Part shown: positions 1 through 64,000 of the stretch, piece by piece
Numbering within the stretch: the stretch's first letter is position 1
How the letters are laid out: every line of letters begins with the position of its first letter
Assembly (NCBI GenBank): GCA_963788035.1
Contig: CAWBFC010000004.1
Location: forward strand, 17,752 to 81,751
Length of the DNA: 64,000 bases
Source: an uncultured beta proteobacterium
GTDB taxonomy: Bacteria; Pseudomonadota; Gammaproteobacteria; Burkholderiales; Burkholderiaceae_C
Reading direction: 5' to 3'
Notes under the pieces: model-generated
Seen by the model: the letters and a program-made list of their open reading frames with translations, nothing else
What the model was told of the DNA's origin: nothing
Databases searched by the model: none
Program-made: the position numbers and the translations under genes

Positions 1-1165
1 CCGCTGCCAGTCGCTCTTCACGAGTTGCCCGTGGCCGAATGGTCACCGTCACCGCCTTGCGACGTTGTGTGGCGGAGCGCAGCTTGAAACTCGACGGATC
101 GAGGACACGAACCTCGGCAGTGGCCAGCTGTTGCCCGATTCGCGCCAGCAGCGCGTCCTGGTCAGCCTCGGACGACTCGGCCAGCTTTTGGATGGCCGCG
201 AGGTACGAGTGCCGCGTCTGGCCGGAACGCAGCATCATCGATTGCAGCGCGAGGCCTGTGAGGCGCTTAAGGTAGCTCTCCATCGCCTTCAAGAAACCGG
301 GCTGCTTGGACTCGCATGCCGCGTCGACGATGTCTTCGATGCGCCCCAGCAGCCAGTCATAGACCGACGGACCGGTGAACTCCTTGACGGCCCAATGAGC
401 GACATCGTGAAGCTGCTCGTCGATCCGCTTGAACTTCTGCTCGGTGACGGCGCGCAACTTCTCGAGGTTCTGCCGGATGGCCTGCCGGTTCAAGTTAGCG
501 TCGTCCGCTGTGAGCTGCTTGGAATACTCGCGTTGAAAGCGGTCCAGGAACTCGACGAACTCGCTCCACTGCGTGTGCACTGACGCGTTCTGCATGAGGT
601 GGCGCACCAACTGCTGGAAGTAGTCGATGCCTTCCGTCAGGTCCTCGATGACCTTTTCGGCGTACTCGTAGGCGTCCATCAGGTCGTGCGCGTCGCCACG
701 TGCCGAGAGCGCCGCATCCAGGGCATTGCGGCAGCCGCGCATGTTCCGCTGACGGCTCCGGCTGGGACGATCCAGCGCCCACAGAGCTTCTGAGAACAGC
801 TTCCCCGCACGGGAGAACCGGAACGCGGTGACAAGGCCGTGGCGGTCGGCGAACTGCTCAAGCCAGCCATCGAGCAGCAGCGTACGCATGAGTAGCGACG
901 TGAGTTGCTGCGGGTCGTTGGCTTCAGGCTCGTTGAACTCGTCCTGTTCGGCCTCCGGCGCAGCGCGGTCGAGGTAGTCGCGCACAACCGGGAACAGAAG
1001 TTCCCGCAACGCATCGCGGGTCATGTTGTGCGAGTAATCGGCGGTCGGCCCATGCAGTCGCTCATAGAGCGCGCGCAGGCACGCGACCACCAGCTCACGA
1101 CGAGTGCTGTTCAATGGCCGAAAGAAACGACTGCGGTCACCTTCAAAGAACACGCTCGCACTCAT
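1..1165 (-). CDS. Partial CDS (C-terminus lies off-window). Alpha-helical protein, possibly a JetA/MksF-like kleisin of a Wadjet/condensin-type module.
   Basis: Absent from the ORF track because it leaves the window. My translation of the minus strand from ATG 1165..1163 gives MSASVFFEGDRSRFFRPLNSTRRELVVACLRALYERLHG...LLDGWLEQFADRHGLVTAFRFSRAGKLF...YFQQLVRHLMQN... It stays open for all ~388 codons down to position 1 and has strong GC3. The CDS itself is solid. The JetA-like call rests only on my memory of the N-terminal FF-x-(P/I)L...RE...L..LY pattern and is weak. Confidence 0.5.
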   Translation of the reverse strand, partial: MSASVFFEGDRSRFFRPLNSTRRELVVACLRALYERLHGPTADYSHNMTRDALRELLFPVVRDYLDRAAPEAEQDEFNEPEANDPQQLTSLLMRTLLLDGWLEQFADRHGLVTAFRFSRAGKLFSEALWALDRPSRSRQRNMRGCRNALDAALSARGDAHDLMDAYEYAEKVIEDLTEGIDYFQQLVRHLMQNASVHTQWSEFVEFLDRFQREYSKQLTADDANLNRQAIRQNLEKLRAVTEQKFKRIDEQLHDVAHWAVKEFTGPSVYDWLLGRIEDIVDAACESKQPGFLKAMESYLKRLTGLALQSMMLRSGQTRHSYLAAIQKLAESSEADQDALLARIGQQLATAEVRVLDPSSFKLRSATQRRKAVTVTIRPRATREERLAA

Positions 1166-1356
1166 TCGCCCCCCGCCCTCGAGTTCGAGCTGCCTTCGGG
1201 CGGGATGCGCAGCTTCTTGGCGTAGGTGCGGACCATGACCTCGAACATGTTGGTCAGGGTGCGATGTTCCTCGGCGGCACAGCGCTCCCAAAGTGTCCGC
1301 ACTTCAGGAGTCATTTTTAGAGTTGTCGCAGAAGTCTTGGATTTGGGGCGCGGCAT
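1162..1356 (-). CDS. Small ribbon-helix-helix (CopG/Arc/MetJ-like) DNA-binding protein
   Basis: 64 aa. The segment TPEVRTLWERCAAEEHRTLTNMFEVMVRTYAKKL fits a strand-helix-helix layout. Its stop overlaps the next gene's start as ATGA (1162-1165). The start could be 1356 or the internal Met at MTPEV. Confidence 0.55.
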   Translation of the reverse strand: MPRPKSKTSATTLKMTPEVRTLWERCAAEEHRTLTNMFEVMVRTYAKKLRIPPEGSSNSRAGGE

Positions 1357-1823
1357 CGATTTGCTGGTCCCTGGCGGGTGTATTTTTGGCTGCCAAGTAT
1401 GGCCAATGGATATACGTTATCAGCTCCCTGGGTCCTGGCCACCATCAGAGAAGGGGTCGTGGCACGCGCGTCCCGCGACGTACGCAGCAACTCAAGGCGG
1501 AATGTTGCGCCGCAAGTGGCTCACCAGGCGAGCCAGCACTGCCATCTCGCGCTGGTTGCCGCCGCTCTGCTAGCCGAAGCGGGGGTACTGTCGGATCAAG
1601 AGACGTTCTTTCGGTCGCTGCACTGATCTCAGGGAATTTGGCCGAGCGCACCCTCCTCATGCCACCGTCCCACGTCGTGAAGCTCGCCCGCAGGGCCGGC
1701 ATCAATAGCAAGTGGCCGGCAGCGCTGTGTACGCACGCTAGCGGCCAGTTCGAGATGGGCAGATCGTGCGACTGGCCAGGTTGGAGTGATGGTTCTCCAA
1801 GGTGTTGCACTGATCTCTCGCAG

Positions 1824-4800
1824 CTACACCCCGCCGGCGACGACACGCACTGTGCTCGCACCCTGGCCCTGCCGTTCGACCAGCACCTGAACGCCGATGC
1901 GCTCCGCTAAGCCGGGAACATGTGAGATCAGCCCGACCTTGCGTCCGGCGGACTGGATCGAGTCGAGCGTTGAGAGCGCAGTCTCTAGCGTCTTCGGATC
2001 GAGGGACCCGAAGCCCTCGTCAATGAACAGCGATTCGATCCGTACCTTCTCCGAGGCAAGCGACGAAAGTCCAAGTGCCAGAGCCAGCGAAACGAGGAAG
2101 GTCTCGCCGCCGGAAAGCGATGCAGTCGAGCGAATCTCGTCACCCATGTCGCGATCGACGACCTGAAGTTCCAAGTCCTGGGCTTTCACGCGTTGCAACG
2201 CATATCGCGGTGCGAGGCTGGCCAGTTCGGCGTTGGCATGGCCGACAAGCATTTCCATTGTCATGCTCTGGGCGAACTTGCGGAACTTCCTGCCGTCGGC
2301 TGACCCGATCAGCGCGTCGAGCTGTTGCCAGACCGTAGCCTCCTTGCGCGCCCGCTCAAGCTCTCGGGCCTTGGCCTCGCCAATCGCGCGGTTCTGATTG
2401 TCTTGATCGAGTCGTTGCTTCGCGGCGCCGAGCTGTTGGCTCTGTTCCCCATGTTGTGGCTCCAGGGTTGCGAGGCTAGTTTCAATTTCAGTCAAAGGCA
2501 GCGCGGGCGCCGTCTGCGCTTCGTGGGCCGAGAGGTCCTTGTTCCGTTCTTCGACAGCCTTGGATTCGCTGGAATGCAGGCGTTCGATCTCGGTCAGCGC
2601 CGCCCGCTCCTGACGGACCCATTGTTCCTCGTGTGCAAGGCGGATGCGTAGCGTCGCGGTGTCGAGCCCGGCCACCGCAAGAGCCTCGGCAAGTGCCTTC
2701 GCCGCAAGCTCCTTGGCCTGGGTGCACTTGGTGACCTCCTGCGCCGCGATCTTGTGCGCTTCACCTCTCTTGGCGGCTTCTTCCCGAGTTCGCTTTGCCT
2801 GCTCAGCGGCGGTAGCGTGCGCCTGCTCGGAAGCCTTCAACGCAGCTTGCAGCGCCGCCTCGACTTCCGCAGCTGGTCTGCCCTGGAGAACCTCTCGCCG
2901 CTGCGCCAGCAATGCGTCCCGCTCGGAAGCTTGCTGCTTGCGCTCGATATCGAGGACCTCTCGATGCTGCGTCGATTGCTTCAGCGCGTTGGCCTGCAGC
3001 TCCAACTGCGTGTCGATGTCGGACAGCTGCTTGCTGCAGCTATCGTGGGATTGCGTGCTCTGCCGCGCCTCCTCGACCCGTACGGACCACTTCGCGACGA
3101 AGACCTTCGGGTCGACCTCGAGTTCCCCCTGCCAGCCATCGACGTCGGCAAACGCGTGAGCGAGGTTTTCGATTGTCGCGTCGAGCACTTTGCGGTGGGC
3201 AGACGCATCAGCGATGGCGCCGTTGCGCTTCTCGATCATTGATGCCACGGCGCTCTCGGCTGCCTTGAGCGAGCTGCGCGCCTTGTCGACACGGCCTGCC
3301 ACTTCTTCTTGCGACTTGCGAGCGTCCGCGGCCGTCCTGCGAAGCTGCACCAAGGCTTGATCCTGCTGGGCAATCGCCTTGGACTCTGCATCCACTTCGA
3401 GCGCTTGCGCATCCAGCCAGCCCTTGGAGTCAGTGACCAAGAGATCACCTGCACCGCCGTGCGATCGCCACTGATCTGCAGCAACGCCAAACTCACCTTG
3501 CCAGCGCTCGATCTCCTTCGCCAGATCAAGCGCCCGGCTGCTACGCGCCTCAGCGCGTGCCTTCTCGGTGGTCTCGCGCTTCTGAAGTTCCGCGTGGCGA
3601 TCGGATTGTTGACGCTTTTGCGCTTCCAGAACCGCAACGGTCGTTTCAATCGGACCTGTGCCAGGGTGGTGCGTCGACCCGCACAAGGGGCAGGGCTCGC
3701 CATCGACGAGTTGGGCGCGGTGCGCTTCAAGGCCAAGTTGGACGAGCAGGCGATCGGTGCCGGCGAGCTGCTGCGCGACCTCACTCCGGGCTGCTGCCGC
3801 TTGTCCGGCCAGAGCCTCTGCCTCCGCTGCCTCTTTCTTGGCCTTAGCTGCCTCGGCCAGCCGATCCTGACACTCTTTGTCGGCCTTCACAGCCTGTTCG
3901 CGGTGCTGCTGGAGCTTCGTGAGACGGGCGCGCAGGGTATCGAGTGCGGCTCTTCGCTCACCAAGGCTGCCGGCCGGATGCGCCGCTTCGGCGGCCTCGG
4001 CCGTGCGAACGCGCCCCTGTGCCGCCTTGGCCGTTACCTCGATACCGGCCAAGTCAAGCTGCGCCTGTACCTGCGCAGCGACCGCCTTCTCTTGGGCCTC
4101 CTGCAGGGCCGGCAGGGCCGCGCACTGCACCTTCCAACTGCCATGCGTCCTTTCGAAGGCCAGCAGCTGCGGTGCAACGCCTTCGCTCCAACTTTTGGCA
4201 AGCGCGACCACTGCGCCGTTCGCCTCGACCCAGCGCGACACCTTCTCCAGCGCTGCGCCAATGATCTTGCGTTGTTCGCCCAGAGCCCGCCCATTTTTCG
4301 TCAGCGCAGCAAGCCCGTTGTCGATGTCTGCCAGCTTCTTGTCCACGGCTTCGACAGCCTTCGCCTTCTCTACGATCGCTTGATCCAGGGACTTGGCCTT
4401 ATCGATTTGCGGCTTGGTCACTTCCAAGTCGGTGCGGCGCTGCTCATGGTCCTTCGACGCCTGCGTGAGCGCCGAGGCTGAGCGCTCGTCGTCGCTCTTT
4501 GCCTGTGCGAAGGCGCTTTCGGAAGCCTTGATCTGCTTTTCAGCAGCATCGAGTTCAGCGGCTGTTCGCGTTGCTTCCTTGTCAATGGAGCGCAGTGGCT
4601 GGACTCGTTCGATGTCGGCCAGCGCTTCGCGGCGCGGCGCAGCGTCTGTCCACTGCTGTGTGAAGGCAGCTAGCCTCGCGCGCGCCTGGGCTAGCTTGTG
4701 CCCGAGATCTGTGGCCTTGGTCCACCATGCCTTTTGTTCGCGCAGCACTCCGAGCCGGCTGGCGGTGCTGGCGACGGTCCTCCCCAGTTCGTCAACGTTC

Positions 4801-5513
4801 GCTGCCAACGCCGCCCGTGCTTCGGCGTCCAGGATCGGAAGCGCTTTCGCCGCTTCTTCCTGAAGCCGAAGCGACTCCTCGATCTCCTTGGCCTTGGCGT
4901 AGGCGCGTTTCGAGATGGCGCTGTAGAGTTCCGTGCCGGTCATGCGTTCCAACAGTTCGGAGCGTTCATCGCTCTTGGCTTTGAGGAAGGCCGCGAAGTC
5001 GCCCTGCGCGAGCAGGATCGAGCGTCGAAACTGGTCGAAGGTCAGGCCGACGGCGCGCTCGGTGGCCGCGAGCACTTCTGTCTTTGTGCGACCCAACGAT
5101 TGGCCCGATTCGTCGTCGAACAGTTGAATCTCCGACTGCTGGAGCTTGCCGCCCACCTTGCTTCGTGCGCGCCGTACTGACCAACTCGCGCGGTAGCGGC
5201 GCCCATCGGTACCAACGAATCGGACCTCGGCCAGGCCGTCGGCCGTGCCCCGACGCAACAGGTTGCGCGGGTCGTGTACGCCCAACGACTCGTCGGGCCC
5301 GTCCGGGATCTGGTAGCCGGAATTCGACTCCAGGCGGGGTGTTCGGTCGTACAGCGCCAGGCTCAGCGCGTCGAGCAGCGTGCTCTTGCCTGCGCCGGTG
5401 GGGCCGGCAATGGCGAACAGGCCCGCCTCGGCGAGGGGGCCGTGCTCGAAGTCGAGGTTGAAATCACCGGCCAGGCTGGCGAGGTTGCGCCCGCGGATCT
5501 GGAGAATCTTCAT
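1824..5513 (-). CDS. sbcC: SbcC/Rad50-family SMC-like ATPase (about 1229 aa)
   Basis: ORF-track 1824..5807 was trimmed to ATG 5513 (MKILQIRGRNLASLAG). That ATG overlaps the sbcD stop as ATGA. Motifs seen: Walker A GPTGAGKSTLLDAL, a very long A/E/Q/K-rich coiled coil, a central zinc hook CPLCGSTHH, signature LSGGETFLVSLALALGLS, and Walker B LFIDEGFGSLD. Confidence 0.9.
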   Translation of the reverse strand: MKILQIRGRNLASLAGDFNLDFEHGPLAEAGLFAIAGPTGAGKSTLLDALSLALYDRTPRLESNSGYQIPDGPDESLGVHDPRNLLRRGTADGLAEVRFVGTDGRRYRASWSVRRARSKVGGKLQQSEIQLFDDESGQSLGRTKTEVLAATERAVGLTFDQFRRSILLAQGDFAAFLKAKSDERSELLERMTGTELYSAISKRAYAKAKEIEESLRLQEEAAKALPILDAEARAALAANVDELGRTVASTASRLGVLREQKAWWTKATDLGHKLAQARARLAAFTQQWTDAAPRREALADIERVQPLRSIDKEATRTAAELDAAEKQIKASESAFAQAKSDDERSASALTQASKDHEQRRTDLEVTKPQIDKAKSLDQAIVEKAKAVEAVDKKLADIDNGLAALTKNGRALGEQRKIIGAALEKVSRWVEANGAVVALAKSWSEGVAPQLLAFERTHGSWKVQCAALPALQEAQEKAVAAQVQAQLDLAGIEVTAKAAQGRVRTAEAAEAAHPAGSLGERRAALDTLRARLTKLQQHREQAVKADKECQDRLAEAAKAKKEAAEAEALAGQAAAARSEVAQQLAGTDRLLVQLGLEAHRAQLVDGEPCPLCGSTHHPGTGPIETTVAVLEAQKRQQSDRHAELQKRETTEKARAEARSSRALDLAKEIERWQGEFGVAADQWRSHGGAGDLLVTDSKGWLDAQALEVDAESKAIAQQDQALVQLRRTAADARKSQEEVAGRVDKARSSLKAAESAVASMIEKRNGAIADASAHRKVLDATIENLAHAFADVDGWQGELEVDPKVFVAKWSVRVEEARQSTQSHDSCSKQLSDIDTQLELQANALKQSTQHREVLDIERKQQASERDALLAQRREVLQGRPAAEVEAALQAALKASEQAHATAAEQAKRTREEAAKRGEAHKIAAQEVTKCTQAKELAAKALAEALAVAGLDTATLRIRLAHEEQWVRQERAALTEIERLHSSESKAVEERNKDLSAHEAQTAPALPLTEIETSLATLEPQHGEQSQQLGAAKQRLDQDNQNRAIGEAKARELERARKEATVWQQLDALIGSADGRKFRKFAQSMTMEMLVGHANAELASLAPRYALQRVKAQDLELQVVDRDMGDEIRSTASLSGGETFLVSLALALGLSSLASEKVRIESLFIDEGFGSLDPKTLETALSTLDSIQSAGRKVGLISHVPGLAERIGVQVLVERQGQGASTVRVVAGGV

Positions 5514-6754
5514 GCGGCCTCCGGGTCGGCCTGCGCCTCGCCAAGCAACTGGTGGTAGGCGGCCAGCAGATCCGCCGGCGGCTCGCCTTCGTGTTCTCGG
5601 GCCCAACGCTGGCGCAGCACATCTTCGGGCTGCAAGTCGTTCAAGGACGCCTTGGGCAACGCATCGGCCAACGCCTGGCCGGTCCCGGTGTACCGGGTGG
5701 AGATGCGCGCGAGTCGCACGCCCTTGCCCTCCAGGGCCTTCTCGATCTTCGAGCGCAAAGCGGGCTCCGGCTGTTCCAGCAAGACCGGCACTTCGATGAT
5801 CGGCCACTCGTCCGGCGGCAGATGGGTGCGGCTGGCCATGGCCACGAGGGCGGCCTCCACTTCCGCAAGCGGGCTGGCTTTGGTCGGCACGCGCAACAGA
5901 TCCACCTTGCGGGGGATGGGCTCGCTCGCGACCGACACAAGCTTCCCGTCGTGGATGTCCACTACGCAGACCTGATGCAGGTAGTCGATCTCAGCCATCG
6001 ACAGTGGAATCGGCGAGCCGGAGTACCGTATCGACCCCCGCGTGACCACTTGCGCCAGGTGCAAGTGGCCGAGCGCGACATAGACCAGCGACTCGGGGAA
6101 GAGATCGGCCGGCAGCGCGTGCTGGTTGCCGCCGAGGATCTTTCGCTCCGAAAGCTCCGAGATCGCGGTGCCGGTCATGTACAGGTGGCCCATGGCCAAC
6201 AAGGCTTGGCCCGGGGCCCGCACACTCTCGGCATGCGCGATGGCGTCCGCGTACACACGCCGCACCCCTTCGACCAGCGCATCGACGCCTTCCTCCTTGA
6301 TCACCGGGAGGTCGGCAGGGCGGAGGAAGGGCATTGCGACAACCTTGGCCACTTCGATGCCCGCCTTGTCCTTGAGCGGCACGATCAGCTTCGCGTAGTC
6401 GATGCCCCCGCCGTCGCTGCGCGGCAGGCCCCCAACGACGCGAACGCCGAACGCATGGAGCAGCGGTTCTGGCGCATCAAGGCGCGACGCAGAATCGTGG
6501 TTGCCGCCAATGAGCACGATGTCCAGGCCGGGCACGCGCCGGCGCGCCGCCGCCAGGAATTCGTAGAAGTCGGCCTGCGCTTCGGCCGACGGATTCGAGG
6601 TGTCGAAGATGTCGCCCGCGACAAGCAGCGCGTCGGCCGCGAGCGCTTCCAGCCGGCCGAGCAGCCAATCGAAGAAGGCCAGGTGCTCGGCCCGCCGCGA
6701 AATCTCATGCAGGGTGTGGCCCAGGTGCCAATCGGAGGTGTGAACAAGCCTCAT
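5510..6754 (-). CDS. sbcD: SbcD/Mre11-family nuclease
   Basis: Trimmed to ATG 6754 (MRLVHTSDWHLGH). Phosphoesterase motifs present: DWHLG, AGDIFD, GGNHD, AMGHLYM, ALGHLHL. ATGA overlaps occur at both ends (6751-6754 and 5510-5513). Confidence 0.9.
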   Translation of the reverse strand: MRLVHTSDWHLGHTLHEISRRAEHLAFFDWLLGRLEALAADALLVAGDIFDTSNPSAEAQADFYEFLAAARRRVPGLDIVLIGGNHDSASRLDAPEPLLHAFGVRVVGGLPRSDGGGIDYAKLIVPLKDKAGIEVAKVVAMPFLRPADLPVIKEEGVDALVEGVRRVYADAIAHAESVRAPGQALLAMGHLYMTGTAISELSERKILGGNQHALPADLFPESLVYVALGHLHLAQVVTRGSIRYSGSPIPLSMAEIDYLHQVCVVDIHDGKLVSVASEPIPRKVDLLRVPTKASPLAEVEAALVAMASRTHLPPDEWPIIEVPVLLEQPEPALRSKIEKALEGKGVRLARISTRYTGTGQALADALPKASLNDLQPEDVLRQRWAREHEGEPPADLLAAYHQLLGEAQADPEAA

Positions 6755-8691
6755 CGAACCCACTCCCGCCAGGCTTCGAAAATCATCACCATCGCCAGGG
6801 TGTCCAGCTCGCAGTAGCGGCGCAGCGCATCGGCTACCTTGTCGCGCTCCAAGGTGTCGGTTTCCTCGAACTGGAATCGTGCCCACGCGGTGGTCGCCGC
6901 GCCGCCCTGGGCGATTTCCATGTCGTCGTCCGCCTCTAGGCTGGCCAGGGCCTCCGGTGGCAAGTCGTCGAAGACCTTGGGTAGCAGGTCATACGGATTC
7001 ACCGGCGTGCCGGCACGCTCCTGCCACCACTGTTGCGCGTCGAAGTTGAGGCTGGGAATGACGCCCGGCACACCATAGATCGGCTGGCTGTAGCGTTCCC
7101 GCAGGTAGTTGGACGCAGCCATCACCGCAGGCAGCACCTTCTTGATCGACGAGCTCCCCTGCGTGGCCGGATGGAAGAAGGCCTTGCGCGCCATGACACA
7201 CATGTCGTACATCGCTCGCGGCCCTTCGCGCTCGCCGTCCCTCGTGACTGAGAGCAGAAACTGACGAATCTCTTCGGCGTCGGCCGGCGCGTTGGGATCG
7301 TTGTCGAGTTCGGCAAGAACCGCGCGCAGAGTTGTGTTCTCGTGCGCGGTCCACATGAAGATCGTTCCATCTTGGCCCACCGCCGCTCGCAGCGCGCGGA
7401 CGAAGTCGTAGTTGGGCGAGAAGCCGCGCGCCGTGCTGAGAAATTCGTGTGCGTGCGTGACCGTGCCGTCGCGGTCGACTCGGTGATGCGAGAACTGGAA
7501 CGCGATGTTCGCGTACGGACGCTGTCCCGCGAAGAAGGGAATGGCCACGCGCGCCGTCTCGAAGTCGATAAAGTGCAGCGGGAACGTCCAGGAAGCCATT
7601 TCGTGGCGCATGAAGTCGCGGTCGATGAAGAATTCATCGCCGCCAGGCCACTGGCCACTGACCTGCATCCATTGACGCTGGCTCGTCGAGAGGCCACCTT
7701 CGCCAGCCTTGAGCTTTAGATCGTCGGCAGTGACGTCGCGGATCGAGAGCACGCCTTTCTCGATGAGCTTGTCCTTGCCCCGGAAGTTCGCAATGTCCAG
7801 CACCGTGCCGGCGTCGACACGTGCGCGGTTCCAGGCTTTGGCCTCCTGCCAGCACTCGTGGAAGCCACTTCTCAGCGTTGAGGCCTGGTCCGCACGGAAC
7901 TCGCATGAGGCGCAGGTACTGCTGATCGTCGGTGGAATCTTGCGGTCGGCCGCGTAAGCCTCGGCAAGCTGCAATGCTCGCCTGGCGAAGCCGTCCTGAG
8001 CCGCGCCGAGCATCTCGTCGACGAACACGTCCACTGGCGCCGCCGTCAGGAACGGCTCGCCAATGGTCGCCGTAGTTGTTCCGGGGGCGACGATCACATG
8101 CTGGCGCGATCCCTCGATACGCTGGATCCGAAACCGCTGGCTGAGGCCGTCGACGGTGCATGCCTTTGTCTTGTCCGTCATCATCAGATAGGCCTTGATC
8201 CGCCAGTGGGGATAGGCCAGCTTCAGAACGAACTTCTGGAACGCCACGTCCTCCAGGTAGGGACGCATGCCAGACACCCAGCCGCCGCGTGCTCCCTTGA
8301 AGACAAACGGGTCTGTGGAGTCGAAAGACTTGGCCTTAACCTCGATCAGGTCGACTTCGTCGCCCACCTTGCGCAGAACATCCACCCGCACCAGATAAGG
8401 CCCGGCTGCAATAGCCGCCTCGTACAGCGTAACCGTGTGCTGTTGCAGCAGATCCTGGGTTCGGGCGAGCGCTTCGGCATTGCCGGACGCAGTAACTTCG
8501 ATTCCGCCCGGGTACAGCAGCTTGGCCAGTTCGCCCACCTGGAACCCGCCATCGGCAAGCGCAGCAAGGAACTCATCATCGAGTTTCGTGTTCGCATATT
8601 CAGGCTTGCCGGTGTAAAACAGCTTCGTTGGACACTCCTGTGCCAGCGTGAAACGCGACTTGGTCAGGTATCGAGCGGTGGGCAACGTCAT
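6751..8691 (-). CDS. DUF2779-like protein: an N-terminal PD-(D/E)XK-type nuclease motif fused to a C-terminal DEDD/RNaseH-like region
   Basis: Contains YLTKSRFTLAQECPTKLFY, a PD-(D/E)XK-like motif DVLRKVGDEVDLIEVKAKS, and a Cys cluster TCASCEF...HECW. It then has FPLHFIDFETARVAIPFFAGQRPYANIAFQFSHH, which I recall as typical of DUF2779 proteins. The ORF-track start at 8730 is a TTG. ATG 8691 has a GGGAAG purine tract about 9 nt upstream. Confidence 0.7.
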   Translation of the reverse strand: MTLPTARYLTKSRFTLAQECPTKLFYTGKPEYANTKLDDEFLAALADGGFQVGELAKLLYPGGIEVTASGNAEALARTQDLLQQHTVTLYEAAIAAGPYLVRVDVLRKVGDEVDLIEVKAKSFDSTDPFVFKGARGGWVSGMRPYLEDVAFQKFVLKLAYPHWRIKAYLMMTDKTKACTVDGLSQRFRIQRIEGSRQHVIVAPGTTTATIGEPFLTAAPVDVFVDEMLGAAQDGFARRALQLAEAYAADRKIPPTISSTCASCEFRADQASTLRSGFHECWQEAKAWNRARVDAGTVLDIANFRGKDKLIEKGVLSIRDVTADDLKLKAGEGGLSTSQRQWMQVSGQWPGGDEFFIDRDFMRHEMASWTFPLHFIDFETARVAIPFFAGQRPYANIAFQFSHHRVDRDGTVTHAHEFLSTARGFSPNYDFVRALRAAVGQDGTIFMWTAHENTTLRAVLAELDNDPNAPADAEEIRQFLLSVTRDGEREGPRAMYDMCVMARKAFFHPATQGSSSIKKVLPAVMAASNYLRERYSQPIYGVPGVIPSLNFDAQQWWQERAGTPVNPYDLLPKVFDDLPPEALASLEADDDMEIAQGGAATTAWARFQFEETDTLERDKVADALRRYCELDTLAMVMIFEAWREWVR

Positions 8692-8754
8692 TTCTGTTCT
8701 TCCCTGCAGGTTGTTCTTGCAATCCGTCAACGGCGCTACGGGCGGCTTTCCTGT

Positions 8755-9666
8755 CTACGCTGTGACGATGTTCTTCTTCATGTAGTCCATCGAGAGGTGC
8801 TCAGCGCCGGCGTTCATTTGCGCTTCGAAGTCCTTGCGGTGAACGCGGTACATGAAGTCGAAGACGAGTGGGCTGGCTACTCGGTGGTTGTAGATGGCGT
8901 CCTGCAGCTCGCGAGACCGGTCGGCCGATTCGTGTGGTGAAAGACCATCGACCGCCGACTTCCACAACTTCTCCGACTCTGCCTTCAGTCGCAATAGCGT
9001 TTCGACGGTGTCGCGCTGGCGGGCGCATTCACGCAGCACCCAGTTCACCACGGGCATCGCTGGCACCAAGACCGTCAACACCAACGCATCCACCTTGAGG
9101 TCGGTGGCCAGGCTGTACCCGATGAGTAGCACCACGAGCAGCAGCAATGCACCCTTCAAGACACGGCCATAGCTCTTGCGCACATTGCCGTCGTACAAGA
9201 GGTTCTCACGCTGGCACATGATGCGGCCGATGTGCAGAGGAACCTTGCCCACGGCCACGGGATACCAGTCGCGCAGCTGCGCCTCGTGCTTCGGATCGAG
9301 CGTCTTGGCCGAAAGCCTGTACACCTCTTCAGGGTCTACGTTGGCGCCAACGAGGAAGCTGTTGCCCCGTATCTCCAGGACCTCGCAGTCGAAGTCCTCT
9401 TGAAGCTTGGCGGCGTCCTTCATCTGGGCCCTGTGCCATCGGTCCATGAGAACCACTTCGCACAGCCCGAAGAGAATGGCTGCCACTGCGACGTAGGACC
9501 TCGCGGCCGGATAGAACGTAGCAACGGCGAGGCTGATGACGGGGAGCAGAAGAGTCCCCAGGACGATGGCGCCCTGGTATCTCTTGGCGGTCCAGTAGAT
9601 GCGGCGCCGGGCCCGAACCAGAGAGAGCATTCGAGGTTCGTTTTGCTTGGTGACAATCGAATTCAC
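8755..9666 (-). CDS. S-4TM-type four-transmembrane effector (CBASS effector candidate)
   Basis: Two pairs of TM helices are present: GAIVLGTLLLPVISLAVATFYPAARSYVAVAAILFGLCEVVLM and GALLLLVVLLIGYSLATDLKVDALVLTVLVPAMPVV. They flank a soluble segment containing LQEDFDCEVLEIRGN. The start is set at GTG 9666 (GGAG 7 nt upstream) rather than ORF-track 9825. Confidence 0.65.
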   Translation of the reverse strand: MNSIVTKQNEPRMLSLVRARRRIYWTAKRYQGAIVLGTLLLPVISLAVATFYPAARSYVAVAAILFGLCEVVLMDRWHRAQMKDAAKLQEDFDCEVLEIRGNSFLVGANVDPEEVYRLSAKTLDPKHEAQLRDWYPVAVGKVPLHIGRIMCQRENLLYDGNVRKSYGRVLKGALLLLVVLLIGYSLATDLKVDALVLTVLVPAMPVVNWVLRECARQRDTVETLLRLKAESEKLWKSAVDGLSPHESADRSRELQDAIYNHRVASPLVFDFMYRVHRKDFEAQMNAGAEHLSMDYMKKNIVTA

Positions 9667-9676
9667 TTGCGTGCTC

Positions 9677-10150
9677 CTATCGCGCCGGTCGGTTGGCCTT
9701 CGGTCTTGCCCATCGCTTGTTCCGCCGCTCGGGGTGGGCCCCGCCTCCTGCCCACACGTCTGTCGCGAGCCATTCTTCGAAGTAGTCGAGCCACTCTGCT
9801 GCCCACGGTAGGTACGTGTCGTCAAGTCTCATTGACTGCGACCACTCGCCCGCCTTGGGCAACCAGAGGCAAAGCTTCGTGCCCCGGCCGTCATGGGGGT
9901 AGATATGCGGCAGCTTGCGACCTGGAGCCAGCAGCCGGGGGTCAGGCTCCAAGACAAAAAGCTCGGGGAACCTGGCTACATAGAGCCTTAGCAAGCATCG
10001 ATACACCCGCGACAGCGGCGTTGGCGCCACCTTGAAGCCGAACCGGAGTTCCCTGCCCTGCACGAACTCCAACGTCGCTTCAGGCCATGCGAGGGCCTTC
10101 AGCTCAGCGTGCCGCTGTGCAAGGTTGAGAGCGCGGATTGGCGGTCTCAC
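9677..10150 (-). CDS. Prokaryotic E2 (UBC-fold)-like protein, the CBASS type II 'short' accessory
   Basis: 158 aa from GTG 10150, which overlaps the cyclase stop as GTGA. The core LPHIYPHDGRGTKLCLWLP resembles the E2 HPN...G-x-ICL catalytic-Cys region. It is followed by PWAAEWLDYFEEW. The ORF-track extension to 10465 lies inside the cyclase gene. Confidence 0.6.
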   Translation of the reverse strand: MRPPIRALNLAQRHAELKALAWPEATLEFVQGRELRFGFKVAPTPLSRVYRCLLRLYVARFPELFVLEPDPRLLAPGRKLPHIYPHDGRGTKLCLWLPKAGEWSQSMRLDDTYLPWAAEWLDYFEEWLATDVWAGGGAHPERRNKRWARPKANRPAR

Positions 10151-11412
10151 GTGACCGGACCGCCGAAGTAGGTGTGGCCACGCGCGGGCGCGACTACAGC
10201 AAGGCTGCCGGCAGCGATGAAACTCGCTCTGCCCAACACACGGTTGGACTCCCGCCGTTGGGCCCCACGCTGGAGCACAGCTTGGCCAGCACGATTCCCG
10301 AAGGCCCCCTCCATGGCTTTGACGACGACGTCCATGCCCTTGTTGCCATCGATGGCAGCCTGCAACGCAACCAAGTCCGCCAACAGCCTTCTGTGCCACT
10401 GCACGAACGCCTGCTGGCGCTCGCGCGTGTTCATGGACTCGGCAAGGTTGTCCGACTGAGCGCATGGGTTCATCAGCACCCAGCGCTCATCACCGCCCAT
10501 TAGTGTTTCGCGCTCGAACAGGTTCGGCACCAGTTCCACGATGTCGAAAAGCAGGTCCAACGGGCCATCGTGCGGCTGGGGCGCGAGGGCGGCATAGGCC
10601 TTGGCGAAAAGAGTCGTCAAGAAGACCGACGTCGGGGCCAATTCCTTGCCTTTGGCGTGGCCTGCGAAGGAGTTGTTCCGGTGTACCTTGCCGAGTTGAA
10701 CGTACCTGCTGAGCAGCCGACCGAACACCTGCGCGGCATCAGGCAATGGCTCGACGTCCGCCTTGCGTACGGAGTCCATGGCGAAGTTGAGTGATTCGAC
10801 CATCCTGAACTGCGGCGCAATCCGGGCAACTTCGTCGAAGCCGAGGCAATAGCCCTTGGGGTTGGTGGAGAGGTAGCGCCGGAGGTCTCGGTCAGGAATG
10901 CGACCGTGATGCTGACCGTGCGGGAGCGCGAAGGCAGGGTCGTCGATGACTGGCGCGAAGTCGGCGCGCATGCCACCGGCATACACGAGCGTCACGCACC
11001 GGTCCCAGCGCTCGATCCCCAGACCGTGCCGCTGGGCGTACCGGTTCAGCGCCGTGAAGAGATGCTGAAGCAACACTGCCGCACCCTTGTCACCGCCGTA
11101 GCGGGTGAGCGCAGCGCGCGCCAGGCGCGCCACAAGGTCGATATCGAAGCCTTCGCGCTCGGGGTCCATCGGACGGACGATGGTGCCCAGTGGGCGTGAA
11201 CCTTGCGCATGCACGTGAGTCAGCAGGCCATCGAATTCCGGGCACTCGGTCAAGTAGTCGCCGGTGGCGTTGTAGGCGCGCTCCAAGTCATCGAGCTGTG
11301 TCTGGGTCGGCTCAAACGCCCTGCCGACGGCCTCGGCGAGGTACGTAAAGCGGGCCGAGGTGTCGGCGGTGACGTGGCGGGCCCGGAAGCCGGCGAGGTT
11401 GTCGCGATTCAT
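10147..11412 (-). CDS. CD-NTase / SMODS-type nucleotidyltransferase (CBASS cyclase)
   Basis: GSRPLGTIVRPMDPEREGFDIDLV matches the pol-beta G[SG]-x(n)-[DE]-x-[DE] motif. A further acidic candidate sits in GGMRADFAPV. The protein is 421 aa and sits directly upstream of the E2-like and 4TM genes. Confidence 0.75.
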   Translation of the reverse strand: MNRDNLAGFRARHVTADTSARFTYLAEAVGRAFEPTQTQLDDLERAYNATGDYLTECPEFDGLLTHVHAQGSRPLGTIVRPMDPEREGFDIDLVARLARAALTRYGGDKGAAVLLQHLFTALNRYAQRHGLGIERWDRCVTLVYAGGMRADFAPVIDDPAFALPHGQHHGRIPDRDLRRYLSTNPKGYCLGFDEVARIAPQFRMVESLNFAMDSVRKADVEPLPDAAQVFGRLLSRYVQLGKVHRNNSFAGHAKGKELAPTSVFLTTLFAKAYAALAPQPHDGPLDLLFDIVELVPNLFERETLMGGDERWVLMNPCAQSDNLAESMNTRERQQAFVQWHRRLLADLVALQAAIDGNKGMDVVVKAMEGAFGNRAGQAVLQRGAQRRESNRVLGRASFIAAGSLAVVAPARGHTYFGGPVT

Positions 11413-11456
11413 CTCGAGGGCTCCTGCGGCGCGCTGCGCGCTTCAACAAGCTGGTT

Positions 11457-11774
11457 TCAGATGTGGCCGAGAAGCTGGTAGGCGCGCCCAGTCCGAGCGG
11501 CAATGACGCCGCAAGCAATGAGGAATAGCGCGACGCAGAAGCCGAAAGCGCTCTCCGGCATCCACCAGGACAGGTACATGGGCAGCACCTCGGCGAGCTG
11601 AACGTCGGGGCGGGAGTGGGTTGCCATACCCTGCGCCACCGATACCGCAGTGGTTGCCGCGGAACCGACGAGCCCGGCCACCAGAAGGAAGCCACCCGCG
11701 CGGGTCAACGCCACGCCAAGCGAAACTAGCCGGCGCGGTTCGCCTAGGAAGTGTTCCTGCAGTAGGTCGAACAT
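11457..11774 (-). CDS. Small two-TM membrane protein (105 aa)
   Basis: ORF-track 11457..11861 trimmed to ATG 11774 (MFDLLQEHFLGEPRRL). Hydrophobic spans are GGFLLVAGLVGSAATTAVSVA and SAFGFCVALFLIACGVIAA. It starts 7 nt after the preceding small ORF. Confidence 0.5.
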   Translation of the reverse strand: MFDLLQEHFLGEPRRLVSLGVALTRAGGFLLVAGLVGSAATTAVSVAQGMATHSRPDVQLAEVLPMYLSWWMPESAFGFCVALFLIACGVIAARTGRAYQLLGHI

Positions 11775-11781
11775 GGCCGGC

Positions 11782-11958
11782 CTACTTCTTCTCGCGCCGG
11801 ACGCCCTTGAACGGCGTCTTGTCGCTTGTCTTGACGTCGAGGAAGCGACCGGTTTCGGCATCGCGCTTGACGTAGTGACCGGACGGCGTCACCGTCTGAC
11901 TGCGTTGCTTGACGGCGCCGACGCGGTGGCCGTCGCCTGGGGGGTTGTTCTTGGCCAT
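11782..11958 (-). CDS. 58-aa basic protein (below the ORF-track cutoff)
   Basis: My own translation: MAKNNPPGDGHRVGAVKQRSQTVTPSGHYVKRDAETGRFLDVKTSDKTPFKGVRREKK. It runs from ATG 11958 to TAG 11782-11784 with good GC3. It is the first gene of the minus-strand string leading into CBASS. Confidence 0.5.
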   Translation of the reverse strand: MAKNNPPGDGHRVGAVKQRSQTVTPSGHYVKRDAETGRFLDVKTSDKTPFKGVRREKK

Positions 11959-12028
11959 GCTGACTCCATGTAGACGTACAGAGCATATTACATGCTCATT
12001 TTGATTATGTCATGGAATCCACCAGAGC
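11959..12028. promoter_or_regulatory. AT-rich divergent intergenic region; probable promoters/operator for the CBASS string and the WYL regulator
   Basis: This is the most AT-rich stretch of the island (gtacagagcatattacatgctcattttgattatgtcatgg). It contains inverted hexamers CATGTA...TACATG. No -10/-35 elements could be assigned with confidence. Confidence 0.3.
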
Positions 12029-13003
12029 ATGCCGCCTACGCCAACGGGCTATCATGTCTGGATGACTGAAGACTTGGCTGAACGCCGCCGGCTCGACCTT
12101 GAGCGCCTACCCCTGGTACAGCGGGAGCGCCTCTCGCACATCGACTTCAAGCTGTACTTTCTGGGTGAGCTGCGACGCGCTGATGTTGTAGAGCGCTTCG
12201 AAACGGGCCCCGCGGGCGCCACACGGGACATCGCCCAGTACCGGGAAATCGCGCCGGAAAACCTGGATCTCGACCAAACGACCAAGACATACCGCCCCAC
12301 TCCCGCATTCAGTCCGCTGTTCGAACACTCGCCCCAACGGGTCCTCACTGCGTTGTCACAGGGATTCGGGGAAGGGATCGGCGACCAGTTGCGGCCAATG
12401 GTTCGGTGCGAGTTCCCGAACATGCTGTGCCTGCCAAAAATGTCGGTGCTTGCGCCGATTACCAGGGCAATCAACCGGGGGAAGGCCGTCCGACTTGGTT
12501 ACACCTCCGTCGATAGCGGCTGGACCGAACGAGAGCTTGTTCCGTTGGCGTTGGTCAACATCGGCACTCGCTGGCATGTACGGGCCTTTGACCGCAAGAG
12601 CAAAGATTTCCGTGACTTCGTGTTCACCCGAATGGAGACGCCGACTGTGCTGGAGGACAGCCCGGTACTGGCGGAAGAGACAAGCGAGAACGACGACCAG
12701 TGGAATCGAATCATCGAACTTGAACTTGTCCCCCACCCCAAGCATCCGCGCCCAGAAGTTGTCCGTCTGGACTACGACTTGCCCCCTGATGGCGTCTTGC
12801 ACGTCAGAGTACGAGCAGCAACAGCGGGCTACATGTTGCGGCGGTGGACAGTGGATTGCTCGCCAGACCACAGCCTTGGAGGACTCGAGTACGCGTTGTG
12901 GCTACGTGACCCCCTCGCGCTCTACGGCAGCAACGTCTATCTCGCTCCCGGCTACAAGGACCCCAACCCGGAAAGGCCCGCAAGGACCATCCGAGCGCTT
13001 TGA
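12029..13003 (+). CDS. WYL-domain transcriptional regulator (CapW/BrxR-like)
   Basis: Has an N-terminal HTH-like segment RERLSHIDFKLYFLGELRRADVVERF. The WYL-type segment is LVPLALVNIGTRWHVRAFDRKSKDFRDFVFTRM, followed by a C-terminal extension. It is divergent from the CBASS operon. The start may instead be Met-12 at 12062. Confidence 0.7.
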   Translation: MPPTPTGYHVWMTEDLAERRRLDLERLPLVQRERLSHIDFKLYFLGELRRADVVERFETGPAGATRDIAQYREIAPENLDLDQTTKTYRPTPAFSPLFEHSPQRVLTALSQGFGEGIGDQLRPMVRCEFPNMLCLPKMSVLAPITRAINRGKAVRLGYTSVDSGWTERELVPLALVNIGTRWHVRAFDRKSKDFRDFVFTRMETPTVLEDSPVLAEETSENDDQWNRIIELELVPHPKHPRPEVVRLDYDLPPDGVLHVRVRAATAGYMLRRWTVDCSPDHSLGGLEYALWLRDPLALYGSNVYLAPGYKDPNPERPARTIRAL

Positions 13004-13110
13004 CGCGGGTATGTTGGCGTGCTGTGTGGCCGTCGAATTGACATCCGGGGGTGGACAACTACCGGTGGCAATCCGCTGATCTGTTGGCGGCGAACGCAGA
13101 AAACACTGGC

Positions 13111-14517
13111 CTACAAGTTCATGCCTTCAGCGTCGTGCGCTGCCGCATCGATCTTCGCCTTGCCCTGGACGATGGCCTCCCTGGCTGTTTCGCCGCGTAT
13201 CCAACATCCCAGCATGTCCGCCCAAACTTGCATGAGGACCCGCCTCGGCCCCGACAGCCGCGCATGGTTGTAGGCGGCGGCGACCTGGTCCTTCTTCTGG
13301 TGGGCTAGGCAGGCTTCGATCAAGGCCTCCGGAAACAGCGCGTCGTTGAGCCGTGACGAGAACGTCCGGCGCAGATCGTGAACGGAGACCGGTAGAAACT
13401 GCTCCTGGTCTGGCTTTCGATCCTCATTGATTCGATCCACCGCCGCGGCGATTGTCCGGTTCAGCGTGGCCTGGCTCAGAGGCTCGGCCGAGTCATAGCG
13501 GCTCGGGTGCACGTATTTGCTCGACGGAAAGCAGGTTCTGAGCGTCGTCAGGATGTCGAGCGCCTGCTCCGCGAGGTAGACCGTATGCGGTTTACCCGCC
13601 TTCATCCGCTCGGCCGGGATCGACCACTGCGCCCGTTCCCAGTCCACTTCCGACCAGGTGGCGCCGATGAACTCGCCTTTGCGAACACCCGTCAGCAGCA
13701 TGAACCGGACAGCCAGCCGCAACGTCGGCGCGGTACCGGTCTGCTCAAGTCCGTCGAGCAGGGCCTTGATCTCGTGGCGACTGAGGTTGCGCTCGCGGGG
13801 GACAAAGGTCGCATAGGCCTTCCGTGCGAGCGCTTCGGCGGGGTTGTCGACCTCCACACCTTTGCCGGCGGCGAACCGGTAGACCTGCAAGACCAGTTCC
13901 CTGGCGTGCACGGCCGGACCGGGCCCTCGTTCAGTCTTCACGTGATCGAGCAACTCACCCAGCGCGACCGGCTTGATCTCGTCGAGGTTCAGCTTGCTGA
14001 ACGGGCCCGCCAGGATGCGGTTGTAGATCGAACGCCGCAAAGACAGTGTGCTGTCGGCGAGCCTCTCGGCTCCGCTCTTGACGTCTGACTTGAACTCGAA
14101 GTACCGCGTCGCCCATCGCCCGAAGCTCATGGCATCGGCGCTCTCGCTGCGCTGCTCGACCTTGGCCCGTGCCGGCGACCGCCCTGAGCTGACATCGACA
14201 CGCGCCCGGGCCAGCAGAAGGCGCGCCTCCTCCAGCGTCACGTCCATGCCGTAGGCCAGATGTGATCGCTGGGCATGGCGCGCCACCGGCTCATGGCGAC
14301 CGATGGTCAGGGTCTCGCGCCGGCCACCCAGCCGGTAGTCGTAGCGGAAGGACCGGCTGCCGCTGGGCGCGATGACGACGTAAAGGCCATTGCCGCCGTC
14401 GCTGACCTTGTACGTACGTTCGCGGGGCGGCAGGTCGCGCAACTTGGCGTCCGTCAAAACCTGTCGCGTCTTCGAGCTTGTTGGCCCGCCGCGAGCCCGA
14501 TCTACCGAGGTGTCCAT
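13111..14517 (-). CDS. int: P4-type tyrosine integrase (DUF4102 N-terminal arm-binding domain)
   Basis: Contains LTDAKLRDL...YKVSDGGNGLYVVIAPSGSRSFRYDYRLGGRRETLTIG. Catalytic region has VHDLRRTF, LAHQ and AAYNHA (Tyr). Trimmed to ATG 14517 (MDTSVDRA). Confidence 0.9.
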   Translation of the reverse strand: MDTSVDRARGGPTSSKTRQVLTDAKLRDLPPRERTYKVSDGGNGLYVVIAPSGSRSFRYDYRLGGRRETLTIGRHEPVARHAQRSHLAYGMDVTLEEARLLLARARVDVSSGRSPARAKVEQRSESADAMSFGRWATRYFEFKSDVKSGAERLADSTLSLRRSIYNRILAGPFSKLNLDEIKPVALGELLDHVKTERGPGPAVHARELVLQVYRFAAGKGVEVDNPAEALARKAYATFVPRERNLSRHEIKALLDGLEQTGTAPTLRLAVRFMLLTGVRKGEFIGATWSEVDWERAQWSIPAERMKAGKPHTVYLAEQALDILTTLRTCFPSSKYVHPSRYDSAEPLSQATLNRTIAAAVDRINEDRKPDQEQFLPVSVHDLRRTFSSRLNDALFPEALIEACLAHQKKDQVAAAYNHARLSGPRRVLMQVWADMLGCWIRGETAREAIVQGKAKIDAAAHDAEGMNL

Positions 14518-14550
14518 GAGATCTCCGATCCACTGCCTGTCGCAGGACCG

Positions 14551-14628
14551 GGATACCGTCATGGGGTCTGACGGTATCGCCGCAGGCCTGCAAGCGTAGG
14601 TGCTCGGATACCGTCAAATCAACCGTCA
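14551..14628. repeat. Cluster of (GGAT)ACCGTCA motifs between int and guaA; candidate arm-type recombinase/RDF binding sites
   Basis: ggataccgtca occurs at 14551-14561 and 14606-14616. Its inverted copy tgacggtatc is at 14569-14578. A shorter accgtca is at 14622-14628. Confidence 0.45.
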
Positions 14629-14743
14629 GGACGCCTGGGACTGCGCTGGATCGCGCGGGACGACTTTGGACGCTAAGTCCTTGTCCCTACAGCGAAATCG
14701 GATTGTTCTGGGATCGCCGGAAACACCGTGGGACGATCTTGGA

Positions 14744-16330
<1,587 letters not shown>

Positions 16331-16461
16331 GGCGTCAGCTCGTGGCCTGCCTCAGGCCAGCGTGGAGGAGGAAAAATCGCCGTGCGTCACGCCCGCAGCC
16401 GGCCTGCGGATGCGCACCGCGCGGGTGTTGAAACGTGTCGCGGCCACACCGGCAACAGCGC

Positions 16462-17961
<1,500 letters not shown>

Positions 17962-18040
17962 TTATAGGGAGCGTGGCGCACGCTACCGCCTGTGACACTC
18001 GCCACGCACCGGCGCCGAGGGCCGGCACTACACTCGCGCC

Positions 18041-18592
18041 ATGTTTTCGATGCCTGCCCCGAGCCTCACGCAGCCCGCGCTGCTGCGTCGGTTTTCCTGG
18101 CTGCTGTGCGCGCTGGCGCTGCTGCTGTCAGCGCCCACCGCGCAGGCGCAGTGGAAGTGGCGCGACAAGTCGGGCCAGGTCAACGCCAGCGACCGCCCGC
18201 CGCCGCTGGATGTGCCTGAGAAAGACATCATCGCCCGCCCCCCGCAAGACACGCGGCGCCCGCAGTTGCTGACGGCCGCGGGCGCCGCGGCCGCGGCTTC
18301 CGCCGCTTCGGCAGCGCAAGGCAGCCGCGCGCCGGTGGGCGATCGGGAACTAGAAGCGCGCCGCCGCGCCGCTGAGCAAGAACAGGCCGGCAAGAGCAAA
18401 GCCGATGAAGAGCGTGCGGCCGCGCAGCGCGCCGAAAACTGCCGGCGCGCACGTGGGCATGTGGCCGCCCTGGAAAGCGGCCAGCGCATGGCCCGCGTGA
18501 ACGAAAAGGGCGAACGCGAGGTGCTCGACGACCGCGCCCGCGCCGACGAGATGCGCCAATCGCGCGCCATCATCGCCTCAGACTGCCGCTGA
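18041..18592 (+). CDS. DUF4124-domain periplasmic protein
   Basis: Signal peptide LLCALALLLSAPTAQAQ, then WKWRDKSGQVNASDRPPP, which is typical of DUF4124. Charged coiled C-terminus. Confidence 0.7.
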   Translation: MFSMPAPSLTQPALLRRFSWLLCALALLLSAPTAQAQWKWRDKSGQVNASDRPPPLDVPEKDIIARPPQDTRRPQLLTAAGAAAAASAASAAQGSRAPVGDRELEARRRAAEQEQAGKSKADEERAAAQRAENCRRARGHVAALESGQRMARVNEKGEREVLDDRARADEMRQSRAIIASDCR

Positions 18593-18603
18593 GGCCGGCT
18601 GCT

Positions 18604-18936
18604 TCAGCGCGGCTTGCTGGCGGCGGGCCGGCGCTGGCCGCCACCGGTCTCGCGCTGCTGGCGGTAGCGCAGCCGCCGCGCCTCTTTCGGGTCTACATGC
18701 AGGCCGCGGTAGACCTCCACGCGGTCACGGTCGCGCAGCAGCGTGCCGCCCCCGCACACGCGCCCCCAAACGCCGGTCTGCAAGCCCTCGGCAGCAAGGC
18801 CGTGCGCCTGCAGGAGCCCGCTGGCCTGCAGCGCCTCGGCCACGGTGGCGCCGGCTGCCAGGCACAGCCTGCGCTGGTCGATCACGCCCGGCGCCGGGCA
18901 GTAAACCACCTCGATCTGCAGTTCAGCGGGGGCCAT
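18604..18936 (-). CDS. rnfH: RnfH/UPF0125 family ubiquitin-fold protein
   Basis: ORF-track 18604..19179 trimmed to ATG 18936 (MAPAELQIEVVYCPAPG...VEVYRGLHVDPKEARR). It follows ratA as in the conserved ratA-rnfH pair. Confidence 0.8.
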   Translation of the reverse strand: MAPAELQIEVVYCPAPGVIDQRRLCLAAGATVAEALQASGLLQAHGLAAEGLQTGVWGRVCGGGTLLRDRDRVEVYRGLHVDPKEARRLRYRQQRETGGGQRRPAASKPR

Positions 18937-19375
18937 ACACCGCCTCGGCGCGGCGCACGAAAGAATCGACCAGGGTGTTGGCCACGCGGTCGAAGACCGG
19001 GCTGACCACGGCCTCCAGCGCCACGCTGGCGAAGGCATAGGCGAGATCGAACTCGATCTTGCAGGCGGTCTGGTCGCTGCCCGGCCGGCCCAGGGTGTGG
19101 AAGATCCAACGGCCTTCCAGCTTGGAGAAGGGGCCGTCCACCAGCCGCACTGCCACCGACTGGCCCGCCTGGTGCACATTGCGCGTGGTGAAGGCGTGCT
19201 GCACGCCCATGTAGGCCAGGCTCAGGCGCGCGGTGACGCCGTCGTCATGCGCCACCACCACCTCGGCCTGGCTGCACCACGGCAGGAACTGGGGGTAGGC
19301 CTGTACGTCGGTGACGAGGTCGTACATCTCGCGGGGCGAGTACCAGAGCAGGACCGACTTGCGCACGTGCTTCAT
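18923..19375 (-). CDS. ratA: SRPBCC/RatA (PasT, CoQ-binding-like) family protein
   Basis: MKHVRKSVLLWYSPREMYDLVTDVQAYPQFLPWC... 150 aa, divergent from smpB. Confidence 0.85.
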   Translation of the reverse strand: MKHVRKSVLLWYSPREMYDLVTDVQAYPQFLPWCSQAEVVVAHDDGVTARLSLAYMGVQHAFTTRNVHQAGQSVAVRLVDGPFSKLEGRWIFHTLGRPGSDQTACKIEFDLAYAFASVALEAVVSPVFDRVANTLVDSFVRRAEAVYGPR

Positions 19376-19438
19376 ACAATCGGCCCCATTCTAGGAGCGC
19401 GTTGAAAGGCGGCCACCCGGCCTCACCTGCGCTGAACC

Positions 19439-19906
19439 ATGGCCCACATCGCCGAAAACCGCCGCGCCCGCTACGAGTACAGCATCGAAGAACAGTACGA
19501 GGCAGGCATGGTGCTGGCCGGCTGGGAGGTCAAGGCCATCCGTGCCGGGCAGGTGCAGCTGACGGATGGTTATGTCCACATCCGCGACGGCGAGCTCTAC
19601 CTCATCGGGTGTCGCATCAACGCGCTGCGCAGCGCCTCCACGCACATCCACCCCGAAGCCGATCGCACCAAGAAGCTCTTGATGCACAAGGCCGAGATCC
19701 GCCGCCTCATCGGCAAGGTCGAGCAGAAGGGCTTCACGCTGGTGCCGCTGAACCTGCACTACAAAGGCGGCCATGTGAAAGCGGAAATCGCACTGGCCAA
19801 GGGCAAGGCCGAGCACGACAAGCGCAACACCGTCAAAGACCGCGACTGGGAACGCGAAAAGGGCCGCCTGATGCGGCACAAGGTCTCATCGGGTTCGAAA
19901 GACTGA
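19439..19906 (+). CDS. smpB: SsrA-binding protein SmpB
   Basis: [29 protein letters not shown]...[10 protein letters not shown]...[11 protein letters not shown]. Confidence 0.95.
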
Positions 19907-20196
19907 GCGCCACGCGGCGTCTTCTGGCGGGCGAAGGCGTCTGGCCGGGCTTTTCTGGCGCTGCGTGAACCCCGCATTGCGGGTGTTCCCCCTTGAAGCG
20001 AAGCCGCCGCGGGCGCCAAGATCCCCTGCGCAAAGGTTGCAGGCGGTCTGGTGCGCCTTAGCATCCGATGCATGGCCCGTCGCCTCTGACGCGCACCTTG
20101 CCGGCAGGCCGCCTTGTGGAGACTTCGACCATGCCCAGCCTCACCTGGCGACACCGCCCTGACGCGCCGACCGGCTGCACCCGCCAGCCCGCGGCC

Positions 20197-22410
20197 ATGG
20201 CCCTCACCGTGCTGCTCGGCATCGCCGCGCTGCTGTTCCATGCCGCGGCCGCGCGCGCCGCCACGGCGCCCAGCCTGGCGGGCGAACCGCGCCACGCGCT
20301 GGTGATAGGCAACGCCGACTACCTCAGCGCCCCGCTGCTGAACCCCGCCAACGACGCCGCTGCCGTGGCCAAGGTGCTGGAGAAGGCCGGTTTCAAGGTC
20401 GACCTCAAGGTCAACGCCACGCAAAAGCAGATGCAGGAGGCGGTGACCTTGTTTGGCGATCGCCTCAAGGCCGGCGGCGCCGGCTTGTTTTATTTCGCCG
20501 GTCACGGCGTGCAGATCAAGGGCCGCAACTTCATGCTGCCCGTGGGCAGCACCATCGCCCGCGAAGACGAGGTGCCCTACAAGGCCGTCGACGTGCAGCA
20601 GGTGCTGGACAAGATGGACACGGCCAAGAACCGCATCAACATGGTGGTGCTCGACGCCTGCCGCGACAACCCTTTTGCAAAGCAGACACGCAGCACCGGC
20701 GGTGGCGGCCTGTCTCAGGTGGATGCGCCCATCGGCTCCCTGATCGCCTTTGCCACGGCGCCCGGCAGCGTGGCCAGCGACGGCCGCAATGCGAACGGCC
20801 TGTACACACAGCACCTGCTGGCCAACATCGAACGCGCAGGCACGCCCATCGAAGACGTTTTCAAGCGTGTGCGCCTGGGCGTGCGCCTGGACAGCAACGG
20901 CAGCCAGGTACCCTGGGAGAGCACCTCGCTGGAGGGCGATTTCTACTTCTTCCCCGCCGCCCCCGGCACCAAGAGCGGCCCGACCACACTGCCCCCGCCG
21001 CCGGGCATCGAGCAGATGGCGCGCGTGGAGCGCGCCTACGAGCTGCTGCGCCAGGGCCAGATCGACGACGCCGACCGCATCTTCCGCGCACTGGCCGGTG
21101 CCAGCCACGCCGACGTGGCCTGGATGGGCCGCGAAGGCGTGGCCGAGGTGCTGCTGGCGCGCGGCGACAGCAGCGCGGCGCTGGCCGAAGCGAACCAGAT
21201 CATCGCCAAGGCGCCCACGCGCAGCGCGGCCTACCTCATCCGCGGCCGTGCGCTCTCGGCCGCGGGCCAGGCGCAGGATGGCCAAGCCGCGCTGCAGCAG
21301 GCCGCCGGCGCGCAGACCGTGGCCGATTTCGGCTGGCAGAAAGCAGAGGCGCTGGTGGCCGTGGGCAATGTGCAGCGCAAGCACGACCCCAAACTGGCGG
21401 CCAAGACCTACGAGCGTGCCGTGCGCGAGAACCCGCTGTCGGTGGCCGCACTCAGCAACATGGCCGTGGCCCTGAACGACAGCGGCGAAGCCGCCAAGGC
21501 CCGCGCCGTGCTGGAACGGGCGCAGGCGCTCGACCCCACCGATGCCGTGACCATCGCCCTGCTGCGCCAGACGCAGGAAAACCTGGCCGCCGATCAAGAC
21601 CGACAACGCCAGCGCGCCATCGACGAATCGGTGCAGGAGCTGGCCGCGCGTTTCCGCAACCCGGCGCCACGCCCTGCCAACGCAGGCGCGCCCGACGACT
21701 GGACCTCGCCGGCCCTGGCGCTGAGCGTGCTGCCCTTCCAAGACCTCACCCTGCCCGGCAGCACCGGCCGTGTGGGCCTGGAAGCGTTGTTGCAGCAAGA
21801 AGTGATACGCGAACTGCAGGCCCGCGGCTACACGATGGTCGAGCGCCGGCTGCTCGACAAGGTGCTGGCCGAGGTGAAGCTGGGCTCGTCGGAACTGGCC
21901 GACCAGGACACGCAGATCCGCCTGGGCAAGGTGCTGGCGGCGCGGCTGATGATTTCGGGCGCACTCAGCCCGCAAGGCAGCGGGGCCCATCCGGCGGTTG
22001 GCGCCACCGTGCGGGCCATCGACACCGAAACCACGCAGTTGGCGATGGTGAAGGCCGAACGCCCTGCGGCCGGGCCTTTCAACCCGGCCGCGCTGGCCGC
22101 CAGCATCGCGCAGAGCGTGGCCCAGGCCATCGCCGAGAAGTACCCGCTGAAAGGTCGCCTCGTGCAGGTGGACGGCGAGGTGGCCATCATCAACCTCGGC
22201 AAGAAACACGGCGTGGCGCCGGGCCAGCAGTTCAACGTGCTGAGCCAGGGCCAGCCCATCGAGTTGAACGGCCGCGTCCTCGGCTACCGCGAGAGCCGCA
22301 TCGCCCAGATCACCGTCACCGAGGTGCAGGATCTGCTTTCGTTCGGCCGCGTGGCCGGTGTGCAGGCCCCGCTGGCGCAGAACCAGAGAATCATCGCGCG
22401 CAAGGAATGA
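20197..22410 (+). CDS. Secreted caspase (C14) family peptidase with TPR repeats and a C-terminal CsgG/LpoB-like module
   Basis: Signal peptide MALTVLLGIAALLFHAAAARAA (Met-44 of ORF-track 20068). Caspase His/Cys dyad context is LFYFAGHGVQ and MVVLDACRDNPF. TPR-like helices span ~21000-21650. The module LSVLPFQDL...MVERRLLDKVLAEVKLGSSELAD...LGKVLAARLMISG follows. The start is uncertain (20068, 20131 or 20197). Confidence 0.8.
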   Translation: MALTVLLGIAALLFHAAAARAATAPSLAGEPRHALVIGNADYLSAPLLNPANDAAAVAKVLEKAGFKVDLKVNATQKQMQEAVTLFGDRLKAGGAGLFYFAGHGVQIKGRNFMLPVGSTIAREDEVPYKAVDVQQVLDKMDTAKNRINMVVLDACRDNPFAKQTRSTGGGGLSQVDAPIGSLIAFATAPGSVASDGRNANGLYTQHLLANIERAGTPIEDVFKRVRLGVRLDSNGSQVPWESTSLEGDFYFFPAAPGTKSGPTTLPPPPGIEQMARVERAYELLRQGQIDDADRIFRALAGASHADVAWMGREGVAEVLLARGDSSAALAEANQIIAKAPTRSAAYLIRGRALSAAGQAQDGQAALQQAAGAQTVADFGWQKAEALVAVGNVQRKHDPKLAAKTYERAVRENPLSVAALSNMAVALNDSGEAAKARAVLERAQALDPTDAVTIALLRQTQENLAADQDRQRQRAIDESVQELAARFRNPAPRPANAGAPDDWTSPALALSVLPFQDLTLPGSTGRVGLEALLQQEVIRELQARGYTMVERRLLDKVLAEVKLGSSELADQDTQIRLGKVLAARLMISGALSPQGSGAHPAVGATVRAIDTETTQLAMVKAERPAAGPFNPAALAASIAQSVAQAIAEKYPLKGRLVQVDGEVAIINLGKKHGVAPGQQFNVLSQGQPIELNGRVLGYRESRIAQITVTEVQDLLSFGRVAGVQAPLAQNQRIIARKE

Positions 22411-23156
22411 AGACGCTCCGCACGCCGCCCGCCCCGTTCGCATCCTTCGCCCTGCGACGTGCCCGGGTGGGCTGCATGCTGGCTGGCGTGCTGGCCGCGG
22501 TGGTGCTGGCGCCTCCGGCCCGGGCCCAGGCCGATGCGCTGCCGGCGGTGGTGGTGTGGGACTACGAAAACCAGAGCGCCCTGGCTGCGCCGCCTGCCGA
22601 GCAGACCGGATACCTCAAACGCGCGCTGTCCGAAAGCCTCACCGCTACCTTGCTGCAGGTGGCCGGCCTGCCGGTGGTGGAGCGCCAGCGCCTGAAAGAC
22701 TTGCTGGCCGAACAGAAGCTCGGCAGTTCGGCCCTGGCGGACGATGAGGCGCGCCTGCGGCTGGGCAAGATCGTCGGCGCCCAGCGCATGGTCTTCGGCG
22801 GCTTCTTCGTGCTGGGCGAGCAGGTGCAGGTGCATGTGCGCGTGGTCGATACCGCCACCTCGCGCGTGTTGTTTTCCGACGAAGCCGTGGCACCGCTGGC
22901 GGCGGTGATGGCGCAGGTGGGGCCGCTGAACCAGCGCCTGGCGCGCGCGCTGGGCGGGGCCGCGGGGGCCCAGGCCCGCACCGGCAGCCACGGCGCCGCG
23001 CTGTGGCAGGCCTACGACCGCGCCCTGGCCCTGGCCGATGCCGGCAGCTTTGACGACGCCATAGGCGCGCTGCAGCAGTTGTTGGCCGTAGACAAGACTT
23101 TTGTGCCCGCAGAGCGACAACTCGTGGCCCTGCTGGAACGCGCGGCAAGACGGTAA
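22407..23156 (+). CDS. Periplasmic CsgG/LpoB-like module protein with a short TPR-like tail
   Basis: Signal peptide CMLAGVLAAVVLAPPARAQA. Contains VVVWDYENQS...LPVVERQRLKDLLAEQKLGSSALADDEARLRLGKIVGAQRMVFGGF, paralogous to the caspase protein's C-terminal module. Its ATG overlaps the previous stop (ATGA 22407-22410). Confidence 0.6.
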   Translation: MKTLRTPPAPFASFALRRARVGCMLAGVLAAVVLAPPARAQADALPAVVVWDYENQSALAAPPAEQTGYLKRALSESLTATLLQVAGLPVVERQRLKDLLAEQKLGSSALADDEARLRLGKIVGAQRMVFGGFFVLGEQVQVHVRVVDTATSRVLFSDEAVAPLAAVMAQVGPLNQRLARALGGAAGAQARTGSHGAALWQAYDRALALADAGSFDDAIGALQQLLAVDKTFVPAERQLVALLERAARR

Positions 23157-23235
23157 CGCGGGCGTAACGCACCGCCGCCTACGCTGCATGCTGGACACTG
23201 CCCGAACGACCGCCTTCTGCCGCGCCCCGCTCCCC

Positions 23236-24981
23236 ATGCACAGGACGACGATGCCACCCACCTTCTTCCGGCGCCAGCCTCTGCAACGGCCGCCGATGCG
23301 CCTCCGGCCCGCGTGTCTGGCGCTTGCCGCCGCCGTGGCACTGCCCGCCTGGGCCCAGAGCCCGCCCGATGCGGGGCGTCTGCTCGAACAGACCCGCCCA
23401 CCGGCCCTGCCGACGCTGCCGCCGGCCGCGCCGCCGCGCGTGGTCGACCTGCCGGTACGCCCCACCCTGACGCTGCCCGAGGGCGCCACCGTGCAGGCCC
23501 GCAGTTTCCGCGTCAGCGGCGCCCGCTCCTACCCGGCCGAGATGCTGGCCGAGATGCTCAAGCCCTGGCTGGGACGCCAGCTCGACCTGAACGGCCTGAA
23601 TGAAGCTGCCGGCGCCCTCACCCGCCACTACCAGCGCAACGGCCACCTGCTGAGTTATGCCTACATCCCGGCCCAGCGCGTTGCCGACGGGGTGATCGAG
23701 ATCGCGGTGCTGGAAGGCCAACTCGAGGCCGTGCAGATCGTCACCGCACAAGACGTGCGCCTGCGCGACGAGGTCATCCAGGCCCACACCGACCGCCTGG
23801 CCACACGCGCCGAAGCGCCGCAGCCGGTTCTGCTGGCCGACGTCGAGCGTCAGATGTTGCTGCTCAATGACATCGCGGGTGTCACCGCCCGCGCGGCCTT
23901 CACGCCCGGCGCACGCACGGGCGGCGCCGACATGGTGGTGTCGGTGGCCGAAGACGAACCCCTGGGGCTGCGCGTGACCGTCGACAACCACGGCACCCGT
24001 TCCACGGGCGAGTTGCGCGCCGGCGTCGGCCTGCAGCTGCGTGACCTGTTCGGCTGGGGCGACCAGACCGACGCCCGCGCCATGGTCTCGCACAAGGGCG
24101 GACTGGTCAGCGGCTCGCTGGGCACCCTGGTGCCCGTCGGCGGTGACGGCCTGCGCCTGGGCGCGAGCCTGTCGCGCCTGAGCTACCAGCTGGCCGGCAG
24201 TTTCAGCGAACTGGGTGCGACCGGCCATGCCAACACCTTCGGCGTGGAACTCAGCTACCCGCTCATCCGCTCGACCGACACCAACCTCGGCCTGCGCGTG
24301 GCCGGCGAAATGAAGCAGCTGCGCGACGAAGTGCAGCTGGTCGGCCGCAGCGTGCCCAAGCGCAACGACACGCTGGAAGCCACGCTCAGTTTCGACCGCC
24401 GCGACGGCTGGGGCGGCGTGTCGGCCGGCCGCGTGACGGCCGCGATGGGATCACTGCGCCTGCTCGACGACAACCAGCGCGGGGCCGACGCCACCGGCCT
24501 GAAAACAGCGCGCGGGTACAGCAAGCTGGGCTTCCAGCTGCTGCGGCAGCAGGCTTTGAGCGGCCCCTTCAGCCTGGCGCTGCGCCTGGCCGGGCAGGCC
24601 AGCGGCGGCAATCTCGACAGCTCCGAAAAATTCAGCCTGGCAGGCCCGGGCGCCGTGCGTGCCTACGCGCCCGGCGAAGCCTCGGTGGACCAGGGTGCGC
24701 TGCTCAGTCTGGAGGCGCGCTACGCCTTGGCCTACCTTGGGGGCGGCGTCACCTGGGGCCTGTTCCACGACCGTGCCGAAGGCCGCATCAACCGCCAGCC
24801 GACACCGCTGCTGGTGGCCGGCAACGAAGTGCGCCTGTCGGGCACCGGGTTCACGGTGCAGTGGCAGGGTGCCGATCTCGGCCTCAGCGCCTCGATTGCC
24901 TGGCGCGGCACACGCACCCCGACGGCCGAAGGCGCCGACCCCAAACCCCGCGTTTACCTGCAAGTCGTGCTGTCGCCATGA
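23236..24981 (+). CDS. TpsB (ShlB/FhaC/HecB family) two-partner-secretion outer-membrane transporter
   Basis: Signal peptide RPACLALAAAVALPAWAQ. POTRA region is FRVSGARSYPAEMLAEMLKPWLGRQLDLNGLNEAAGALTRHYQRNGHLLSYAYIPAQRVADGVIEIAVLEG. A long beta-barrel follows, ending YLQVVLSP. Start candidates are 23188, 23236, 23251 and 23296. Confidence 0.85.
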   Translation: MHRTTMPPTFFRRQPLQRPPMRLRPACLALAAAVALPAWAQSPPDAGRLLEQTRPPALPTLPPAAPPRVVDLPVRPTLTLPEGATVQARSFRVSGARSYPAEMLAEMLKPWLGRQLDLNGLNEAAGALTRHYQRNGHLLSYAYIPAQRVADGVIEIAVLEGQLEAVQIVTAQDVRLRDEVIQAHTDRLATRAEAPQPVLLADVERQMLLLNDIAGVTARAAFTPGARTGGADMVVSVAEDEPLGLRVTVDNHGTRSTGELRAGVGLQLRDLFGWGDQTDARAMVSHKGGLVSGSLGTLVPVGGDGLRLGASLSRLSYQLAGSFSELGATGHANTFGVELSYPLIRSTDTNLGLRVAGEMKQLRDEVQLVGRSVPKRNDTLEATLSFDRRDGWGGVSAGRVTAAMGSLRLLDDNQRGADATGLKTARGYSKLGFQLLRQQALSGPFSLALRLAGQASGGNLDSSEKFSLAGPGAVRAYAPGEASVDQGALLSLEARYALAYLGGGVTWGLFHDRAEGRINRQPTPLLVAGNEVRLSGTGFTVQWQGADLGLSASIAWRGTRTPTAEGADPKPRVYLQVVLSP

Positions 24982-27900
24982 CGCGCCTCGGCGCCGCCCC
25001 CCTGACGCCCGCCGCTCGGAGCCCTGCCATGCCCACCCGCCCCGCCCTCGCCGCCCCCTCCTCCCAGGCCCCCGCTGCGTCGCGGGCTGCGCGCCGCCGC
25101 GCGCCGCGGCTGCGCACCCGCCTGCTGCGACTTTCGCGGCTGCTGGCCTGGCTGCTGGCGGCCTGGGCCGGCCCCGGCACGCTGGCGCTGGCGCAGGTGG
25201 CCCCCGGCAGCCTGCCGGGCGGTGCTCAGGTGGTGGTGGGCAGCGGCACGCTGGTACACAGCCCGAACTTGCTGGTGATCCAGCAGAACACCGCCAGGCT
25301 GGGCCTGGACTGGCAGAGCTTCAACATCGGCAGCGGTGCCACGGTCGAGTTCCGCCAGCCCAGCGCCAGCTCGGTGGCCCTGAACCGCGTGCTGGGCCAC
25401 AGCGGCACAGAGATCTATGGCCAGCTGCGCGCCAATGGCCAGGTCTTCCTGAGCAACCCCAACGGCGTGCTCTTTGCGCCCGGCGCGCGTGTCGACGTCG
25501 GTGGCCTGGTGGCCAGCACGCTCGACCTGACCCAGCAAGACTTCGCTGCCGGCCGCTACGTGTTCACCGCCACCACCGCCGGCGCGCCGGGCAGCACGGT
25601 GCGCAACCAGGGCCAGCTGAATGCCAGCACCGGCGGCTATCTCGCGCTCTTTGGCCAGCAGGTGGTGAACGAAGGCGGCATGCAGGTCGACGCCGGCGCG
25701 GTGGTGCTGGCCTCCGGACGGGCGGCCACGGTCAGCATCAGCGGCAGCGGGCTGGTCTCGGCGGCCGTCACGCCCGGCCTGCTGGCCGGCCAGGTCGACA
25801 ACGCCGGGCGTATCAGCTCCGACGGCGGCGTGGTCACGCTGAGCGCGAAGTCGGCGCAGGACGTCGCGGCATCGCTCGTCAACAACACCGGCATCGTGCG
25901 CGCCAACACCCTGGTGGAGCGGGCTGGTGAAATCTGGATCACCGGCGACCACGTGGCCAGCAGCGGCACGCTGGTGGCTGCGGCGCCGGCTGGCGGTGAT
26001 GCCGGCCGCATCAGCGTGAAGGGGGGCATGGCCGAGGGCCGCCTCGCGATGGCCGGGCGGGTGGACGTCAGCGCCGCGGCAGGCCGCGGCGGCCAGGTCG
26101 AAACCTCGGCCGCGCAGGTCGGCATCGCCCGCGACACGCGCGTGGACAGCCGCGGCGGCACCGCCACCGGCTCGTGGCTCATCGACCCCACCGACCTCAC
26201 CATCGCCGCCGGCAGCGGCGCGCAGACCGCCTCGGGCATCGGCGCCGACACGTTGGCAGGCAACCTGGGCACCACCAACGTCACGCTGGCCACGGCCAGC
26301 ACCGGCAGCGAAGCCGGCGACATCCACGTCAATGCCGATGTCGCCTGGAGCAGCAACAACAGCCTCACGCTGCAGGCCAGCCGCGACGTCAACCTCAACG
26401 CCAGCCTGATTGCCACCGGCGCCAGCGCCGGGCTCGTGCTCAGCCCGGGCACGGGCGGGGCGCTGCGCATCAACACCACCGACACGCTCAGCCCCAAGGT
26501 CACGCTGAGCGGCGCCAACGCCACGTTGAGCATCGCCAACCAGGCCTACACGCTGGTGCGCGACGTGGCCGGCCTGCAGGCCATGCAAAGCGGTCTGGCC
26601 GGGCGCTACGCACTGGCCGTCGACCTCGACGCCAGCAGCACCGCCACCAACGGCTTCACGCCCATCGGCAACGAAGCCGCCACCAGCGTCACGACGACCA
26701 ACGCCTTCACCGGCACCTTCGAAGGCCTGGGCCACAGCATCAGCGGCCTGACAATCAACCGCAGCGGCAGCAGCGCGAATGCCGTGGGCCTGTTCGCCAC
26801 CACCAACAACGCCACGCTGCGCAACGTGCAGCTGGTGGGCGGCGCCGTCAGCGGGCGGCTCTTCGTGGGCGCCGTGGCCGGCTACACCAACGGCAGCACC
26901 ACGCTCACCAACGTGCGCAGCAGCGCCACGGTGGCGGCCACCACCACCGACGGCAACACCGTGCGCGTGGGCGGCCTGGTCGGGCTGATGGGGGGCAGCA
27001 ACGGCGCTGCCGGCGTCAGCGACAGCGTGGCCACGGGCGCGGTCAGCGCCAGCGTGGCCAACAGCACGACCGTCAACGCCGGTGGCTTGGTGGGCGAGGT
27101 CGATGTCGGCAGCCTCAGCCGTGTGCGCAGCACGGGTGCGGTGACAGCCGGCCTCTCGGCCGGCACCAACGACAGCGGCATCACCGCCGGCGGCTTGGTG
27201 GGCCGCCACAGCGGCGGCGCGATCAGCGTTGCCACCGCCACCGGCAACGTCAGCGGGGGCCGCTACGTCGGCGGCCTGGTGGGCTACCTCGACGCCGGCA
27301 GCGTCACCGGGGCACGCGCCGAAGGCCAGGTTTCGGCCAACGGCGACGCCGGCGGGCTGTTCGGCTTGGCCACGGGAACGGGTTCCCTGGCCGATGTGGC
27401 AGCGCTGGGCCCCGTGAGCTCTTCGCTCAGCAACTACAGCGTCGGCGGTGCCGTGGGCTACCTGGCCATGACAGGTTCGCTCACCGGCATCACCGCGGCG
27501 GGCAACGTCAGCGGCGGCATCTACACGGGCGGCGTGATCGGCTACTACAACCCGGCCACCGCCGTCTCGGCCGCCACGGTGGGCAGCGTGAACCACGCCA
27601 GCAAAACCATCACCGGCGGTTCCTGGGTGGGCGGCTTCATCGGCTACATGAACCAGGCCGCGGCGCTCAGCGGGCTCAGCGCCTCGTCCACGGTCGTCGC
27701 CACGGGCACGGGGGGCGCCGTGGGCGGCGTCGTCGGGCGCAGCAGCGGTGCGGTGTCGGGCAGTTCGGCAGGCGGCAGCGCCAGCGGCCCGGGCACGGTA
27801 GGCGGCCTCGTGGGCGTTGCCTCGGGTGCGGGCGGCATGAGCACATCGAGCGCCAGCACCACCGTCACCGGCACCGGCACGGGCGGTGAAGTGGGCGGGC

Positions 27901-30900
27901 TGGTCGGCCGCTACAACAACAGCGGCAACCTCGATGGTGGCAGCGCCAGTGGCGCGGTGCAGGGCGGCACGGGCGGCGCCGCCGTGGCCGGCGGCCTGGT
28001 GGGCACCTTCGACAGCAGCGCCAGCCTCGTCAACGGCAGCACCGCCACCACCAGCACGGTGAGCGGTGCGGGCGACACCGGCGGGCTTGTCGGGCAGGCC
28101 TTCGGCTCGGGCACGGCGGCCGTCACTGGGGCCACGGTGCGGGGCACCGTCACTGGCGGCACCACGGGCAGCTTGGGCGGCCTGGCCGGTGAGTTCTCGA
28201 TGCCCGGCGGCTGGAGCGGCGTCACGGTCGAAGGGGCGGTCAGCGGCGGCACCTACGCCGGGGGCCTGGTGGGCTACTACAGCAGCAGCGCGGCCATCAC
28301 CAGCGGCAGCTACACGCCGGCCGCGGTCAGCGGTGTTTCCTTCGCGGGCGGCATCGTCGGCTACATGGCCACCACAGCGGCCATCAGCGGCCCCTCCTCG
28401 GCCAGCCCGTGGGTGATCACGACCCAGGTCACCGCCACTGGCACCAGCGGCGCCGCAGGCGGCCTGGCCGGCCGCACCGCAGGCAGCGTTGCCAACATCC
28501 GCACCACCGGCAGCGTGGCCAGCGGCGACGACGCCGGCGGCGTGATCGGCCGCGCCGATGGCGCGGGCACATTGACGCAGCTGCACGCCACGGGCTCTGT
28601 CAGCACCAGCAACACGGCCTCGAGCGTGGGCGGCGTGGTGGGCCTGCTTTCCAGCTCCGGCGCCTTCAACAACGCCACGGGCGGCGGCACGGTCTCGGGC
28701 GGCCGCTATGGCGGCGGCGTCATCGGCTATTTCAGCGGCAGCGCAACGCTGCAGACGCTGCGCGGCGAAGGCGCTGTCAACAGCGCGGGCGATGCCGGCG
28801 GCGTGCTCGGCTTTGCCAGCGGCAGTGGCTCCATCAGCGACGCCGATGGCCTGGGCACCGTGACCAGCAGCGACACCGCCAGCTACAGCGTGGGCGGCGC
28901 CATCGGCTATTTCAACCTCAGCGGCGGCCTCAGCGACATCACCGCCGCGGGCAACGTGAATGGCGGCGCCCACACCGGCGGTGTGATCGGCTACCACGCC
29001 ACCGCCAGCGCGCTGACCAGCACCTCGCTGAGCTACACCAACAGCGCCAGCCGCACCGTGACCGGCGCCTACTGGGTGGGTGGACTGATCGGCTACAGCA
29101 ACGCCAGCAGCATCACGGGGCTCGGCTCGGCAGCCGCCGTGGCGGTGAGCGGCACCTCGGCGTCCGCCGCGGCGGGCGGCTTGGCCGGCCGCACGGCCGG
29201 CGCAGTGAGCTCCAGTTCGGCCAGCGGCAACGTCACCTCGCCGGGCCGGGCCGGCGGGCTGGTTGGGCAGGCCGAAGGCAACCACAGCTTCACCGACACC
29301 ATCGCCACCGGCGCGGTCAGCGGCCTCAGCGCTGCCGGCGGACTGATCGGCTACGTGTCGAGCAACACGACCTTGCTTCGCGCCGGCGCCTCGGGCACCG
29401 TCTTCACGCGCGACGCCGGCGGCGGCCTCGTCGGCCAGCACAACGGCGGCGCCATCACCGACAGCAATGCCAGCGGGTCGGTCACCGGCCTCAGCGACAG
29501 CACCGTGTATCTCGGTGGCCTGGTCGGACAGTACGGCTCAGGCTGCTACTACTGCACGCCGGGGGCGGGCTTCACCATCACCAACAGCCATGCCACAGGC
29601 TCTGTGCGCGCCGATGCCAGCGGCATCTACGCCGGCGGCCTGGTGGGTTATGTCTATTCGGGGGTGCTGAACAACGTCAGCGCCAGCGGCAGCGTGACCG
29701 CCGTGGACGCGGTTTCATCGAGCAGCAACGAGATGATCGGGGGCCTGGTCGGCTATTTCGGCAACTACAACCAAAGCGGCTCCATCAGCGGCAGCAACGC
29801 CAGCGGCGCCGTCAGCGGTGGTTACTACAGCGGCGGGCTGGTCGGCTACTACATCGGCGGCGCCATCAGCAACAGTGGCGCCACGGGCTCGGTGACGGGC
29901 GGCATCGAAACCGGCGGCCTCATCGGCTATGCCAATCTCTACGGGCCGATGCAGGACGTCTCGGCCTCGGGCGCGGTGACCGCGGCCTTGAACACCAGCA
30001 CCTACACACGCGTCGGCGGTCTCGTCGGGCGCATGTATTTCTACACCGCCGACAACGTGACCGGCGGCGCCCTCACCAACGGCTCGGCCAGCGGCGCCGT
30101 GACCGCGCCCACCGACAGCGGCGAAATCGGCGGGCTCATCGGCTTCCTGGGCGCCTACAACGCCGAGGCCGGCCCCGTGAACGACAGCCGCGCCACCGGC
30201 AAGGTCACCGGCGGCAACCTCAGCGGCGGGCTGATCGGTTACTTCGACAACGGCAGCGGTCACTCGGCTTTGCTCAACAGCACGGCCAGCGGTGCCGTCA
30301 GCGGCGGCACCTACAGCGGCGGGCTGGTGGGCTACTACCAGCGTTCAGCCGCCACCGGCCGCGCTGACGACATCACCAACAGTTCGGCCAGCGGTGACGT
30401 GACCGGCTCGTACTTTGCCGGCGGCCTGGTCGGCTACTTCGACGGCCGCCACGGCATCGTGGGCAGCCACGCCACCGGCCAGGTGATCGGCAACAACGCC
30501 GTCAACGACAAATTCCTCGGCGGCCTGGTCGGCTACTTCTACGCCCGCCACACCAGCAGCAGCAACCTTGCCGACATCCACGCCAGCTACGCCACCGGCG
30601 CGGTCAGCCTGGCACCGGGCAGTACCCTGGGCACCTTCGCCGATGTCTATGCCGGCGGGCTGGTGGGCTATCTGGCCGGGCAATCGGCCGGCGCGGCCGT
30701 GGTCGATGCCTACGCGACGGGCGCTGTCACCGTGGCCGCCAGCAGCGGGCGCTTCTACGCCGGGGGCCTGGTGGCTTACGCCAGCGCGGGGCAGAACGTG
30801 CTGCGTGGCTACGCCAGCGGTGCCGTCTCGGCCACGGGTGGCAACACGCGCAGCACGGGCGGCCTGCTGGCCGGCCGCAGCGCCACCACCTCAACCGTGA

Positions 30901-33900
30901 GCGACAGCCACTGGGACAGCAGCACCACCGGCCAGGCCAGCAGCCTGGGCGGCGGCACGGCGCGCAGCACGGCCGAGATGCGGCAAGCCAGCAGCTTCAG
31001 TGGCTGGGACCTCAACACCGCCGGCACGGGCGGCACCGTGTGGCGCCTGTACGAGGGCCACACGGCGCCCCTGCTTTCGCGTTTCCTCACGCCCCGCACC
31101 ATCACGCTGGCCGACGCCAGCAAGGTCTACGACGGCACGCTGTCCTTCGGCAATGCGTCGCTGGCGGCCGCCAACGGCACCATCGACTACGCGAACCGCA
31201 TTTTCGTCAGCACACCGTCGGCCGATGCCGGCAGCTACGCCATTGCTGCAGCGGGCGTCTACTCGGTGCAGAACGGCTACGACCTCACCGTCAGCGGCAG
31301 CGCCACGCTCAGCGTCACGCCGCGGCCCATCACCCTGGCCGGCGTGGTGGCCGACAAGGTCTACGACGGCACACGCACGGCCGCGCTGCTGTCCACCGCC
31401 CAGCCCTCGGGCGTGGTGGCCGGCGAAACCCTGACCGTCAACACCACCGGCGCCAGCGCCGTCTTCGACACCCGCAACGCCGGCGCGAACAAGGCCGTCA
31501 CCATCACCGGGCTGAGCTTGTCCGACGGCGCCACCGGCAAGGCCTCGAACTACCTGCTCGCCAGCACCTCCAGCAGCACCGCCAGCATCACGCCGGCACC
31601 TCTGAACGTGGGCGGCTTCACGGCCACCTCGCGCGCCTACGACGGCTCGGTGACCGTGGCCGTCAGCGCCACCGGCGGCAGCGTCAGCGGTGTCATCGGC
31701 AGCGATGACGTGGCGGCCAATGTGGCCGGCGTCACCAACGGCACGGTGGCCGACAAGAACGTCGGCACGGCCAAGCTGGTGACGGTGCTGGGCGCCACCT
31801 TGACGGGGGCCGACGCCGGCAACTACACGATCGCCGGCCTGGACGCTGTCACCGTGGCCATCACGCCGCGCACGCTCACCGTCAACGGGCTGCGCGGCAA
31901 CAACCGCCAATACAACCAGAGCACCGCGGTCTCCGTCTCCACCGCCACGGGTGAGCTCAGTGGCGTGGTGCCTGGCGACGTGCTGCAACTGCGCAGCACC
32001 AGCATCACCGGTACCATGGCCGACCGCCATGCCGGCATCGGCAAAACCGTGGCCGTGTCCGGCAGCAGCCTGCAGCTGCGCGGCGTCGATGCCGCGAACT
32101 ACGCCGTCAGCAGCGCCACGGCCACCGTGGACATCGCGCGCGCCACCGTGTCACTCGGTGCCGACTACTACGGCAGCACCAACGACAAGGTCTACGACGG
32201 CACCGACGCCGCCACCATGGTCACGCCTTACGGCTACAGCAGCACCACGGGCTACATCCTGCCCGGCAGCAGCACCTTCGGCCTGGACAACGTGGCCCTG
32301 AGCTTTGACACGCCGCGCTACGCCGACAAGAACGTCTCGTACAGCGGCACCAGCGTCACCAGCAAGACCATCACCGTCAGCAACGCCGCGCTGAGCGGCA
32401 CCGAAGCCGGCAACTACGTGCTCAGCACCACGAGCGCCACCACCAGCGGGCGCATCACGCCGCGGCCGCTGTCGGTGACGGGCGTCAACCCCGTCAACCG
32501 CGCCTACGACGGGACGGTCAACGTCAGCGTCAACGTCGCCAGCGCTGCTGTCGACACCACGCAGCTCGTCCCAGGCGACAGCGTGACGGTGAGCGTGCCC
32601 GGCTCGGGCACGGTGCTCGGCACCATGGCCAACAAAAACGCGGGCACGGGCAAGGCCGTGGCGGTGCCGGGTTTCGGCCTCAGCGGCGGCGACGCGGGCA
32701 ACTACACGCTCAGTGGCAACGCCGGCGTCACCGTCGACATCGCACGCAAGGAGCTGACGGCCAGCTACACCGCCATCGACAAGGTTTACGACGGCAATGC
32801 CTATGCGGCCGTCAGCGTCAGTTCGGCCGACATCGTGGCCGGCGACGTCGTGCGTTTTTATGCCGACCAGACCTATTGCACGACCTGCGGCTACGCCTAC
32901 TTCGTCACCAGCGCATCGCCGTTGCTCGACCCTGTGCTGTCCAAAGACGCGGGCACCAACAAGCCGGTGCTGGTCACCGACAACGGCCTTTTCAGCACCG
33001 ACGCGGCCAATTACACGCTGCTGAACCCGACCGCCACGCTCAGCGCCAGCATCACGCCCAAGGGCATCACCCCGGTGTTCAGCGGCGTGAGCAAGGTCTA
33101 CGACGGCAGCACCACCGCCACCGTCAACCTCAACACCTCGGCTTCGGGCATCTTCTCGGGCGACGCGGTGAGCCTCACGCGCACCGCCACCTTCGACAAC
33201 AAGAACGCCGGCACGGGCAAGACCGTCACCATCACCGACATCGCCTTCACGGGCGCGGCGGCGGCCAACTACACGCTCAGCACCACCTCGGCCAGCACCA
33301 CCGCAGCGATCACGCGCAAGACGCTGGCCGTGGCAGGCGTCACCGCCACCGACCGCAGCTACGACGGCAGCACCAGCGTGGCCTTGGTGCAGGGCACGCT
33401 GGGCGCCACGGGTGTGGTGGCTGGCGACCTCGTGTCGGTTTCGGCGCCCGGTGGCGGTCTCGGCGCCGGCAGCATTGCCATCAAGGGCGTGGGCAATGCC
33501 AAGGCGGTCACGGTGGCCGGGCTCACGCTGGGCGGCGCCGATGCCGGCAACTACAGCCTCGACGGAAGCCTGGGCGTCACGGTGAACATCACCCCGCGCC
33601 CGCTCACCGCGGTCTACACCGGTATCAGCCGCGAGTACAACGGCGGCGTCAGCGCCGCCGTCAGCGTGGCCTCACCCGACGCCGTCGCTGGCGACGTGCT
33701 CAGCTACACGCAGAACGCCATCTACACCGGGCTGGATGCACGCAATGCCGGCATCAACAAGCCCATTGCCGTGACCAGCATCGTGCTGGGCGGTACCGAC
33801 GCGGCCAACTACAGCCTGGTCAACACCACGGCCAGCACCACCGGCACCATCACGGCCAAGGGCATCACCGTCACCTACACCGGGCTTGCCCGCACCTACA

Positions 33901-36900
33901 ACGGCCTGGCCGACACCAGCGCCCGGGTGGAAGGCGCCTCCACGGGCCTCGTCGCGGGCGACCAGATAGGCTTTGCGCAGACCGCCGTGTTCACCAGCGA
34001 CGGCGCGGTCGGTAGTGGCAAGGCGGTCAGCGTCAGCGGCATCACGCTCACGGGCCCACAAATCACCAACTACAGCGTGCTGAACAGCACGGCCACCACC
34101 ACCGCGAGCATCACGCCACGGCTGCTCGGCGTGACCGGCGTGCTGGCCACCGGCCGCGTCTACGACGGCACGGTCAACGTGCAGCTCAGCACGGCCGGCG
34201 CCACGGTGCTGCCCAGCGGCGTGCTGGCTGGCGACACCGTCAGCGTGGTGCTGCCCGCAGGCGGCATCACCTCGGGCACCATGGCCACCAAAGACGCGGG
34301 CACGAACAAGCCGGTCACCATCACCGGCCTCACGCTCACGGGCGCCTCGGCCAGCAACTACGCCGTGGGCGGTGAGGGGCTCACCGTCAACATCACGCCG
34401 CGGCCGCTGACCGCCACCTACACCGCCGCCGACCGTGTCTACAACGGCGGCACGGGCGCCACCATCACGGGCAGTTCCAGCGACATCCTGACGGTGGACA
34501 TCGGGGCCCTGGCCATCGTCGCCAGCGGCAGTTTCAGCGACGGCAAGAACGTCGGCGACGGCAAGGCGGTGGCCGTCACCGGGGGCTTCCTCAGTGGCGC
34601 CGAGCGCAACAACTACACCCTGGTCAACGCCAGCGGCAACACCACGGCCAGCATCACCCCACGCACCCTGACGGCCACCTACACCGGCGGCACGCGCGTC
34701 TACGACGGTGGTGTGGCCGCCCCCGTGACGGCCAGCAATGCTGGCGTTCTCGCCGGTGACCTGCTCGGCTTCACGCAGAGCGCGGTGTTCACCGGCGCCG
34801 GCGCCAAGAACGTGGGCACCGGCAAGGCCATCGCCGTCAGCGACATCGTGCTGACCGGCGCCGACGCCATGAACTACAGGCTGCTCGACACCACCGCCAG
34901 CACCACGGGCAGCGTCACGCGCAAGGCCATCAGCATCGACGGCATCACTGGCGCTACGGCCACGCCGCGCGTCTACGACGGCAGCACCACGGTGGCCGTG
35001 GTCGTGGCCAGCAACGGCAGCATCGCGCCCAGCAGCGCCGACATCGTGGATGGCGACACCGTCACGATCAGCCTGCCCGAAGGCGGCATCACCACCGGCA
35101 CCATGGCCAACAAGAACGCGGGCTCCGGCAAGGCCGTGGCGGTGGACGGCCTCACGCTCGGCGGCGCGGATGCCGGCAACTACGTGGTGGCCGCCACCAC
35201 GGGCATCACCGTCGATATCGCGAAGAAGGCCCTGAACGCTGTTTACACCGGCGTCAACCGCGTCTACGACGGCAGCACCGCCGCCACCGCCACCGCCACC
35301 TCGGCCGACATCATCGGCGGCGACGCCGTGCTCATCGGCGGCGGCGGGGTCTTCACCGGCGACGGTGCGCGCAACGTCGGCAGCGGCAAGGCCGTCAGCG
35401 TGCTCAGCGGCGCGCTGAGCGGAGCCGACGCGGGCAATTACGCGCTGCTCAACCCCACCGGCAGCACCACCGCCAGCATCACGCCGCGGCCGGTGACGCC
35501 GGGCTACACCGGGCTGGACAAGGTCTATGACGGCAACACCAGCGCGCTGGTGCAGGCCAGCGGCAGCGGCTTCATCGCTGGCGACGCGGTGCAACTCAGC
35601 CAGACGGCGGTGTTCACCGGCAACAAGAATGTCGGTGCCGACAAGGCCATCGCGGTCAGCGCCATCGCGCTGCAAGGCTCGGATGCGGCCAACTACAGCC
35701 TCACCGCCACCGCGGCCACCGCCACCGGCAGCATCACGCCCAAACCTCTGCGCATTGACGGCCTCACCGGCGTGAGCGCCACCGACCGCGCCTACGATGG
35801 TGAGATCACGGTGGCCGTGGTCGTCAGCGCCAGCGGCCCCATAGCCCCGAACCCGCAAGACCTGGTCGCCGGCGACGTCGTCACCGTCACCGCGCCGGCC
35901 ACCGGCAACACCACGGGCACGGTGGCTGACAAAAACGTCGGCAGCAACAAGCCGGTGGCCGTGGCCGGCCTGAACCTGGGCGGCGCCGATGCCGGCAACT
36001 ACAGCATCACCGCCACCAGCGGCGTCACGGTGAACATCACGCCGCGCCTGCTGACGGCGGTGTACACGGCGACCACGCGCGAATACGACGGCAGCACGGC
36101 AGCGGCGATCACCGGCAGTTCTGGCGACATCGTCGCGGGCGACGCGCTCAGCATCACCGGCACCGGCGCCTACACCGGCACGGGTGCGCGCAACGCCGGC
36201 ACAGGCAAGGTGGCCGAGGTGCTCAGCATCGGCCTCACCGGCGCTGACGCGGGCAACTACAGCCTGCTCAACCCCACGGGCTCGGCCACAGGCACGGTCA
36301 CGCCGCGGGCGCTGGTGGTCAGCTACAGCGGTGGCAGCCGGGTCTACGACGGCACCACGGCAGCGCCAGTGGTCGGCAGCGCCGAGCGGTTCATTGCTGG
36401 CGACGACGCCCGCCTCACCCAGACCGCCGTGTTCACCGGTGCTGGTGCGAAAAACGTGGGCAGCGGCAAGGCCGTGGCCATCAGCGACATCGCGCTGGTC
36501 GGCAGCGACGCCGCGAACTACACGCTCAACATCGGCAGCGCCAGCACCGCGGCCAGCGTGACACCGCGGCCGCTGCGCATCGACGGCTTCACCGGCGTGG
36601 TCGCCACCGACCGCGTCTACGACGGCAGCACGGCGGTGGCCATCACCGTGCAAGGCAGCGGCACGCTGGGTGCCAACACGGTCGACCTGGTCATGGGCGA
36701 CGACGTGGGCGTGCTGCCCCCGCCCAGTGGCAGCAACGCCGGCCTGCTGGCCGATAAAAACGCCGGCACGAACAAACCCGTGACGGTGGTGGGCGTCACG
36801 CTCAGCGGCGCCGATGCGGGCAACTACAGCGTTGCCGCGGCCACGGGTGTGACGGTCAACATCACGCCGCGGCCCTTGACGGCCGTGTGGACGGGCCTGA

Positions 36901-39128
36901 GCCGCATTTACGACGGCAGCACCGCGGTCAGCGTCAGCGGCAGTTCCACCGACATCCGTGGCGATGACGTGCTCACGCTGGCCGCCAGCGGCCAGTTCAG
37001 CGGTGAAGGCGCGCGCAACGTCGGCAGCGGCAAGAGCCTGAGCTTCAGCAACGGCGTGCTCAGCGGCACCGACGCGCAGAACTACCAGCTCACCAACCCC
37101 AGCGGCACGGCCACGGCCGACGTCACGCCGCGCACCTTGACCCCCAGCTACAGCGGCGGCACGCGCGTCTACGACGGCACGGTCGGCGCGCCAGTCAGCG
37201 CCACGCTGGCCGGGCTGGTGGCCGGCGATGCGGTGGCCACCGCCCAGAACGCGGTGTTCACCGGTGCCGGCGCGAAAAACGCCGGCACCGACAAGGCGGT
37301 GCAGGTCAGCGCGGTCACGCTGCTGGGCAGCGATGCCGGCAACTACGTGCTGGCCGGCGACAGCGCCAGCACCACGGCCACCGTCACGCCGCGGCCGCTG
37401 AACGTCAGCGGCTTGACGGGCCTGCAGGCGGTGGACCGTGTCTACGACGGCACGCGCGCGGTGCAGATCACCGGCACGCTGGTGGTGGGCAGCACCTCGG
37501 GCGATGTGATCGCCGGCGACGAGATCAGCCTCAACCTGCCCGGCGGCGACGTCAACACCGGCACGCTGGTCGACAAGAACGCCGGCACCGGCAAATCGGT
37601 GGCCCTCAGTGGCCTCACGCTGGGCGGCGCCGACGCCATCAACTACCAGATCACCGGCACGGCCGGCCTCACCGTCAACATCGCGCCGCGGCCGGTGGCG
37701 CTGCTGGGCGTGAGCGCGCTGAACCGCGTTTACGACGGCAGCAACACCGTGGTGCTGGACACCAGCGCCGGCAGCCTGGCGGGCGCGCTGCCCGGCGACA
37801 ACCTGCAGTTGCTGGGCAGCGGCGTCACCGGCACCACCGCGGACAAGGCCGCGGGCACCGGCAAGGCCGTCAGCCTCTCAGGTGCGGGCTTCGGCCTGGG
37901 CGGCAGCGACGCCGCCAACTACAGCCTGCAAGCCAGCGGTCTGACGGTGGACATCAGCCCGCGCAGCCTCGTCGTCACCGCGACGGGCGTGGACAAGGTC
38001 TACGACGGCAGCAGCGGCGCGCAAGTGGTCTTCGCCAGCGACGTGCTGGCGGGCGATCAGCTCACCATCGCCGCAGCCAACAGCAGCTTCGCCAGCGCCG
38101 ATGCCGGCACCGGACTGGCCATCACCGTCAGCGGCCTCACCGTCGGCGGCCGCGACGCCGGCAACTACCTGCTGGCCACGCCCACGCTGAGCACGGGCGC
38201 CACCATCGAGCGCAAGGCCGCCACGCTCACCGCCGGCAACCTCGACAAACTCTACGGCGATCTGCGGGGCCTGCCGGGCTCGGCCTTCAGCACCTCGGGC
38301 CTGGTGGTGGGCGAAAGCCTGGGCAGCGTGACGCTCGTCAGCGCTGGCGCCGACTCTGGCGCGAACGCTGGCAATTACCTCATCCATGCCAGCGGTGCCA
38401 GCGGCGGCAACGCCAAGCTCGGCAACTACCTGCTCACCTACGTGCCCGGCACGCTGGAAGTCAAGCCACGCCCGCTGACCCTGGCGGCCAACAGCGTGGT
38501 GCGCTTCGACGACGGGCGCAACCCCGAGAGCTTCAACTTCAGCGCCAGTGTCGGCAGCCTCGTCAACCTCGACCGCATCGGCGCCGTGACCGTCACCGCC
38601 CCAGACGCCAGCATCGGTGCCAAGGGTGTTTCGGTCTTCACGCTGCAGACCTCGGACGCGCAGTTCAGCAACGGCAGCGCCAGCAACTACGCCATCAGCT
38701 ACGGCAGCGGCCTGCTGCTCGTGCTGCCCGCGCCGCCGCGTGTGGACGATGCCAACACCGGCGGCGAAGGCCCGCAAGGTCTGGCCGTGGTGGCCGACCC
38801 CGTGGCCGTGGCGGCGGCCGAAAAAACGCTCGCCCAGTTGGCCGCCTTCCTGACGGCGCCGCGTAATGATGCTGAGGCCGGCACCGGCACCGGTGATGGC
38901 ACCGCCCGGGCTGCCCGCAGCACCGACGGCCCCACGGCGGCGCTCACGCCGCAAGCCTCGGCGGCGGCCGCCGCCGCCCTGGCCGCGCTGCTCTCGGGCG
39001 ACGCCACGCGCGTGAACCTGCCCGAGTTGCAGCGACTGCCGCTGCTGAGCTTCGAGCCGGCGCTGCGCCGCCTGCTGGCCGGTGCGGCCAGCTTTCGCAA
39101 CCCACCGGCGGCGCCGCCCCCGCCCTGA
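24978..39128 (+). CDS. Giant TpsA exoprotein (filamentous-haemagglutinin-like), 4716 aa: TPS domain + GLUG-like region + ~26 YDG modules + MBG-like modules
   Basis: Start ATG 24978 overlaps the tpsB stop (ATGA). The TPS domain reads LDWQSFNIGSGATVEFRQPSASSVALNRVLG...GQVFLSNPNGVLFAPGARVDVGGLVAST. The rest is described under the repeat features. ORF-track start 24861 lies inside tpsB. Confidence 0.9.
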   Translation: MTRLGAAPLTPAARSPAMPTRPALAAPSSQAPAASRAARRRAPRLRTRLLRLSRLLAWLLAAWAGPGTLALAQVAPGSLPGGAQVVVGSGTLVHSPNLLVIQQNTARLGLDWQSFNIGSGATVEFRQPSASSVALNRVLGHSGTEIYGQLRANGQVFLSNPNGVLFAPGARVDVGGLVASTLDLTQQDFAAGRYVFTATTAGAPGSTVRNQGQLNASTGGYLALFGQQVVNEGGMQVDAGAVVLASGRAATVSISGSGLVSAAVTPGLLAGQVDNAGRISSDGGVVTLSAKSAQDVAASLVNNTGIVRANTLVERAGEIWITGDHVASSGTLVAAAPAGGDAGRISVKGGMAEGRLAMAGRVDVSAAAGRGGQVETSAAQVGIARDTRVDSRGGTATGSWLIDPTDLTIAAGSGAQTASGIGADTLAGNLGTTNVTLATASTGSEAGDIHVNADVAWSSNNSLTLQASRDVNLNASLIATGASAGLVLSPGTGGALRINTTDTLSPKVTLSGANATLSIANQAYTLVRDVAGLQAMQSGLAGRYALAVDLDASSTATNGFTPIGNEAATSVTTTNAFTGTFEGLGHSISGLTINRSGSSANAVGLFATTNNATLRNVQLVGGAVSGRLFVGAVAGYTNGSTTLTNVRSSATVAATTTDGNTVRVGGLVGLMGGSNGAAGVSDSVATGAVSASVANSTTVNAGGLVGEVDVGSLSRVRSTGAVTAGLSAGTNDSGITAGGLVGRHSGGAISVATATGNVSGGRYVGGLVGYLDAGSVTGARAEGQVSANGDAGGLFGLATGTGSLADVAALGPVSSSLSNYSVGGAVGYLAMTGSLTGITAAGNVSGGIYTGGVIGYYNPATAVSAATVGSVNHASKTITGGSWVGGFIGYMNQAAALSGLSASSTVVATGTGGAVGGVVGRSSGAVSGSSAGGSASGPGTVGGLVGVASGAGGMSTSSASTTVTGTGTGGEVGGLVGRYNNSGNLDGGSASGAVQGGTGGAAVAGGLVGTFDSSASLVNGSTATTSTVSGAGDTGGLVGQAFGSGTAAVTGATVRGTVTGGTTGSLGGLAGEFSMPGGWSGVTVEGAVSGGTYAGGLVGYYSSSAAITSGSYTPAAVSGVSFAGGIVGYMATTAAISGPSSASPWVITTQVTATGTSGAAGGLAGRTAGSVANIRTTGSVASGDDAGGVIGRADGAGTLTQLHATGSVSTSNTASSVGGVVGLLSSSGAFNNATGGGTVSGGRYGGGVIGYFSGSATLQTLRGEGAVNSAGDAGGVLGFASGSGSISDADGLGTVTSSDTASYSVGGAIGYFNLSGGLSDITAAGNVNGGAHTGGVIGYHATASALTSTSLSYTNSASRTVTGAYWVGGLIGYSNASSITGLGSAAAVAVSGTSASAAAGGLAGRTAGAVSSSSASGNVTSPGRAGGLVGQAEGNHSFTDTIATGAVSGLSAAGGLIGYVSSNTTLLRAGASGTVFTRDAGGGLVGQHNGGAITDSNASGSVTGLSDSTVYLGGLVGQYGSGCYYCTPGAGFTITNSHATGSVRADASGIYAGGLVGYVYSGVLNNVSASGSVTAVDAVSSSSNEMIGGLVGYFGNYNQSGSISGSNASGAVSGGYYSGGLVGYYIGGAISNSGATGSVTGGIETGGLIGYANLYGPMQDVSASGAVTAALNTSTYTRVGGLVGRMYFYTADNVTGGALTNGSASGAVTAPTDSGEIGGLIGFLGAYNAEAGPVNDSRATGKVTGGNLSGGLIGYFDNGSGHSALLNSTASGAVSGGTYSGGLVGYYQRSAATGRADDITNSSASGDVTGSYFAGGLVGYFDGRHGIVGSHATGQVIGNNAVNDKFLGGLVGYFYARHTSSSNLADIHASYATGAVSLAPGSTLGTFADVYAGGLVGYLAGQSAGAAVVDAYATGAVTVAASSGRFYAGGLVAYASAGQNVLRGYASGAVSATGGNTRSTGGLLAGRSATTSTVSDSHWDSSTTGQASSLGGGTARSTAEMRQASSFSGWDLNTAGTGGTVWRLYEGHTAPLLSRFLTPRTITLADASKVYDGTLSFGNASLAAANGTIDYANRIFVSTPSADAGSYAIAAAGVYSVQNGYDLTVSGSATLSVTPRPITLAGVVADKVYDGTRTAALLSTAQPSGVVAGETLTVNTTGASAVFDTRNAGANKAVTITGLSLSDGATGKASNYLLASTSSSTASITPAPLNVGGFTATSRAYDGSVTVAVSATGGSVSGVIGSDDVAANVAGVTNGTVADKNVGTAKLVTVLGATLTGADAGNYTIAGLDAVTVAITPRTLTVNGLRGNNRQYNQSTAVSVSTATGELSGVVPGDVLQLRSTSITGTMADRHAGIGKTVAVSGSSLQLRGVDAANYAVSSATATVDIARATVSLGADYYGSTNDKVYDGTDAATMVTPYGYSSTTGYILPGSSTFGLDNVALSFDTPRYADKNVSYSGTSVTSKTITVSNAALSGTEAGNYVLSTTSATTSGRITPRPLSVTGVNPVNRAYDGTVNVSVNVASAAVDTTQLVPGDSVTVSVPGSGTVLGTMANKNAGTGKAVAVPGFGLSGGDAGNYTLSGNAGVTVDIARKELTASYTAIDKVYDGNAYAAVSVSSADIVAGDVVRFYADQTYCTTCGYAYFVTSASPLLDPVLSKDAGTNKPVLVTDNGLFSTDAANYTLLNPTATLSASITPKGITPVFSGVSKVYDGSTTATVNLNTSASGIFSGDAVSLTRTATFDNKNAGTGKTVTITDIAFTGAAAANYTLSTTSASTTAAITRKTLAVAGVTATDRSYDGSTSVALVQGTLGATGVVAGDLVSVSAPGGGLGAGSIAIKGVGNAKAVTVAGLTLGGADAGNYSLDGSLGVTVNITPRPLTAVYTGISREYNGGVSAAVSVASPDAVAGDVLSYTQNAIYTGLDARNAGINKPIAVTSIVLGGTDAANYSLVNTTASTTGTITAKGITVTYTGLARTYNGLADTSARVEGASTGLVAGDQIGFAQTAVFTSDGAVGSGKAVSVSGITLTGPQITNYSVLNSTATTTASITPRLLGVTGVLATGRVYDGTVNVQLSTAGATVLPSGVLAGDTVSVVLPAGGITSGTMATKDAGTNKPVTITGLTLTGASASNYAVGGEGLTVNITPRPLTATYTAADRVYNGGTGATITGSSSDILTVDIGALAIVASGSFSDGKNVGDGKAVAVTGGFLSGAERNNYTLVNASGNTTASITPRTLTATYTGGTRVYDGGVAAPVTASNAGVLAGDLLGFTQSAVFTGAGAKNVGTGKAIAVSDIVLTGADAMNYRLLDTTASTTGSVTRKAISIDGITGATATPRVYDGSTTVAVVVASNGSIAPSSADIVDGDTVTISLPEGGITTGTMANKNAGSGKAVAVDGLTLGGADAGNYVVAATTGITVDIAKKALNAVYTGVNRVYDGSTAATATATSADIIGGDAVLIGGGGVFTGDGARNVGSGKAVSVLSGALSGADAGNYALLNPTGSTTASITPRPVTPGYTGLDKVYDGNTSALVQASGSGFIAGDAVQLSQTAVFTGNKNVGADKAIAVSAIALQGSDAANYSLTATAATATGSITPKPLRIDGLTGVSATDRAYDGEITVAVVVSASGPIAPNPQDLVAGDVVTVTAPATGNTTGTVADKNVGSNKPVAVAGLNLGGADAGNYSITATSGVTVNITPRLLTAVYTATTREYDGSTAAAITGSSGDIVAGDALSITGTGAYTGTGARNAGTGKVAEVLSIGLTGADAGNYSLLNPTGSATGTVTPRALVVSYSGGSRVYDGTTAAPVVGSAERFIAGDDARLTQTAVFTGAGAKNVGSGKAVAISDIALVGSDAANYTLNIGSASTAASVTPRPLRIDGFTGVVATDRVYDGSTAVAITVQGSGTLGANTVDLVMGDDVGVLPPPSGSNAGLLADKNAGTNKPVTVVGVTLSGADAGNYSVAAATGVTVNITPRPLTAVWTGLSRIYDGSTAVSVSGSSTDIRGDDVLTLAASGQFSGEGARNVGSGKSLSFSNGVLSGTDAQNYQLTNPSGTATADVTPRTLTPSYSGGTRVYDGTVGAPVSATLAGLVAGDAVATAQNAVFTGAGAKNAGTDKAVQVSAVTLLGSDAGNYVLAGDSASTTATVTPRPLNVSGLTGLQAVDRVYDGTRAVQITGTLVVGSTSGDVIAGDEISLNLPGGDVNTGTLVDKNAGTGKSVALSGLTLGGADAINYQITGTAGLTVNIAPRPVALLGVSALNRVYDGSNTVVLDTSAGSLAGALPGDNLQLLGSGVTGTTADKAAGTGKAVSLSGAGFGLGGSDAANYSLQASGLTVDISPRSLVVTATGVDKVYDGSSGAQVVFASDVLAGDQLTIAAANSSFASADAGTGLAITVSGLTVGGRDAGNYLLATPTLSTGATIERKAATLTAGNLDKLYGDLRGLPGSAFSTSGLVVGESLGSVTLVSAGADSGANAGNYLIHASGASGGNAKLGNYLLTYVPGTLEVKPRPLTLAANSVVRFDDGRNPESFNFSASVGSLVNLDRIGAVTVTAPDASIGAKGVSVFTLQTSDAQFSNGSASNYAISYGSGLLLVLPAPPRVDDANTGGEGPQGLAVVADPVAVAAAEKTLAQLAAFLTAPRNDAEAGTGTGDGTARAARSTDGPTAALTPQASAAAAAALAALLSGDATRVNLPELQRLPLLSFEPALRRLLAGAASFRNPPAAPPPP
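26690..30900 (+). repeat. In-frame GGLVG/GGLIG (GLUG-motif-like) degenerate repeat region of tpsA
   Basis: Dozens of G-G-[LV]-[VI]-G-[YRQ] cores are spaced roughly 20-35 aa apart (AGGLVGRHSGG, VGGLVGYLDAG, TGGVIGYYNP, and others). The region closes with the WD...GQASSLGGGTARSTAEMRQASSFSGWDL...VWRLYEGHTAPLL segment that usually terminates such regions. Confidence 0.7.
31090..38200 (+). repeat. Tandem array of ~26 YDG-type modules (~90-100 aa each) with a ~820-bp (three-module) super-repeat
   Basis: The recurring block is [RK]-x-Y-[DN]-G...NAG-x-[GN]-K-x-V...G-x-DA-x-NY-x-L...[IV]TPR-x-L. Antisense 'MPASAPPSV...' shadow ORFs recur with right-hand ends at 33550, 34357, 35179, 35998, 36823 and 37642. 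That spacing (807-825 bp) reveals the higher-order period. Confidence 0.85.
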
Positions 39129-39137
39129 AGGCCCGCC

Positions 39138-40553
39138 ATGCGTTTGTCCGCACCCCCTGTCTTGCCACGGCCACCCACGATGACACCCCACCGTTCCACC
39201 CCCCGGCCCGCCTTTGCCCGGCTGCAGGCCACCGCCAGCCTGCGGCGTCTCGTGCTGGCCGGCCTGCTGCCGCTGCTGCAAGCGTGGCCCATGGGCGCCA
39301 GCGCAGCGCCGCTGGACGACATGCGCCGGCAGGTGGAAGCCGGCCAGTTCGAGCAGGCCTACAGCACGGCGCAGGGCCAGCCGCAGCTGATGGGCGATGT
39401 GCATTTCGACTTTCTCTTCGGCGTGGCCGCCGTCAACACGGGCCGCATCCCCGAGGGTCTGCTCGCGCTGGAACGCCACCTGGCGGCCGTGCCGGCCAAC
39501 GACCGCGCGCGGCTCGAGCTGGCGCGCGGCTACTTCCTGCTCGGTGAATACACGCGGGCGCGCAGCGAGTTCGAGTTCGTGCTGCGCTACAACCCGCCGG
39601 CGGGCGTGCGCGCCAATATCAACGGCTTCCTGCAGGCCATGCAATCGCGCGAGGCGGCCGACCGCCGCGCCAGCGCGCGCCTGTACGCCGAGGTCGGCCT
39701 GGGCCACGACAACAACGTCAACGGCGGCACCTTCCGCGATGAACTGCAGCTGGTCTTCGGCACCATCAGCCTTGCAGGCAGCCCGTCGCGGCAGGTGGCC
39801 GACAGCTATGGGCAGGTGGCCGTGGGCGGGCAGCACCAGACCCGCGTGACGCCGCGGCTGTCGGTGTTCGCCGGGGCCGACCTCGACCACCGTGGCAACG
39901 CCGACGAAACCGCCTACAACCTCACCAACGCGGGCGTGTACGTGGGCTTCACGCAGCTCAGCGCCGGCGCGCTGTGGCGGCTGACGCTGGGCAGCAGCAC
40001 GCTGCAGGTGGGCGGCAACCGCTACCGCAGCACCACGCAGCTCGGGCTGGAAAGCAACCGCTCGCTGGCGGCCGATCTGTCGATGCTGGGTTTTGCCCAG
40101 TACGCCGAGTTCCGCCACGCCGAGGCCGACCGCGTGCGCGACGCCCGCGCCACCACGCTGGGCGTGATGTTCACCCAGGGCTACCCGAACCTGCCCGGGG
40201 CGCCTTCGGTGGGCCTGCGGCTGAGCTGGACGCACGAAGACAACCAGCGCCTGCGTGCCGACCTCGACCGTCACGTGCCGCTGGTGCGCGTCTTCGGCGC
40301 GATGACGCCGATGCCGGGCCTGCGCCTGAGCGTCGGGCTCACCGCCTACCGCCAGATCTTCGGCGGTACCGATCTCGGCTTCGGCACCGACCGCAAGGAC
40401 AGCGCCCTCGCCGGCGACCTGGTGGCCAGCTACGCGCTGGACGAACGCTGGTCGCTGCGCGGCGACGCCGTGTGGTCGCGCAACCGCTCGAACCAGGATC
40501 TCTACGACAGCAGCCGCAAGGCGGTGTCGCTGAAGCTCCGCTACCAGTACTGA
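39138..40553 (+). CDS. TPR + DUF560-type outer-membrane beta-barrel (Slam / type XI secretion-like)
   Basis: The N-terminal TPR reads DRARLELARGYFLLGEYTRARSEFEFVLRYNPPAGVRANINGFLQAMQSRE. The barrel onset is ARLYAEVGLGHDNNVNGG, followed by alternating-polarity strands to the terminal SLKLRYQY. It starts 10 nt after the tpsA stop. Confidence 0.65.
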   Translation: MRLSAPPVLPRPPTMTPHRSTPRPAFARLQATASLRRLVLAGLLPLLQAWPMGASAAPLDDMRRQVEAGQFEQAYSTAQGQPQLMGDVHFDFLFGVAAVNTGRIPEGLLALERHLAAVPANDRARLELARGYFLLGEYTRARSEFEFVLRYNPPAGVRANINGFLQAMQSREAADRRASARLYAEVGLGHDNNVNGGTFRDELQLVFGTISLAGSPSRQVADSYGQVAVGGQHQTRVTPRLSVFAGADLDHRGNADETAYNLTNAGVYVGFTQLSAGALWRLTLGSSTLQVGGNRYRSTTQLGLESNRSLAADLSMLGFAQYAEFRHAEADRVRDARATTLGVMFTQGYPNLPGAPSVGLRLSWTHEDNQRLRADLDRHVPLVRVFGAMTPMPGLRLSVGLTAYRQIFGGTDLGFGTDRKDSALAGDLVASYALDERWSLRGDAVWSRNRSNQDLYDSSRKAVSLKLRYQY

Positions 40554-40561
40554 GGACCGCG

Positions 40562-41779
40562 ATGAACCGCTTCCAGACGATCCGAAGCCGGGCCCGCGGC
40601 TGCGCCCTGCTGCTCGCCCCGCTGTGCCTGCCGACGGCCGCCTGGGCCCAAGCGCCCGCTGCCCCGCCAGCGGCAACCGCGCCGGCAGAGGTGCTGCTGG
40701 TGCAGGCCCAAGGCGACGTGCGCATCAATGGCACGCCCGCGCGCAAGGGCGTGCTGCCCGCCAGCGCCCTGGTGCAGACCGGCGTCGACGGCCGTGTGCA
40801 ACTGCGCACCACGGCGGGCGCGCTCATCGCGCTGCCCGCCGGCAGCGAGATACGCCTGGCAGAGGCCGGCAACACCGTGGCGCTCAACGCTGGTGGCCTG
40901 CGCCTGAGCACCGGCAGCGCCGAGTGGCGCGTGACCCTGCCCGAACGCAGCATCCGCACGCGCGGTTATCTGAAGCTGCAGGCCTGCGGCGCCGGCTGCG
41001 CGCTGCCGCCGGGGATGTACGGTCGCATCGCCCAGGGCGAAGCGGTGCTCGAGTACCAGGGCGGGCGTTCGGTGCTGCGCAGCCGCGACTTCCGCTGGGC
41101 CGATGCCGCCAGCCGCCCCGAGCTGCTGGCCAGCGCGCCGGCCCTGCTGGACGACAGCAGCAACCAGGCCGAGGCCACCCGCGTGCGTGCCGAGGTGGCG
41201 GCCACGCTGCAGGCCGGCATCGCGGCTTTCCGCGACGGCCAGGATGCTGCGGCCTCGCAGGCCTTCGAACGCGTGCGCGCGCTCGCCCCTGGCGAAACCC
41301 TGGTGCCCTATTACCTGGGCCTGCTGGCCCTGAAACGCGCCGACAACGCCGCCGCGGTGCAGCTGCTGCAGCAGTACGCCCGCGAAGACCCCGAGGGCGC
41401 CACCGCGCGCGAAGTGCCACAGACGCTGACGCTGCTGTCCAGCGTGCAGCTGCAGCAGGAGGTGGCCAGCGCCGTGGCGCGCGAGGCCGAGGTGGTGGGC
41501 TCGCCGCCTGAGCCCGGCAGCATTGCCGTGCAGGCCTTCGTCAACAAGGGCGACGCCAACTTCCGCGCCATGGCCAAGGGCCTCGCCGCGATGATCATCG
41601 CCGACCTCAGCAAGGTGCCCGGCCTGAAGGTGCTGGAACGCGAGAAGGTGCAGCTGCTGGTCAACGAAGCCAAGCTCGGCGACAGCGGCCTGGCCGACAC
41701 CGCGTCGGCGGTGCGCTCGGGGCGGCTGATGCGCGCTGAAAAAGTGGTGGTGGGCAATTTCGAGGTGCAACAACCATGA
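40562..41779 (+). CDS. FecR-domain / TPR / CsgG-LpoB-like module periplasmic protein
   Basis: ORF-track 39974..41779 trimmed to ATG 40562 (MNRFQTIRSRARGCALLLAPLCLPTAAWAQ). FecR-like segment is VLLVQAQGDVRINGTPARKGVLPASALVQTGVDGRVQLRTTAGALIALPAGSEIRL. The C-terminal module is SIAVQAFVNKGD...LKVLEREKVQLLVNEAKLGDSGLAD...LMRAEKVVVGNF. Confidence 0.65.
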   Translation: MNRFQTIRSRARGCALLLAPLCLPTAAWAQAPAAPPAATAPAEVLLVQAQGDVRINGTPARKGVLPASALVQTGVDGRVQLRTTAGALIALPAGSEIRLAEAGNTVALNAGGLRLSTGSAEWRVTLPERSIRTRGYLKLQACGAGCALPPGMYGRIAQGEAVLEYQGGRSVLRSRDFRWADAASRPELLASAPALLDDSSNQAEATRVRAEVAATLQAGIAAFRDGQDAAASQAFERVRALAPGETLVPYYLGLLALKRADNAAAVQLLQQYAREDPEGATAREVPQTLTLLSSVQLQQEVASAVAREAEVVGSPPEPGSIAVQAFVNKGDANFRAMAKGLAAMIIADLSKVPGLKVLEREKVQLLVNEAKLGDSGLADTASAVRSGRLMRAEKVVVGNFEVQQP

Positions 41780-43203
41780 AGACCGTGCAGACCCACATCG
41801 CTGCGGCAGCCGCTGTGCTGGCCCTGGGCGCGCTCGGCGTGCCGCAAGCAAAGGCGCAGGCGCCGGCGCCGGCCCCCGCCCCGTCAACCAGCCCGGCGGC
41901 CGTGGCCCTGCCCGCGGGCTTTTCGCTCGAAGGTGCCGTCATCGACAGCCGCAGCGCGCGCAGCCTTGGCGTGGTCAGCGAGCGGGGTGACATCAACGCT
42001 CTCTTTCGCGCCCAGAAGGCCATGACCTTCGGCATCCTGCGCGCGGCCGGCATCCCGCTGGACCAGCTCTCGCCCGAGGTGCGGGCGCGCATCGAACGTT
42101 TCGCCACCACCAACCTGGAGGCCTTCCGCGCCTTCTCGCAGGGGCTGGACCTGAAAGACCAGGGCCGGTATGCCGAGGCCAAAGTCGAGTTCGCGCGCGC
42201 CGCGCAGCTCGACCCCGGTTTTGCGCTGGCCAGCGAACAGCAGCAGGCCATGCCCGAGGTGAGCCTGGGCAGCGGTGTGCAGACCCGAGCCGTGCTGCTG
42301 GCCGCCGCCGGTGCCGCGGTGGACCGTGGCCGCGCGGCCTTTGCCGTGGACACCGCGCGCGCCGTGGCGGCCCTGGCCGCCGGGCAGACGGTGGTGACGG
42401 TGCCGCTGGCCAGCACCGCCGAGCAGGCACGCACCAGCGACTTCAGCACCACGCCGCCGGGCTCGGGCACGCAGTTCGTGCCCAATATCGTGGCCGGCAT
42501 CGCCTACACCGCGGTGCTGCCGGGTCTGGGCACGGCCCAGCTTTCAACGCTGAGCGAGTGGCGCTCCGACAGTTTCCGCGTCGGCACCGGCGCCAGCGGC
42601 ACCGTGCTGGAGGCGCTGGGCAGCGTCACCAACCCGGTGGCGCAGATCGGTGGGGCCAGCGCGCAGCCGCTGGACCAGGCCACGCTGGCCGATGGCAGCG
42701 TGGCCTACTGGGGCGCCTGGGTCTCGGCCCCCGGTGCCAGCGCCACGGTCACCGTCGGCGGTACGCCGCTCGTGGCGCCGCAGTTGGGTACCGTGAACTA
42801 CCTGCTGGCCGATGCCACGCGCACCATGCCCGGCACCGGCACCGCCGTGTTCACGCCTCGTGGCGGCACCCTGGCCAACGCCACTGGCACGGTGGCAGTG
42901 AACTTCGCCACGCGCGCCGTGGAGCTGCGCAACCTGGGCTTCGACATCGGCACGCTGAACTTCAGCGGCCTCAACGGCAACGCCACTTTCGATGCGCGCA
43001 TCGCCTCGGGCGGCTTCGGCGGCAACTACAGCGGCGGGCAGTGCAACGGCTGCAGCGGCTTCACGCCGCTGAGCAGCAGCTTCAGCGGCAACTTCGTCGG
43101 CCGCGATGCCGATGGCATGGCCTTCGCCACCTTCCTGCTCACGGGGGGCGGCGGCACCGCCGCCGGCGTGCACCTCTTCACGCGGCCGCCAGCGCAGCCC
43201 TGA
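41776..43203 (+). CDS. Secreted, non-lipidated protein with a C-terminal TbpB/handle-type 8-strand beta-barrel (Slam-cargo-like)
   Basis: Signal peptide AAAAVLALGALGVPQAKAQ has no lipobox Cys. The C-terminus reads VNYLLADATRTMPGTGTAVFTPRGGTLANATGTVAVNFATRAVELRNLGFDIGTLNFSGLNGNATFDARIASGGFGGNY...FSGNFVGRDADGMAFATFLL. This follows the Y-x-G...G-x-a-x-[VL]-x-[VF]-[DN]-F...G-x-F-x-G...G-x-F-[FV]-G pattern of TbpB-like barrels. Its ATG overlaps the previous stop (ATGA 41776-41779). Confidence 0.55.
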   Translation: MKTVQTHIAAAAAVLALGALGVPQAKAQAPAPAPAPSTSPAAVALPAGFSLEGAVIDSRSARSLGVVSERGDINALFRAQKAMTFGILRAAGIPLDQLSPEVRARIERFATTNLEAFRAFSQGLDLKDQGRYAEAKVEFARAAQLDPGFALASEQQQAMPEVSLGSGVQTRAVLLAAAGAAVDRGRAAFAVDTARAVAALAAGQTVVTVPLASTAEQARTSDFSTTPPGSGTQFVPNIVAGIAYTAVLPGLGTAQLSTLSEWRSDSFRVGTGASGTVLEALGSVTNPVAQIGGASAQPLDQATLADGSVAYWGAWVSAPGASATVTVGGTPLVAPQLGTVNYLLADATRTMPGTGTAVFTPRGGTLANATGTVAVNFATRAVELRNLGFDIGTLNFSGLNGNATFDARIASGGFGGNYSGGQCNGCSGFTPLSSSFSGNFVGRDADGMAFATFLLTGGGGTAAGVHLFTRPPAQP

Positions 43204-43220
43204 GCGGCGCAGCCCCTGCG

Positions 43221-44402
43221 CTAGCCCAGGGCCCGGTGCAACGCCTGGGCCAGGTCGGCCTGCAGGTCCGCCACGGCCTCCAGGCCGAGCGAGAAGCGCA
43301 CGAGATGGCCCCGGAGGTGCGGCTGCTGCACAGCGGCCGCGCTTCGCATGCCGCTCAGCTCGTAGGGCACCACCAGGCTGACAGGCCCGGCCCACGAGTA
43401 ACCGATGCAGAAGAGCTGCAGCGCATCGACGAAGGCCTCGACCTGCTGCGCGCCGTAGCGCTCGTGCAGCATCACCGAGAACAGCCCCGCCGCGGCCGTG
43501 CAGTGGCGCTGCCAGTGTTCGTGGCCCGGGCTGCCGGGCAGTGCCGGGTGCAGCACCTGCGCCACCTCGGGGCGCTGGCCGAGCCAGGTGGCCAGGGCAC
43601 GGCCGGCGGCGTCTTGCGCGGCGTAGCGAAGCGGCATGGTAGCGAGTGAGCGCAGCACCAGTTCGGCGTCGTTGCCCGCCACACCCAGGCCCAGGCGCAT
43701 GTGCGTGAGCTTGATGCGTTCGTGCAGGGCGGCGTCGCGCGTGACCACGCTGCCCATCAGCACGTCGCCACCACCGCTGGGGAACTTGGTCAGCGCCTGC
43801 ATCACGATGTCGATGCCGTGCTCGAAGCCACGCAGCGCGATGCCGGCACCCCAGGTGTTGTCGAGCGCCGTGGTCACGCCGCGCGCCTGGGCGGCCGAGG
43901 CCAGCGCGGCCAGATCGGGGAACTCCATGGTCACGGAGCCCGGCGCTTCCAGCCACACAAGCTTGGTGTTCGGGCCCAGCAGCGCGGCAAAGCCGGCGGT
44001 GTCCATGGGGTCGTAGAGCCGGTGGGTGATGCCCCAGCGCGCGAACTCGCCTCGGGCCAGCTGCAGGCTGGGGCCGTAGACGTTGTCGGGCAGCAGCACC
44101 TCGTCGCCCGCCGACAGCAGCGCCTGCCCCACCAACGCCACCGCCGCCAGGCCGCTGGGCACCAGCACGCACTCGGTGCCGCCTTCCAGCGTGGCGATGC
44201 GCTCTTCCAGCGTGAAGGTGGTGGGCGTGCCGTGCAGGCCGTAGGTGTAGCCGTTTTTGTAGCGCCAGTCGCGCGCGCGCATCGCGGCCACGTTCGGGAA
44301 GACCACCGTGCTGGCCTTGTGCACGGGCTCTTGCGGCGCCGCGAAGCCCGCCGGCGGCCGGTAGGCGTGGTGGATGAGTTCGGTGCTGAGGTCGCGTGCC
44401 AT
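43221..44402 (-). CDS. metC: Cystathionine beta-lyase (PLP-dependent, Cys/Met metabolism family)
   Basis: Trimmed to ATG 44402 (MARDLSTELIHH). Contains GLHGTPTTFTLEERIATLEGG, DNTWGAG, and the PLP-Lys context QALTKFPSGGGDVLMG. Confidence 0.85.
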   Translation of the reverse strand: MARDLSTELIHHAYRPPAGFAAPQEPVHKASTVVFPNVAAMRARDWRYKNGYTYGLHGTPTTFTLEERIATLEGGTECVLVPSGLAAVALVGQALLSAGDEVLLPDNVYGPSLQLARGEFARWGITHRLYDPMDTAGFAALLGPNTKLVWLEAPGSVTMEFPDLAALASAAQARGVTTALDNTWGAGIALRGFEHGIDIVMQALTKFPSGGGDVLMGSVVTRDAALHERIKLTHMRLGLGVAGNDAELVLRSLATMPLRYAAQDAAGRALATWLGQRPEVAQVLHPALPGSPGHEHWQRHCTAAAGLFSVMLHERYGAQQVEAFVDALQLFCIGYSWAGPVSLVVPYELSGMRSAAAVQQPHLRGHLVRFSLGLEAVADLQADLAQALHRALG

Positions 44403-44422
44403 GCGCTTGCTCCGATGCGGGC

Positions 44423-45859
44423 TCAGACCGGCACGCCGACGAGGTCGTGCCCCTCGGCCGCGACGATGCGGGCACGCGTGAATTCGCCCACCTTCAACGT
44501 CTTGCTGGCCTTCTCGGGTGGCAGCAGGCGCACCACGCCGTCGATCTCGGGCGCGTCGGCATAACTGCGGCCCACGCCGCCCTTGCGGCCCAGCGCAGGC
44601 GCGTGGTCCACCAGCACCTGCATGGTGGCGCCCACGCGGCGCTGCAGGCGCTGCGCCGAGACGGCCTCGGCCACAGCCATGAAGCGCGCGCGGCGCTCTT
44701 CGCGCACTTCCTGCGGCAGCATGCCTGGAATGTCGTTGGCCGCCGCGCCCTTCACGGGCGAGTAGGCGAAACAACCGGCGCGGTCGATGCCGGCCTCCTG
44801 CACGAAGTCGAGCAGGGTCTGGAACTCTTCTTCTGTTTCGCCCGGGAATCCGGCGATGAAGGTGCTGCGCACCACGATCTCGGGGCACAACTCGCGCCAG
44901 CGTTGCAGGCGCTCCAGGTTCTTCTCGCCGCTGGCGGGGCGCTTCATGCGCTTGAGCACATCGGGGTGGGCGTGCTGGAAAGGCACGTCCAGGTAGGGCA
45001 GCACGCGCCCCTGCGCCATCAGCGGCAGGATCTCGTCGACGCTCGGGTAGGGGTAGACGTAGTGCAAACGCACCCAGGCGCCGAAAGGTTCGGCGATCTC
45101 GCCCAGCCGCGTGGCGAGTTCGAGCAGCCGCGTCTTCACCGGCTGGCCGTCGTGGAAGCCGGTGCGGTACTTCACATCCACGCCGAAGGCGCTGGTGTCC
45201 TGGCTCACCACCAGCAATTCCTTGACACCGCTCTCGAAGAGCGCGCGCGCCTCGTTCAGCACATCGCCGATGGGGCGCGAGACGAGGTCGCCACGCATGC
45301 TGGGGATGATGCAGAAGGTGCAGCGGTGGTTGCAGCCCTCGCTGATCTTCAAGTAGGCATAGTGGCGCGGCGTGAGCTTGATGCCGGCAATGCCACGCGC
45401 TTCGGGCACGAGGTCGATGAAGGGATCGTGCGGCTTGGGCACGTGCGTGTGCACGGCATTCATCACCTCCTGCGTGGCGTGCGGGCCCGTCACGGCCAGC
45501 ACGCTGGGGTGCATCTGGCGCACCAGGTTGCCGCCGTCGTCGCCGGCCTTCGCGCCCAGACAGCCGGTGACGATGACCTTGCCGTTGGCGGCCAGGGCCT
45601 CGCCGATGGTGTCCAGGCTCTCCTTCACCGCGTCGTCGATGAAGCCGCAGGTGTTGACGATCACCAGGTCGGCGCCGGCGTAGGTCCGAGAAGTTTCGTA
45701 GCCCTCGGCGCGCAGCTGCGTCAGGATGAGCTCGGAATCGGTGAGCGCCTTGGGGCAGCCCAGCGAGACGAAACCCACGGTGGGGGCTTTGGCGGTGTTC
45801 TGGGCGCTGGCGGTGCCGGCGTCGGTGGTGGAAGCATTCATCGCGCGATTTTCATGCAT
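44423..45859 (-). CDS. rimO: Ribosomal protein S12 methylthiotransferase RimO
   Basis: [16 protein letters not shown] (N-terminal cluster), radical-SAM [11 protein letters not shown], and a TRAM-like C-terminus. The start is 45859 or 45841. Confidence 0.9.
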
Positions 45860-45890
45860 CGCGCGGCGGCTGCGCCGCGGCGGGCTTGCC

Positions 45891-46460
45891 TTACTTCTTC
45901 GGCGGCGCAAAACCCGGCATGCCAGGGAAGAGGCCGCCAGCCGCCTGCATCTGCTCGAAGACGCCGCGGCTTTGTTCGAGGTAGCTGCCCATCATGTTCT
46001 GCAGCGCCGGCGCCTGGCCGGTCATGAACTGCGTCCAGACCTCGGGGCTGAGATGCTTGGGGTCGTACAGGCCCTTGCTCTGGTTCAGGAACTGCGATTG
46101 CAGTTCGCTGAAGGCCTGCAGGTTCTTCTCGATCATCGTGCCCATCACGCCCTGCATGGCATGGCCGTAGAAACGGATGATCTGCGCCAGTGCCGGCGTG
46201 GTGAACATGGGCACGCCGCCCGACTCTTCTTCCAGGATGATCTGCAGCAGGATGCTGCGCGTGAGGTCTTCGCCGGTCTTGGCATCACGCACCTCGAACT
46301 CTTCCGAGGACAGCACCATCTGCTTCACATCGGCCAGCGTGATGTAGCTGCTGGTGTGTGTGTCGTACAGCCGCCGGTTGGGGTACTTCTTGAGCGTGCG
46401 CACCGGGCTGGCTGCGGCCTCGTCGGAGGCGGGGGCCTGGGTGCGGCGGCTGGACGGCAT
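45891..46460 (-). CDS. phaR: Polyhydroxyalkanoate synthesis repressor PhaR
   Basis: [29 protein letters not shown]... is the typical PhaR N-terminus. Confidence 0.9.
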
Positions 46461-46540
46461 GCGGGCTTTCCTCGGGGTCTCGCGCCACGGGGCGCCTGCG
46501 GGTCATTCTAGGAGTCGGCCTCTGCGGCCCGGCCGGGGGC

Positions 46541-47434
46541 TTACCCCGGCGGCCCCAGGCCGGCACCCCGCGCAGACCGTGCCGGCGCGGCGCCACCCCA
46601 GGCCACGAAGTGCTGGTTTTCGTAGCCCGGTTTGCCGTAGCGCAGCGGCGCCCCATCGAGCGTGCAGACGCGGCCGCCGGCTGCCGCCAGCACGGCGTGG
46701 CCGGCTGCGGTGTCCCATTCCATCGTGCGACCCAGGCGCGGGTAGACGTCGGCCTCGCCGGCCGCGACCAGGCCGAACTTGAGCGAGGAGCCGGCATTCA
46801 CGCGCGTGGCCACCGGCAAGCCGCCAGACACCGGCGCCAGCCCGCTTTGCACCCATGCCTGCAAAGCGGCCTCGTCGCCATGCGAGCGGCTGGCCGCCAG
46901 GCACCAGCCCGCAGCCGGCACCGCGCGCACGCGCAGCGCTTGCCGTCGCCCCTGCTGCACCAGCCAGGCGCCCTGCCCCACCACGCCGGCATAGAGCCGG
47001 TCGCCCACCGGCTGCAGCACCACGCCCAATACCGGCACACCGTCATGCACGAGGGCGATGTTCACGGTGAACTGGCCGTTGCGTTGTGCAAACTCACGCG
47101 TGCCGTCCAAGGGGTCGACCAGCCAGAAGGTGCGCGCCGCGGCCGGGGCCTCGCCCCGCGAGGCCGCCTCTTCGGCCACCACCGGCCAGGTTGGCGTCAA
47201 GGCCTGCAGGGCGGGCGTGATGAGGGCCTCGGCCCGTTCATCGGCCACCGTCACGGGTGAGGCATCGGCCTTCGACCCGACGGCGAAATCACTGGCGTAG
47301 ATCTCCAGGATCAAGGCCCCGGCAGCACGGGCCAGGGCCTCCACGGCGGTCAGCAGACGCGCCAGTTCCGGGGCCTCGGGCAGGGGCTCGCAAGCCGGGG
47401 CCGACAGGCCCTCATTCGGGGGGGAAATCGTCAA
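46541..47434 (-). CDS. cysQ: 3'(2'),5'-bisphosphate nucleotidase (inositol monophosphatase fold)
   Basis: Contains SPVTVADERAE, WLVDPLDGTREF and WDTAAGHAVL. There is no in-frame ATG near the conserved N-terminus. TTG 47434 or GTG 47473 are candidate starts, and ORF-track 47794 is over-extended. Confidence 0.8.
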   Translation of the reverse strand: MTISPPNEGLSAPACEPLPEAPELARLLTAVEALARAAGALILEIYASDFAVGSKADASPVTVADERAEALITPALQALTPTWPVVAEEAASRGEAPAAARTFWLVDPLDGTREFAQRNGQFTVNIALVHDGVPVLGVVLQPVGDRLYAGVVGQGAWLVQQGRRQALRVRAVPAAGWCLAASRSHGDEAALQAWVQSGLAPVSGGLPVATRVNAGSSLKFGLVAAGEADVYPRLGRTMEWDTAAGHAVLAAAGGRVCTLDGAPLRYGKPGYENQHFVAWGGAAPARSARGAGLGPPG

Positions 47435-47715
47435 AACGGGCGCCGGGCGTGGGGCAGCATGGGAATTCGTCACGGCAAGGCGATGCCTGATTTCACCGCA
47501 AAGACACGCGGGTGTGTCCCAATCTCGTACACCTTGTTGCGAGTACAGAACGTGAACACCGGACCCGCCATCGCCCCCCCGCCCGTCCGCCGCCACCGCC
47601 CGCTGCCGACGGAACCCGTCGTGTTCGCCGTGGCCTTGACGCTGCTCACCCTGGCCATCAACCTGCAAGCCCCGGCCGAGCGCGCCGGCGCCGCCAAGGC
47701 CCAGGCGCCCACCAC

Positions 47716-50700
47716 TCAGGTGGCTGCAGCGCGCTGAGGCGCGCGGCGCCCGCCGCGTCGCACCCACGCCACCGCGCGCGCCAGCAGGCGCCACGCGGCG
47801 CGCAGGCCCACCAGGGCGGCCAGCGCCTCCAGGAAAGTCAGCACAAAGGCCACGAAGGCGTTCCAGCGCGCCTCACGCCGGCCAAACTTGGCCACCATGC
47901 GGTCGCGTGAAACCTCGATGCTGTCGTAGAAGCTGGGCACCACCAGCAGCGTGAGGAAGGTGCTGGTGATGGTGCCGCCGATGATGGCCACGGCCATCGG
48001 CCGGTAGAACTCACCGCCCTCACCCACCCCGATGGCCACCGGCAGCATGCCGGCCACGAGCGCAAAGGTTGTCATCAGGATGGGCCGCAGCCGCTTGCGA
48101 CCCGCCGTCATCAGGGCCTCTTCGCGGTCGACGCCCTCGGCCTCCAGCACCCGCGCGGCATCCAGCAGCAGGATGGCGTTTTTCGCCACCAGACCCATGA
48201 GCATGATCACGCCGATGAAGCTCATCAGGTTCAGCGTGCCCTTGGTCAGCAGCAGCGCGACCACCACGCCGATCAGCGACAGCGGCAGCGAGAGCATCAC
48301 CGCCAGCGGCGCGGTGAAGCTGCTGAACTGCATCACCAGCACCAGGTACATCAGCGCAATGCCCGACAGCAGCGCGATGCCCATCTCCTTGAACACCTCC
48401 TGCTGGTCTCTCGAAGCGCCGGCCAGCTCCAGCCCGTAGCCCGGCGGGTAGCTCATCGCGCGGGCCAGCTTCAGGGCCTCGGTGGTCACCTCGCCGGGCG
48501 AGCGGCCTTGCACGTTGGCGGCCACGCTGATGGTGCGTTTGCCGTCGTTGTGCTGGATCTGGCTCGGGCCCTTGCCCATGGTGACGGTGGCGATCTGCTC
48601 CAGCGGCACCATGCGGTTGCTGCCGCTCACGGCGATGGGCAGGCGCTCGATGTTGCCGGCGTCCACACGGTCTTGCGGGTGCAGGCGCACGGCCACGTCG
48701 CGTGTTTCGCCGCTGGGGTCGACCCAGTCGCCCACTTCCACGCCGGCAAAGGCCACGCGCAGGGCCTGCGCAGCGTCGTTGACGCTGATGCCCAGCGTGT
48801 TGGCCAGGCCGCGGTCGAGCTCGATCTTCATCTCGTCCTGCGGGTCTTGTTCCGACAGGCCCACGTCCACCGCGCCCGGCACGGTGCGCAGCTTGTCCAT
48901 GAACTGGCTTGTGATCTCCAGCAACTGGCGCGTGTCGGGGCCGGTGAAGCGGATCTGCACCGGCTTCTGCGCGCCGTTGTTGAGGTCGTCCAGCACCACG
49001 TACTCGGCGCCGACCAGGCGTGCCGTGATCTTGCGCAGATCGGCCGCGATGGCCTGCGCGCTGCGCTGGCGCTGCGTGCTCTTGCCCACGTCGACGTAGA
49101 TGCGCCCGCCACCCGGGTTGACGAAGCTGTTGGTGGCCTTGGTCTCGGGCAGCGTGCGCGCCAGCGCAGCCGCGGCCTCCACCTTCAGGCGTGCGTACGC
49201 CAGGCTGCTGCTGGCGGGCGTGCGCACGTCGATGGCCACCGTGCCGGCATCTGACGCCGGCAGGAAGCTGGAACCGCCCCACTTGGCCTGCAGGCCGATG
49301 GCGGCAACGAAGCTCAGGAAAGCGAACACCGCCATCCAGCGCCGGTGGTGCAGCGCCCAGGCGATGACGCGCCCGTAGCGGTCGGCCTGGTGGTCGAACC
49401 ACAGGTTGAAGCGTTCCAGCAGGCGGCTGATGCCGCGCTTGGGCGCCTTGTGGTGGCCCACCGGGTCGCCCCAGTAGGCCGAGAGCAGCGGGTCGAGCGT
49501 GAAGCTGATGAACAGGCTCACCATCACGGACGCCACGACGGTCAGCGCGAAGGGCCGGAACCACTCGCCGCTGACGCCGGGCATGAAGGCCACGGGCACG
49601 AACACCGCCACGATGCTGAAGGTGGTGGCGGCCACGGCCAGGCCGATCTCGGCCGTGCCGTTGAGCGCCGCGGTGCGGCGGTCTTCACCGGCCTCCATGT
49701 GGCGCACGATGTTCTCTCGCACCACGATGGCGTCGTCGATCAGCACGCCGATCGCCAGGCTCAGGCCCAGCAGGCTCATGAAGTTCAAGGTGAAGCCGCA
49801 CAGCCACACCGCGATGAACGCGGCGATCACGCTCGTGGGCAGGCTCAGCGCAGTGATGAGCGTGCTGCGCCAGGAGTTCAGGAAGATGTAGACGACGAAG
49901 ATCGTCAGGCCCGCGCCGAAGACCAGCGCGTGGATCACGTTGTAGAGGCTGTTGGCCGCGTTTTCGCCGCCGTCCTGCGTGACCTCCAGCTTGGTGCCGG
50001 CGGGAAGCGTCTTGTTCATCTCCGCAACCATCTTGCGGATCTCGTCGGCCACACTGACCGTGCTGGCCTCGCGCGTGCGCGTCACCGACAGGCCCACGTT
50101 GGGGTTGCCGCTGCGCACCGAGAAGCTCGTCAGCTCGGCGAAGCCGTCCTTCACCTCGGCCACCTGGGCCAGGCGCACGAGTTCGCTGCCGCGGCGCTTG
50201 ATGACGATCTGCCCGAACTCGCCCGGGCTCTCGATGCGGCCCACCAGGCGGATGCTCTGGTCCTGCAGCGCGCCGCGCACTTTGCCCACGGGCGCAGTGG
50301 CGTTCTGCGCCCGCAGCGCGGCCACCACCTCGGTGACGCTGACTTCGTACTCGCGCAGCTTCTCGGCGCGCAGCAGCACGCTGAGCTCGCGGCGCAGCGC
50401 GCCATTGACGCTGACCACGGCCACGCCGTTGACACCGCGGAAGCGGTCGGCCAGCTCGTCTTCGGCCAGGCGCGAGATCTGCGCGTGTGTGAGCGTGGTG
50501 GACGACAGCGCCATCTGCATGATGGGCTGGGCCGCAGGGTCGACGCGGCGCAGCACGGGCTCGCGCATCTCCACCGGCAGCTTGTAGCGCACCGAGGCGA
50601 TGGCGTTGCGCACCTCGTCGGCCGCCTCGATCATGTTCTTGTCGAAGTTGAAGATCAGCAGCAGCTGCGCGCTGCCTTCGCTGCTGGTGCTGCGCACGTC

Positions 50701-50934
50701 GGTGACGCCGGCGATGCCCTGCAGCGCCTTTTCGATGCGGTTGACGACCTCGCGCTCCACCGTGTCGGGGCTGGCACCGGGGTAAGGGATCTGCACCACC
50801 AGCAGCGGCTGCTCGACATCGGGCGTCTGGTTCACGCGCAGCTTGCTCAGCGCCAGCAGGCCCAGCGCCATCAGCGCCAGGATGATGACGATCATCGCCA
50901 CCGGGCGCTTGATGCTGAATTCAGAAAGGAACAT
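47716..50934 (-). CDS. RND efflux transporter permease (AcrB-like)
   Basis: 1072 aa. MFLSEFSIKRPVAMIVIILALMALG..., 12-TM/two-large-loop architecture. Confidence 0.92.
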   Translation of the reverse strand: MFLSEFSIKRPVAMIVIILALMALGLLALSKLRVNQTPDVEQPLLVVQIPYPGASPDTVEREVVNRIEKALQGIAGVTDVRSTSSEGSAQLLLIFNFDKNMIEAADEVRNAIASVRYKLPVEMREPVLRRVDPAAQPIMQMALSSTTLTHAQISRLAEDELADRFRGVNGVAVVSVNGALRRELSVLLRAEKLREYEVSVTEVVAALRAQNATAPVGKVRGALQDQSIRLVGRIESPGEFGQIVIKRRGSELVRLAQVAEVKDGFAELTSFSVRSGNPNVGLSVTRTREASTVSVADEIRKMVAEMNKTLPAGTKLEVTQDGGENAANSLYNVIHALVFGAGLTIFVVYIFLNSWRSTLITALSLPTSVIAAFIAVWLCGFTLNFMSLLGLSLAIGVLIDDAIVVRENIVRHMEAGEDRRTAALNGTAEIGLAVAATTFSIVAVFVPVAFMPGVSGEWFRPFALTVVASVMVSLFISFTLDPLLSAYWGDPVGHHKAPKRGISRLLERFNLWFDHQADRYGRVIAWALHHRRWMAVFAFLSFVAAIGLQAKWGGSSFLPASDAGTVAIDVRTPASSSLAYARLKVEAAAALARTLPETKATNSFVNPGGGRIYVDVGKSTQRQRSAQAIAADLRKITARLVGAEYVVLDDLNNGAQKPVQIRFTGPDTRQLLEITSQFMDKLRTVPGAVDVGLSEQDPQDEMKIELDRGLANTLGISVNDAAQALRVAFAGVEVGDWVDPSGETRDVAVRLHPQDRVDAGNIERLPIAVSGSNRMVPLEQIATVTMGKGPSQIQHNDGKRTISVAANVQGRSPGEVTTEALKLARAMSYPPGYGLELAGASRDQQEVFKEMGIALLSGIALMYLVLVMQFSSFTAPLAVMLSLPLSLIGVVVALLLTKGTLNLMSFIGVIMLMGLVAKNAILLLDAARVLEAEGVDREEALMTAGRKRLRPILMTTFALVAGMLPVAIGVGEGGEFYRPMAVAIIGGTITSTFLTLLVVPSFYDSIEVSRDRMVAKFGRREARWNAFVAFVLTFLEALAALVGLRAAWRLLARAVAWVRRGGRRAPQRAAAT

Positions 50935-50943
50935 GGCCCGCCC

Positions 50944-52152
50944 TCACTTGGCCGCAGAGGCCGTTGCTGCCGCGGCCACCGCCGCCGACGCGGCACCGGC
51001 AGCCGGTGCAGGCTTGGCGAGCTCGAACTTCTGGCCGTCGACCAGCGAACTGCCCGGGCTGCGCAGGATGCGGTCGCCGGCCACCAGGCCCGAGATCACC
51101 GGGGTTTCGCCCGTGCGAGGGTCGCGCTCGCCCAGGCGCAAGGTCACCTTCGTCAAGCTGTTGTCGTTCAGCTTCCAGGCGTGGGCGAGTTCGCCCGACC
51201 GCACCACCGCCTGGCCCGGCAGGCTCAGGCCTTCGGTACCGCCGGTCTCCACACGCCCTTCGGCGAAAAGGCCCGACACCCGCGGCGCCTGCGCCGGCGC
51301 CGCAAAAGCCACGATCACCTCCACCTGCCGCGTCACGGCGTTGGCCGCGGCCTCGATGCGTTGCACCTTGCCGGTGAAGTCGCCCTGGGCGTAACCGTTG
51401 ACGCGGAAACTCACCGGCTGGCCCAGCTTCAGCTCGTGCATGCGGTCGGCCGACACCAGGCCCTCGAAGCGCATGCTGCGCGGGTCGATCACCTTCACCA
51501 GTTCGCGCCCCACCTGCACCGTGTCACCGACCGACACCTTGCGCTCGCTCACCACGCCGGCAAAAGGCGCACGCACCACGGTGCGGGCCATCTGCTGGCG
51601 CGCCGAGACCACGCGGGCCCGCGCCGCCACCAGATCGCTCTGCGCGTTGTTGCGGCGCACCTCGGCGTCTTCCAGCGCCTGGGTGGAGGTCATGCCCTGG
51701 GCCTGCAGCGTCTTCAGGCGCGTGACCTGGCGCTCCACCTGCTCGAAAGCCTGGGTGGACGCCCGCAGGGCTTCTTCGGCCGAGCTCAGGCTGTCGCGGA
51801 TGGCCGTGTCGTCCAGCTTCATCAGCGTGTCACCGGCGTTCACGGCGTCGCCGTTCTCCTTCATCACTTGCAGCACCACGGCCGCCACCTCGGCGCGCAG
51901 GTCGGCGCGGCGTTCGGGCTGCACCGAGCCGCTGACCACGGGGCCACTGGCCAGGCGGCTGGGCTGCAGGGTCAGCAGGTCTTCGGGGGCCAGCAGCAGC
52001 ACGGGCGGCGCGGCCTTGGCCGCGGCCGATGCGGCACCGGAGGCCGCAGCCGCCGGACCGCCGGCACCGGGTTTGCCGCAGGCGGCCAGGGTGGCTGCCA
52101 AGGACAGGACGAAGGCACGGGCGGCGAAACGGGCAGGCAGGGATGGGCGCAT
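50944..52152 (-). CDS. RND efflux periplasmic adaptor (MFP) lipoprotein
   Basis: Trimmed to ATG 52152 (MRPSLPARFAARAFVLSLAATLAACGK, lipobox LAAC). Has coiled-coil hairpin and barrel regions. No outer-membrane factor or regulator gene is adjacent. Confidence 0.88.
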   Translation of the reverse strand: MRPSLPARFAARAFVLSLAATLAACGKPGAGGPAAAASGAASAAAKAAPPVLLLAPEDLLTLQPSRLASGPVVSGSVQPERRADLRAEVAAVVLQVMKENGDAVNAGDTLMKLDDTAIRDSLSSAEEALRASTQAFEQVERQVTRLKTLQAQGMTSTQALEDAEVRRNNAQSDLVAARARVVSARQQMARTVVRAPFAGVVSERKVSVGDTVQVGRELVKVIDPRSMRFEGLVSADRMHELKLGQPVSFRVNGYAQGDFTGKVQRIEAAANAVTRQVEVIVAFAAPAQAPRVSGLFAEGRVETGGTEGLSLPGQAVVRSGELAHAWKLNDNSLTKVTLRLGERDPRTGETPVISGLVAGDRILRSPGSSLVDGQKFELAKPAPAAGAASAAVAAAATASAAK

Positions 52153-52371
52153 GTTCTTGGAAGGCGCGCGTGGGCGCACGCTGGCAGGCAGGACAGAAGC
52201 CGCGAGCGTAAGGGCAGCCGGCAGCGCGCGGCAGCGGTCTGCGACGAAAGGGCCAGGTGGCGGCGCGAACGGTGGCCCGGCGGGGCGGGCGGCGGCGCAT
52301 GGGCACCCCGCTGCCGGCGCCGCAGCGCAGGCAGCGCTGCAGGGCCGTCTCAGCGCCGTCTCAGCGCCATC

Positions 52372-53349
52372 TCAGGGCTGTTTGGGCTGGCGGCGTTTCA
52401 GCCAGGCCAGCAACTCGCCGACGAAACCACGCCGGAAGCCGACGACACACACCACGAAGATCGCGCCGATGATCACCGTGACCCACGAGCCGACGCGGTC
52501 GGCCAGGAAGTTCTGCAGCCCGATGATGGTGAAGGCGCCCACCACGGGCCCGGCGAAGGTGCCCATGCCACCCAGCAGCGTCATCAGCACCACCTCGCCC
52601 GAGAGCGACCAGTGGGCATCGGACAGCGTGGCGAAGCCCAAGGCCACCGTCTTCAGCGCACCGGCCAGCCCGGCCAGCGTGGTGCTGAGCACGAAAGCCA
52701 GCAGCTTGTACTTGTCGACGTCGTAACCCAGCGAGACGGCCCGTGGCTCGTTTTCGCGGATGGCCTTGAGCACCTGGCCGTAGGGCGAATGCACGATACG
52801 GATGACCGCCAGGAACACGCCCACGAACGCCGCCAGCACCACGAAGTACATGACGAGGTCGCTCTGCAGCGGGATCAGCCCGAACAGCGTGCCGCGCGGC
52901 ACGCCCTGCAGGCCGTCTTCACCGCCCGTGAAGGGCGCCTGCAGCCACACGAAGTAGATCATCTGCGCCATGGCCAGCGTGATCATCGCGAAGTAGATGC
53001 CCTGGCGGCGGATGGCGATGAAGCCGACGATGGCACCCAGCACCGTGCCCGACAGCGCGCCGGCCAGGATGCCGAGTTCCGGCGAGAAGCCCGCCGAACG
53101 CACCAGCCAGCCCGTGACATAGGCTGCTGCGCCCAGGTAGGCGGCGTGGCCGAAACTCAAGAGCCCGGTGTAGCCCAGCAGCAGGTTGAAGGCGCAGGCG
53201 AAGATGGCGAAACACAGCGCCTTGATCATGAAGATCGGGTAGACGCCGAGGAAAGGCGCGGCAATCAGCAGCGCCAGGCCCACGCCCCAGGCGATCTTGC
53301 TCCAGCGCTGGATGTCGCCGGCCGAGTGGGGGGCAGAAGAAGTGCTCAT
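52372..53349 (-). CDS. livM: Branched-chain amino-acid ABC transporter permease (LivM-like)
   Basis: 325 aa polytopic protein. Operon position is next to the livH-like gene. Confidence 0.85.
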   Translation of the reverse strand: MSTSSAPHSAGDIQRWSKIAWGVGLALLIAAPFLGVYPIFMIKALCFAIFACAFNLLLGYTGLLSFGHAAYLGAAAYVTGWLVRSAGFSPELGILAGALSGTVLGAIVGFIAIRRQGIYFAMITLAMAQMIYFVWLQAPFTGGEDGLQGVPRGTLFGLIPLQSDLVMYFVVLAAFVGVFLAVIRIVHSPYGQVLKAIRENEPRAVSLGYDVDKYKLLAFVLSTTLAGLAGALKTVALGFATLSDAHWSLSGEVVLMTLLGGMGTFAGPVVGAFTIIGLQNFLADRVGSWVTVIIGAIFVVCVVGFRRGFVGELLAWLKRRQPKQP

Positions 53350-53350
53350 T

Positions 53351-54235
53351 TCACTTCTCCTTTCCGAACAGGCCCGCGGGCCGGATCATCAGCACGATGG
53401 CCATGATGACGAAGACCACGATGCTGGAAGCCTCGGGGTAGAAGACCTTGGTCAGGCCTTCCACCAGGCCCAGGAAAAGGCCGGTGAGGATGGAGCCGAG
53501 GATGGAGCCCATGCCCCCGATCACCACCACCGCGAAGACGATGATGATCAGGTTGCTGCCCATCAGCGGCGTGATCTGGATGATGGGCGCGGCCAGCACG
53601 CCGGCCATCGCGGCCAGGCCGGCGCCGGCGCCGTAGGTCAGCATCACCATCATCGGCACGTTCACGCCGAAGGCCTGCACCAGCGACGGGTTCTCGGTGC
53701 CGGCGCGCAGATAGCTGCCCAGGCGCGTGCGTTCGATGATGAACCAGGTGACCAGGCAGATGAACAGCGAGGCGAAGATCACAAAGCCGCGGTAGTTCGG
53801 CAGGATCATGAAGCCGAGGTTGGTGGCGCCCTGCAGCAGTTCGGGCACCGGGTACTGCTGGCCCGAAACACCGAACTGGTCGCGGAACACCCCCTCGGCG
53901 ATCAGCGCCAGGCCAAAGGTGAGCAAGAGGCCGTAGATCGGATCGATCTTGTACAGATGCTTGAGCAGCGTGCGCTCGATCACCACGCCCAGGGCCCCCA
54001 CCACCAGTGGCGCCAGCAGCAGGCTCCACCAGAAGCCGATGCCTGCGTACTCGGCGCCCAGCCAGGCGACGTAGGCGCCGATCATGTAGAGCGCCCCGTG
54101 CGCGAAGTTGACGATCCCCAGCAACCCGAAGATCACCGCCAGGCCGAGGCTGAGCATGGCGTAGAACGAGCCGTTCACCAGGCCCAGCAGGAGCTGGCCC
54201 ATGAAGGCTTGAATGGGAATGCCGAAGATGTCCAT
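53351..54235 (-). CDS. livH: Branched-chain amino-acid ABC transporter permease (LivH-like)
   Basis: 294 aa. MDIFGIPIQAFMGQLLLGLVNGSFYAMLSLGLAVIFG. Confidence 0.85.
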   Translation of the reverse strand: MDIFGIPIQAFMGQLLLGLVNGSFYAMLSLGLAVIFGLLGIVNFAHGALYMIGAYVAWLGAEYAGIGFWWSLLLAPLVVGALGVVIERTLLKHLYKIDPIYGLLLTFGLALIAEGVFRDQFGVSGQQYPVPELLQGATNLGFMILPNYRGFVIFASLFICLVTWFIIERTRLGSYLRAGTENPSLVQAFGVNVPMMVMLTYGAGAGLAAMAGVLAAPIIQITPLMGSNLIIIVFAVVVIGGMGSILGSILTGLFLGLVEGLTKVFYPEASSIVVFVIMAIVLMIRPAGLFGKEK

Positions 54236-54269
54236 CGTGCGCCGGGGTCAGCTCAGACCGTCACTGCCG

Positions 54270-55484
54270 TCATTTCCAAAGAGCGCACTTCGACTCGGCC
54301 TTGGTCGTCCAGGCCTCTTCGCCCTTGAAGGTCTGCACCACGTTGTAGTAGTCCCAGGGTTCGGTGCTCTTGTCGGGGCTCTTGACCTGCATCAGGTACA
54401 TGTCGTGCACCATGCGGCCGTCACCGCGGATGAAGCCGCCCTTGGCGAAGATGTCGTTGATCTTCGTGGCCTTCATCTTCGTCAGCACCTTGTCGGCGTC
54501 GTCGCTGTTGATGGCCTTCACCGCCTGCAGGTAGTTCAACGCGGCCGAGTAGTCACCGGCCTGGATGCTGCTGGGCATGCGCTTGATCTTCTCGAAGAAC
54601 TTGCGGCTCCAGGCGCGCGTCTCTGCGTCGCGGTTCCAGTACCAGCTGTCGGTCAGGTACAGGCCCTGGGTGGTCTTCAGGCCCAGGCTGTGGATGTCGT
54701 TGATGAAGACCAGCAGGCCGGCCAGCTTCATGGTCTTGGTGATGCCGAACTCGTTGGCCGCCTTGATGCTGTTGATGGTGTCGCCACCGGCATTGGCCAG
54801 GCCCAGGATCTGCGCCTTGCTGCTCTGCGCCTGCAGCAGGAAGCTGCTGAAGTCGCTGGCCGACAGCGGGTGCTTCACGGCGCCGACGATGGTGCCGCCG
54901 GCGGCCTTCACCACCTCGGAGGTGTCGTTCTGCAGCTGGGCGCCGAAGGCGTAGTCGGCGGTCAGGAAATACCAGCTCTTGCCACCGGACTTGACGACCG
55001 CGTTGCCGGTGCCCTTGGCCAGCGCCACCGTGTCATAGGCCCAGTGCACGGTGTAGGGGTTGCACTGCGCATTGGTCAGCGCGGCGGTGGCCGCGCCGAT
55101 GGCGATGAAGACCTTCTTCTTCTCGGCCGCCACCTTGGCCATGGCCAGCGCGGTGCCCGAGTTGGTGCCGCCGATCAGCATGTCCACGCCCTGCGTGTCG
55201 AACCACTCGCGCGCCTTGGCCGCGGCCACGTCGGCCTTGTTCTGGTGGTCGGCGTAGACGACCTCGATCTTCTTGCCGTTGATGTTGCCGCCCATGTCGG
55301 CCACCGCCATGCGGATGGCTTCCACGCCGGCCTGGCCGTCGATGTCGGAGTACAGGCCCGACATGTCGGTGATGATGCCGATCTTGATGGTGTCACCCGA
55401 GATCTGCGCTGACGCAGGGGCGACAGCGCCCAGGGTGGCGGCACAGGCCAGGGTGCAGGCGGCGGCGATCTTCTTCAATTGCAT
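54270..55484 (-). CDS. ABC transporter periplasmic substrate-binding protein (LivK/amide-urea type I PBP fold)
   Basis: Signal peptide MQLKKIAAACTLACAATLGAVAPASAQ. IKIGIITDMSGLYSD. Confidence 0.85.
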   Translation of the reverse strand: MQLKKIAAACTLACAATLGAVAPASAQISGDTIKIGIITDMSGLYSDIDGQAGVEAIRMAVADMGGNINGKKIEVVYADHQNKADVAAAKAREWFDTQGVDMLIGGTNSGTALAMAKVAAEKKKVFIAIGAATAALTNAQCNPYTVHWAYDTVALAKGTGNAVVKSGGKSWYFLTADYAFGAQLQNDTSEVVKAAGGTIVGAVKHPLSASDFSSFLLQAQSSKAQILGLANAGGDTINSIKAANEFGITKTMKLAGLLVFINDIHSLGLKTTQGLYLTDSWYWNRDAETRAWSRKFFEKIKRMPSSIQAGDYSAALNYLQAVKAINSDDADKVLTKMKATKINDIFAKGGFIRGDGRMVHDMYLMQVKSPDKSTEPWDYYNVVQTFKGEEAWTTKAESKCALWK

Positions 55485-55529
55485 GTCAGTCTCCTTGGGG
55501 TGCTTCAGAAACAGGCGTCCAGCGCGCGG

Positions 55530-56234
55530 CTAGACCCCTAAATACTCATGCAGGCGTTCCAGGCGCGAAGGCAGTTCGGCCTGCGTGAAACTCTGGATCA
55601 CCTCGCCGTGCTCGACGACGAGAAAACGGTCGGCCAGCGGCGCGGCGAAGCGGAAGTTCTGTTCCACCATCAGGATGGTGTAGCCCTGCCGGCGCAGCGT
55701 GCTAACCATCTCGGCGAGCTTCTGCACGATCACCGGGGCCAGGCCCTCGGAAATCTCGTCCAGCAGCAAGAGCTTGGCGCCGGTGCGCAGGATGCGCGCG
55801 ACGGCCAGCATCTGCTGCTCACCACCGCTCAGGCGCGTGCCCTGGCTTTGCGCCCGTTCCTTCAGGTTCGGAAACATCGCGTAGATGTCGTCGACGCTCA
55901 TGCCGCCAGCACCCAGCGTGGGTGGCAGCATCAGGTTCTCTTCGGCCGACAGGCTGCTGAAGATGCCGCGCTCTTCCGGGCAATAGCCGATGCCCAGGCG
56001 CGCGATGCGGTGCGTGGGCATGGCGATGGTCTCGGTGCCGCGCACCTGGATGCTGCCCTTGCGGCTGCCGATCAGGCCCATGATGGCGCGCATGGTGCTC
56101 GTGCGGCCGGCGCCGTTGCGGCCCAGCAGCGTGACGACTTCGCCCTCCTGCACATCGAAACTGATGCCGTGCAGCACGTGCGATTCGCCGTACCAGCCGT
56201 GCAGGTCTTTCACCGAGAGGAAAGGCGTTCCCAT
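55530..56234 (-). CDS. livF: ABC transporter ATP-binding protein (LivF-like)
   Basis: Walker A GRNGAGRTS, signature LSGGEQQML, Walker B LLLLDE. Confidence 0.9.
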   Translation of the reverse strand: MGTPFLSVKDLHGWYGESHVLHGISFDVQEGEVVTLLGRNGAGRTSTMRAIMGLIGSRKGSIQVRGTETIAMPTHRIARLGIGYCPEERGIFSSLSAEENLMLPPTLGAGGMSVDDIYAMFPNLKERAQSQGTRLSGGEQQMLAVARILRTGAKLLLLDEISEGLAPVIVQKLAEMVSTLRRQGYTILMVEQNFRFAAPLADRFLVVEHGEVIQSFTQAELPSRLERLHEYLGV

Positions 56235-57007
56235 CAGTGGGCTCCTTTCAGTTCGGTGTTGGCGCTGCCCATGTAGGCCTCGATCACGGCCGGGTTCTTC
56301 GAGACCTGTTCATACGGTCCCTCGGCCAGCGTGGCGCCGCGCTGCAGCACGGTGATGGTGTCGGCGATGCTGGCCACCACGCTCATGTTGTGTTCCACCA
56401 TCAGCACCGTGCGGCTGGCCGCCACCTTCTTGATGAGTTGCTTGATGCGGTCCACGTCTTCCAGGCCCATGCCCTGCGTGGGCTCGTCCAGCAGCATCAG
56501 CTTGGGCTCCATCGCCAGCGTGGTGGCGATCTCCAGCGCGCGCTTGCGGCCGTAACTCAGCTCCACCGCGGTCAGCGTGGCGTACTTGTCGAGGTCCACC
56601 TGGCCCAGCAACGACATCGCGCGGTCGTTCAGGGTGTCGAGCGAGCGCTCGGAGCGCCAGAACTGGAAGGAACTGCCCAGGTGCCGCTGCAAGGCCACGC
56701 GCACGTTCTCCAGCACGGTGAGGTGCGGAAACACCGAAGAGATCTGGAAGGAGCGGATGACGCCGCGGCGGGCGATGTGCGCCGGGGTCTCGGCGGTGAT
56801 GTCGTGGCCGTCGAAGAGGATCTGCCCCGACGTGGGCGTGAGGAACTTCGTCAGCAGGTTGAAGCAGGTGGTCTTGCCCGCGCCATTGGGGCCGATGAGC
56901 GCATGGATGCTCCCACGCTGGACCTTGAGGTCGACCTTGCTGACAGCGACGAAACCCTTGAATTCCTTGGTCAGGGCGCGGGTCTCGAGGATCACGTCGT
57001 CGGTCAT
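56234..57007 (-). CDS. livG: ABC transporter ATP-binding protein (LivG-like)
   Basis: Trimmed to ATG 57007 (MTDDVILETRALTKEF). Walker A GPNGAGKTT, signature LSYGRKRAL, Walker B LMLLDEP. Confidence 0.9.
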   Translation of the reverse strand: MTDDVILETRALTKEFKGFVAVSKVDLKVQRGSIHALIGPNGAGKTTCFNLLTKFLTPTSGQILFDGHDITAETPAHIARRGVIRSFQISSVFPHLTVLENVRVALQRHLGSSFQFWRSERSLDTLNDRAMSLLGQVDLDKYATLTAVELSYGRKRALEIATTLAMEPKLMLLDEPTQGMGLEDVDRIKQLIKKVAASRTVLMVEHNMSVVASIADTITVLQRGATLAEGPYEQVSKNPAVIEAYMGSANTELKGAH

Positions 57008-57226
57008 GCGGGCGGGGTCTGGTCGTCTGCTGCGGCGCCGCATCTTAAGGGCCGCACCTTGCGTTTTCTGCACTGCACAACGCTTGCCCTGTTATCCAAA
57101 ACCCTAGGGCTGCGGCAGCCCGTGGCGCCAGTGTCACCAAGCTGGTGCGGGCGCGGGCTGTGCGTCTGTGGGCCAACGCACGCCCGTGCCACGAACACAC
57201 GGCCAGCCGGCGCGAGCCGCTGGCGC

Positions 57227-58039
57227 TCAGGCGCCGGCCGGCGGCACGCGATGCCGTTCACGCAGCACGAAAGCGGCGGCTGCCGGCTCGTGGTCCCAGC
57301 GTTCCACCACGGCCCGTTCACCGACACCAGCGCCCGCCGCGTGGCCGATGTGGATCAGGTTCACCGACGGGCCGGCACCGGCCCGAACACGGCTGCTGAC
57401 GGCCGTGCCGGCCTGCACCGCCCAGCCGCCTGCGGGCAGCGGCCGCACAAAAGGCAGGTGGATGTGCCCGCTGACCAGCAGCTCCAGCCCCGCCGCGCCC
57501 CAGGCCTGCAGGGCCGCGGCATGGCCGTGCAGGCGGTTCTTTTCATCCTCGGGCCGCGTCACGAACAGGGGCTGGTGCACCATCACCACGCGCCGCTGCG
57601 CAGGCCGCGCCTGCCGCGCCTGGGCCAGGCGCTGCGCCACGCTTTCGATCTGCCGCGCCGAGAGCTGGCCGTCTTCATGCCGCCACCAGCGCGTGGTGTT
57701 GACGGCCAGCAGCAGCAGCTCGTCGGTCTCCAGGGTGGGTTCGAGTTCGGCGCCGAAGGCCGTGCGGTAGCGGGCATAGGGGCGCAGCAGGCGCAGCGGC
57801 AGCTGCCACAGCGGGATGTCGTGGTTGCCCGGCACGGCCACGCAGTGCGGCACCTGCAGGCGCTGCACAAAGGCCCGCGCCGCCGCGAACTGCGCGCGGG
57901 TGGCACGCTGCGTGATGTCGCCGGACAGCAGCAGCACCTGCGGCCGCAGCGCCTGCGCAAGGCGCACCAGCGCTTCCACCACCGCGGGCTGTTCGGTGCC
58001 GAAGTGCGGGTCGGAGACCTGCAGCAGCAGCAGGCTCAT
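57227..58039 (-). CDS. Calcineurin-like metallophosphoesterase
   Basis: Trimmed to ATG 58039 (MSLLLLQVSDPHFG). Motifs SGDITQRA, PGNHD and SGHIH are present. Its start overlaps the upstream stop (ATGA 58036-58039). Confidence 0.8.
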   Translation of the reverse strand: MSLLLLQVSDPHFGTEQPAVVEALVRLAQALRPQVLLLSGDITQRATRAQFAAARAFVQRLQVPHCVAVPGNHDIPLWQLPLRLLRPYARYRTAFGAELEPTLETDELLLLAVNTTRWWRHEDGQLSARQIESVAQRLAQARQARPAQRRVVMVHQPLFVTRPEDEKNRLHGHAAALQAWGAAGLELLVSGHIHLPFVRPLPAGGWAVQAGTAVSSRVRAGAGPSVNLIHIGHAAGAGVGERAVVERWDHEPAAAAFVLRERHRVPPAGA

Positions 58040-59034
58040 GGCGCGGCCGGGTCGTCGGGCTGGGCGGGCGCAGGCGCCGGGCATAACAACGTGATCGCCT
58101 GCGGCGCCGGGCATAACAACGTGATCGCCTGCGGCGCCACGCGGAACGTCAATGGCAGCCGCATCCACGCCACCTCGCCATCGGTGGCCACCTTGATGCG
58201 CCGCGAGCCCAGGGTGCCCAGGCGCCGGCTCGGGCGCACGGTGAGCTGGCGCATGGCGACATGGATCAGCTCGTCGGCCTCGCCCAGGCGGCCGAAGGCG
58301 CCGCGCCAGAGCAGGCCCAGCATTGTCAGCCAGCCCACCGGGCGCAGCGCGATGGCGGCCAGGGAGCCCGTCTCCACAGCCTCGGCCTCGGGCAGGCCCA
58401 GTTGCTGCAGCTGCAGCGCGTTGTTGCCGACGAAGAGCGTGGGCGTGCGCAGCTCACGCTCTTGCCCCTGGCTCTCCACGCGCAAGCGCAAGCTGCGGTG
58501 CCCGCGTAGCAGCGTGGCCAGGCCGGCGCCGAAGGCCACCAGGCGGCTGCGGCCGAACTGGCGCTTCCAGTCTTCACGCTCTTCCAGCAGCTGCGGGTAG
58601 AGGCCCAGGCTCGCGTTGACCAGGAACACCCGCTCGCCCACCAGCCCCACCTGCACGGGCCGCGTATGGCCGGCCAGCAGCACCTGCAAGGCCGCGGCCG
58701 TGTCTGCAGGGATGCCGTGGGCGCGGCTGAAGTAGTTGAAGGTGCCCTGCGGCAGCACGCCGAAGGTACAGCCGCTGCCCAGCGCCGCCTGGGCCACGGT
58801 GTTGATGGTGCCGTCACCGCCGGCAGCCACCACGACGCCCCCATCTTGCAGCGCCTGCGCGACCGCCTGGCGCGAGATGGCGGCCAGCTGCCGCGGGTCT
58901 TGCACCGTCAGCAAGTGCAGCCTGCGGCCGGCCGCGGCGCAGCCGGCTTCGAGCGTGGCGCGCACCTCGTCTGCAGCACCGTGGCCGGCACCGACGTTGA
59001 ACACCACCACCACGGCCGGGCCGGACGCCGCCAT
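58036..59034 (-). CDS. Diacylglycerol-kinase-fold lipid kinase (YegS/BmrU-like)
   Basis: Trimmed to ATG 59034 (MAASGPAVVVVFNVGAGHG). Contains VVAAGGDGTINTV. The C-terminus carries a duplicated decapeptide APQAITLLCP. Confidence 0.8.
   Translation of the reverse strand: MAASGPAVVVVFNVGAGHGAADEVRATLEAGCAAAGRRLHLLTVQDPRQLAAISRQAVAQALQDGGVVVAAGGDGTINTVAQAALGSGCTFGVLPQGTFNYFSRAHGIPADTAAALQVLLAGHTRPVQVGLVGERVFLVNASLGLYPQLLEEREDWKRQFGRSRLVAFGAGLATLLRGHRSLRLRVESQGQERELRTPTLFVGNNALQLQQLGLPEAEAVETGSLAAIALRPVGWLTMLGLLWRGAFGRLGEADELIHVAMRQLTVRPSRRLGTLGSRRIKVATDGEVAWMRLPLTFRVAPQAITLLCPAPQAITLLCPAPAPAQPDDPAAP
58073..58138. repeat. Perfect 30-bp tandem duplication (2.2 copies) inside the lipid-kinase 3' end
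   Basis: ggcgccgggcataacaacgtgatcgcctgc occurs at 58073-58102 and again at 58103-58132, followed by ggcgcc. It is in frame and gives APQAITLLCPAPQAITLLCP. Confidence 0.95.
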
Positions 59035-59150
59035 CACGCCCTGGCGCTCGCGCGCGGTTTGTCGATCCAGTTGACCCGCGCCATGCGCCCCTCCCTTCTT
59101 GCCCTCATGTCCCGATGATGCGGCACGCAGGCCGGGCGGGCCCCGGGCCT

Positions 59151-62100
59151 TCAGGGCGGCATCGGCAACGCAGCTTCGGCTTGCACACGCATCGCACGGC
59201 GCGCGGCGGGCGAGAGGTGCCAGCCCAGCGGGTAGAGCGGGCCGTTTTCGCGCAGATCGACCAGGGTCATGCGGGTGTGCAGCGCGGTGTCGGGCAAGGC
59301 GGCGGCGAGGCGGCCGTTGGCGCCGGTGCCGATGGCCGCAAGGGCCGTCCACAGCGGCCCCAAGGCATCCACGAACAGCCTCTGGCTGCTGGCGCAGCGC
59401 GGTTGGCGCAGGCCTTCGGCGCTGTGCGGCTGCGCCTCGCCCGCCAGCTGCGGCAGCGTGGGCATGGCGCCGTCACGGCAGCTGCTCACGGGCAGCGGGC
59501 CGAGCCCCACGCCGTTGCGGATGAAGACCACTTCAAGCTGCAGCCGGTTGGCCAGGCTTTGGCGACGTTCCGCCCCCAGCGCGGCGCAGACCACGCGGCC
59601 GTCGGGCGTTTCGCCGCGCACACAGGCCTGCACCAGGCGCAAGAGGTCGGCCACGGTGTGGCCGGCGCTGCTGTCGAAGTAACCGCCATCGGCCAGATGG
59701 CCACAAGTGACCACCGGGCCGGGGCTCACCTGTGGCGCTTCGCCATAGGCCCGAGGTTCGCAAGCGCCCGTGGTGGCCCGCACGGCGCCCAAGGCGTTGG
59801 TGAAGGGGAAACGGGCGCTGTTGTGGGCCGCGGTCACCAGCGGCAGATCGGCTTGCCCCAGCAGCGCCCGCTGGTCGCGCGCGCCCGGGAACTCGCGCCA
59901 GTCGATGGGCAGTTCGCTGGCAATGGCGCGTTCGCCGGTTTCGACCCAGGTGCTGTTGAGCAGCGCGAAGGGCACGTGGCCGCCCGTGGCCCCCATGACG
60001 GTGCTGCGGCTGTCCGCCAGGCCGTGCGCCAGCCCGGGCAAGGCCTGCAGCATCGCGCCTTCGAACCAAAGCCCGCGCGAGAGCAGGCCGCAACCCGGCT
60101 GGTCACAGCCCAGCGGCAGCCAGCGCGCGATCGCGTCCTCGAAAAACCAGGCCCCCACCAGCGGCGCCAGCAAGTCCTGGCGGCCGAAACGGTCGATGCA
60201 GGCCGAGAGCGCCGCCCGGCCATCACCGGGCGGCGCGAGCCTCAGGGCCTCGGCGCGGCAGGCGCGGTAGACGGCGATGCCCAGCGCGCCGCCCGAAACG
60301 CCCGTCATGGCGAAACTGCGATGGTCAAAACCAGCGTCGCCGCCGCGCGTGGCGTGCAGCCTTTCGAGCACGAGCGCCGTCCAGTAGGCGCTGCGGATGC
60401 CACCGCCCTCGGCCATCACCAGGGTCACGGGCAGCGCTGCACCGGCGCAGGCCCCCGAGGTCGCGCTGGGGCACAGCGTGGCCAGCCATTGCGCCACGGC
60501 GTCGTGGGCCGACACAGGCGCCGATGCAGGCGCCGGTGCCGTGGCGGCGGCGCCCGCCACCGGGGCCGGCTGGGGCAGCAGCGTGTCGGCCGTCAGCACG
60601 GTGGCCGCGCTGCCAAGGACCACCATCACGCCGCAGGCCACCAGCTTCCACGCGCGCGTGGCCGTGTCCGCCAGTTGCCGGGCCGTGACCACCGCGCCAA
60701 GGCCCAGCACCGCGCCAAGCACGCAGGTGTAGACCAGCGCCGACGCGGGTGCGAGCGTGGCGCCCCCAGGGCTGGCGGGCACGCCGTGGTTTTCGGTCCA
60801 GCCCATCAGGCCCAGCAGGCCCATCAGCGCCAGGGCGATGAGGAACCAGGGCACCGACTCGCTCTCTTCGTACAGCGAGACCCAGCCCGCGATACCGAGC
60901 CAGAAGGCCACCAGGCACAACACGATGGGCAGGGTCAGCGTCGGCAGTTCCAGGGTGTCGCCGCCCCACTGCCCCAGCGCCCGGCAGACCAGCGCCAGCA
61001 GCAAGGCCACAGCCGGCAGCGTGACGGGCGAGATGTGCCGCAACAGACGCATCTCCAGCCCCAGCGCGATGGTCTGCCGCAGCGTGTGGCTGGCGTAGTA
61101 CGGCGCTTCGTCATGGCTGCTGCGCTTGTCGCGCTGCCAGATGAAACACACCGTGCCCACCACCACCGCTGCCGCAAAAGCCAGCAGCACGACGATGGGC
61201 TCCTTGTCTTCCAGCACCACCGCCTGCGGCAGCACCGCGAGCACCATGCCCAGCACCAGCAGCGCCGGCGTGATCCCCAGCAGGCGCGCCCACAGCCGCG
61301 CCAGGTGGTCTTCGGCCAGCAAGGGGCCGCTGCGAGTGCCGCGCTGCCGGTTCGCCACGCGCAGCACGAGCCGGGTCCACAGCCAGCAGGTGTGGCCCAG
61401 CAGCCAGGTGGCGACACCGGTGAGGCCCAGCGCCAGCGCCATCGAGGCCCACAGCGCGGCGGGCTCGCCGTCGCCGCGCCAGGGGTGTGAGGCCATGGCG
61501 TAGACGACATCCCGGCCCTGGTCCATCACGAGCATCAGCGCCGCGCAAGCGGCCAGCGCCGCCAGCACGTAGCGCGTGCGCCAGAACAGCATCACCAGCG
61601 CGCCGCGCACCGCCACCACCCGCGGCCACTGCACCACCAATGCGTGCGGGCCGTACTGCACCCAGATCAGCAGCGGCAGCGGCCCGGCCACCAGCATCGC
61701 CACCAGCACGGGCTTCATGCCATGCGCGCGGCAGCCGGCCGCCCACAGGGGCAGCGTGGGGCCGGCGCAAGCCCCGGCGTCTGCGGCGTAGGCGCCTGCG
61801 ACCCCCAGCGCCGCAAGCAGCGCGAACAGCCACGCGGCCCAGCGCCAGGCGCCGCCCGCCGGCCGCGCGGCGCCCCACAGTGCGCCGAGCCATGCCGGGT
61901 TGCACTGGCGCCGGATCCAGAAGATGCAGAGCCCGGCCCCGATGGCCGCCACAGGCGCGGCTTGCATCAGCAAGCCCATGCGGTGCAGCCCGGCGACGTT
62001 CTCCACCAGGTCCACCAGCCACAGCGCCAGCACCCAGGCGCCCCCGGTGCGGGTGAGCCAGCCCCGGCGCTCGGCCGGGCGGCCGGCATGCGCTGCCAGG

Positions 62101-62414
62101 CCCTGTTGCACCTGCCACCACCAGCCGGCCAGCAGCAAACCGTACAGCGGCATGAACAGCGCCAGATCGAGCACCAGATAGGCGCCGGCCACCACCGGGG
62201 CCCAGTCCAGGAGTTGCTGCTCCCAGAGGTGCAGCATCTGCGCGGTCTGCCCGCACGCGCCGGTTGGGCCGGTCCAGCCGAGCAGGTCTTCCACGCCAAA
62301 GCCGCTGGGCACGACCAGCAACTGCCCGAGGGCCACCAGCACCGCGGCGGCGGCGGCGGCGGCCACCCCCACCCCGCCCAGCCGCCAACCGGCAGCATCG
62401 TTGCTCGTCTTCAT
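59151..62414 (-). CDS. Patatin-like phospholipase fused to a ~600-aa polytopic N-terminal membrane domain
   Basis: Start ATG 62414 (MKTSNDAAGW). The N-terminal half has many W/L/A-rich TM spans. The C-terminal half has VMAEGGGIRSAYW (oxyanion GGGxR), MTGVSGGALG (GxSxG) and HLADGGYFDSSAG (Asp-Gly). Confidence 0.8.
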   Translation of the reverse strand: MKTSNDAAGWRLGGVGVAAAAAAAVLVALGQLLVVPSGFGVEDLLGWTGPTGACGQTAQMLHLWEQQLLDWAPVVAGAYLVLDLALFMPLYGLLLAGWWWQVQQGLAAHAGRPAERRGWLTRTGGAWVLALWLVDLVENVAGLHRMGLLMQAAPVAAIGAGLCIFWIRRQCNPAWLGALWGAARPAGGAWRWAAWLFALLAALGVAGAYAADAGACAGPTLPLWAAGCRAHGMKPVLVAMLVAGPLPLLIWVQYGPHALVVQWPRVVAVRGALVMLFWRTRYVLAALAACAALMLVMDQGRDVVYAMASHPWRGDGEPAALWASMALALGLTGVATWLLGHTCWLWTRLVLRVANRQRGTRSGPLLAEDHLARLWARLLGITPALLVLGMVLAVLPQAVVLEDKEPIVVLLAFAAAVVVGTVCFIWQRDKRSSHDEAPYYASHTLRQTIALGLEMRLLRHISPVTLPAVALLLALVCRALGQWGGDTLELPTLTLPIVLCLVAFWLGIAGWVSLYEESESVPWFLIALALMGLLGLMGWTENHGVPASPGGATLAPASALVYTCVLGAVLGLGAVVTARQLADTATRAWKLVACGVMVVLGSAATVLTADTLLPQPAPVAGAAATAPAPASAPVSAHDAVAQWLATLCPSATSGACAGAALPVTLVMAEGGGIRSAYWTALVLERLHATRGGDAGFDHRSFAMTGVSGGALGIAVYRACRAEALRLAPPGDGRAALSACIDRFGRQDLLAPLVGAWFFEDAIARWLPLGCDQPGCGLLSRGLWFEGAMLQALPGLAHGLADSRSTVMGATGGHVPFALLNSTWVETGERAIASELPIDWREFPGARDQRALLGQADLPLVTAAHNSARFPFTNALGAVRATTGACEPRAYGEAPQVSPGPVVTCGHLADGGYFDSSAGHTVADLLRLVQACVRGETPDGRVVCAALGAERRQSLANRLQLEVVFIRNGVGLGPLPVSSCRDGAMPTLPQLAGEAQPHSAEGLRQPRCASSQRLFVDALGPLWTALAAIGTGANGRLAAALPDTALHTRMTLVDLRENGPLYPLGWHLSPAARRAMRVQAEAALPMPP

Positions 62415-62530
62415 GCAGGCTCCCTCGGCGATGACCACGGCGTCGACGGACGCAGTATCCGCTCGCGATGTTCAAGGGCCGGACCGGCGCCCGCACCCCC
62501 CAATGTGCTGAAGGCGCCCTGGCGGCCTCC

Positions 62531-62559
62531 GGCACGGGCACGGGCACGGGCACGGGCAC
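62531..62559. repeat. Hexanucleotide microsatellite (GGCACG) x ~4.8 in the patatin upstream region
   Basis: ggcacgggcacgggcacgggcacgggcac read directly. Confidence 0.9.
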
Positions 62560-62607
62560 TATCCACGGCGAGAGAGCTACACGCGCGCACGAACAGGCGG
62601 CGGGCAA

Positions 62608-62646
62608 GAAAAAAGCACCTCGCGTCGCCGCGAGGTGCTTTTTCTT
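62608..62646. terminator. Bidirectional intrinsic terminator
   Basis: aaaaGCACCTCGCG-tcgc-CGCGAGGTGCtttt: an approximately 10-14 bp perfect stem with a 4-nt loop. An A-run sits 5' and a T-run 3'. On the minus strand it lies 30 nt downstream of the tRNA-like 3' end. Confidence 0.8.
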
Positions 62647-62670
62647 GTACCGAACTTTTTCTACCGAATT

Positions 62671-62698
62671 TGGTAGGCGCGATTGGACTCGAACCAAT
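62671..62698 (-). other. tRNA 3' fragment (T-arm + acceptor 3' strand + CCA); putative att repeat of an island extending rightward
   Basis: The minus strand reads ATTGG-TTCGAGT-CCAAT-CGCGCCT-A-CCA, which is a T stem-loop, a 7-nt acceptor strand, a discriminator and CCA. The matching 5' acceptor strand AGGCGCG is absent within 100 nt, and no anticodon arm or D arm folds. Confidence 0.55.
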
Positions 62699-62775
62699 AT
62701 AGCGCGAAGCTATCCTCAGGAAAATCAGCCTCAGCGCCAGGATAATTGCCCCTGGATACCCCTCGAAACCCACCC

Positions 62776-62822
62776 ACTGCCCCAAACAACTGCCCCAAAG
62801 CACTGCCATGACCGACACTGCC
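62776..62822. repeat. Direct repeats ACTGCCCCAAA x2 plus ACTGCC x2
   Basis: actgccccaaa occurs at 62776-62786 and 62789-62799. actgcc occurs at 62802-62807 and 62817-62822. Confidence 0.8.
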
Positions 62823-62912
62823 GCAGAGCTATTGCGTGGGCTGCGGACCCGGGAGGCCGTATGACACCAATAGCTCAGTGCTGACGCCGCCCCGCTCGTG
62901 CGAACCTTGGGC

Positions 62913-63350
62913 TCAGCTTGACCTTCGGACGGCGAGTGCCCGTCCCGACCGAAGCGCCTGGATCGCCTCTTCGTTGTCTAGGACCCGCGCGCGCGCCACC
63001 ACCTCCAGCGGAAACGGAAGCATCACGAGCCACCCCGCGACGCCCAGCGCGCAGTACCCGAACGTGAGCACGAAGAACCGCAGAGCATGGCCGGCCACAC
63101 CCAGGGGGTCCTTCCAAGTCGGGCGGACGACCTCCCACCAGAACCGTTGCGGCAGGCACAGGACGTGCCATCCAGTGCCCCACCAGGCGCTGTTGATCCA
63201 GTTGCGGTTGCGGAATCCGCGATAGCCCCAGGACGGACACGACCAAGCCGTGGGTACCGCGGCCGGGTTGATGATGTACGTTGGCCGCCGGTAGTTGCGC
63301 GGCTCCGCCTTGTCGATCACGGACTTCATCAAGCGAGCCACCCTGCGTGC
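62913..63350 (-). CDS. Hypothetical W-rich membrane protein
   Basis: ORF-track 62913..63341 (MARLMKSVIDKAEPRNYRRPTYIINP...WWGTGWHVLCLPQRFWWEVV...FFVLTFGYCALGVAGWLVMLPF). It has good GC3. GTG 63350 is an alternative start. Confidence 0.5.
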   Translation of the reverse strand, partial: ARRVARLMKSVIDKAEPRNYRRPTYIINPAAVPTAWSCPSWGYRGFRNRNWINSAWWGTGWHVLCLPQRFWWEVVRPTWKDPLGVAGHALRFFVLTFGYCALGVAGWLVMLPFPLEVVARARVLDNEEAIQALRSGRALAVRRSS

Positions 63351-63630
63351 TTCGTCCGACAGTCCGGCGGCTCTGATGGAAGGCCGTGATAGCCTGTGCC
63401 AGAGCGCCCTTGACGAGGGAAACGCGGGCGCAGAGGTCCAGCGGGGCGCGCAGTTCGCTGATCACGTCGTCTGGGATGAAGGACACGGTCGAACCGCCCT
63501 CTTGCAGGTGGTCGACGCCGAACGACTTGATGAGGGCGACCTGGCATTGCCAAATCGCGCGCTGTGACATCCGCCGCTGCCCGTGATTCGTCGAGCCACA
63601 AGCGAGGTCTCGGTCCTTGCGCCGCCTCAT
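63351..63630 (-). pseudogene. Coding-looking segment with no in-frame stop; possibly the frameshifted N-terminal part of the 62913..63350 gene
   Basis: It runs from ATG 63630 (or Met at 63570): MSQRAIWQCQVALIKSFGVDHLQEGGSTVSFIPDDVISELRAPLDLCARVSLVKGALAQAITAF, with high GC3. GC3 collapses near 63340-63380, where the +1 frame takes over. This frame has no stop until 62875. Confidence 0.35.
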
Positions 63631-63857
63631 GCCGCCACCCCGACCTTGTTCCACAGGCGAAGCCGTTCGCCCATCCGGCTCAGGATGGCGGCTTCCACCC
63701 GCTTGCACAAGTGATCGCTGGGCGCCGGCAGCGCTTCGGCAAGCCCGCCCACCAGCCGTATGAGCTCGAGCTCGAACAGGGCACTAACCGTGAAGGGCGG
63801 CGGCTCGTCGTCCAGCCCGCATTCGATGACACCCCACGCGCTGCGGAATGTCAGCTT
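63627..63857 (-). pseudogene. 5'-truncated small ORF, cut by the IS element
   Basis: My translation is ...LTFRSAWGVIECGLDDEPPPFTVSALFELELIRLVGGLAEALPAPSDHLCKRVEAAILSRMGERLRLWNKVGVAA*. There is no ATG, GTG or TTG in frame upstream before a TGA inside the IS end. Its stop overlaps the next ATG (ATGA 63627-63630). Confidence 0.45.
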
Positions 63858-64000
63858 TGGAGTTGGAGTTGCCCTGTTTTCGCGGACACTTTTTCACTCG
63901 AGAAGGAGTCCGAGATGCCCACCCCCAAGCCGCCGTATCCGGCGGCGTTTCGTCAACAGATGGTCGAACTGGTTCGCGCCGGTCGCGGCATCAGCGACCT
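63858..64000 (+). mobile_element. Left end of an IS3-family insertion sequence (continues off-window)
   Basis: A candidate terminal inverted repeat begins TGGAGT(TGGAGT)TGCCCTGTTTTCGCGGACA at 63858/63864, showing the TG... end typical of the IS3 family. It is followed 45-50 nt later by AAGGAG and the orfA ATG. Confidence 0.55.
63915..64000 (+). CDS. IS3-family transposase OrfA (N-terminal fragment, window-truncated)
   Basis: MPTPKPPYPAAFRQQMVELVRAGRGISD resembles the start of the HTH_Tnp_1-type OrfA. A strong SD (gagAAGGAGtccgag) precedes the ATG. Confidence 0.6.
   Translation, partial: MPTPKPPYPAAFRQQMVELVRAGRGISD

Follow-up and report, generated by a model that had tools for sequence, protein, structure and literature searches.

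We found that three minus-strand genes in the window (the whole 64,000-nucleotide stretch of DNA analyzed, from an uncultured beta proteobacterium) may form a horizontally mobile, accessory nuclease operon that processes DNA ends and hairpins and is probably aimed at foreign DNA. The defensive role is drawn from genomic context, and we give this reading a probability of roughly 0.45. The genes are co-directional and run in the order DUF2779, sbcD, sbcC. The DUF2779 gene (positions 6751 to 8691) encodes 646 aa from an ATG at 8691, or 659 aa from an alternative TTG start at 8730. The sbcD gene (5510 to 6754) encodes a 414-aa Mre11-type metallophosphoesterase nuclease subunit, and sbcC (1824 to 5513) encodes a 1229-aa ABC ATPase of the Rad50 type, which has both a CPLCG zinc hook and a long coiled coil. 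An earlier note on this DNA had described a three-gene chain coupled by ATGA sequences, and both the ORF listing and sequence reads bore this out. On the minus strand, the stop/start pairs at 6751 to 6754 and 5510 to 5513 read cgATGAgg and gcATGAag, so the overlap is 4 nt at both junctions.

SbcD matched the Pfam families Metallophos and SbcD_C and the NCBIfam model of the SbcD subfamily (TIGR00619; 184 bits, cutoff 78). It matched Escherichia coli SbcD (PDB 6s6v_A) over its full length (1e-42), with phosphoesterase motifs I to V all aligned (D8/H10, GDIFD, GNHD, MGH, and GHLH). SbcC matched AAA_23 and SbcC_Walker_B, and its heads and CPLCG hook aligned with the heads and hook of E. coli SbcC (PDB 6s6v_C; 7e-94). 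It has a Walker A motif (GPTGAGKST, with K43), an LSGGE signature, a Walker B motif (FIDEGFG), and an H-loop (SHV). Because its TIGR00618 score of 287 is below the cutoff of 478, we consider it a divergent member of the family. Against PADLOC-DB v2.0, SbcD gave only a marginal match to PDC-S10 (1.7e-4) and SbcC gave only generic SMC/ABC matches, that to LmuB being weak and partial (2.3e-18). SbcC is nearly the same length as a probable core copy in the related locus L101 (1229 versus 1227 aa). Since neither subunit is remodeled relative to this copy and the lengths are near-equal, we see no mark of specialization for immunity in SbcD or SbcC.

The DUF2779 protein matched Pfam PF11074 (5.5e-22; 78.8 bits, gathering cutoff 23.3). 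Across 80 homologs, D104, E117, and K119, which fall within ...RVDVLRKVGDEVDLIEVKAKS, were invariant, as were C20, C260, C263, and C280 and, farther along, D376/E378 (in the IDFET motif), D471, D496, and Y626/D630. An AlphaFold2 model had a pLDDT of 90. Foldseek matched the N-terminal half to MGME1, Cas4, and AddB and the C-terminal half to RNase T, and the matches that covered the entire length were giant-virus Cas4+YprB proteins. From these residues and the model, we predict two nuclease domains: a PD-(D/E)XK domain of the Cas4/RecB type in the N-terminal half, with the four invariant cysteines as candidate ligands of an Fe-S cluster like that of Cas4 and AddB, and an RNase H-like 3'-5' exonuclease of the DEDDy class in the C-terminal half. 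The same two-domain architecture has been described previously (PMC3985635, PMC13621843). Pfam searches found no helicase domain in the protein. Pfam and NCBIfam HMMs and PDB matches thus confirmed the earlier domain calls for all three proteins. The claim that SbcD and SbcC are catalytically intact agrees with the motifs present, and judged by sequence the catalytic residues of DUF2779 look intact as well. Dual nucleases of the Cas4 + YprB type (COG2251/TM0106; MMSYN1_0389 of JCVI-syn3.0) likewise join a Cas4-like PD-(D/E)XK domain to an RNase H-like DEDD exonuclease. MMSYN1_0389 keeps two of the cysteines, whereas the window protein keeps all four, and, unlike this family, whose function is predicted, the window member is linked to sbcCD and lies in a defense island.

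The island setting claimed in the earlier note held up. The GC content is 0.61 to 0.66 over 1 to 16 kb of the window versus 0.69 to 0.73 beyond. A minus-strand tyrosine integrase gene (13111 to 14562; Pfam Phage_integrase and Arm-DNA-bind_3) adjoins the 3' end of guaA (14744 to 16330) and forms the visible island boundary. Upstream of the triad are a WYL regulator gene and a minus-strand type II (E2-only) CBASS operon (8755 to 11412, identified with PADLOC, with gene limits from the L103 gene calls). The CBASS operon consists of a cyclase (10147 to 11412; 3.9e-190), an E2 protein (9677 to 10150; 2.1e-49), and a 4TM effector (8755 to approximately 9666; 2.1e-117). Downstream is a minus-strand Wadjet jetA gene (2 to approximately 1150; PADLOC JetA1, 2.1e-187), which runs off the left end of the window and covers model positions 2 to 384 of 475.

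The WYL gene (12029 to 13003, plus strand; Pfam WYL, 7e-13) encodes a BrxR/CapW-like protein and stands at the head of the co-directional string of CBASS and triad genes. Its ortholog in L103 has WHD_BrxR, WYL, and BrxR_CTD domains. Orthologs also accompany solo DUF2779 genes, immediately upstream in L034 (61%) and nearby in L031 (75%). We consider this gene a candidate regulator; whether it belongs to the triad unit is uncertain. Upstream of the minus-strand string there is a single sigma-70-like promoter match, a weak one on that strand at 11985 to 12013, and one site in 13.2 kb is no excess over shuffled sequence. We found no promoter-like site in the 63-nt gap preceding DUF2779 and detected no promoter of the triad's own.

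We found the triad with its 4-nt overlaps again in L082, L088, L103, and L104 and in the P0005 contig, which is more than chance. The operon coupling claimed earlier is real: the overlaps are present and the triad recurs in relatives. One neighborhood is the guaA island, shared by the window, L088, L103, and L104, and L103 repeats the window's order of guaA, integrase, WYL, CBASS, and triad. The other, in the P0005 contig, has a different WYL gene divergent from the triad, a NERD-UvrD helicase, and QueC/PTPS/radical-SAM genes. The DUF2779/sbcD ATGA junction is kept in all five of these loci and also behind DUF2779 remnants in L083 and L089. In comparison with L103, dS is similar for the three genes (0.12 to 0.14; dN/dS, 0.13 to 0.22), so they are inherited together, as one traveling unit, under purifying selection. 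All complete triads with sufficient flanking sequence had a variable, island-like setting. The earlier note had named, as evidence against its own reading, a triad that supplies the only sbcCD genes from a conserved position outside islands; we looked for this and found no such case in the loci examined.

The proposal that the triad is a candidate undescribed system fared less well in a census of co-occurrence. None of 80 loci with DUF2779 orthologs (44 to 68% identity, from many phyla) had SbcCD within 10 kb. DUF2779 was solo even in L107 (75% identical) and in a 69%-identity relative. We confirmed the complete triad only in relatives whose DUF2779 is at least 84% identical, and one case at 78% was inferred. 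The gene set thus does not co-occur across diverse lineages, as is generally expected of a conserved multigene defense system. The triad is young and rare, a recent assembly and not a widespread system.

These results raise the possibility, which we consider real but the less likely one, that a stand-alone DUF2779 nuclease and a separately mobile sbcCD were fused by deletion into one transcription unit and do not cooperate. Besides the census and the solo genes, this sbcCD lineage is also found behind unrelated genes. Without DUF2779, it is found on an ICE with TraI_2 and TraG and in other islands; one copy adjoins AbiE and an integrase, and another adjoins OLD, an addAB-like pair, and BREX. 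In L083 and L089, a decayed 3' stub of DUF2779 remains behind a PDC-S06 gene, upstream of sbcCD. Where PDC-S06 genes have replaced DUF2779 in this way, sbcCD is intact and purifying selection on it is unchanged (dN/dS, 0.13 to 0.20). Since sbcCD persists under selection with only a stub left behind, DUF2779 is not an obligatory partner. However, the 4-nt overlap is kept in all complete triads, in two different neighborhoods, and the similar dS values point to one traveling unit. The partner is also a RecB-family nuclease, the type of gene found ahead of sbcDC in Bacillus subtilis and elsewhere in mobile clusters with sbcCD. We concluded that DUF2779 is an add-on and not an obligatory subunit of SbcCD and that DUF2779, SbcD, and SbcC probably share one pathway.

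The earlier note held that housekeeping sbcCD is a two-gene operon without a fused third nuclease. That is true of E. coli but does not hold generally; in B. subtilis, sbcD and sbcC follow addB and addA in a putative operon (PMC1533848). The window locus resembles E. coli SbcCD in that both subunits match at full length, with phosphoesterase and ABC-ATPase motifs and the CxxC hook, and in that sbcD and sbcC overlap. It differs in being island-borne and mobile, in the longer coiled coil of its SbcC (1229 versus 1048 aa), and in the third, translationally coupled nuclease gene upstream. Like the B. subtilis operon, the window has a RecB-family nuclease gene (with a Cas4/AddB-type N-terminal half and a 4-nt overlap) that immediately precedes sbcD-sbcC and shares their transcription unit. 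B. subtilis AddB carries an Fe-S cluster, and a DNA-end-processing logic is common to both operons. In contrast to the B. subtilis genes, DUF2779 lacks a UvrD-type helicase motor and has an added DEDDy 3'-5' exonuclease, and the window locus is accessory and mobile, in an integrase-bounded island, whereas the B. subtilis operon is core. Island and plasmid copies of sbcCD elsewhere are also preceded by addAB-like genes.

The earlier note did not recognize the triad as a named defense system, and we reached the same view. No PADLOC-DB v2.0 model, LmuA included, matched DUF2779; the components do not match the models of any one catalogued system; and we found no description of DUF2779 as a defense gene in the literature searched. 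Lamassu (LmuA effector, LmuC, LmuB) has been proposed to derive from SbcCD (PMC12663957). It shares with the triad a defense-island location and the order of effector nuclease, SbcD-related gene, and SbcC-related SMC-like ATPase. Unlike Lamassu, however, the window has a complete SbcD, with nuclease and C-terminal domains, instead of LmuC, a reduced protein that resembles the SbcD C terminus; a DUF2779 protein without the LmuA C-terminal domain; and a full-length SbcC coiled coil (1229 aa), whereas that of LmuB is shortened. The LmuB match is also only partial. The triad does not fit Lamassu, and as a recent assembly it is not a Lamassu ancestor. ACE1 is reported to be a Cas4-family nuclease that cooperates with a long-A pAgo (PMC12094033). 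There, too, a stand-alone Cas4-family nuclease gene adjoins and assists a DNA-targeting immune nuclease, but the partner is an Argonaute and not SbcCD, and any cooperation in the window is putative.

A second alternative, which we think rather improbable, is that the triad is a mobile module for DNA repair or recombination, of service to the island, the ICE, or the host and not part of immunity. It would act on double-strand breaks, stalled forks, or palindromes, for example, on damage from neighboring defense systems or on structures arising in element transfer or integration. Precedent comes from the addB-addA-sbcD-sbcC repair operon, and relatives of the window sbcCD adjoin recBCD and addAB-like genes. 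The relatives found on plasmids were distant ones only. On a Bradyrhizobium plasmid, sbcD and sbcC occur with an addAB-like pair and an AAA_13 ATPase, and a Prosthecochloris conjugative plasmid has DUF2779 among SOS-peptidase, zincin, H-NS, and JAB genes. A DUF2779 member is also quasi-essential in a minimal Mycoplasma genome (PMC13621843). Against this, the nearest neighbors in nearly all contexts are recognized or candidate defense genes (CBASS, Wadjet, BREX, OLD, AbiE, and PDC-S06), and a search of 50,697 phage records and 2.9 M viral contigs gave no relatives of either gene type of this lineage.

Neighborhoods of DUF2779 elsewhere are variable, with WYL/WCX regulators (13 of 148 nearest neighbors), PDC-S26, GajA/OLD, restriction-modification genes, and integrases. 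In itself, DUF2779 appears to be an undescribed gene that is associated with WYL genes and resides in variable neighborhoods that contain defense genes.

That this is an ordinary housekeeping sbcCD merely near an island is very improbable: the architecture of SbcD and SbcC is standard and a 70% identical relative has a housekeeping-like context, but such a context was seen only at that identity, the window genes lie inside the lower-GC segment from integrase to Wadjet, and relatives 74 to 99% identical are spread over six or more unrelated settings, each mobile or in an island.

We favor an accessory operon that processes DNA ends and hairpins. The earlier note's anti-phage or anti-plasmid reading keeps the island setting in its favor, but the triad is not conserved across lineages, defense is a matter of guilt by association, and a mobile repair or recombination role stands beside it. 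According to our model, genomic islands and ICEs in Burkholderiales would have taken up an ordinary full-length SbcCD pair, and one shallow sbcCD lineage would have gained a formerly stand-alone DUF2779 gene immediately upstream, with a 4-nt overlap. Transcription of the triad would run together with that of the CBASS operon, or follow directly behind it, under the BrxR/CapW-type WYL regulator. SbcCD, using ATP, would recognize and open DNA ends, hairpins, palindrome-derived structures, or protein-blocked ends. DUF2779, which has no helicase domain, would then degrade the single strands thus exposed in both directions, with the Cas4-like, putative Fe-S nuclease working 5'-3' and the DEDDy domain 3'-5'. 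DUF2779 plus SbcCD would thus be a helicase-free counterpart of AddAB plus SbcCD.

Because of the island location, the likely targets would be linear or hairpin-forming DNA that enters the cell, for example, the ends of phage genomes and conjugative or plasmid single strands. Insertions in core sbcD lead to a higher conjugation frequency (bioRxiv 10.64898/2026.07.06.735840), and TelN of phage N15 has to inhibit SbcCD to protect hairpin telomeres (PMC12624138). If this model is correct, the triad would be a nuclease barrier against mobile elements.

We read the junction between the DUF2779 gene (6751-8691, minus strand, 646 aa) and sbcD (5510-6754, minus strand, 414 aa) as TTCGATGAGG at 6751-6754 and that between sbcD and sbcC (1824-5513, minus strand, 1229 aa) as GCATGAAG at 5510-5513. 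Each stop codon thus overlaps the next start by 4 bases, which bears out the chain of three ATGA-coupled minus-strand genes described in the earlier note. Its DUF2779, SbcD, and SbcC assignments are also solid according to Pfam, NCBIfam, and alignments with PDB 6s6v. The first protein matched PF11074 (DUF2779) at 5.5e-22, while SbcD contained Metallophos and SbcD_C and SbcC contained AAA_23 and SbcC_Walker_B. SbcD exceeded the NCBIfam sbcD subfamily cutoff; SbcC fell under the TIGR00618 cutoff and is therefore a divergent yet clear family member. Both aligned over their full length with E. coli SbcCD (PDB 6s6v; SbcD, 1e-42; SbcC, 7e-94), with the phosphoesterase motifs, Walker A/B, signature motif, H-loop, and CPLCG zinc hook in register.

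We found that the DUF2779 protein carries two sets of nuclease residues, all invariant across 80 aligned homologues (55-96% identity). D104, E117, and K119 form a PD-(D/E)XK triad, and D376/E378 (IDFET), D471, D496, and Y626/D630 form a DEDDy set. C20, C260, C263, and C280 were also invariant, in the one-plus-three layout of the Fe-S clusters of Cas4 and AddB. Sequence and profile searches of the PDB with DUF2779 gave no match, and matches came from fold comparison alone. An AlphaFold2 model built on the alignment was confident (pLDDT 90, pTM 0.87); its N-terminal half resembled MGME1, Cas4, and AddB and its C-terminal half RNase T and 3'hExo, with weak E-values (~4e-3) and probabilities of 0.95-0.98. 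Among predicted viral structures, the model matched giant-virus "YprB RNase H-like" proteins over its full length (3e-10 to 6e-7), and many phage Cas4-like exonucleases matched as well. A survey of the RNase H-like superfamily (PMC3985635) and an analysis of MMSYN1_0389 of JCVI-syn3.0 (PMC13621843) give the same domain reading for this family, which is large (>5,300 clusters at 90% identity in one search). The literature that we searched, including these two papers, assigns the family no tested function or defence role.

The triad lies in an island of lower GC content (0.61-0.66 over 1-16 kb and 0.69-0.73 past that) that is integrated at the guaA 3' end (13111-16330). Moving rightwards from the triad, we found a type II (E2-only) CBASS consisting of a 4TM effector (8755-~9666), E2 (9677-10150), and cyclase (10147-11412), then one or two small minus-strand ORFs (11457-11960), a divergent WYL regulator (12029-13003) whose near orthologue has BrxR-type domains, and a P4-type tyrosine integrase (13111-14562) followed by the guaA 3' end. 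The small ORFs between the cyclase and WYL genes had no Pfam match. Their counterparts in L103, an otherwise syntenic relative locus, encode 105 aa and ~58 aa, and the 105-aa ORF has a 49%-identical counterpart in L031, a Rubrivivax MAG locus. Leftwards, jetA (2-1150, minus strand; PADLOC JetA1, 2e-187) starts ~670 nt past the sbcC stop and runs off the window edge; the "another defence-like module" of the earlier note is thus Wadjet. L103 has RadC, CIA30, and MazG/PIN7 genes where the window has jetA, which indicates that this end of the island is variable. We found no direct repeat of the guaA 3' end (attR) in the window or L103, and so the far boundary of the island lies past the left edge of the window. 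A promoter scan placed just one sigma-70-like site ahead of the entire minus-strand string, between the WYL and CBASS genes, and none in the 63-nt gap 5' of DUF2779. The promoter and terminator scan found no more sites than in shuffled sequence and is therefore uninformative on the limits of the operon.

The triad is rare. We scanned one genome per species and obtained 80 loci with full-length DUF2779 orthologues (44-68% identity) from Burkholderiales, Bdellovibrionota, Clostridia, Verrucomicrobiota, Cyanobacteria, and others; SbcD or SbcC was detected within 10 kb of DUF2779 in 0 of the 80. DUF2779 also stands alone in closer relatives, at L081 (69% identical), in an island with Z1, DUF4420, and methylase genes, and at L107 (75%), where it adjoins a WYL gene and a double-AAA ATPase. 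Full triads were confirmed at 84-96% identity in L082, L088, L103, L104, and the P0005 contig. The first four have the guaA island in common, and the P0005 triad has different neighbours (another WYL gene, a NERD-UvrD helicase, and QueC/PTPS/radical-SAM genes). A further triad at 78% identity could only be inferred from the relative proteins P0007 and P0138 (SbcD), the longest contig for both being 7,623 nt.

The neighbourhoods of solo DUF2779 genes were highly variable: the commonest neighbour cluster, DUF2779 excluded, occurred in 16/80 loci. The 148 nearest neighbours (73 loci) included 13 WYL/WCX regulators, 5 PDDEXK_4 proteins (the PADLOC candidate defence family PDC-S26), and 3 GajA/OLD proteins, counts that come from a core-overlap gene caller and are approximate. 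AAA ATPases, ResIII, macro/ADP-ribosylglycohydrolase, and integrases were also seen. An orthologue of the window's WYL protein lies directly upstream of a solo DUF2779 in L034 (61% identical) and near one in L031 (75%). A double-AAA+ protein (700-870 aa, with IetA-like AAA hits) occurred within ~7 kb of DUF2779 in 13/80 loci. This protein type and WYL/WCX regulators recur near solo DUF2779 genes, as in L107 (425-3714), L020 (1837-5018), L012, L018, L028, L030, L015, and L007, and WYL, double-AAA, and DUF2779 might together form a module.

DUF2779 occurred in 12 of 72,556 plasmid records, and even plasmid homologues of 24% identity lie beside WYL, PD-(D/E)XK, and OLD-like genes. On the conjugative Prosthecochloris aestuarii plasmid pPAES01 (L105, record 20352-33591), a 46%-identical DUF2779 neighbours genes for an SOS-response peptidase, a zincin-like metallopeptidase, H-NS, a thermonuclease, and a JAB-domain protein, a set reminiscent of plasmid establishment/anti-restriction regions. 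We found no DUF2779 in 50,697 phage records (tblastn) or 2.9 M viral contigs, and the viral-contig scan gave no SbcD relatives. This distribution and the raw neighbour counts fit the profile of a cellular gene of variable, defence-gene-containing neighbourhoods.

In L031 (9992-16340), the solo DUF2779 is 47% identical and the CBASS cyclase and 4TM proteins are each 67% identical to those of the window. The same CBASS type lies there between WYL and DUF2779, with DUF2779 convergent rather than co-directional to CBASS; the arrangement reflects either a DUF2779-CBASS-WYL adjacency that arose a second time independently or an inversion. We rejected the triad as a CBASS accessory because the P0005 triad occurs without CBASS and because of this convergent orientation.

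We favour, at a probability of roughly 0.45, the reading that the triad is a mobile accessory nuclease operon. According to this model, once SbcCD had opened ends, hairpins, or blocked termini, the two exonuclease domains of DUF2779 would digest the strands so exposed. Phage or plasmid DNA entering the cell would be the likely target, with a WYL regulator probably controlling expression. The model starts from the observed anatomy, conservation, and context of the genes, and from these we infer activity, cooperation, regulation, and target.

Our SbcD-side survey recovered sbcCD relatives that lack DUF2779, at 74-92% identity apart from L101, which is treated below. These copies lie on an ICE adjoining TraI_2 and TraG (L083-85), beside recBCD and a WYL gene (L086), beside AbiE and an integrase (L087), and after OLD and an addAB-like pair, ahead of BREX genes (L100). 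Upstream of sbcD in L083-85, L089-91, L094, and L095 is an 878-883-aa AAA_13 ATPase with a CxxC hook, which matches the PADLOC candidate family PDC-S06 (1e-214 and 7e-188). Between PDC-S06 and sbcD, a degenerate 3' fragment of DUF2779 remains (~85 nt in L083 and ~135 nt in L089), with the ATGA junction still at its end. These remnants indicate that the triad is ancestral to these sbcCD copies and that DUF2779 was displaced later. The two PDC-S06 genes (L083, 7220-10004; L089, 3816-6740) occupy the same slot and are just 34% identical, which implies displacement twice, or once followed by an allele swap.

The dN/dS was 0.13-0.22 for all three genes in complete triads and 0.13-0.20 for sbcD and sbcC in lineages without DUF2779, and dS versus L103 was similar across the three genes (0.12-0.14). 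The unit is therefore co-inherited and constrained, but SbcCD does not depend on DUF2779. That the triad consists of two functionally independent modules placed side by side is possible if somewhat unlikely. The earlier note had interpreted the triad as a candidate nuclease-based defence system. We find that interpretation supported in part: its anatomy and defence-gene context held up; the absence of the triad from the orthologue loci and the independence of SbcCD from DUF2779 count against it.

AddB belongs to the RecB-family nucleases and contains an Fe-S cluster, which puts it in one class with the N-terminal half of DUF2779. The earlier note's premise that housekeeping sbcCD has no third nuclease holds for E. 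coli but not generally, as shown by the putative addB-addA-sbcD-sbcC operon of B. subtilis (PMC1533848). We found the order addB-like, addA-like, sbcD, sbcC in L100 (1700-14931), an island copy flanked by an integrase and BREX genes. The Bradyrhizobium septentrionale plasmid pBs1S1b (L108/L110, record 18928-32295) carries an addB-like gene, a split addA-like gene, an AAA_13/SMC ATPase gene, sbcD, and sbcC. Accessory copies of end-processing machinery appear to travel together, and the triad fits best as a helicase-free version of the addAB-sbcDC end-processing theme. A purely repair-directed role, as a mobile repair module, is unlikely. Core SbcCD already acts as an obstacle to mobile DNA: conjugation becomes more frequent when sbcD carries insertions (bioRxiv 10.64898/2026.07.06.735840), and phage N15 depends on TelN to protect its hairpin telomeres against SbcCD (PMC12624138).

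In the sbcCD lineage and its relatives, the slot directly upstream is occupied by DUF2779, two PDC-S06 ATPases, an addAB-like pair, or a DUF7379 hydrolase. It is a rather improbable extension that mobile sbcCD forms the invariant centre of a modular immune system built on SbcCD, in which this slot is swappable, with DUF2779 as a new effector class activated or fed by SbcCD on foreign DNA ends. If true, the path from SbcCD to Lamassu that has been proposed, with an effector preceding an SbcD/SbcC-derived sensor, would have a present-day counterpart. Lamassu has been proposed to derive from SbcCD, with an effector gene ahead of SbcD- and SbcC-derived genes (PMC12663957), and the triad has the same gene order, effector position first. 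We rejected the triad as Lamassu itself because, in contrast to Lamassu, its SbcD is complete, it has no LmuA domain, and its coiled coil is full.

In L101 (SbcD 70% identical), sbcCD has a housekeeping-like context with SelO, glmS, and EamA; it is probably a core sbcCD, with subunit lengths almost unchanged. That the sbcCD of the triad is an ordinary housekeeping copy is extremely improbable, and we rejected it because of the island location and variable contexts.

If the triad proved to be a repair module only, it would be a modest addition to what is known of island-carried accessory repair genes. Two leads seem broader than the triad: DUF2779 as an undescribed WYL-linked nuclease that resides in variable, defence-type neighbourhoods, and the variable slot ahead of mobile sbcCD. 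The triad aside, DUF2779 combines two intact nuclease domains with recurrent WYL and defence-type neighbours, which makes it well placed as a candidate for a single-gene nuclease of a new kind, acting in defence or the damage response. Should the operon turn out to restrict phage or plasmids, it would represent a complete, unmodified Mre11-Rad50 machine recruited as mobile immunity with an added nuclease, and it would offer an intermediate, amenable to experiment, in the origin of Lamassu from SbcCD that has been proposed.

Follow-up and report, generated by a model that had tools for sequence, protein, structure and literature searches.

The two-partner secretion (TPS) and Slam/type XI export routes are already known separately; what appears to be new in the locus described here is their combination with an exported caspase-like protease, and it raises the question of whether these genes operate together or are only neighbours. 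The locus was analysed within a stretch of 64,000 nucleotides from an uncultured beta proteobacterium, hereafter the window, and consists of seven plus-strand genes (g1 to g7) at 20197-43203, between smpB and a metC-like gene. The proposed answer, to which an even chance is given, is one co-conserved operon in which a TPS fibre, a Slam-like exporter with a split cargo and an exported caspase pair work together.

Organization of the gene cluster

A previous reading of this DNA, made from the sequence alone, had described seven genes with three ATGA overlaps in a core-like chromosomal position, and inspection of the open reading frames, junctions and flanks agreed with it. The 4-nt ATGA overlaps, read directly in the sequence, are at 22407, 24978 and 41776, and the intergenic gaps are 79-139 nt between g2 and g3, 9 nt between g4 and g5, and 8 nt between g5 and g6; such operon-like packing, with its three short overlaps and its gaps of 8 and 9 nt, counts for the operon reading. 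Promoter and terminator scans of the cluster gave nothing informative. As for the flanks, smpB (19439-19906) was recognized from its translation, and the syntenic gene in two other loci (L004 and L073) carries the Pfam SmpB domain; the metC-like gene (43221-44888, minus strand) is a Cys_Met_Meta_PP gene. The GC content is 0.70-0.73 in the cluster versus 0.65-0.70 in the flanks, and all seven products have Sec-type N-terminal signal sequences, as judged by eye. The gene inventory of the sequence-only reading, inclusive of a Slam-like barrel and a TbpB-barrel protein, was found to be correct, with some identities reached indirectly, by structure and intermediate homologs.

The two predicted export routes

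Regarding the TPS pair, g3 (~23236..24981; its start is uncertain, with candidates at 23188, 23236, 23251 and 23296) is the TpsB protein, with Pfam matches to POTRA_2 (59.1 bits, cutoff 24) and to the ShlB barrel (74.5 bits, cutoff 22.7). The TpsA protein, g4 (24978..39128, 4716 aa), has its TPS domain at aa 111-184, with the NPNG motif at aa 160 (NCBIfam TIGR01901, 78.9 bits, cutoff 29.1, E 1.9e-22), and 25 YDG repeats according to Pfam; a domain scan found no toxin domain in it. By these domains, g3 and g4 are a canonical type Vb pair, for which TpsB-dependent export is predicted, and g4 most likely forms an adhesin or a matrix fibre rather than a toxin. In Bordetella, the TpsB/TpsA pair FhaB/FhaC likewise exports a giant fibre, beta-helical in nature, which is matured or released by the envelope proteases SphB1, CtpA and DegP. 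The locus differs from this system in that its protease has a C14 caspase fold and is encoded inside the operon, its cleavage activity being putative, and in that its TpsA belongs to the YDG-repeat type and has another conserved C-terminal motif, LPELQRLPLLSFEPALRRLL (39018..39077, plus strand), located at the extreme C-terminus, 3' of a variable Ala/Pro linker; the conservation of this motif was defined by aligning the TpsA tails of 16 loci.

As for the second route, the AF2 model of g5 (39138..40553; pLDDT 88.8) has a periplasmic TPR domain (aa 58-175) followed by a 14-strand barrel (aa 178-470). The protein had no direct match to PF04575 (SlipAM/DUF560) even at E ≤ 10, and none in NCBIfam; its relation to this family emerged by way of intermediates, because it had 31% identity over 440 aa with P0500 (BLASTP, E 2e-38), and the profile of its own family matched P0500, P0504 and P0508 over their full length at ~1e-55, all proteins that score above the PF04575 cutoff of 22 bits (38.9, 29.4 and 37.4 bits, respectively). 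These matches and the model point to g5 as a divergent Slam/type XI outer-membrane protein, homologous to PF04575 members and with a predicted role in export. The best superpositions of its barrel were with OmpG and CymA, both 14-stranded, and no structure described as a Slam was among the 50 PDB matches listed for g5.

BcsC and PelBC were also among the best Foldseek matches of g5, and PelC-type rings have a CsgG/TolB-N-like fold; g5 could combine with a ring of CsgG-like proteins into a PelB/PelC- or BcsC-like exporter of a polymer rather than of a protein. This is considered highly improbable: with 14 strands, the barrel of the model is smaller than those of the solved BcsC- and PelB-type channels, g5 is related in sequence to PF04575 proteins, neither glycosyltransferase nor polymerase genes are present in the cluster, and a cargo-type protein is encoded beside g5 in every lineage examined.

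This cargo is encoded by g6 and g7. The first protein, g6 (40562..41779), opens with a signal peptide of the cleavable type, as judged by eye, and continues with a FecR-type domain (~aa 15-198), TPRs (~aa 209-292) and, at aa 320-405, the first half of a CsgG-like module. Pfam recognized CsgG at 1.2e-7 and FecR at 0.0039, with 18 bits, under the cutoff of 24; nevertheless, aa 15-198 matched the FecR-domain proteins adjoining distant g5 homologs at 6.7e-11 by BLASTP, and the two of these that were scanned (L054 and L059) passed the Pfam FecR model at ~40 bits. With the FecR anti-sigma factors, g6 would have in common the periplasmic fold family (PF04773), weak in g6 itself and significant in its distant relatives, but unlike them it has no cytoplasmic anti-sigma domain or transmembrane helix and it starts with a cleavable signal peptide. 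Among the flanking genes examined there was no ECF sigma factor, TonB-dependent receptor or transducer, anti-sigma domain or kinase.

The second protein, g7 (41776..43203), starts with a signal peptide of its own (aa 1-28), completes the CsgG-like module with its second half (aa 47-92), and continues with TPRs (aa 100-158) and a C-terminal handle with a beta-barrel (aa 238-469). The cargo barrels of Slam systems have eight strands, and the DSSP strand count of the g7 barrel is approximate; the protein is not a lipoprotein. The C-terminal domain was modelled by AF2 with pLDDT >90, and its best 50 Foldseek PDB matches were all Slam/T11SS cargo proteins (HphA, TbpB, hemophilin, fHbp and LbpB), with E values of 1e-6 to 1e-4, probability 1.00 and target TM scores of 0.4-0.5, while Pfam TbpB (TbpB_B_D) gave no match even at E ≤ 10. 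The DUF560 and TbpB labels that the sequence-only reading had attached to g5 and g7 were thus recovered by structure prediction and intermediate homologs, and not by direct sequence search at E ≤ 10; the failure of both proteins against the direct Pfam models counts against the view of the cluster as one machine, as do the non-lipoprotein nature of g7 and the lack of a TonB-dependent receptor among the flanking genes examined.

The split of the CsgG-like module (41519..42051, plus strand) falls across the g6 stop and the g7 start, with the ATGA at 41776, and the C-terminus of g6 and the N-terminus of mature g7 align as a single module with g1 and g2. In one locus (L001), g6 and g7 are one 843-aa protein with a linker in place of the signal peptide, and the fusion also occurs in P0179. 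Of 48 examined loci that bear both genes (L001 and 47 found by the genome scan), 42 were confirmed to be split at this very position, their start/stop offsets ranging from -4 to +1 nt; in five more no start could be detected, and only L001 is fused. The sequence-only reading had taken g6 and g7 as separate accessory proteins, a description that the split module and the L001 fusion contradict; from sequence and models, they are best seen as the two parts of a FecR-type Slam cargo that was ancestrally a single protein, split inside its CsgG-like domain. In this lineage, the cargo would have gained the TPR and CsgG-like inserts and become two Sec-exported chains. In its single-chain relatives, long Pro-rich linkers join the FecR domain to the barrel.

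Compared to the known Slam/type XI systems (Neisseria Slam1-TbpB/fHbp, Xenorhabdus NilB-NilC and HrpB-HrpC, HphA), g5 has the same N-terminal TPR and 14-strand barrel along with homology to PF04575, and the adjoining gene encodes a C-terminal handle and barrel domain that matches the known cargo by fold; non-lipidated cargo, such as HrpC and hemophilin, is known there as well. Along with the shortfall of g5 and g7 against the Pfam models, the differences are that the N-terminal part of the cargo consists of a FecR-type domain with TPR and CsgG-like inserts, that the cargo is divided over two polypeptides, and that the pair has no TonB or TonB-dependent receptor context and lies inside a TPS/caspase operon whose hosts are free-living freshwater bacteria. 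Two papers on T11SS gene neighbourhoods mention neither caspase nor CsgG (PMC8406197, PMC12282271); in the supplement of the latter, FecR appears only beside ECF sigma factors and Haemagg_act in only three neighbourhoods. No description of the seven-gene combination (TPS fibre, Slam-like protein and caspase) was found, and as far as the literature search reached, the composition is undescribed, as had been supposed.

The caspase pair and the CsgG-like module

In the protein encoded by g1 (20197..22410; another start at 20131 gives a 759-aa form, which is the protein-database entry P0241), aa 32-250 are a caspase domain (Pfam Peptidase_C14, 8.5e-37, 127.5 bits, cutoff 21.4) with an intact dyad, the catalytic His being in AGHG (aa 101-104) and the Cys in DACR (aa 153-156). 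It is followed by a TPR region (~aa 278-450, Pfam) and by a C-terminal CsgG-like module with FlgT_C (~aa 505-713; CsgG 3.4e-5, FlgT_C 1.3e-7). The dyad motifs are kept in 119 of 120 g1 homologs and also in the rearranged variants, and the nearest solved relatives are the MALT1 paracaspases; g1 is a Sec-exported caspase, predicted to be active. Its partner g2 (22407..23156) is a small exported CsgG/FlgO-like protein (Pfam CsgG 3.1e-15) with one weak C-terminal TPR.

In the loci examined, the gene for g2 always comes after g1, and in metagenome contigs each of the eight full-length g1 homologs has g2, TpsB and TpsA behind it, in this order, as far as the contig runs. In contrast, relatives of g1 limited to the caspase domain (50-65% identical) have different C-termini and different contexts; because they sit elsewhere, it is the TPR/CsgG-like tail that ties the caspase to the cluster. 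In five rearranged loci, the caspase gene is not lost but has moved to a place immediately 3' of g7, on one strand or the other; in three of these (L044, L048 and L049), a separate g2-like gene was confirmed beside it.

The CsgG-like module is present in g1, g2 and g6+g7, with 42% identity between g2 and g1 and 38% between g2 and g6; g2 also matches FlgO. Along with the cargo split, its recurrence in g1 and g2 is a new feature. Known members of this group of alpha/beta modules (CsgG, PelC, FlgO/FlgT, LpoB-type) assemble into rings or scaffolds beneath the outer membrane. Those of this locus match the N-terminal half of the Pfam CsgG profile (in g1, g2 and g6 only positions ~5-104 of 210), and they differ from the known members in that one copy is split between two genes and in that no lipobox was seen by eye in g1, g2, g6 or g7. 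A role of g1, g2 and g6 as CsgG channels was rejected on account of the half-profile match, the lack of transmembrane hairpins and the lack of a lipobox.

Conservation and proposed working of the cluster

The sequence-only reading would have been contradicted by genes that are not co-conserved in other genomes; instead, TpsA (YDG type), g5, g6 and g7 occur together in 47 of 47 species-level loci that have a g5 at least 43% identical and a contig reaching these genes, with all four detected in 42 and the other five ending at contig edges. These loci span Rubrivivax, Comamonadaceae, Rhodoferax and Thiobacillus MAGs plus one low-GC gammaproteobacterial MAG, and the set is conserved in Rubrivivax-type freshwater bacteria. 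At the same g5 identity, g5-g6-g7 are contiguous in every locus with a contig long enough to include g6 and g7. The metC flank was seen in L001 and in 27 loci of the genome scan, and the full seven-gene set in the smpB...metC position was verified directly in two further genomes. On the basis of these comparisons, the cluster is probably a vertically inherited, co-conserved envelope operon of three modules.

In the distant relatives, the FecR-cargo gene is directly 3' of the SlipAM gene, and the Slam-like and FecR-cargo pair stands by itself in many other Betaproteobacteria; MAGs of Sulfuricella, Nitrosomonadales and other Burkholderiales have it with neither TPS nor caspase. This widespread gene pair is, judging from the homologs, the ancestral core of the cluster; since it occurs alone, it is an autonomous module that was recruited here, and it needs none of the other modules. 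Such autonomy speaks against a single machine, as does the use of the g1 caspase domain family in other contexts, and both agree with the possibility that the TPS pair, the Slam-like/cargo pair and the caspase pair are together by shared regulation or history and do not interact; TPS pairs are, moreover, normally self-sufficient. Such independence is nonetheless regarded as quite unlikely, given that the modules are co-conserved in different families, where g5 is as little as 35% identical, and in differing genomic locations, that the caspase pair moves with the cluster, that the g1 tail is found only with this cluster in the sampled loci, that the CsgG-like module is in proteins of more than one module, and that the genes have translational overlaps.

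For the one-operon reading, we infer the physical assembly, the topology and the protease substrate as follows. TpsB would thread the g4 fibre out, while g5 would bring g7, or at least its C-terminal barrel domain, to the cell surface. The halves of the split CsgG-like fold would complement each other and so reunite g6 with g7, and g1, g2 and g6/g7 would assemble with one another, through their CsgG-like modules and TPRs, on the periplasmic side of the outer membrane. The caspase would thereby be placed beside both pores, where it may cleave TpsA or g6/g7, so that the fibre is matured, anchored or released. Since the single-chain relatives have the FecR domain and the barrel on the same chain, the whole cargo might be exported; if this were true, the CsgG-like module would be outside the cell, and the picture of a periplasmic scaffold would be undermined.

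A different use of the same parts, judged unlikely, is that g5 exports only the TbpB-like domain of g7, while the N-terminal half-domain stays in the periplasm, locked to g6; a surface ligand-binding domain would then be wired to a periplasmic FecR domain and gate the caspase, and with it retention or release of the fibre, as an outside-in analogue of LapD/LapG/LapA. The separate signal peptide of g7, found with the split in nearly every g6+g7 locus examined, would suit this arrangement, as would the Pro-rich linkers of the single-chain relatives, the g6/g7 module carried by the caspase tail, and the nature of FecR domains, which are periplasmic signalling modules. Genes for GGDEF or GGDEF-EAL proteins, which flank the cluster in L001, L007, L043 and L048, count in the same direction, but they are sporadic across the loci and none is within the window; the flanking genes examined also lack the ECF sigma factor, anti-sigma domain or kinase of a signalling route, and known Slam cargo is moved whole.

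As for LapA/LapG/LapD itself, the locus differs from it in the secretion route (type Vb here, type I for the RTX adhesins), in the protease family (C14 here, LapG/C93 there) and in having no LapD-like receptor. The likeness is in the giant surface adhesin, a predicted one here, which in the Lap system is retained or released under the control of a periplasmic cysteine protease that a partner protein sequesters, and in the neighbouring c-di-GMP enzymes, which are occasional here.

Gene layout and genomic setting

The cluster consists of seven plus-strand genes: g1 (20197-22410), encoding the caspase; g2 (22407-23156), encoding a CsgG-like protein; g3 (~23236-24981) and g4 (24978-39128), encoding TpsB and a TpsA of 4716 aa; g5 (39138-40553), encoding the Slam-like barrel; g6 (40562-41779), encoding a FecR/CsgG-like protein; and g7 (41776-43203), encoding the TbpB-barrel protein. 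Two starts allow alternatives: an in-frame ATG at 20131 gives a 759-aa form of g1, as in the database protein P0241, and the candidate starts of g3 range from 23188 to 23296. Read directly, the sequence has ATGA overlaps at 22407, 24978 and 41776, the remaining intergenic gaps are 79-139, 9 and 8 nt, and Sec-type signal sequences are apparent by eye at all seven N-termini.

The cluster is preceded by smpB (19439-19906) and followed by a metC-like gene on the minus strand (43221-44888), encoding a Cys/Met-metabolism PLP enzyme; both this position and the seven ORFs, whose coordinates match, had been claimed by the sequence-only reading and were borne out. The upstream side also holds guaA, guaB, a DUF4124-like gene, a RatA-like gene and an RnfH-like gene, whose Ub-RnfH identity is clearest in L004 and L073, two syntenic loci; downstream of g7 there is also a MiaB-like radical-SAM gene. 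Regarding base composition, the GC content is 0.70-0.73 in the cluster versus 0.65-0.70 in the flanks, so it has no island signature; a mobile island is ruled out by the flanks, which are kept in Rubrivivax-type genomes (28 loci). The nearest relatives of the window proteins are from Rubrivivax rivuli and the AAP65/AAP121 strains, with 93-95% identity. Promoter and terminator scans gave background level only, Rfam had no match over 19400-43600, c-di-GMP riboswitch included, and the window contains no tRNA or tmRNA genes.

Beside guaA, a stretch of lower-GC DNA (0.62) holds a 324-aa ORF (12029-13003) and a tyrosine-recombinase-type integrase ORF (13111-14562, minus strand); 12029-14562 probably marks the border of an integrated element that has no relation to the operon. 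Downstream, and also unrelated to the cluster, is an AcrB/RND efflux pump gene (47716-50934, minus strand; Pfam ACR_tran, 1e-247).

The Slam-related barrel and its putative cargo

As for g5, the sequence-only reading had labelled it DUF560; direct searches of Pfam and NCBIfam gave no DUF560/SlipAM match even at E<=10, but the label held up by an indirect route, through a structure model and three intermediate proteins (neither g2 nor g5 has a model in NCBIfam). The AlphaFold2 model, built with 47 homologs (pLDDT 88.8), has a TPR domain at aa 58-175 followed by 14 long strands. The 50 PDB matches listed by Foldseek comprise generic barrels and TPR-barrel polysaccharide exporters only, the best superpositions being OmpG and CymA (14-strand) and then the TPR-barrel exporters BcsC and PelBC; no structure described as Slam is among these 50, and the g5 family profile had 0 matches among PDB sequences. 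The same profile retrieved 3570 proteins at E<=1e-3 from 1.84 billion representatives, each match standing for a cluster at 50% identity. Three distant full-length matches (P0500, P0504 and P0508; about 1e-55) pass the Pfam SlipAM model PF04575 with 29-39 bits (cutoff 22), and g5 aligns with P0500 at 31% identity over 440 residues (E 2e-38); g5 is therefore a SlipAM relative, placed on a divergent branch within the superfamily of Slam/T11SS outer-membrane proteins. The name MtrB/PioB porin, given by PGAP (NCBI source) to the g5 homolog P0011, is wrong, because it is contradicted by the 14-strand model and the SlipAM homology. That g5 forms a PelBC-like polymer channel is highly improbable: its homology to PF04575, the presence of a cargo gene and the absence of polysaccharide genes all argue against it.

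The TbpB label that the same reading had put on g7 was likewise not reproduced by direct search, as TbpB_B_D gave no match in Pfam or NCBIfam even at E<=10, but it is upheld by the fold. The C-terminal region of the g7 model (aa 238-469) has a pLDDT above 90, and its best 50 PDB matches are all Slam/T11SS cargo (HphA hemophores, TbpB, hemophilin, fHbp and LbpB; E 1e-6 to 1e-4). In this cluster, a Slam-related outer-membrane protein adjoins a cargo-type protein.

Between the two, g6 has a CsgG-like stretch, TPRs and a sub-threshold FecR match (0.0039; Pfam/NCBIfam); for g3, g6 and g7, NCBIfam gave weak sub-threshold matches only, and g2 and g6, searched against PDB sequences, returned nothing useful. 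A FecR anti-sigma factor was rejected as the identity of g6: the protein lacks an anti-sigma domain, and no ECF sigma factor is encoded among the flanking genes examined.

The stop codon of g6 falls in the middle of the CsgG-like module (ending in AEKVVVGNFEVQQP), and the continuation of the module opens mature g7 (beginning with GFSLEGAVIDSRS); the end of g6 and the start of g7 align as one module with aa 505-660 of g1 and aa 35-180 of g2. In the homologous locus L001, g6 and g7 form a single 843-aa protein with an Ala/Pro linker in place of the g7 signal peptide, and P0179 (818 aa) is a second such fusion. L001 is the only fused case among the 48 g6- and g7-bearing loci examined; in 42 of the remaining 47, those in which the g7 start was located, the split was confirmed at an identical position, the start/stop offset is -4, -1 or +1 nt and g7 has a signal peptide, the other five giving no start call. 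Because of the single-protein fusions and the constant split point, g6 is tied to g7 in a Rosetta-stone manner, which also implies that the two chains would reassemble after separate export; a naturally split periplasmic domain with separately exported halves would be an unusual assembly solution. The occurrence of the CsgG-like module in g1, g2 and g6/g7 suggests that these proteins may enter a common assembly.

The g5 relatives furthest from the protein of the window (33-37% identical; Sulfuricella, Nitrosomonadales and Burkholderiales MAGs) have no TPS or caspase gene detectable by tblastn within flanks of ~10 kb. Immediately after their barrel gene comes one gene for a protein of 500-680 aa, with a signal peptide, an N-terminal FecR domain homologous to aa 15-198 of g6 (~40 bits in Pfam for the two scanned, from L054 and L059), a Pro-rich linker, and a C-terminal beta-rich region that weakly matches the g7 C-terminus and has the motifs WG.W, VNF..R and C..GC in common with it. 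P0500 and P0508, which pass PF04575, have the same arrangement, with a FecR-cargo gene following theirs; hence, the ancestral unit would be a two-gene SlipAM and FecR-cargo module, and in the lineage of the window the cargo appears to have gained TPR and CsgG-like inserts and is now encoded as two genes. The two-gene module is widespread in Betaproteobacteria (L054-L068, L075, L076); with it, type XI (Slam) secretion would reach into a large clade, so far lacking annotation, among free-living members of this group.

The caspase pair and the two-partner secretion pair

In Pfam and NCBIfam searches, g1 has a caspase domain (Peptidase_C14, 8.5e-37; NCBIfam gave a partial caspase match only), TPRs, the CsgG-like stretch and FlgT_C, and g2 is CsgG/FlgO-like. 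The catalytic dyad is intact in 119 of 120 g1 homologs, and all eight full-length homologs in metagenome contigs are followed by g2, TpsB and TpsA as far as the contig runs. Many relatives that have only the caspase domain in common with g1 (50-65% identical) have other C-termini, such as FGE-sulfatase, and unrelated neighbours. This caspase domain family is very conserved in bacteria, with 50-65% identity over 220 aa and the motifs GLFYFAGHG and GVQIKGRN; its metagenome loci (L086-L156) include numerous contigs of soil and freshwater origin, where C-terminal regions and neighbours alike are unrelated.

In five loci (L043, L044, L046, L048 and L049), the caspase is not 5' of TpsB: it lies directly 3' of g7, in either orientation, and retains the CsgG-like tail, so the gene travels with the cluster; a separate g2-like gene was confirmed beside it in L044, L048 and L049, and therefore co-travels in at least three loci. 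In the Comamonadaceae-type variants, the cluster caspase is larger, with 947-949 aa (L048:5834-8677 and L044:4850-7699, both minus strand). The L048 protein, the one scanned with Pfam, has an AhpC/TSA-redoxin domain inserted between the caspase and TPR regions, and in this locus a dCache-PAS-GGDEF-EAL gene comes after the CsgG-like gene.

Regarding g3 and g4, they are a canonical TPS pair: g3 has POTRA_2 and ShlB domains (Pfam), and g4 has the TPS domain (TIGR01901), NPNG at aa 160 and 25 YDG domains (Pfam/NCBIfam). A contact-dependent inhibition system is excluded, as Pfam and NCBIfam found no toxin domain in g4, its C-terminus included, and there is no immunity region; the gap of just 9 nt between TpsA and g5 leaves no immunity gene. 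The extreme C-terminus of TpsA carries, after a variable Ala/Pro-rich linker, the motif LPELQRLPLLSFEPALRRLL (L..LQRLPL.SFDP.LRRL; window 39018-39077), kept in most of 16 aligned tails and degenerate in the Comamonadaceae- and Thiobacillus-type ones (L043, L049, L050 and L051); it might be a lead for a recognition site, as a putative TPR-binding or retention signal. P0492 (L074:2889-6377) is a 1162-aa TpsB with POTRA_2 and ShlB whose N-terminus has the periplasmic TPR domain of g5 type three times in tandem (32-37% identical, E 2e-20), a fusion that joins a Slam-type TPR module with a type Vb transporter.

Co-conservation and possible joint function

Homolog searches with g5, g7 and g1 gave similarly broad families, from Rubrivivax-type genomes, and contigs of equal length carry many of the matches. 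The whole set is contiguous, at the same smpB...metC position, in the JGI contig Ga0436429_0002 (L004 and L001) and in Rubrivivax sp. A210 (L073 and L035). A g5-profile scan of one genome per species, with neighbours found by tblastn with the window proteins, gave 66 loci; among them, TpsA(YDG)-g5-g6-g7 occurs in 47/47 loci with g5 at least 43% identical, where the contig reaches those genes (all four detected in 42, the TpsA or g7 segment lying beyond the contig end in five). These 47 are from Rubrivivax, Comamonadaceae, Rhodoferax and Thiobacillus MAGs and one low-GC gammaproteobacterial MAG; the metC flank is kept in 27 genome-scan loci and in L001, and the other loci are elsewhere in the genome. 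The genes that the sequence-only reading had proposed as a coordinated machine are thus co-conserved, with the caspase travelling along, and the lack of co-conservation that this reading had named among its refuting conditions does not hold. That they are independent neighbours finds some favour in the SlipAM/FecR pair, which is autonomous elsewhere, but it is quite unlikely, because the caspase pair travels with the cluster and the CsgG-like module is common to its parts.

In the cluster, an exported caspase keeps its dyad intact, one module recurs in several of the proteins, the genes are packed as tightly as in an operon, and co-conservation persists in rearranged loci. In the proposed mechanism, TpsB would export the fibre, g5 would translocate at least the barrel domain of g7, and the CsgG-like and TPR parts of g1, g2 and g6/g7 would assemble beneath the outer membrane, an assembly that would bring the caspase into place for the processing of TpsA or the cargo. 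FhaB is matured by SphB1/CtpA and LapA is released by LapG, and the proposed working of g1-g7 would resemble either process. An integrated function of this general kind has about even chances of being correct; any specific substrate of the caspase is much less probable. The same parts could instead build a trans-membrane tether or sensor, which is unlikely. A further reading is a long shot: g5, g6 and g7 would form a novel type of outer-membrane-spanning device, in which the type XI exporter threads a TbpB-like surface domain covalently linked to a periplasmic half-domain, the FecR-bearing second chain completes this half-domain, and the rebuilt CsgG-like fold docks the caspase, so that surface events lead to proteolytic control of the type Vb fibre; if true, it would be the first case in which a caspase functionally couples two secretion systems of the outer membrane.

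Two T11SS neighbourhood studies analysed clusters 1 and 3 (PMC8406197 and PMC12282271); their main texts do not mention caspase, CsgG, FecR or hemagglutinin, and the FecR-type cargo class is absent from both surveys. The supplement of PMC12282271 has FecR alongside ECF sigma domains (classic regulation) and Haemagg_act only three times, and a survey of prokaryotic caspase homologs (PMC3501461) does not mention a CsgG, FecR or hemagglutinin link. The sequence-only reading knew of no described system of this composition, and the literature searches found no description of one; the parts of g1-g7 are all of known kinds, and the novelty lies in the way they are combined, in the class of FecR-type cargo and in the splitting of this cargo. 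Experiments are feasible because several of the carriers have been cultured (Rubrivivax rivuli, R. albus, Rubrivivax sp. A210 and AAP strains). The cluster is a genetically tractable case of two outer-membrane export routes and a bacterial caspase kept together by selection, and therefore a testable substrate context for exported orthocaspases.

Finally, GGDEF or GGDEF-EAL genes lie beside the cluster in a few genomes (L001:14007-15875, minus strand; L007, ~14470-14982; L043, ~19497-21155); they are sporadic and absent from the window, and may hint at c-di-GMP control.
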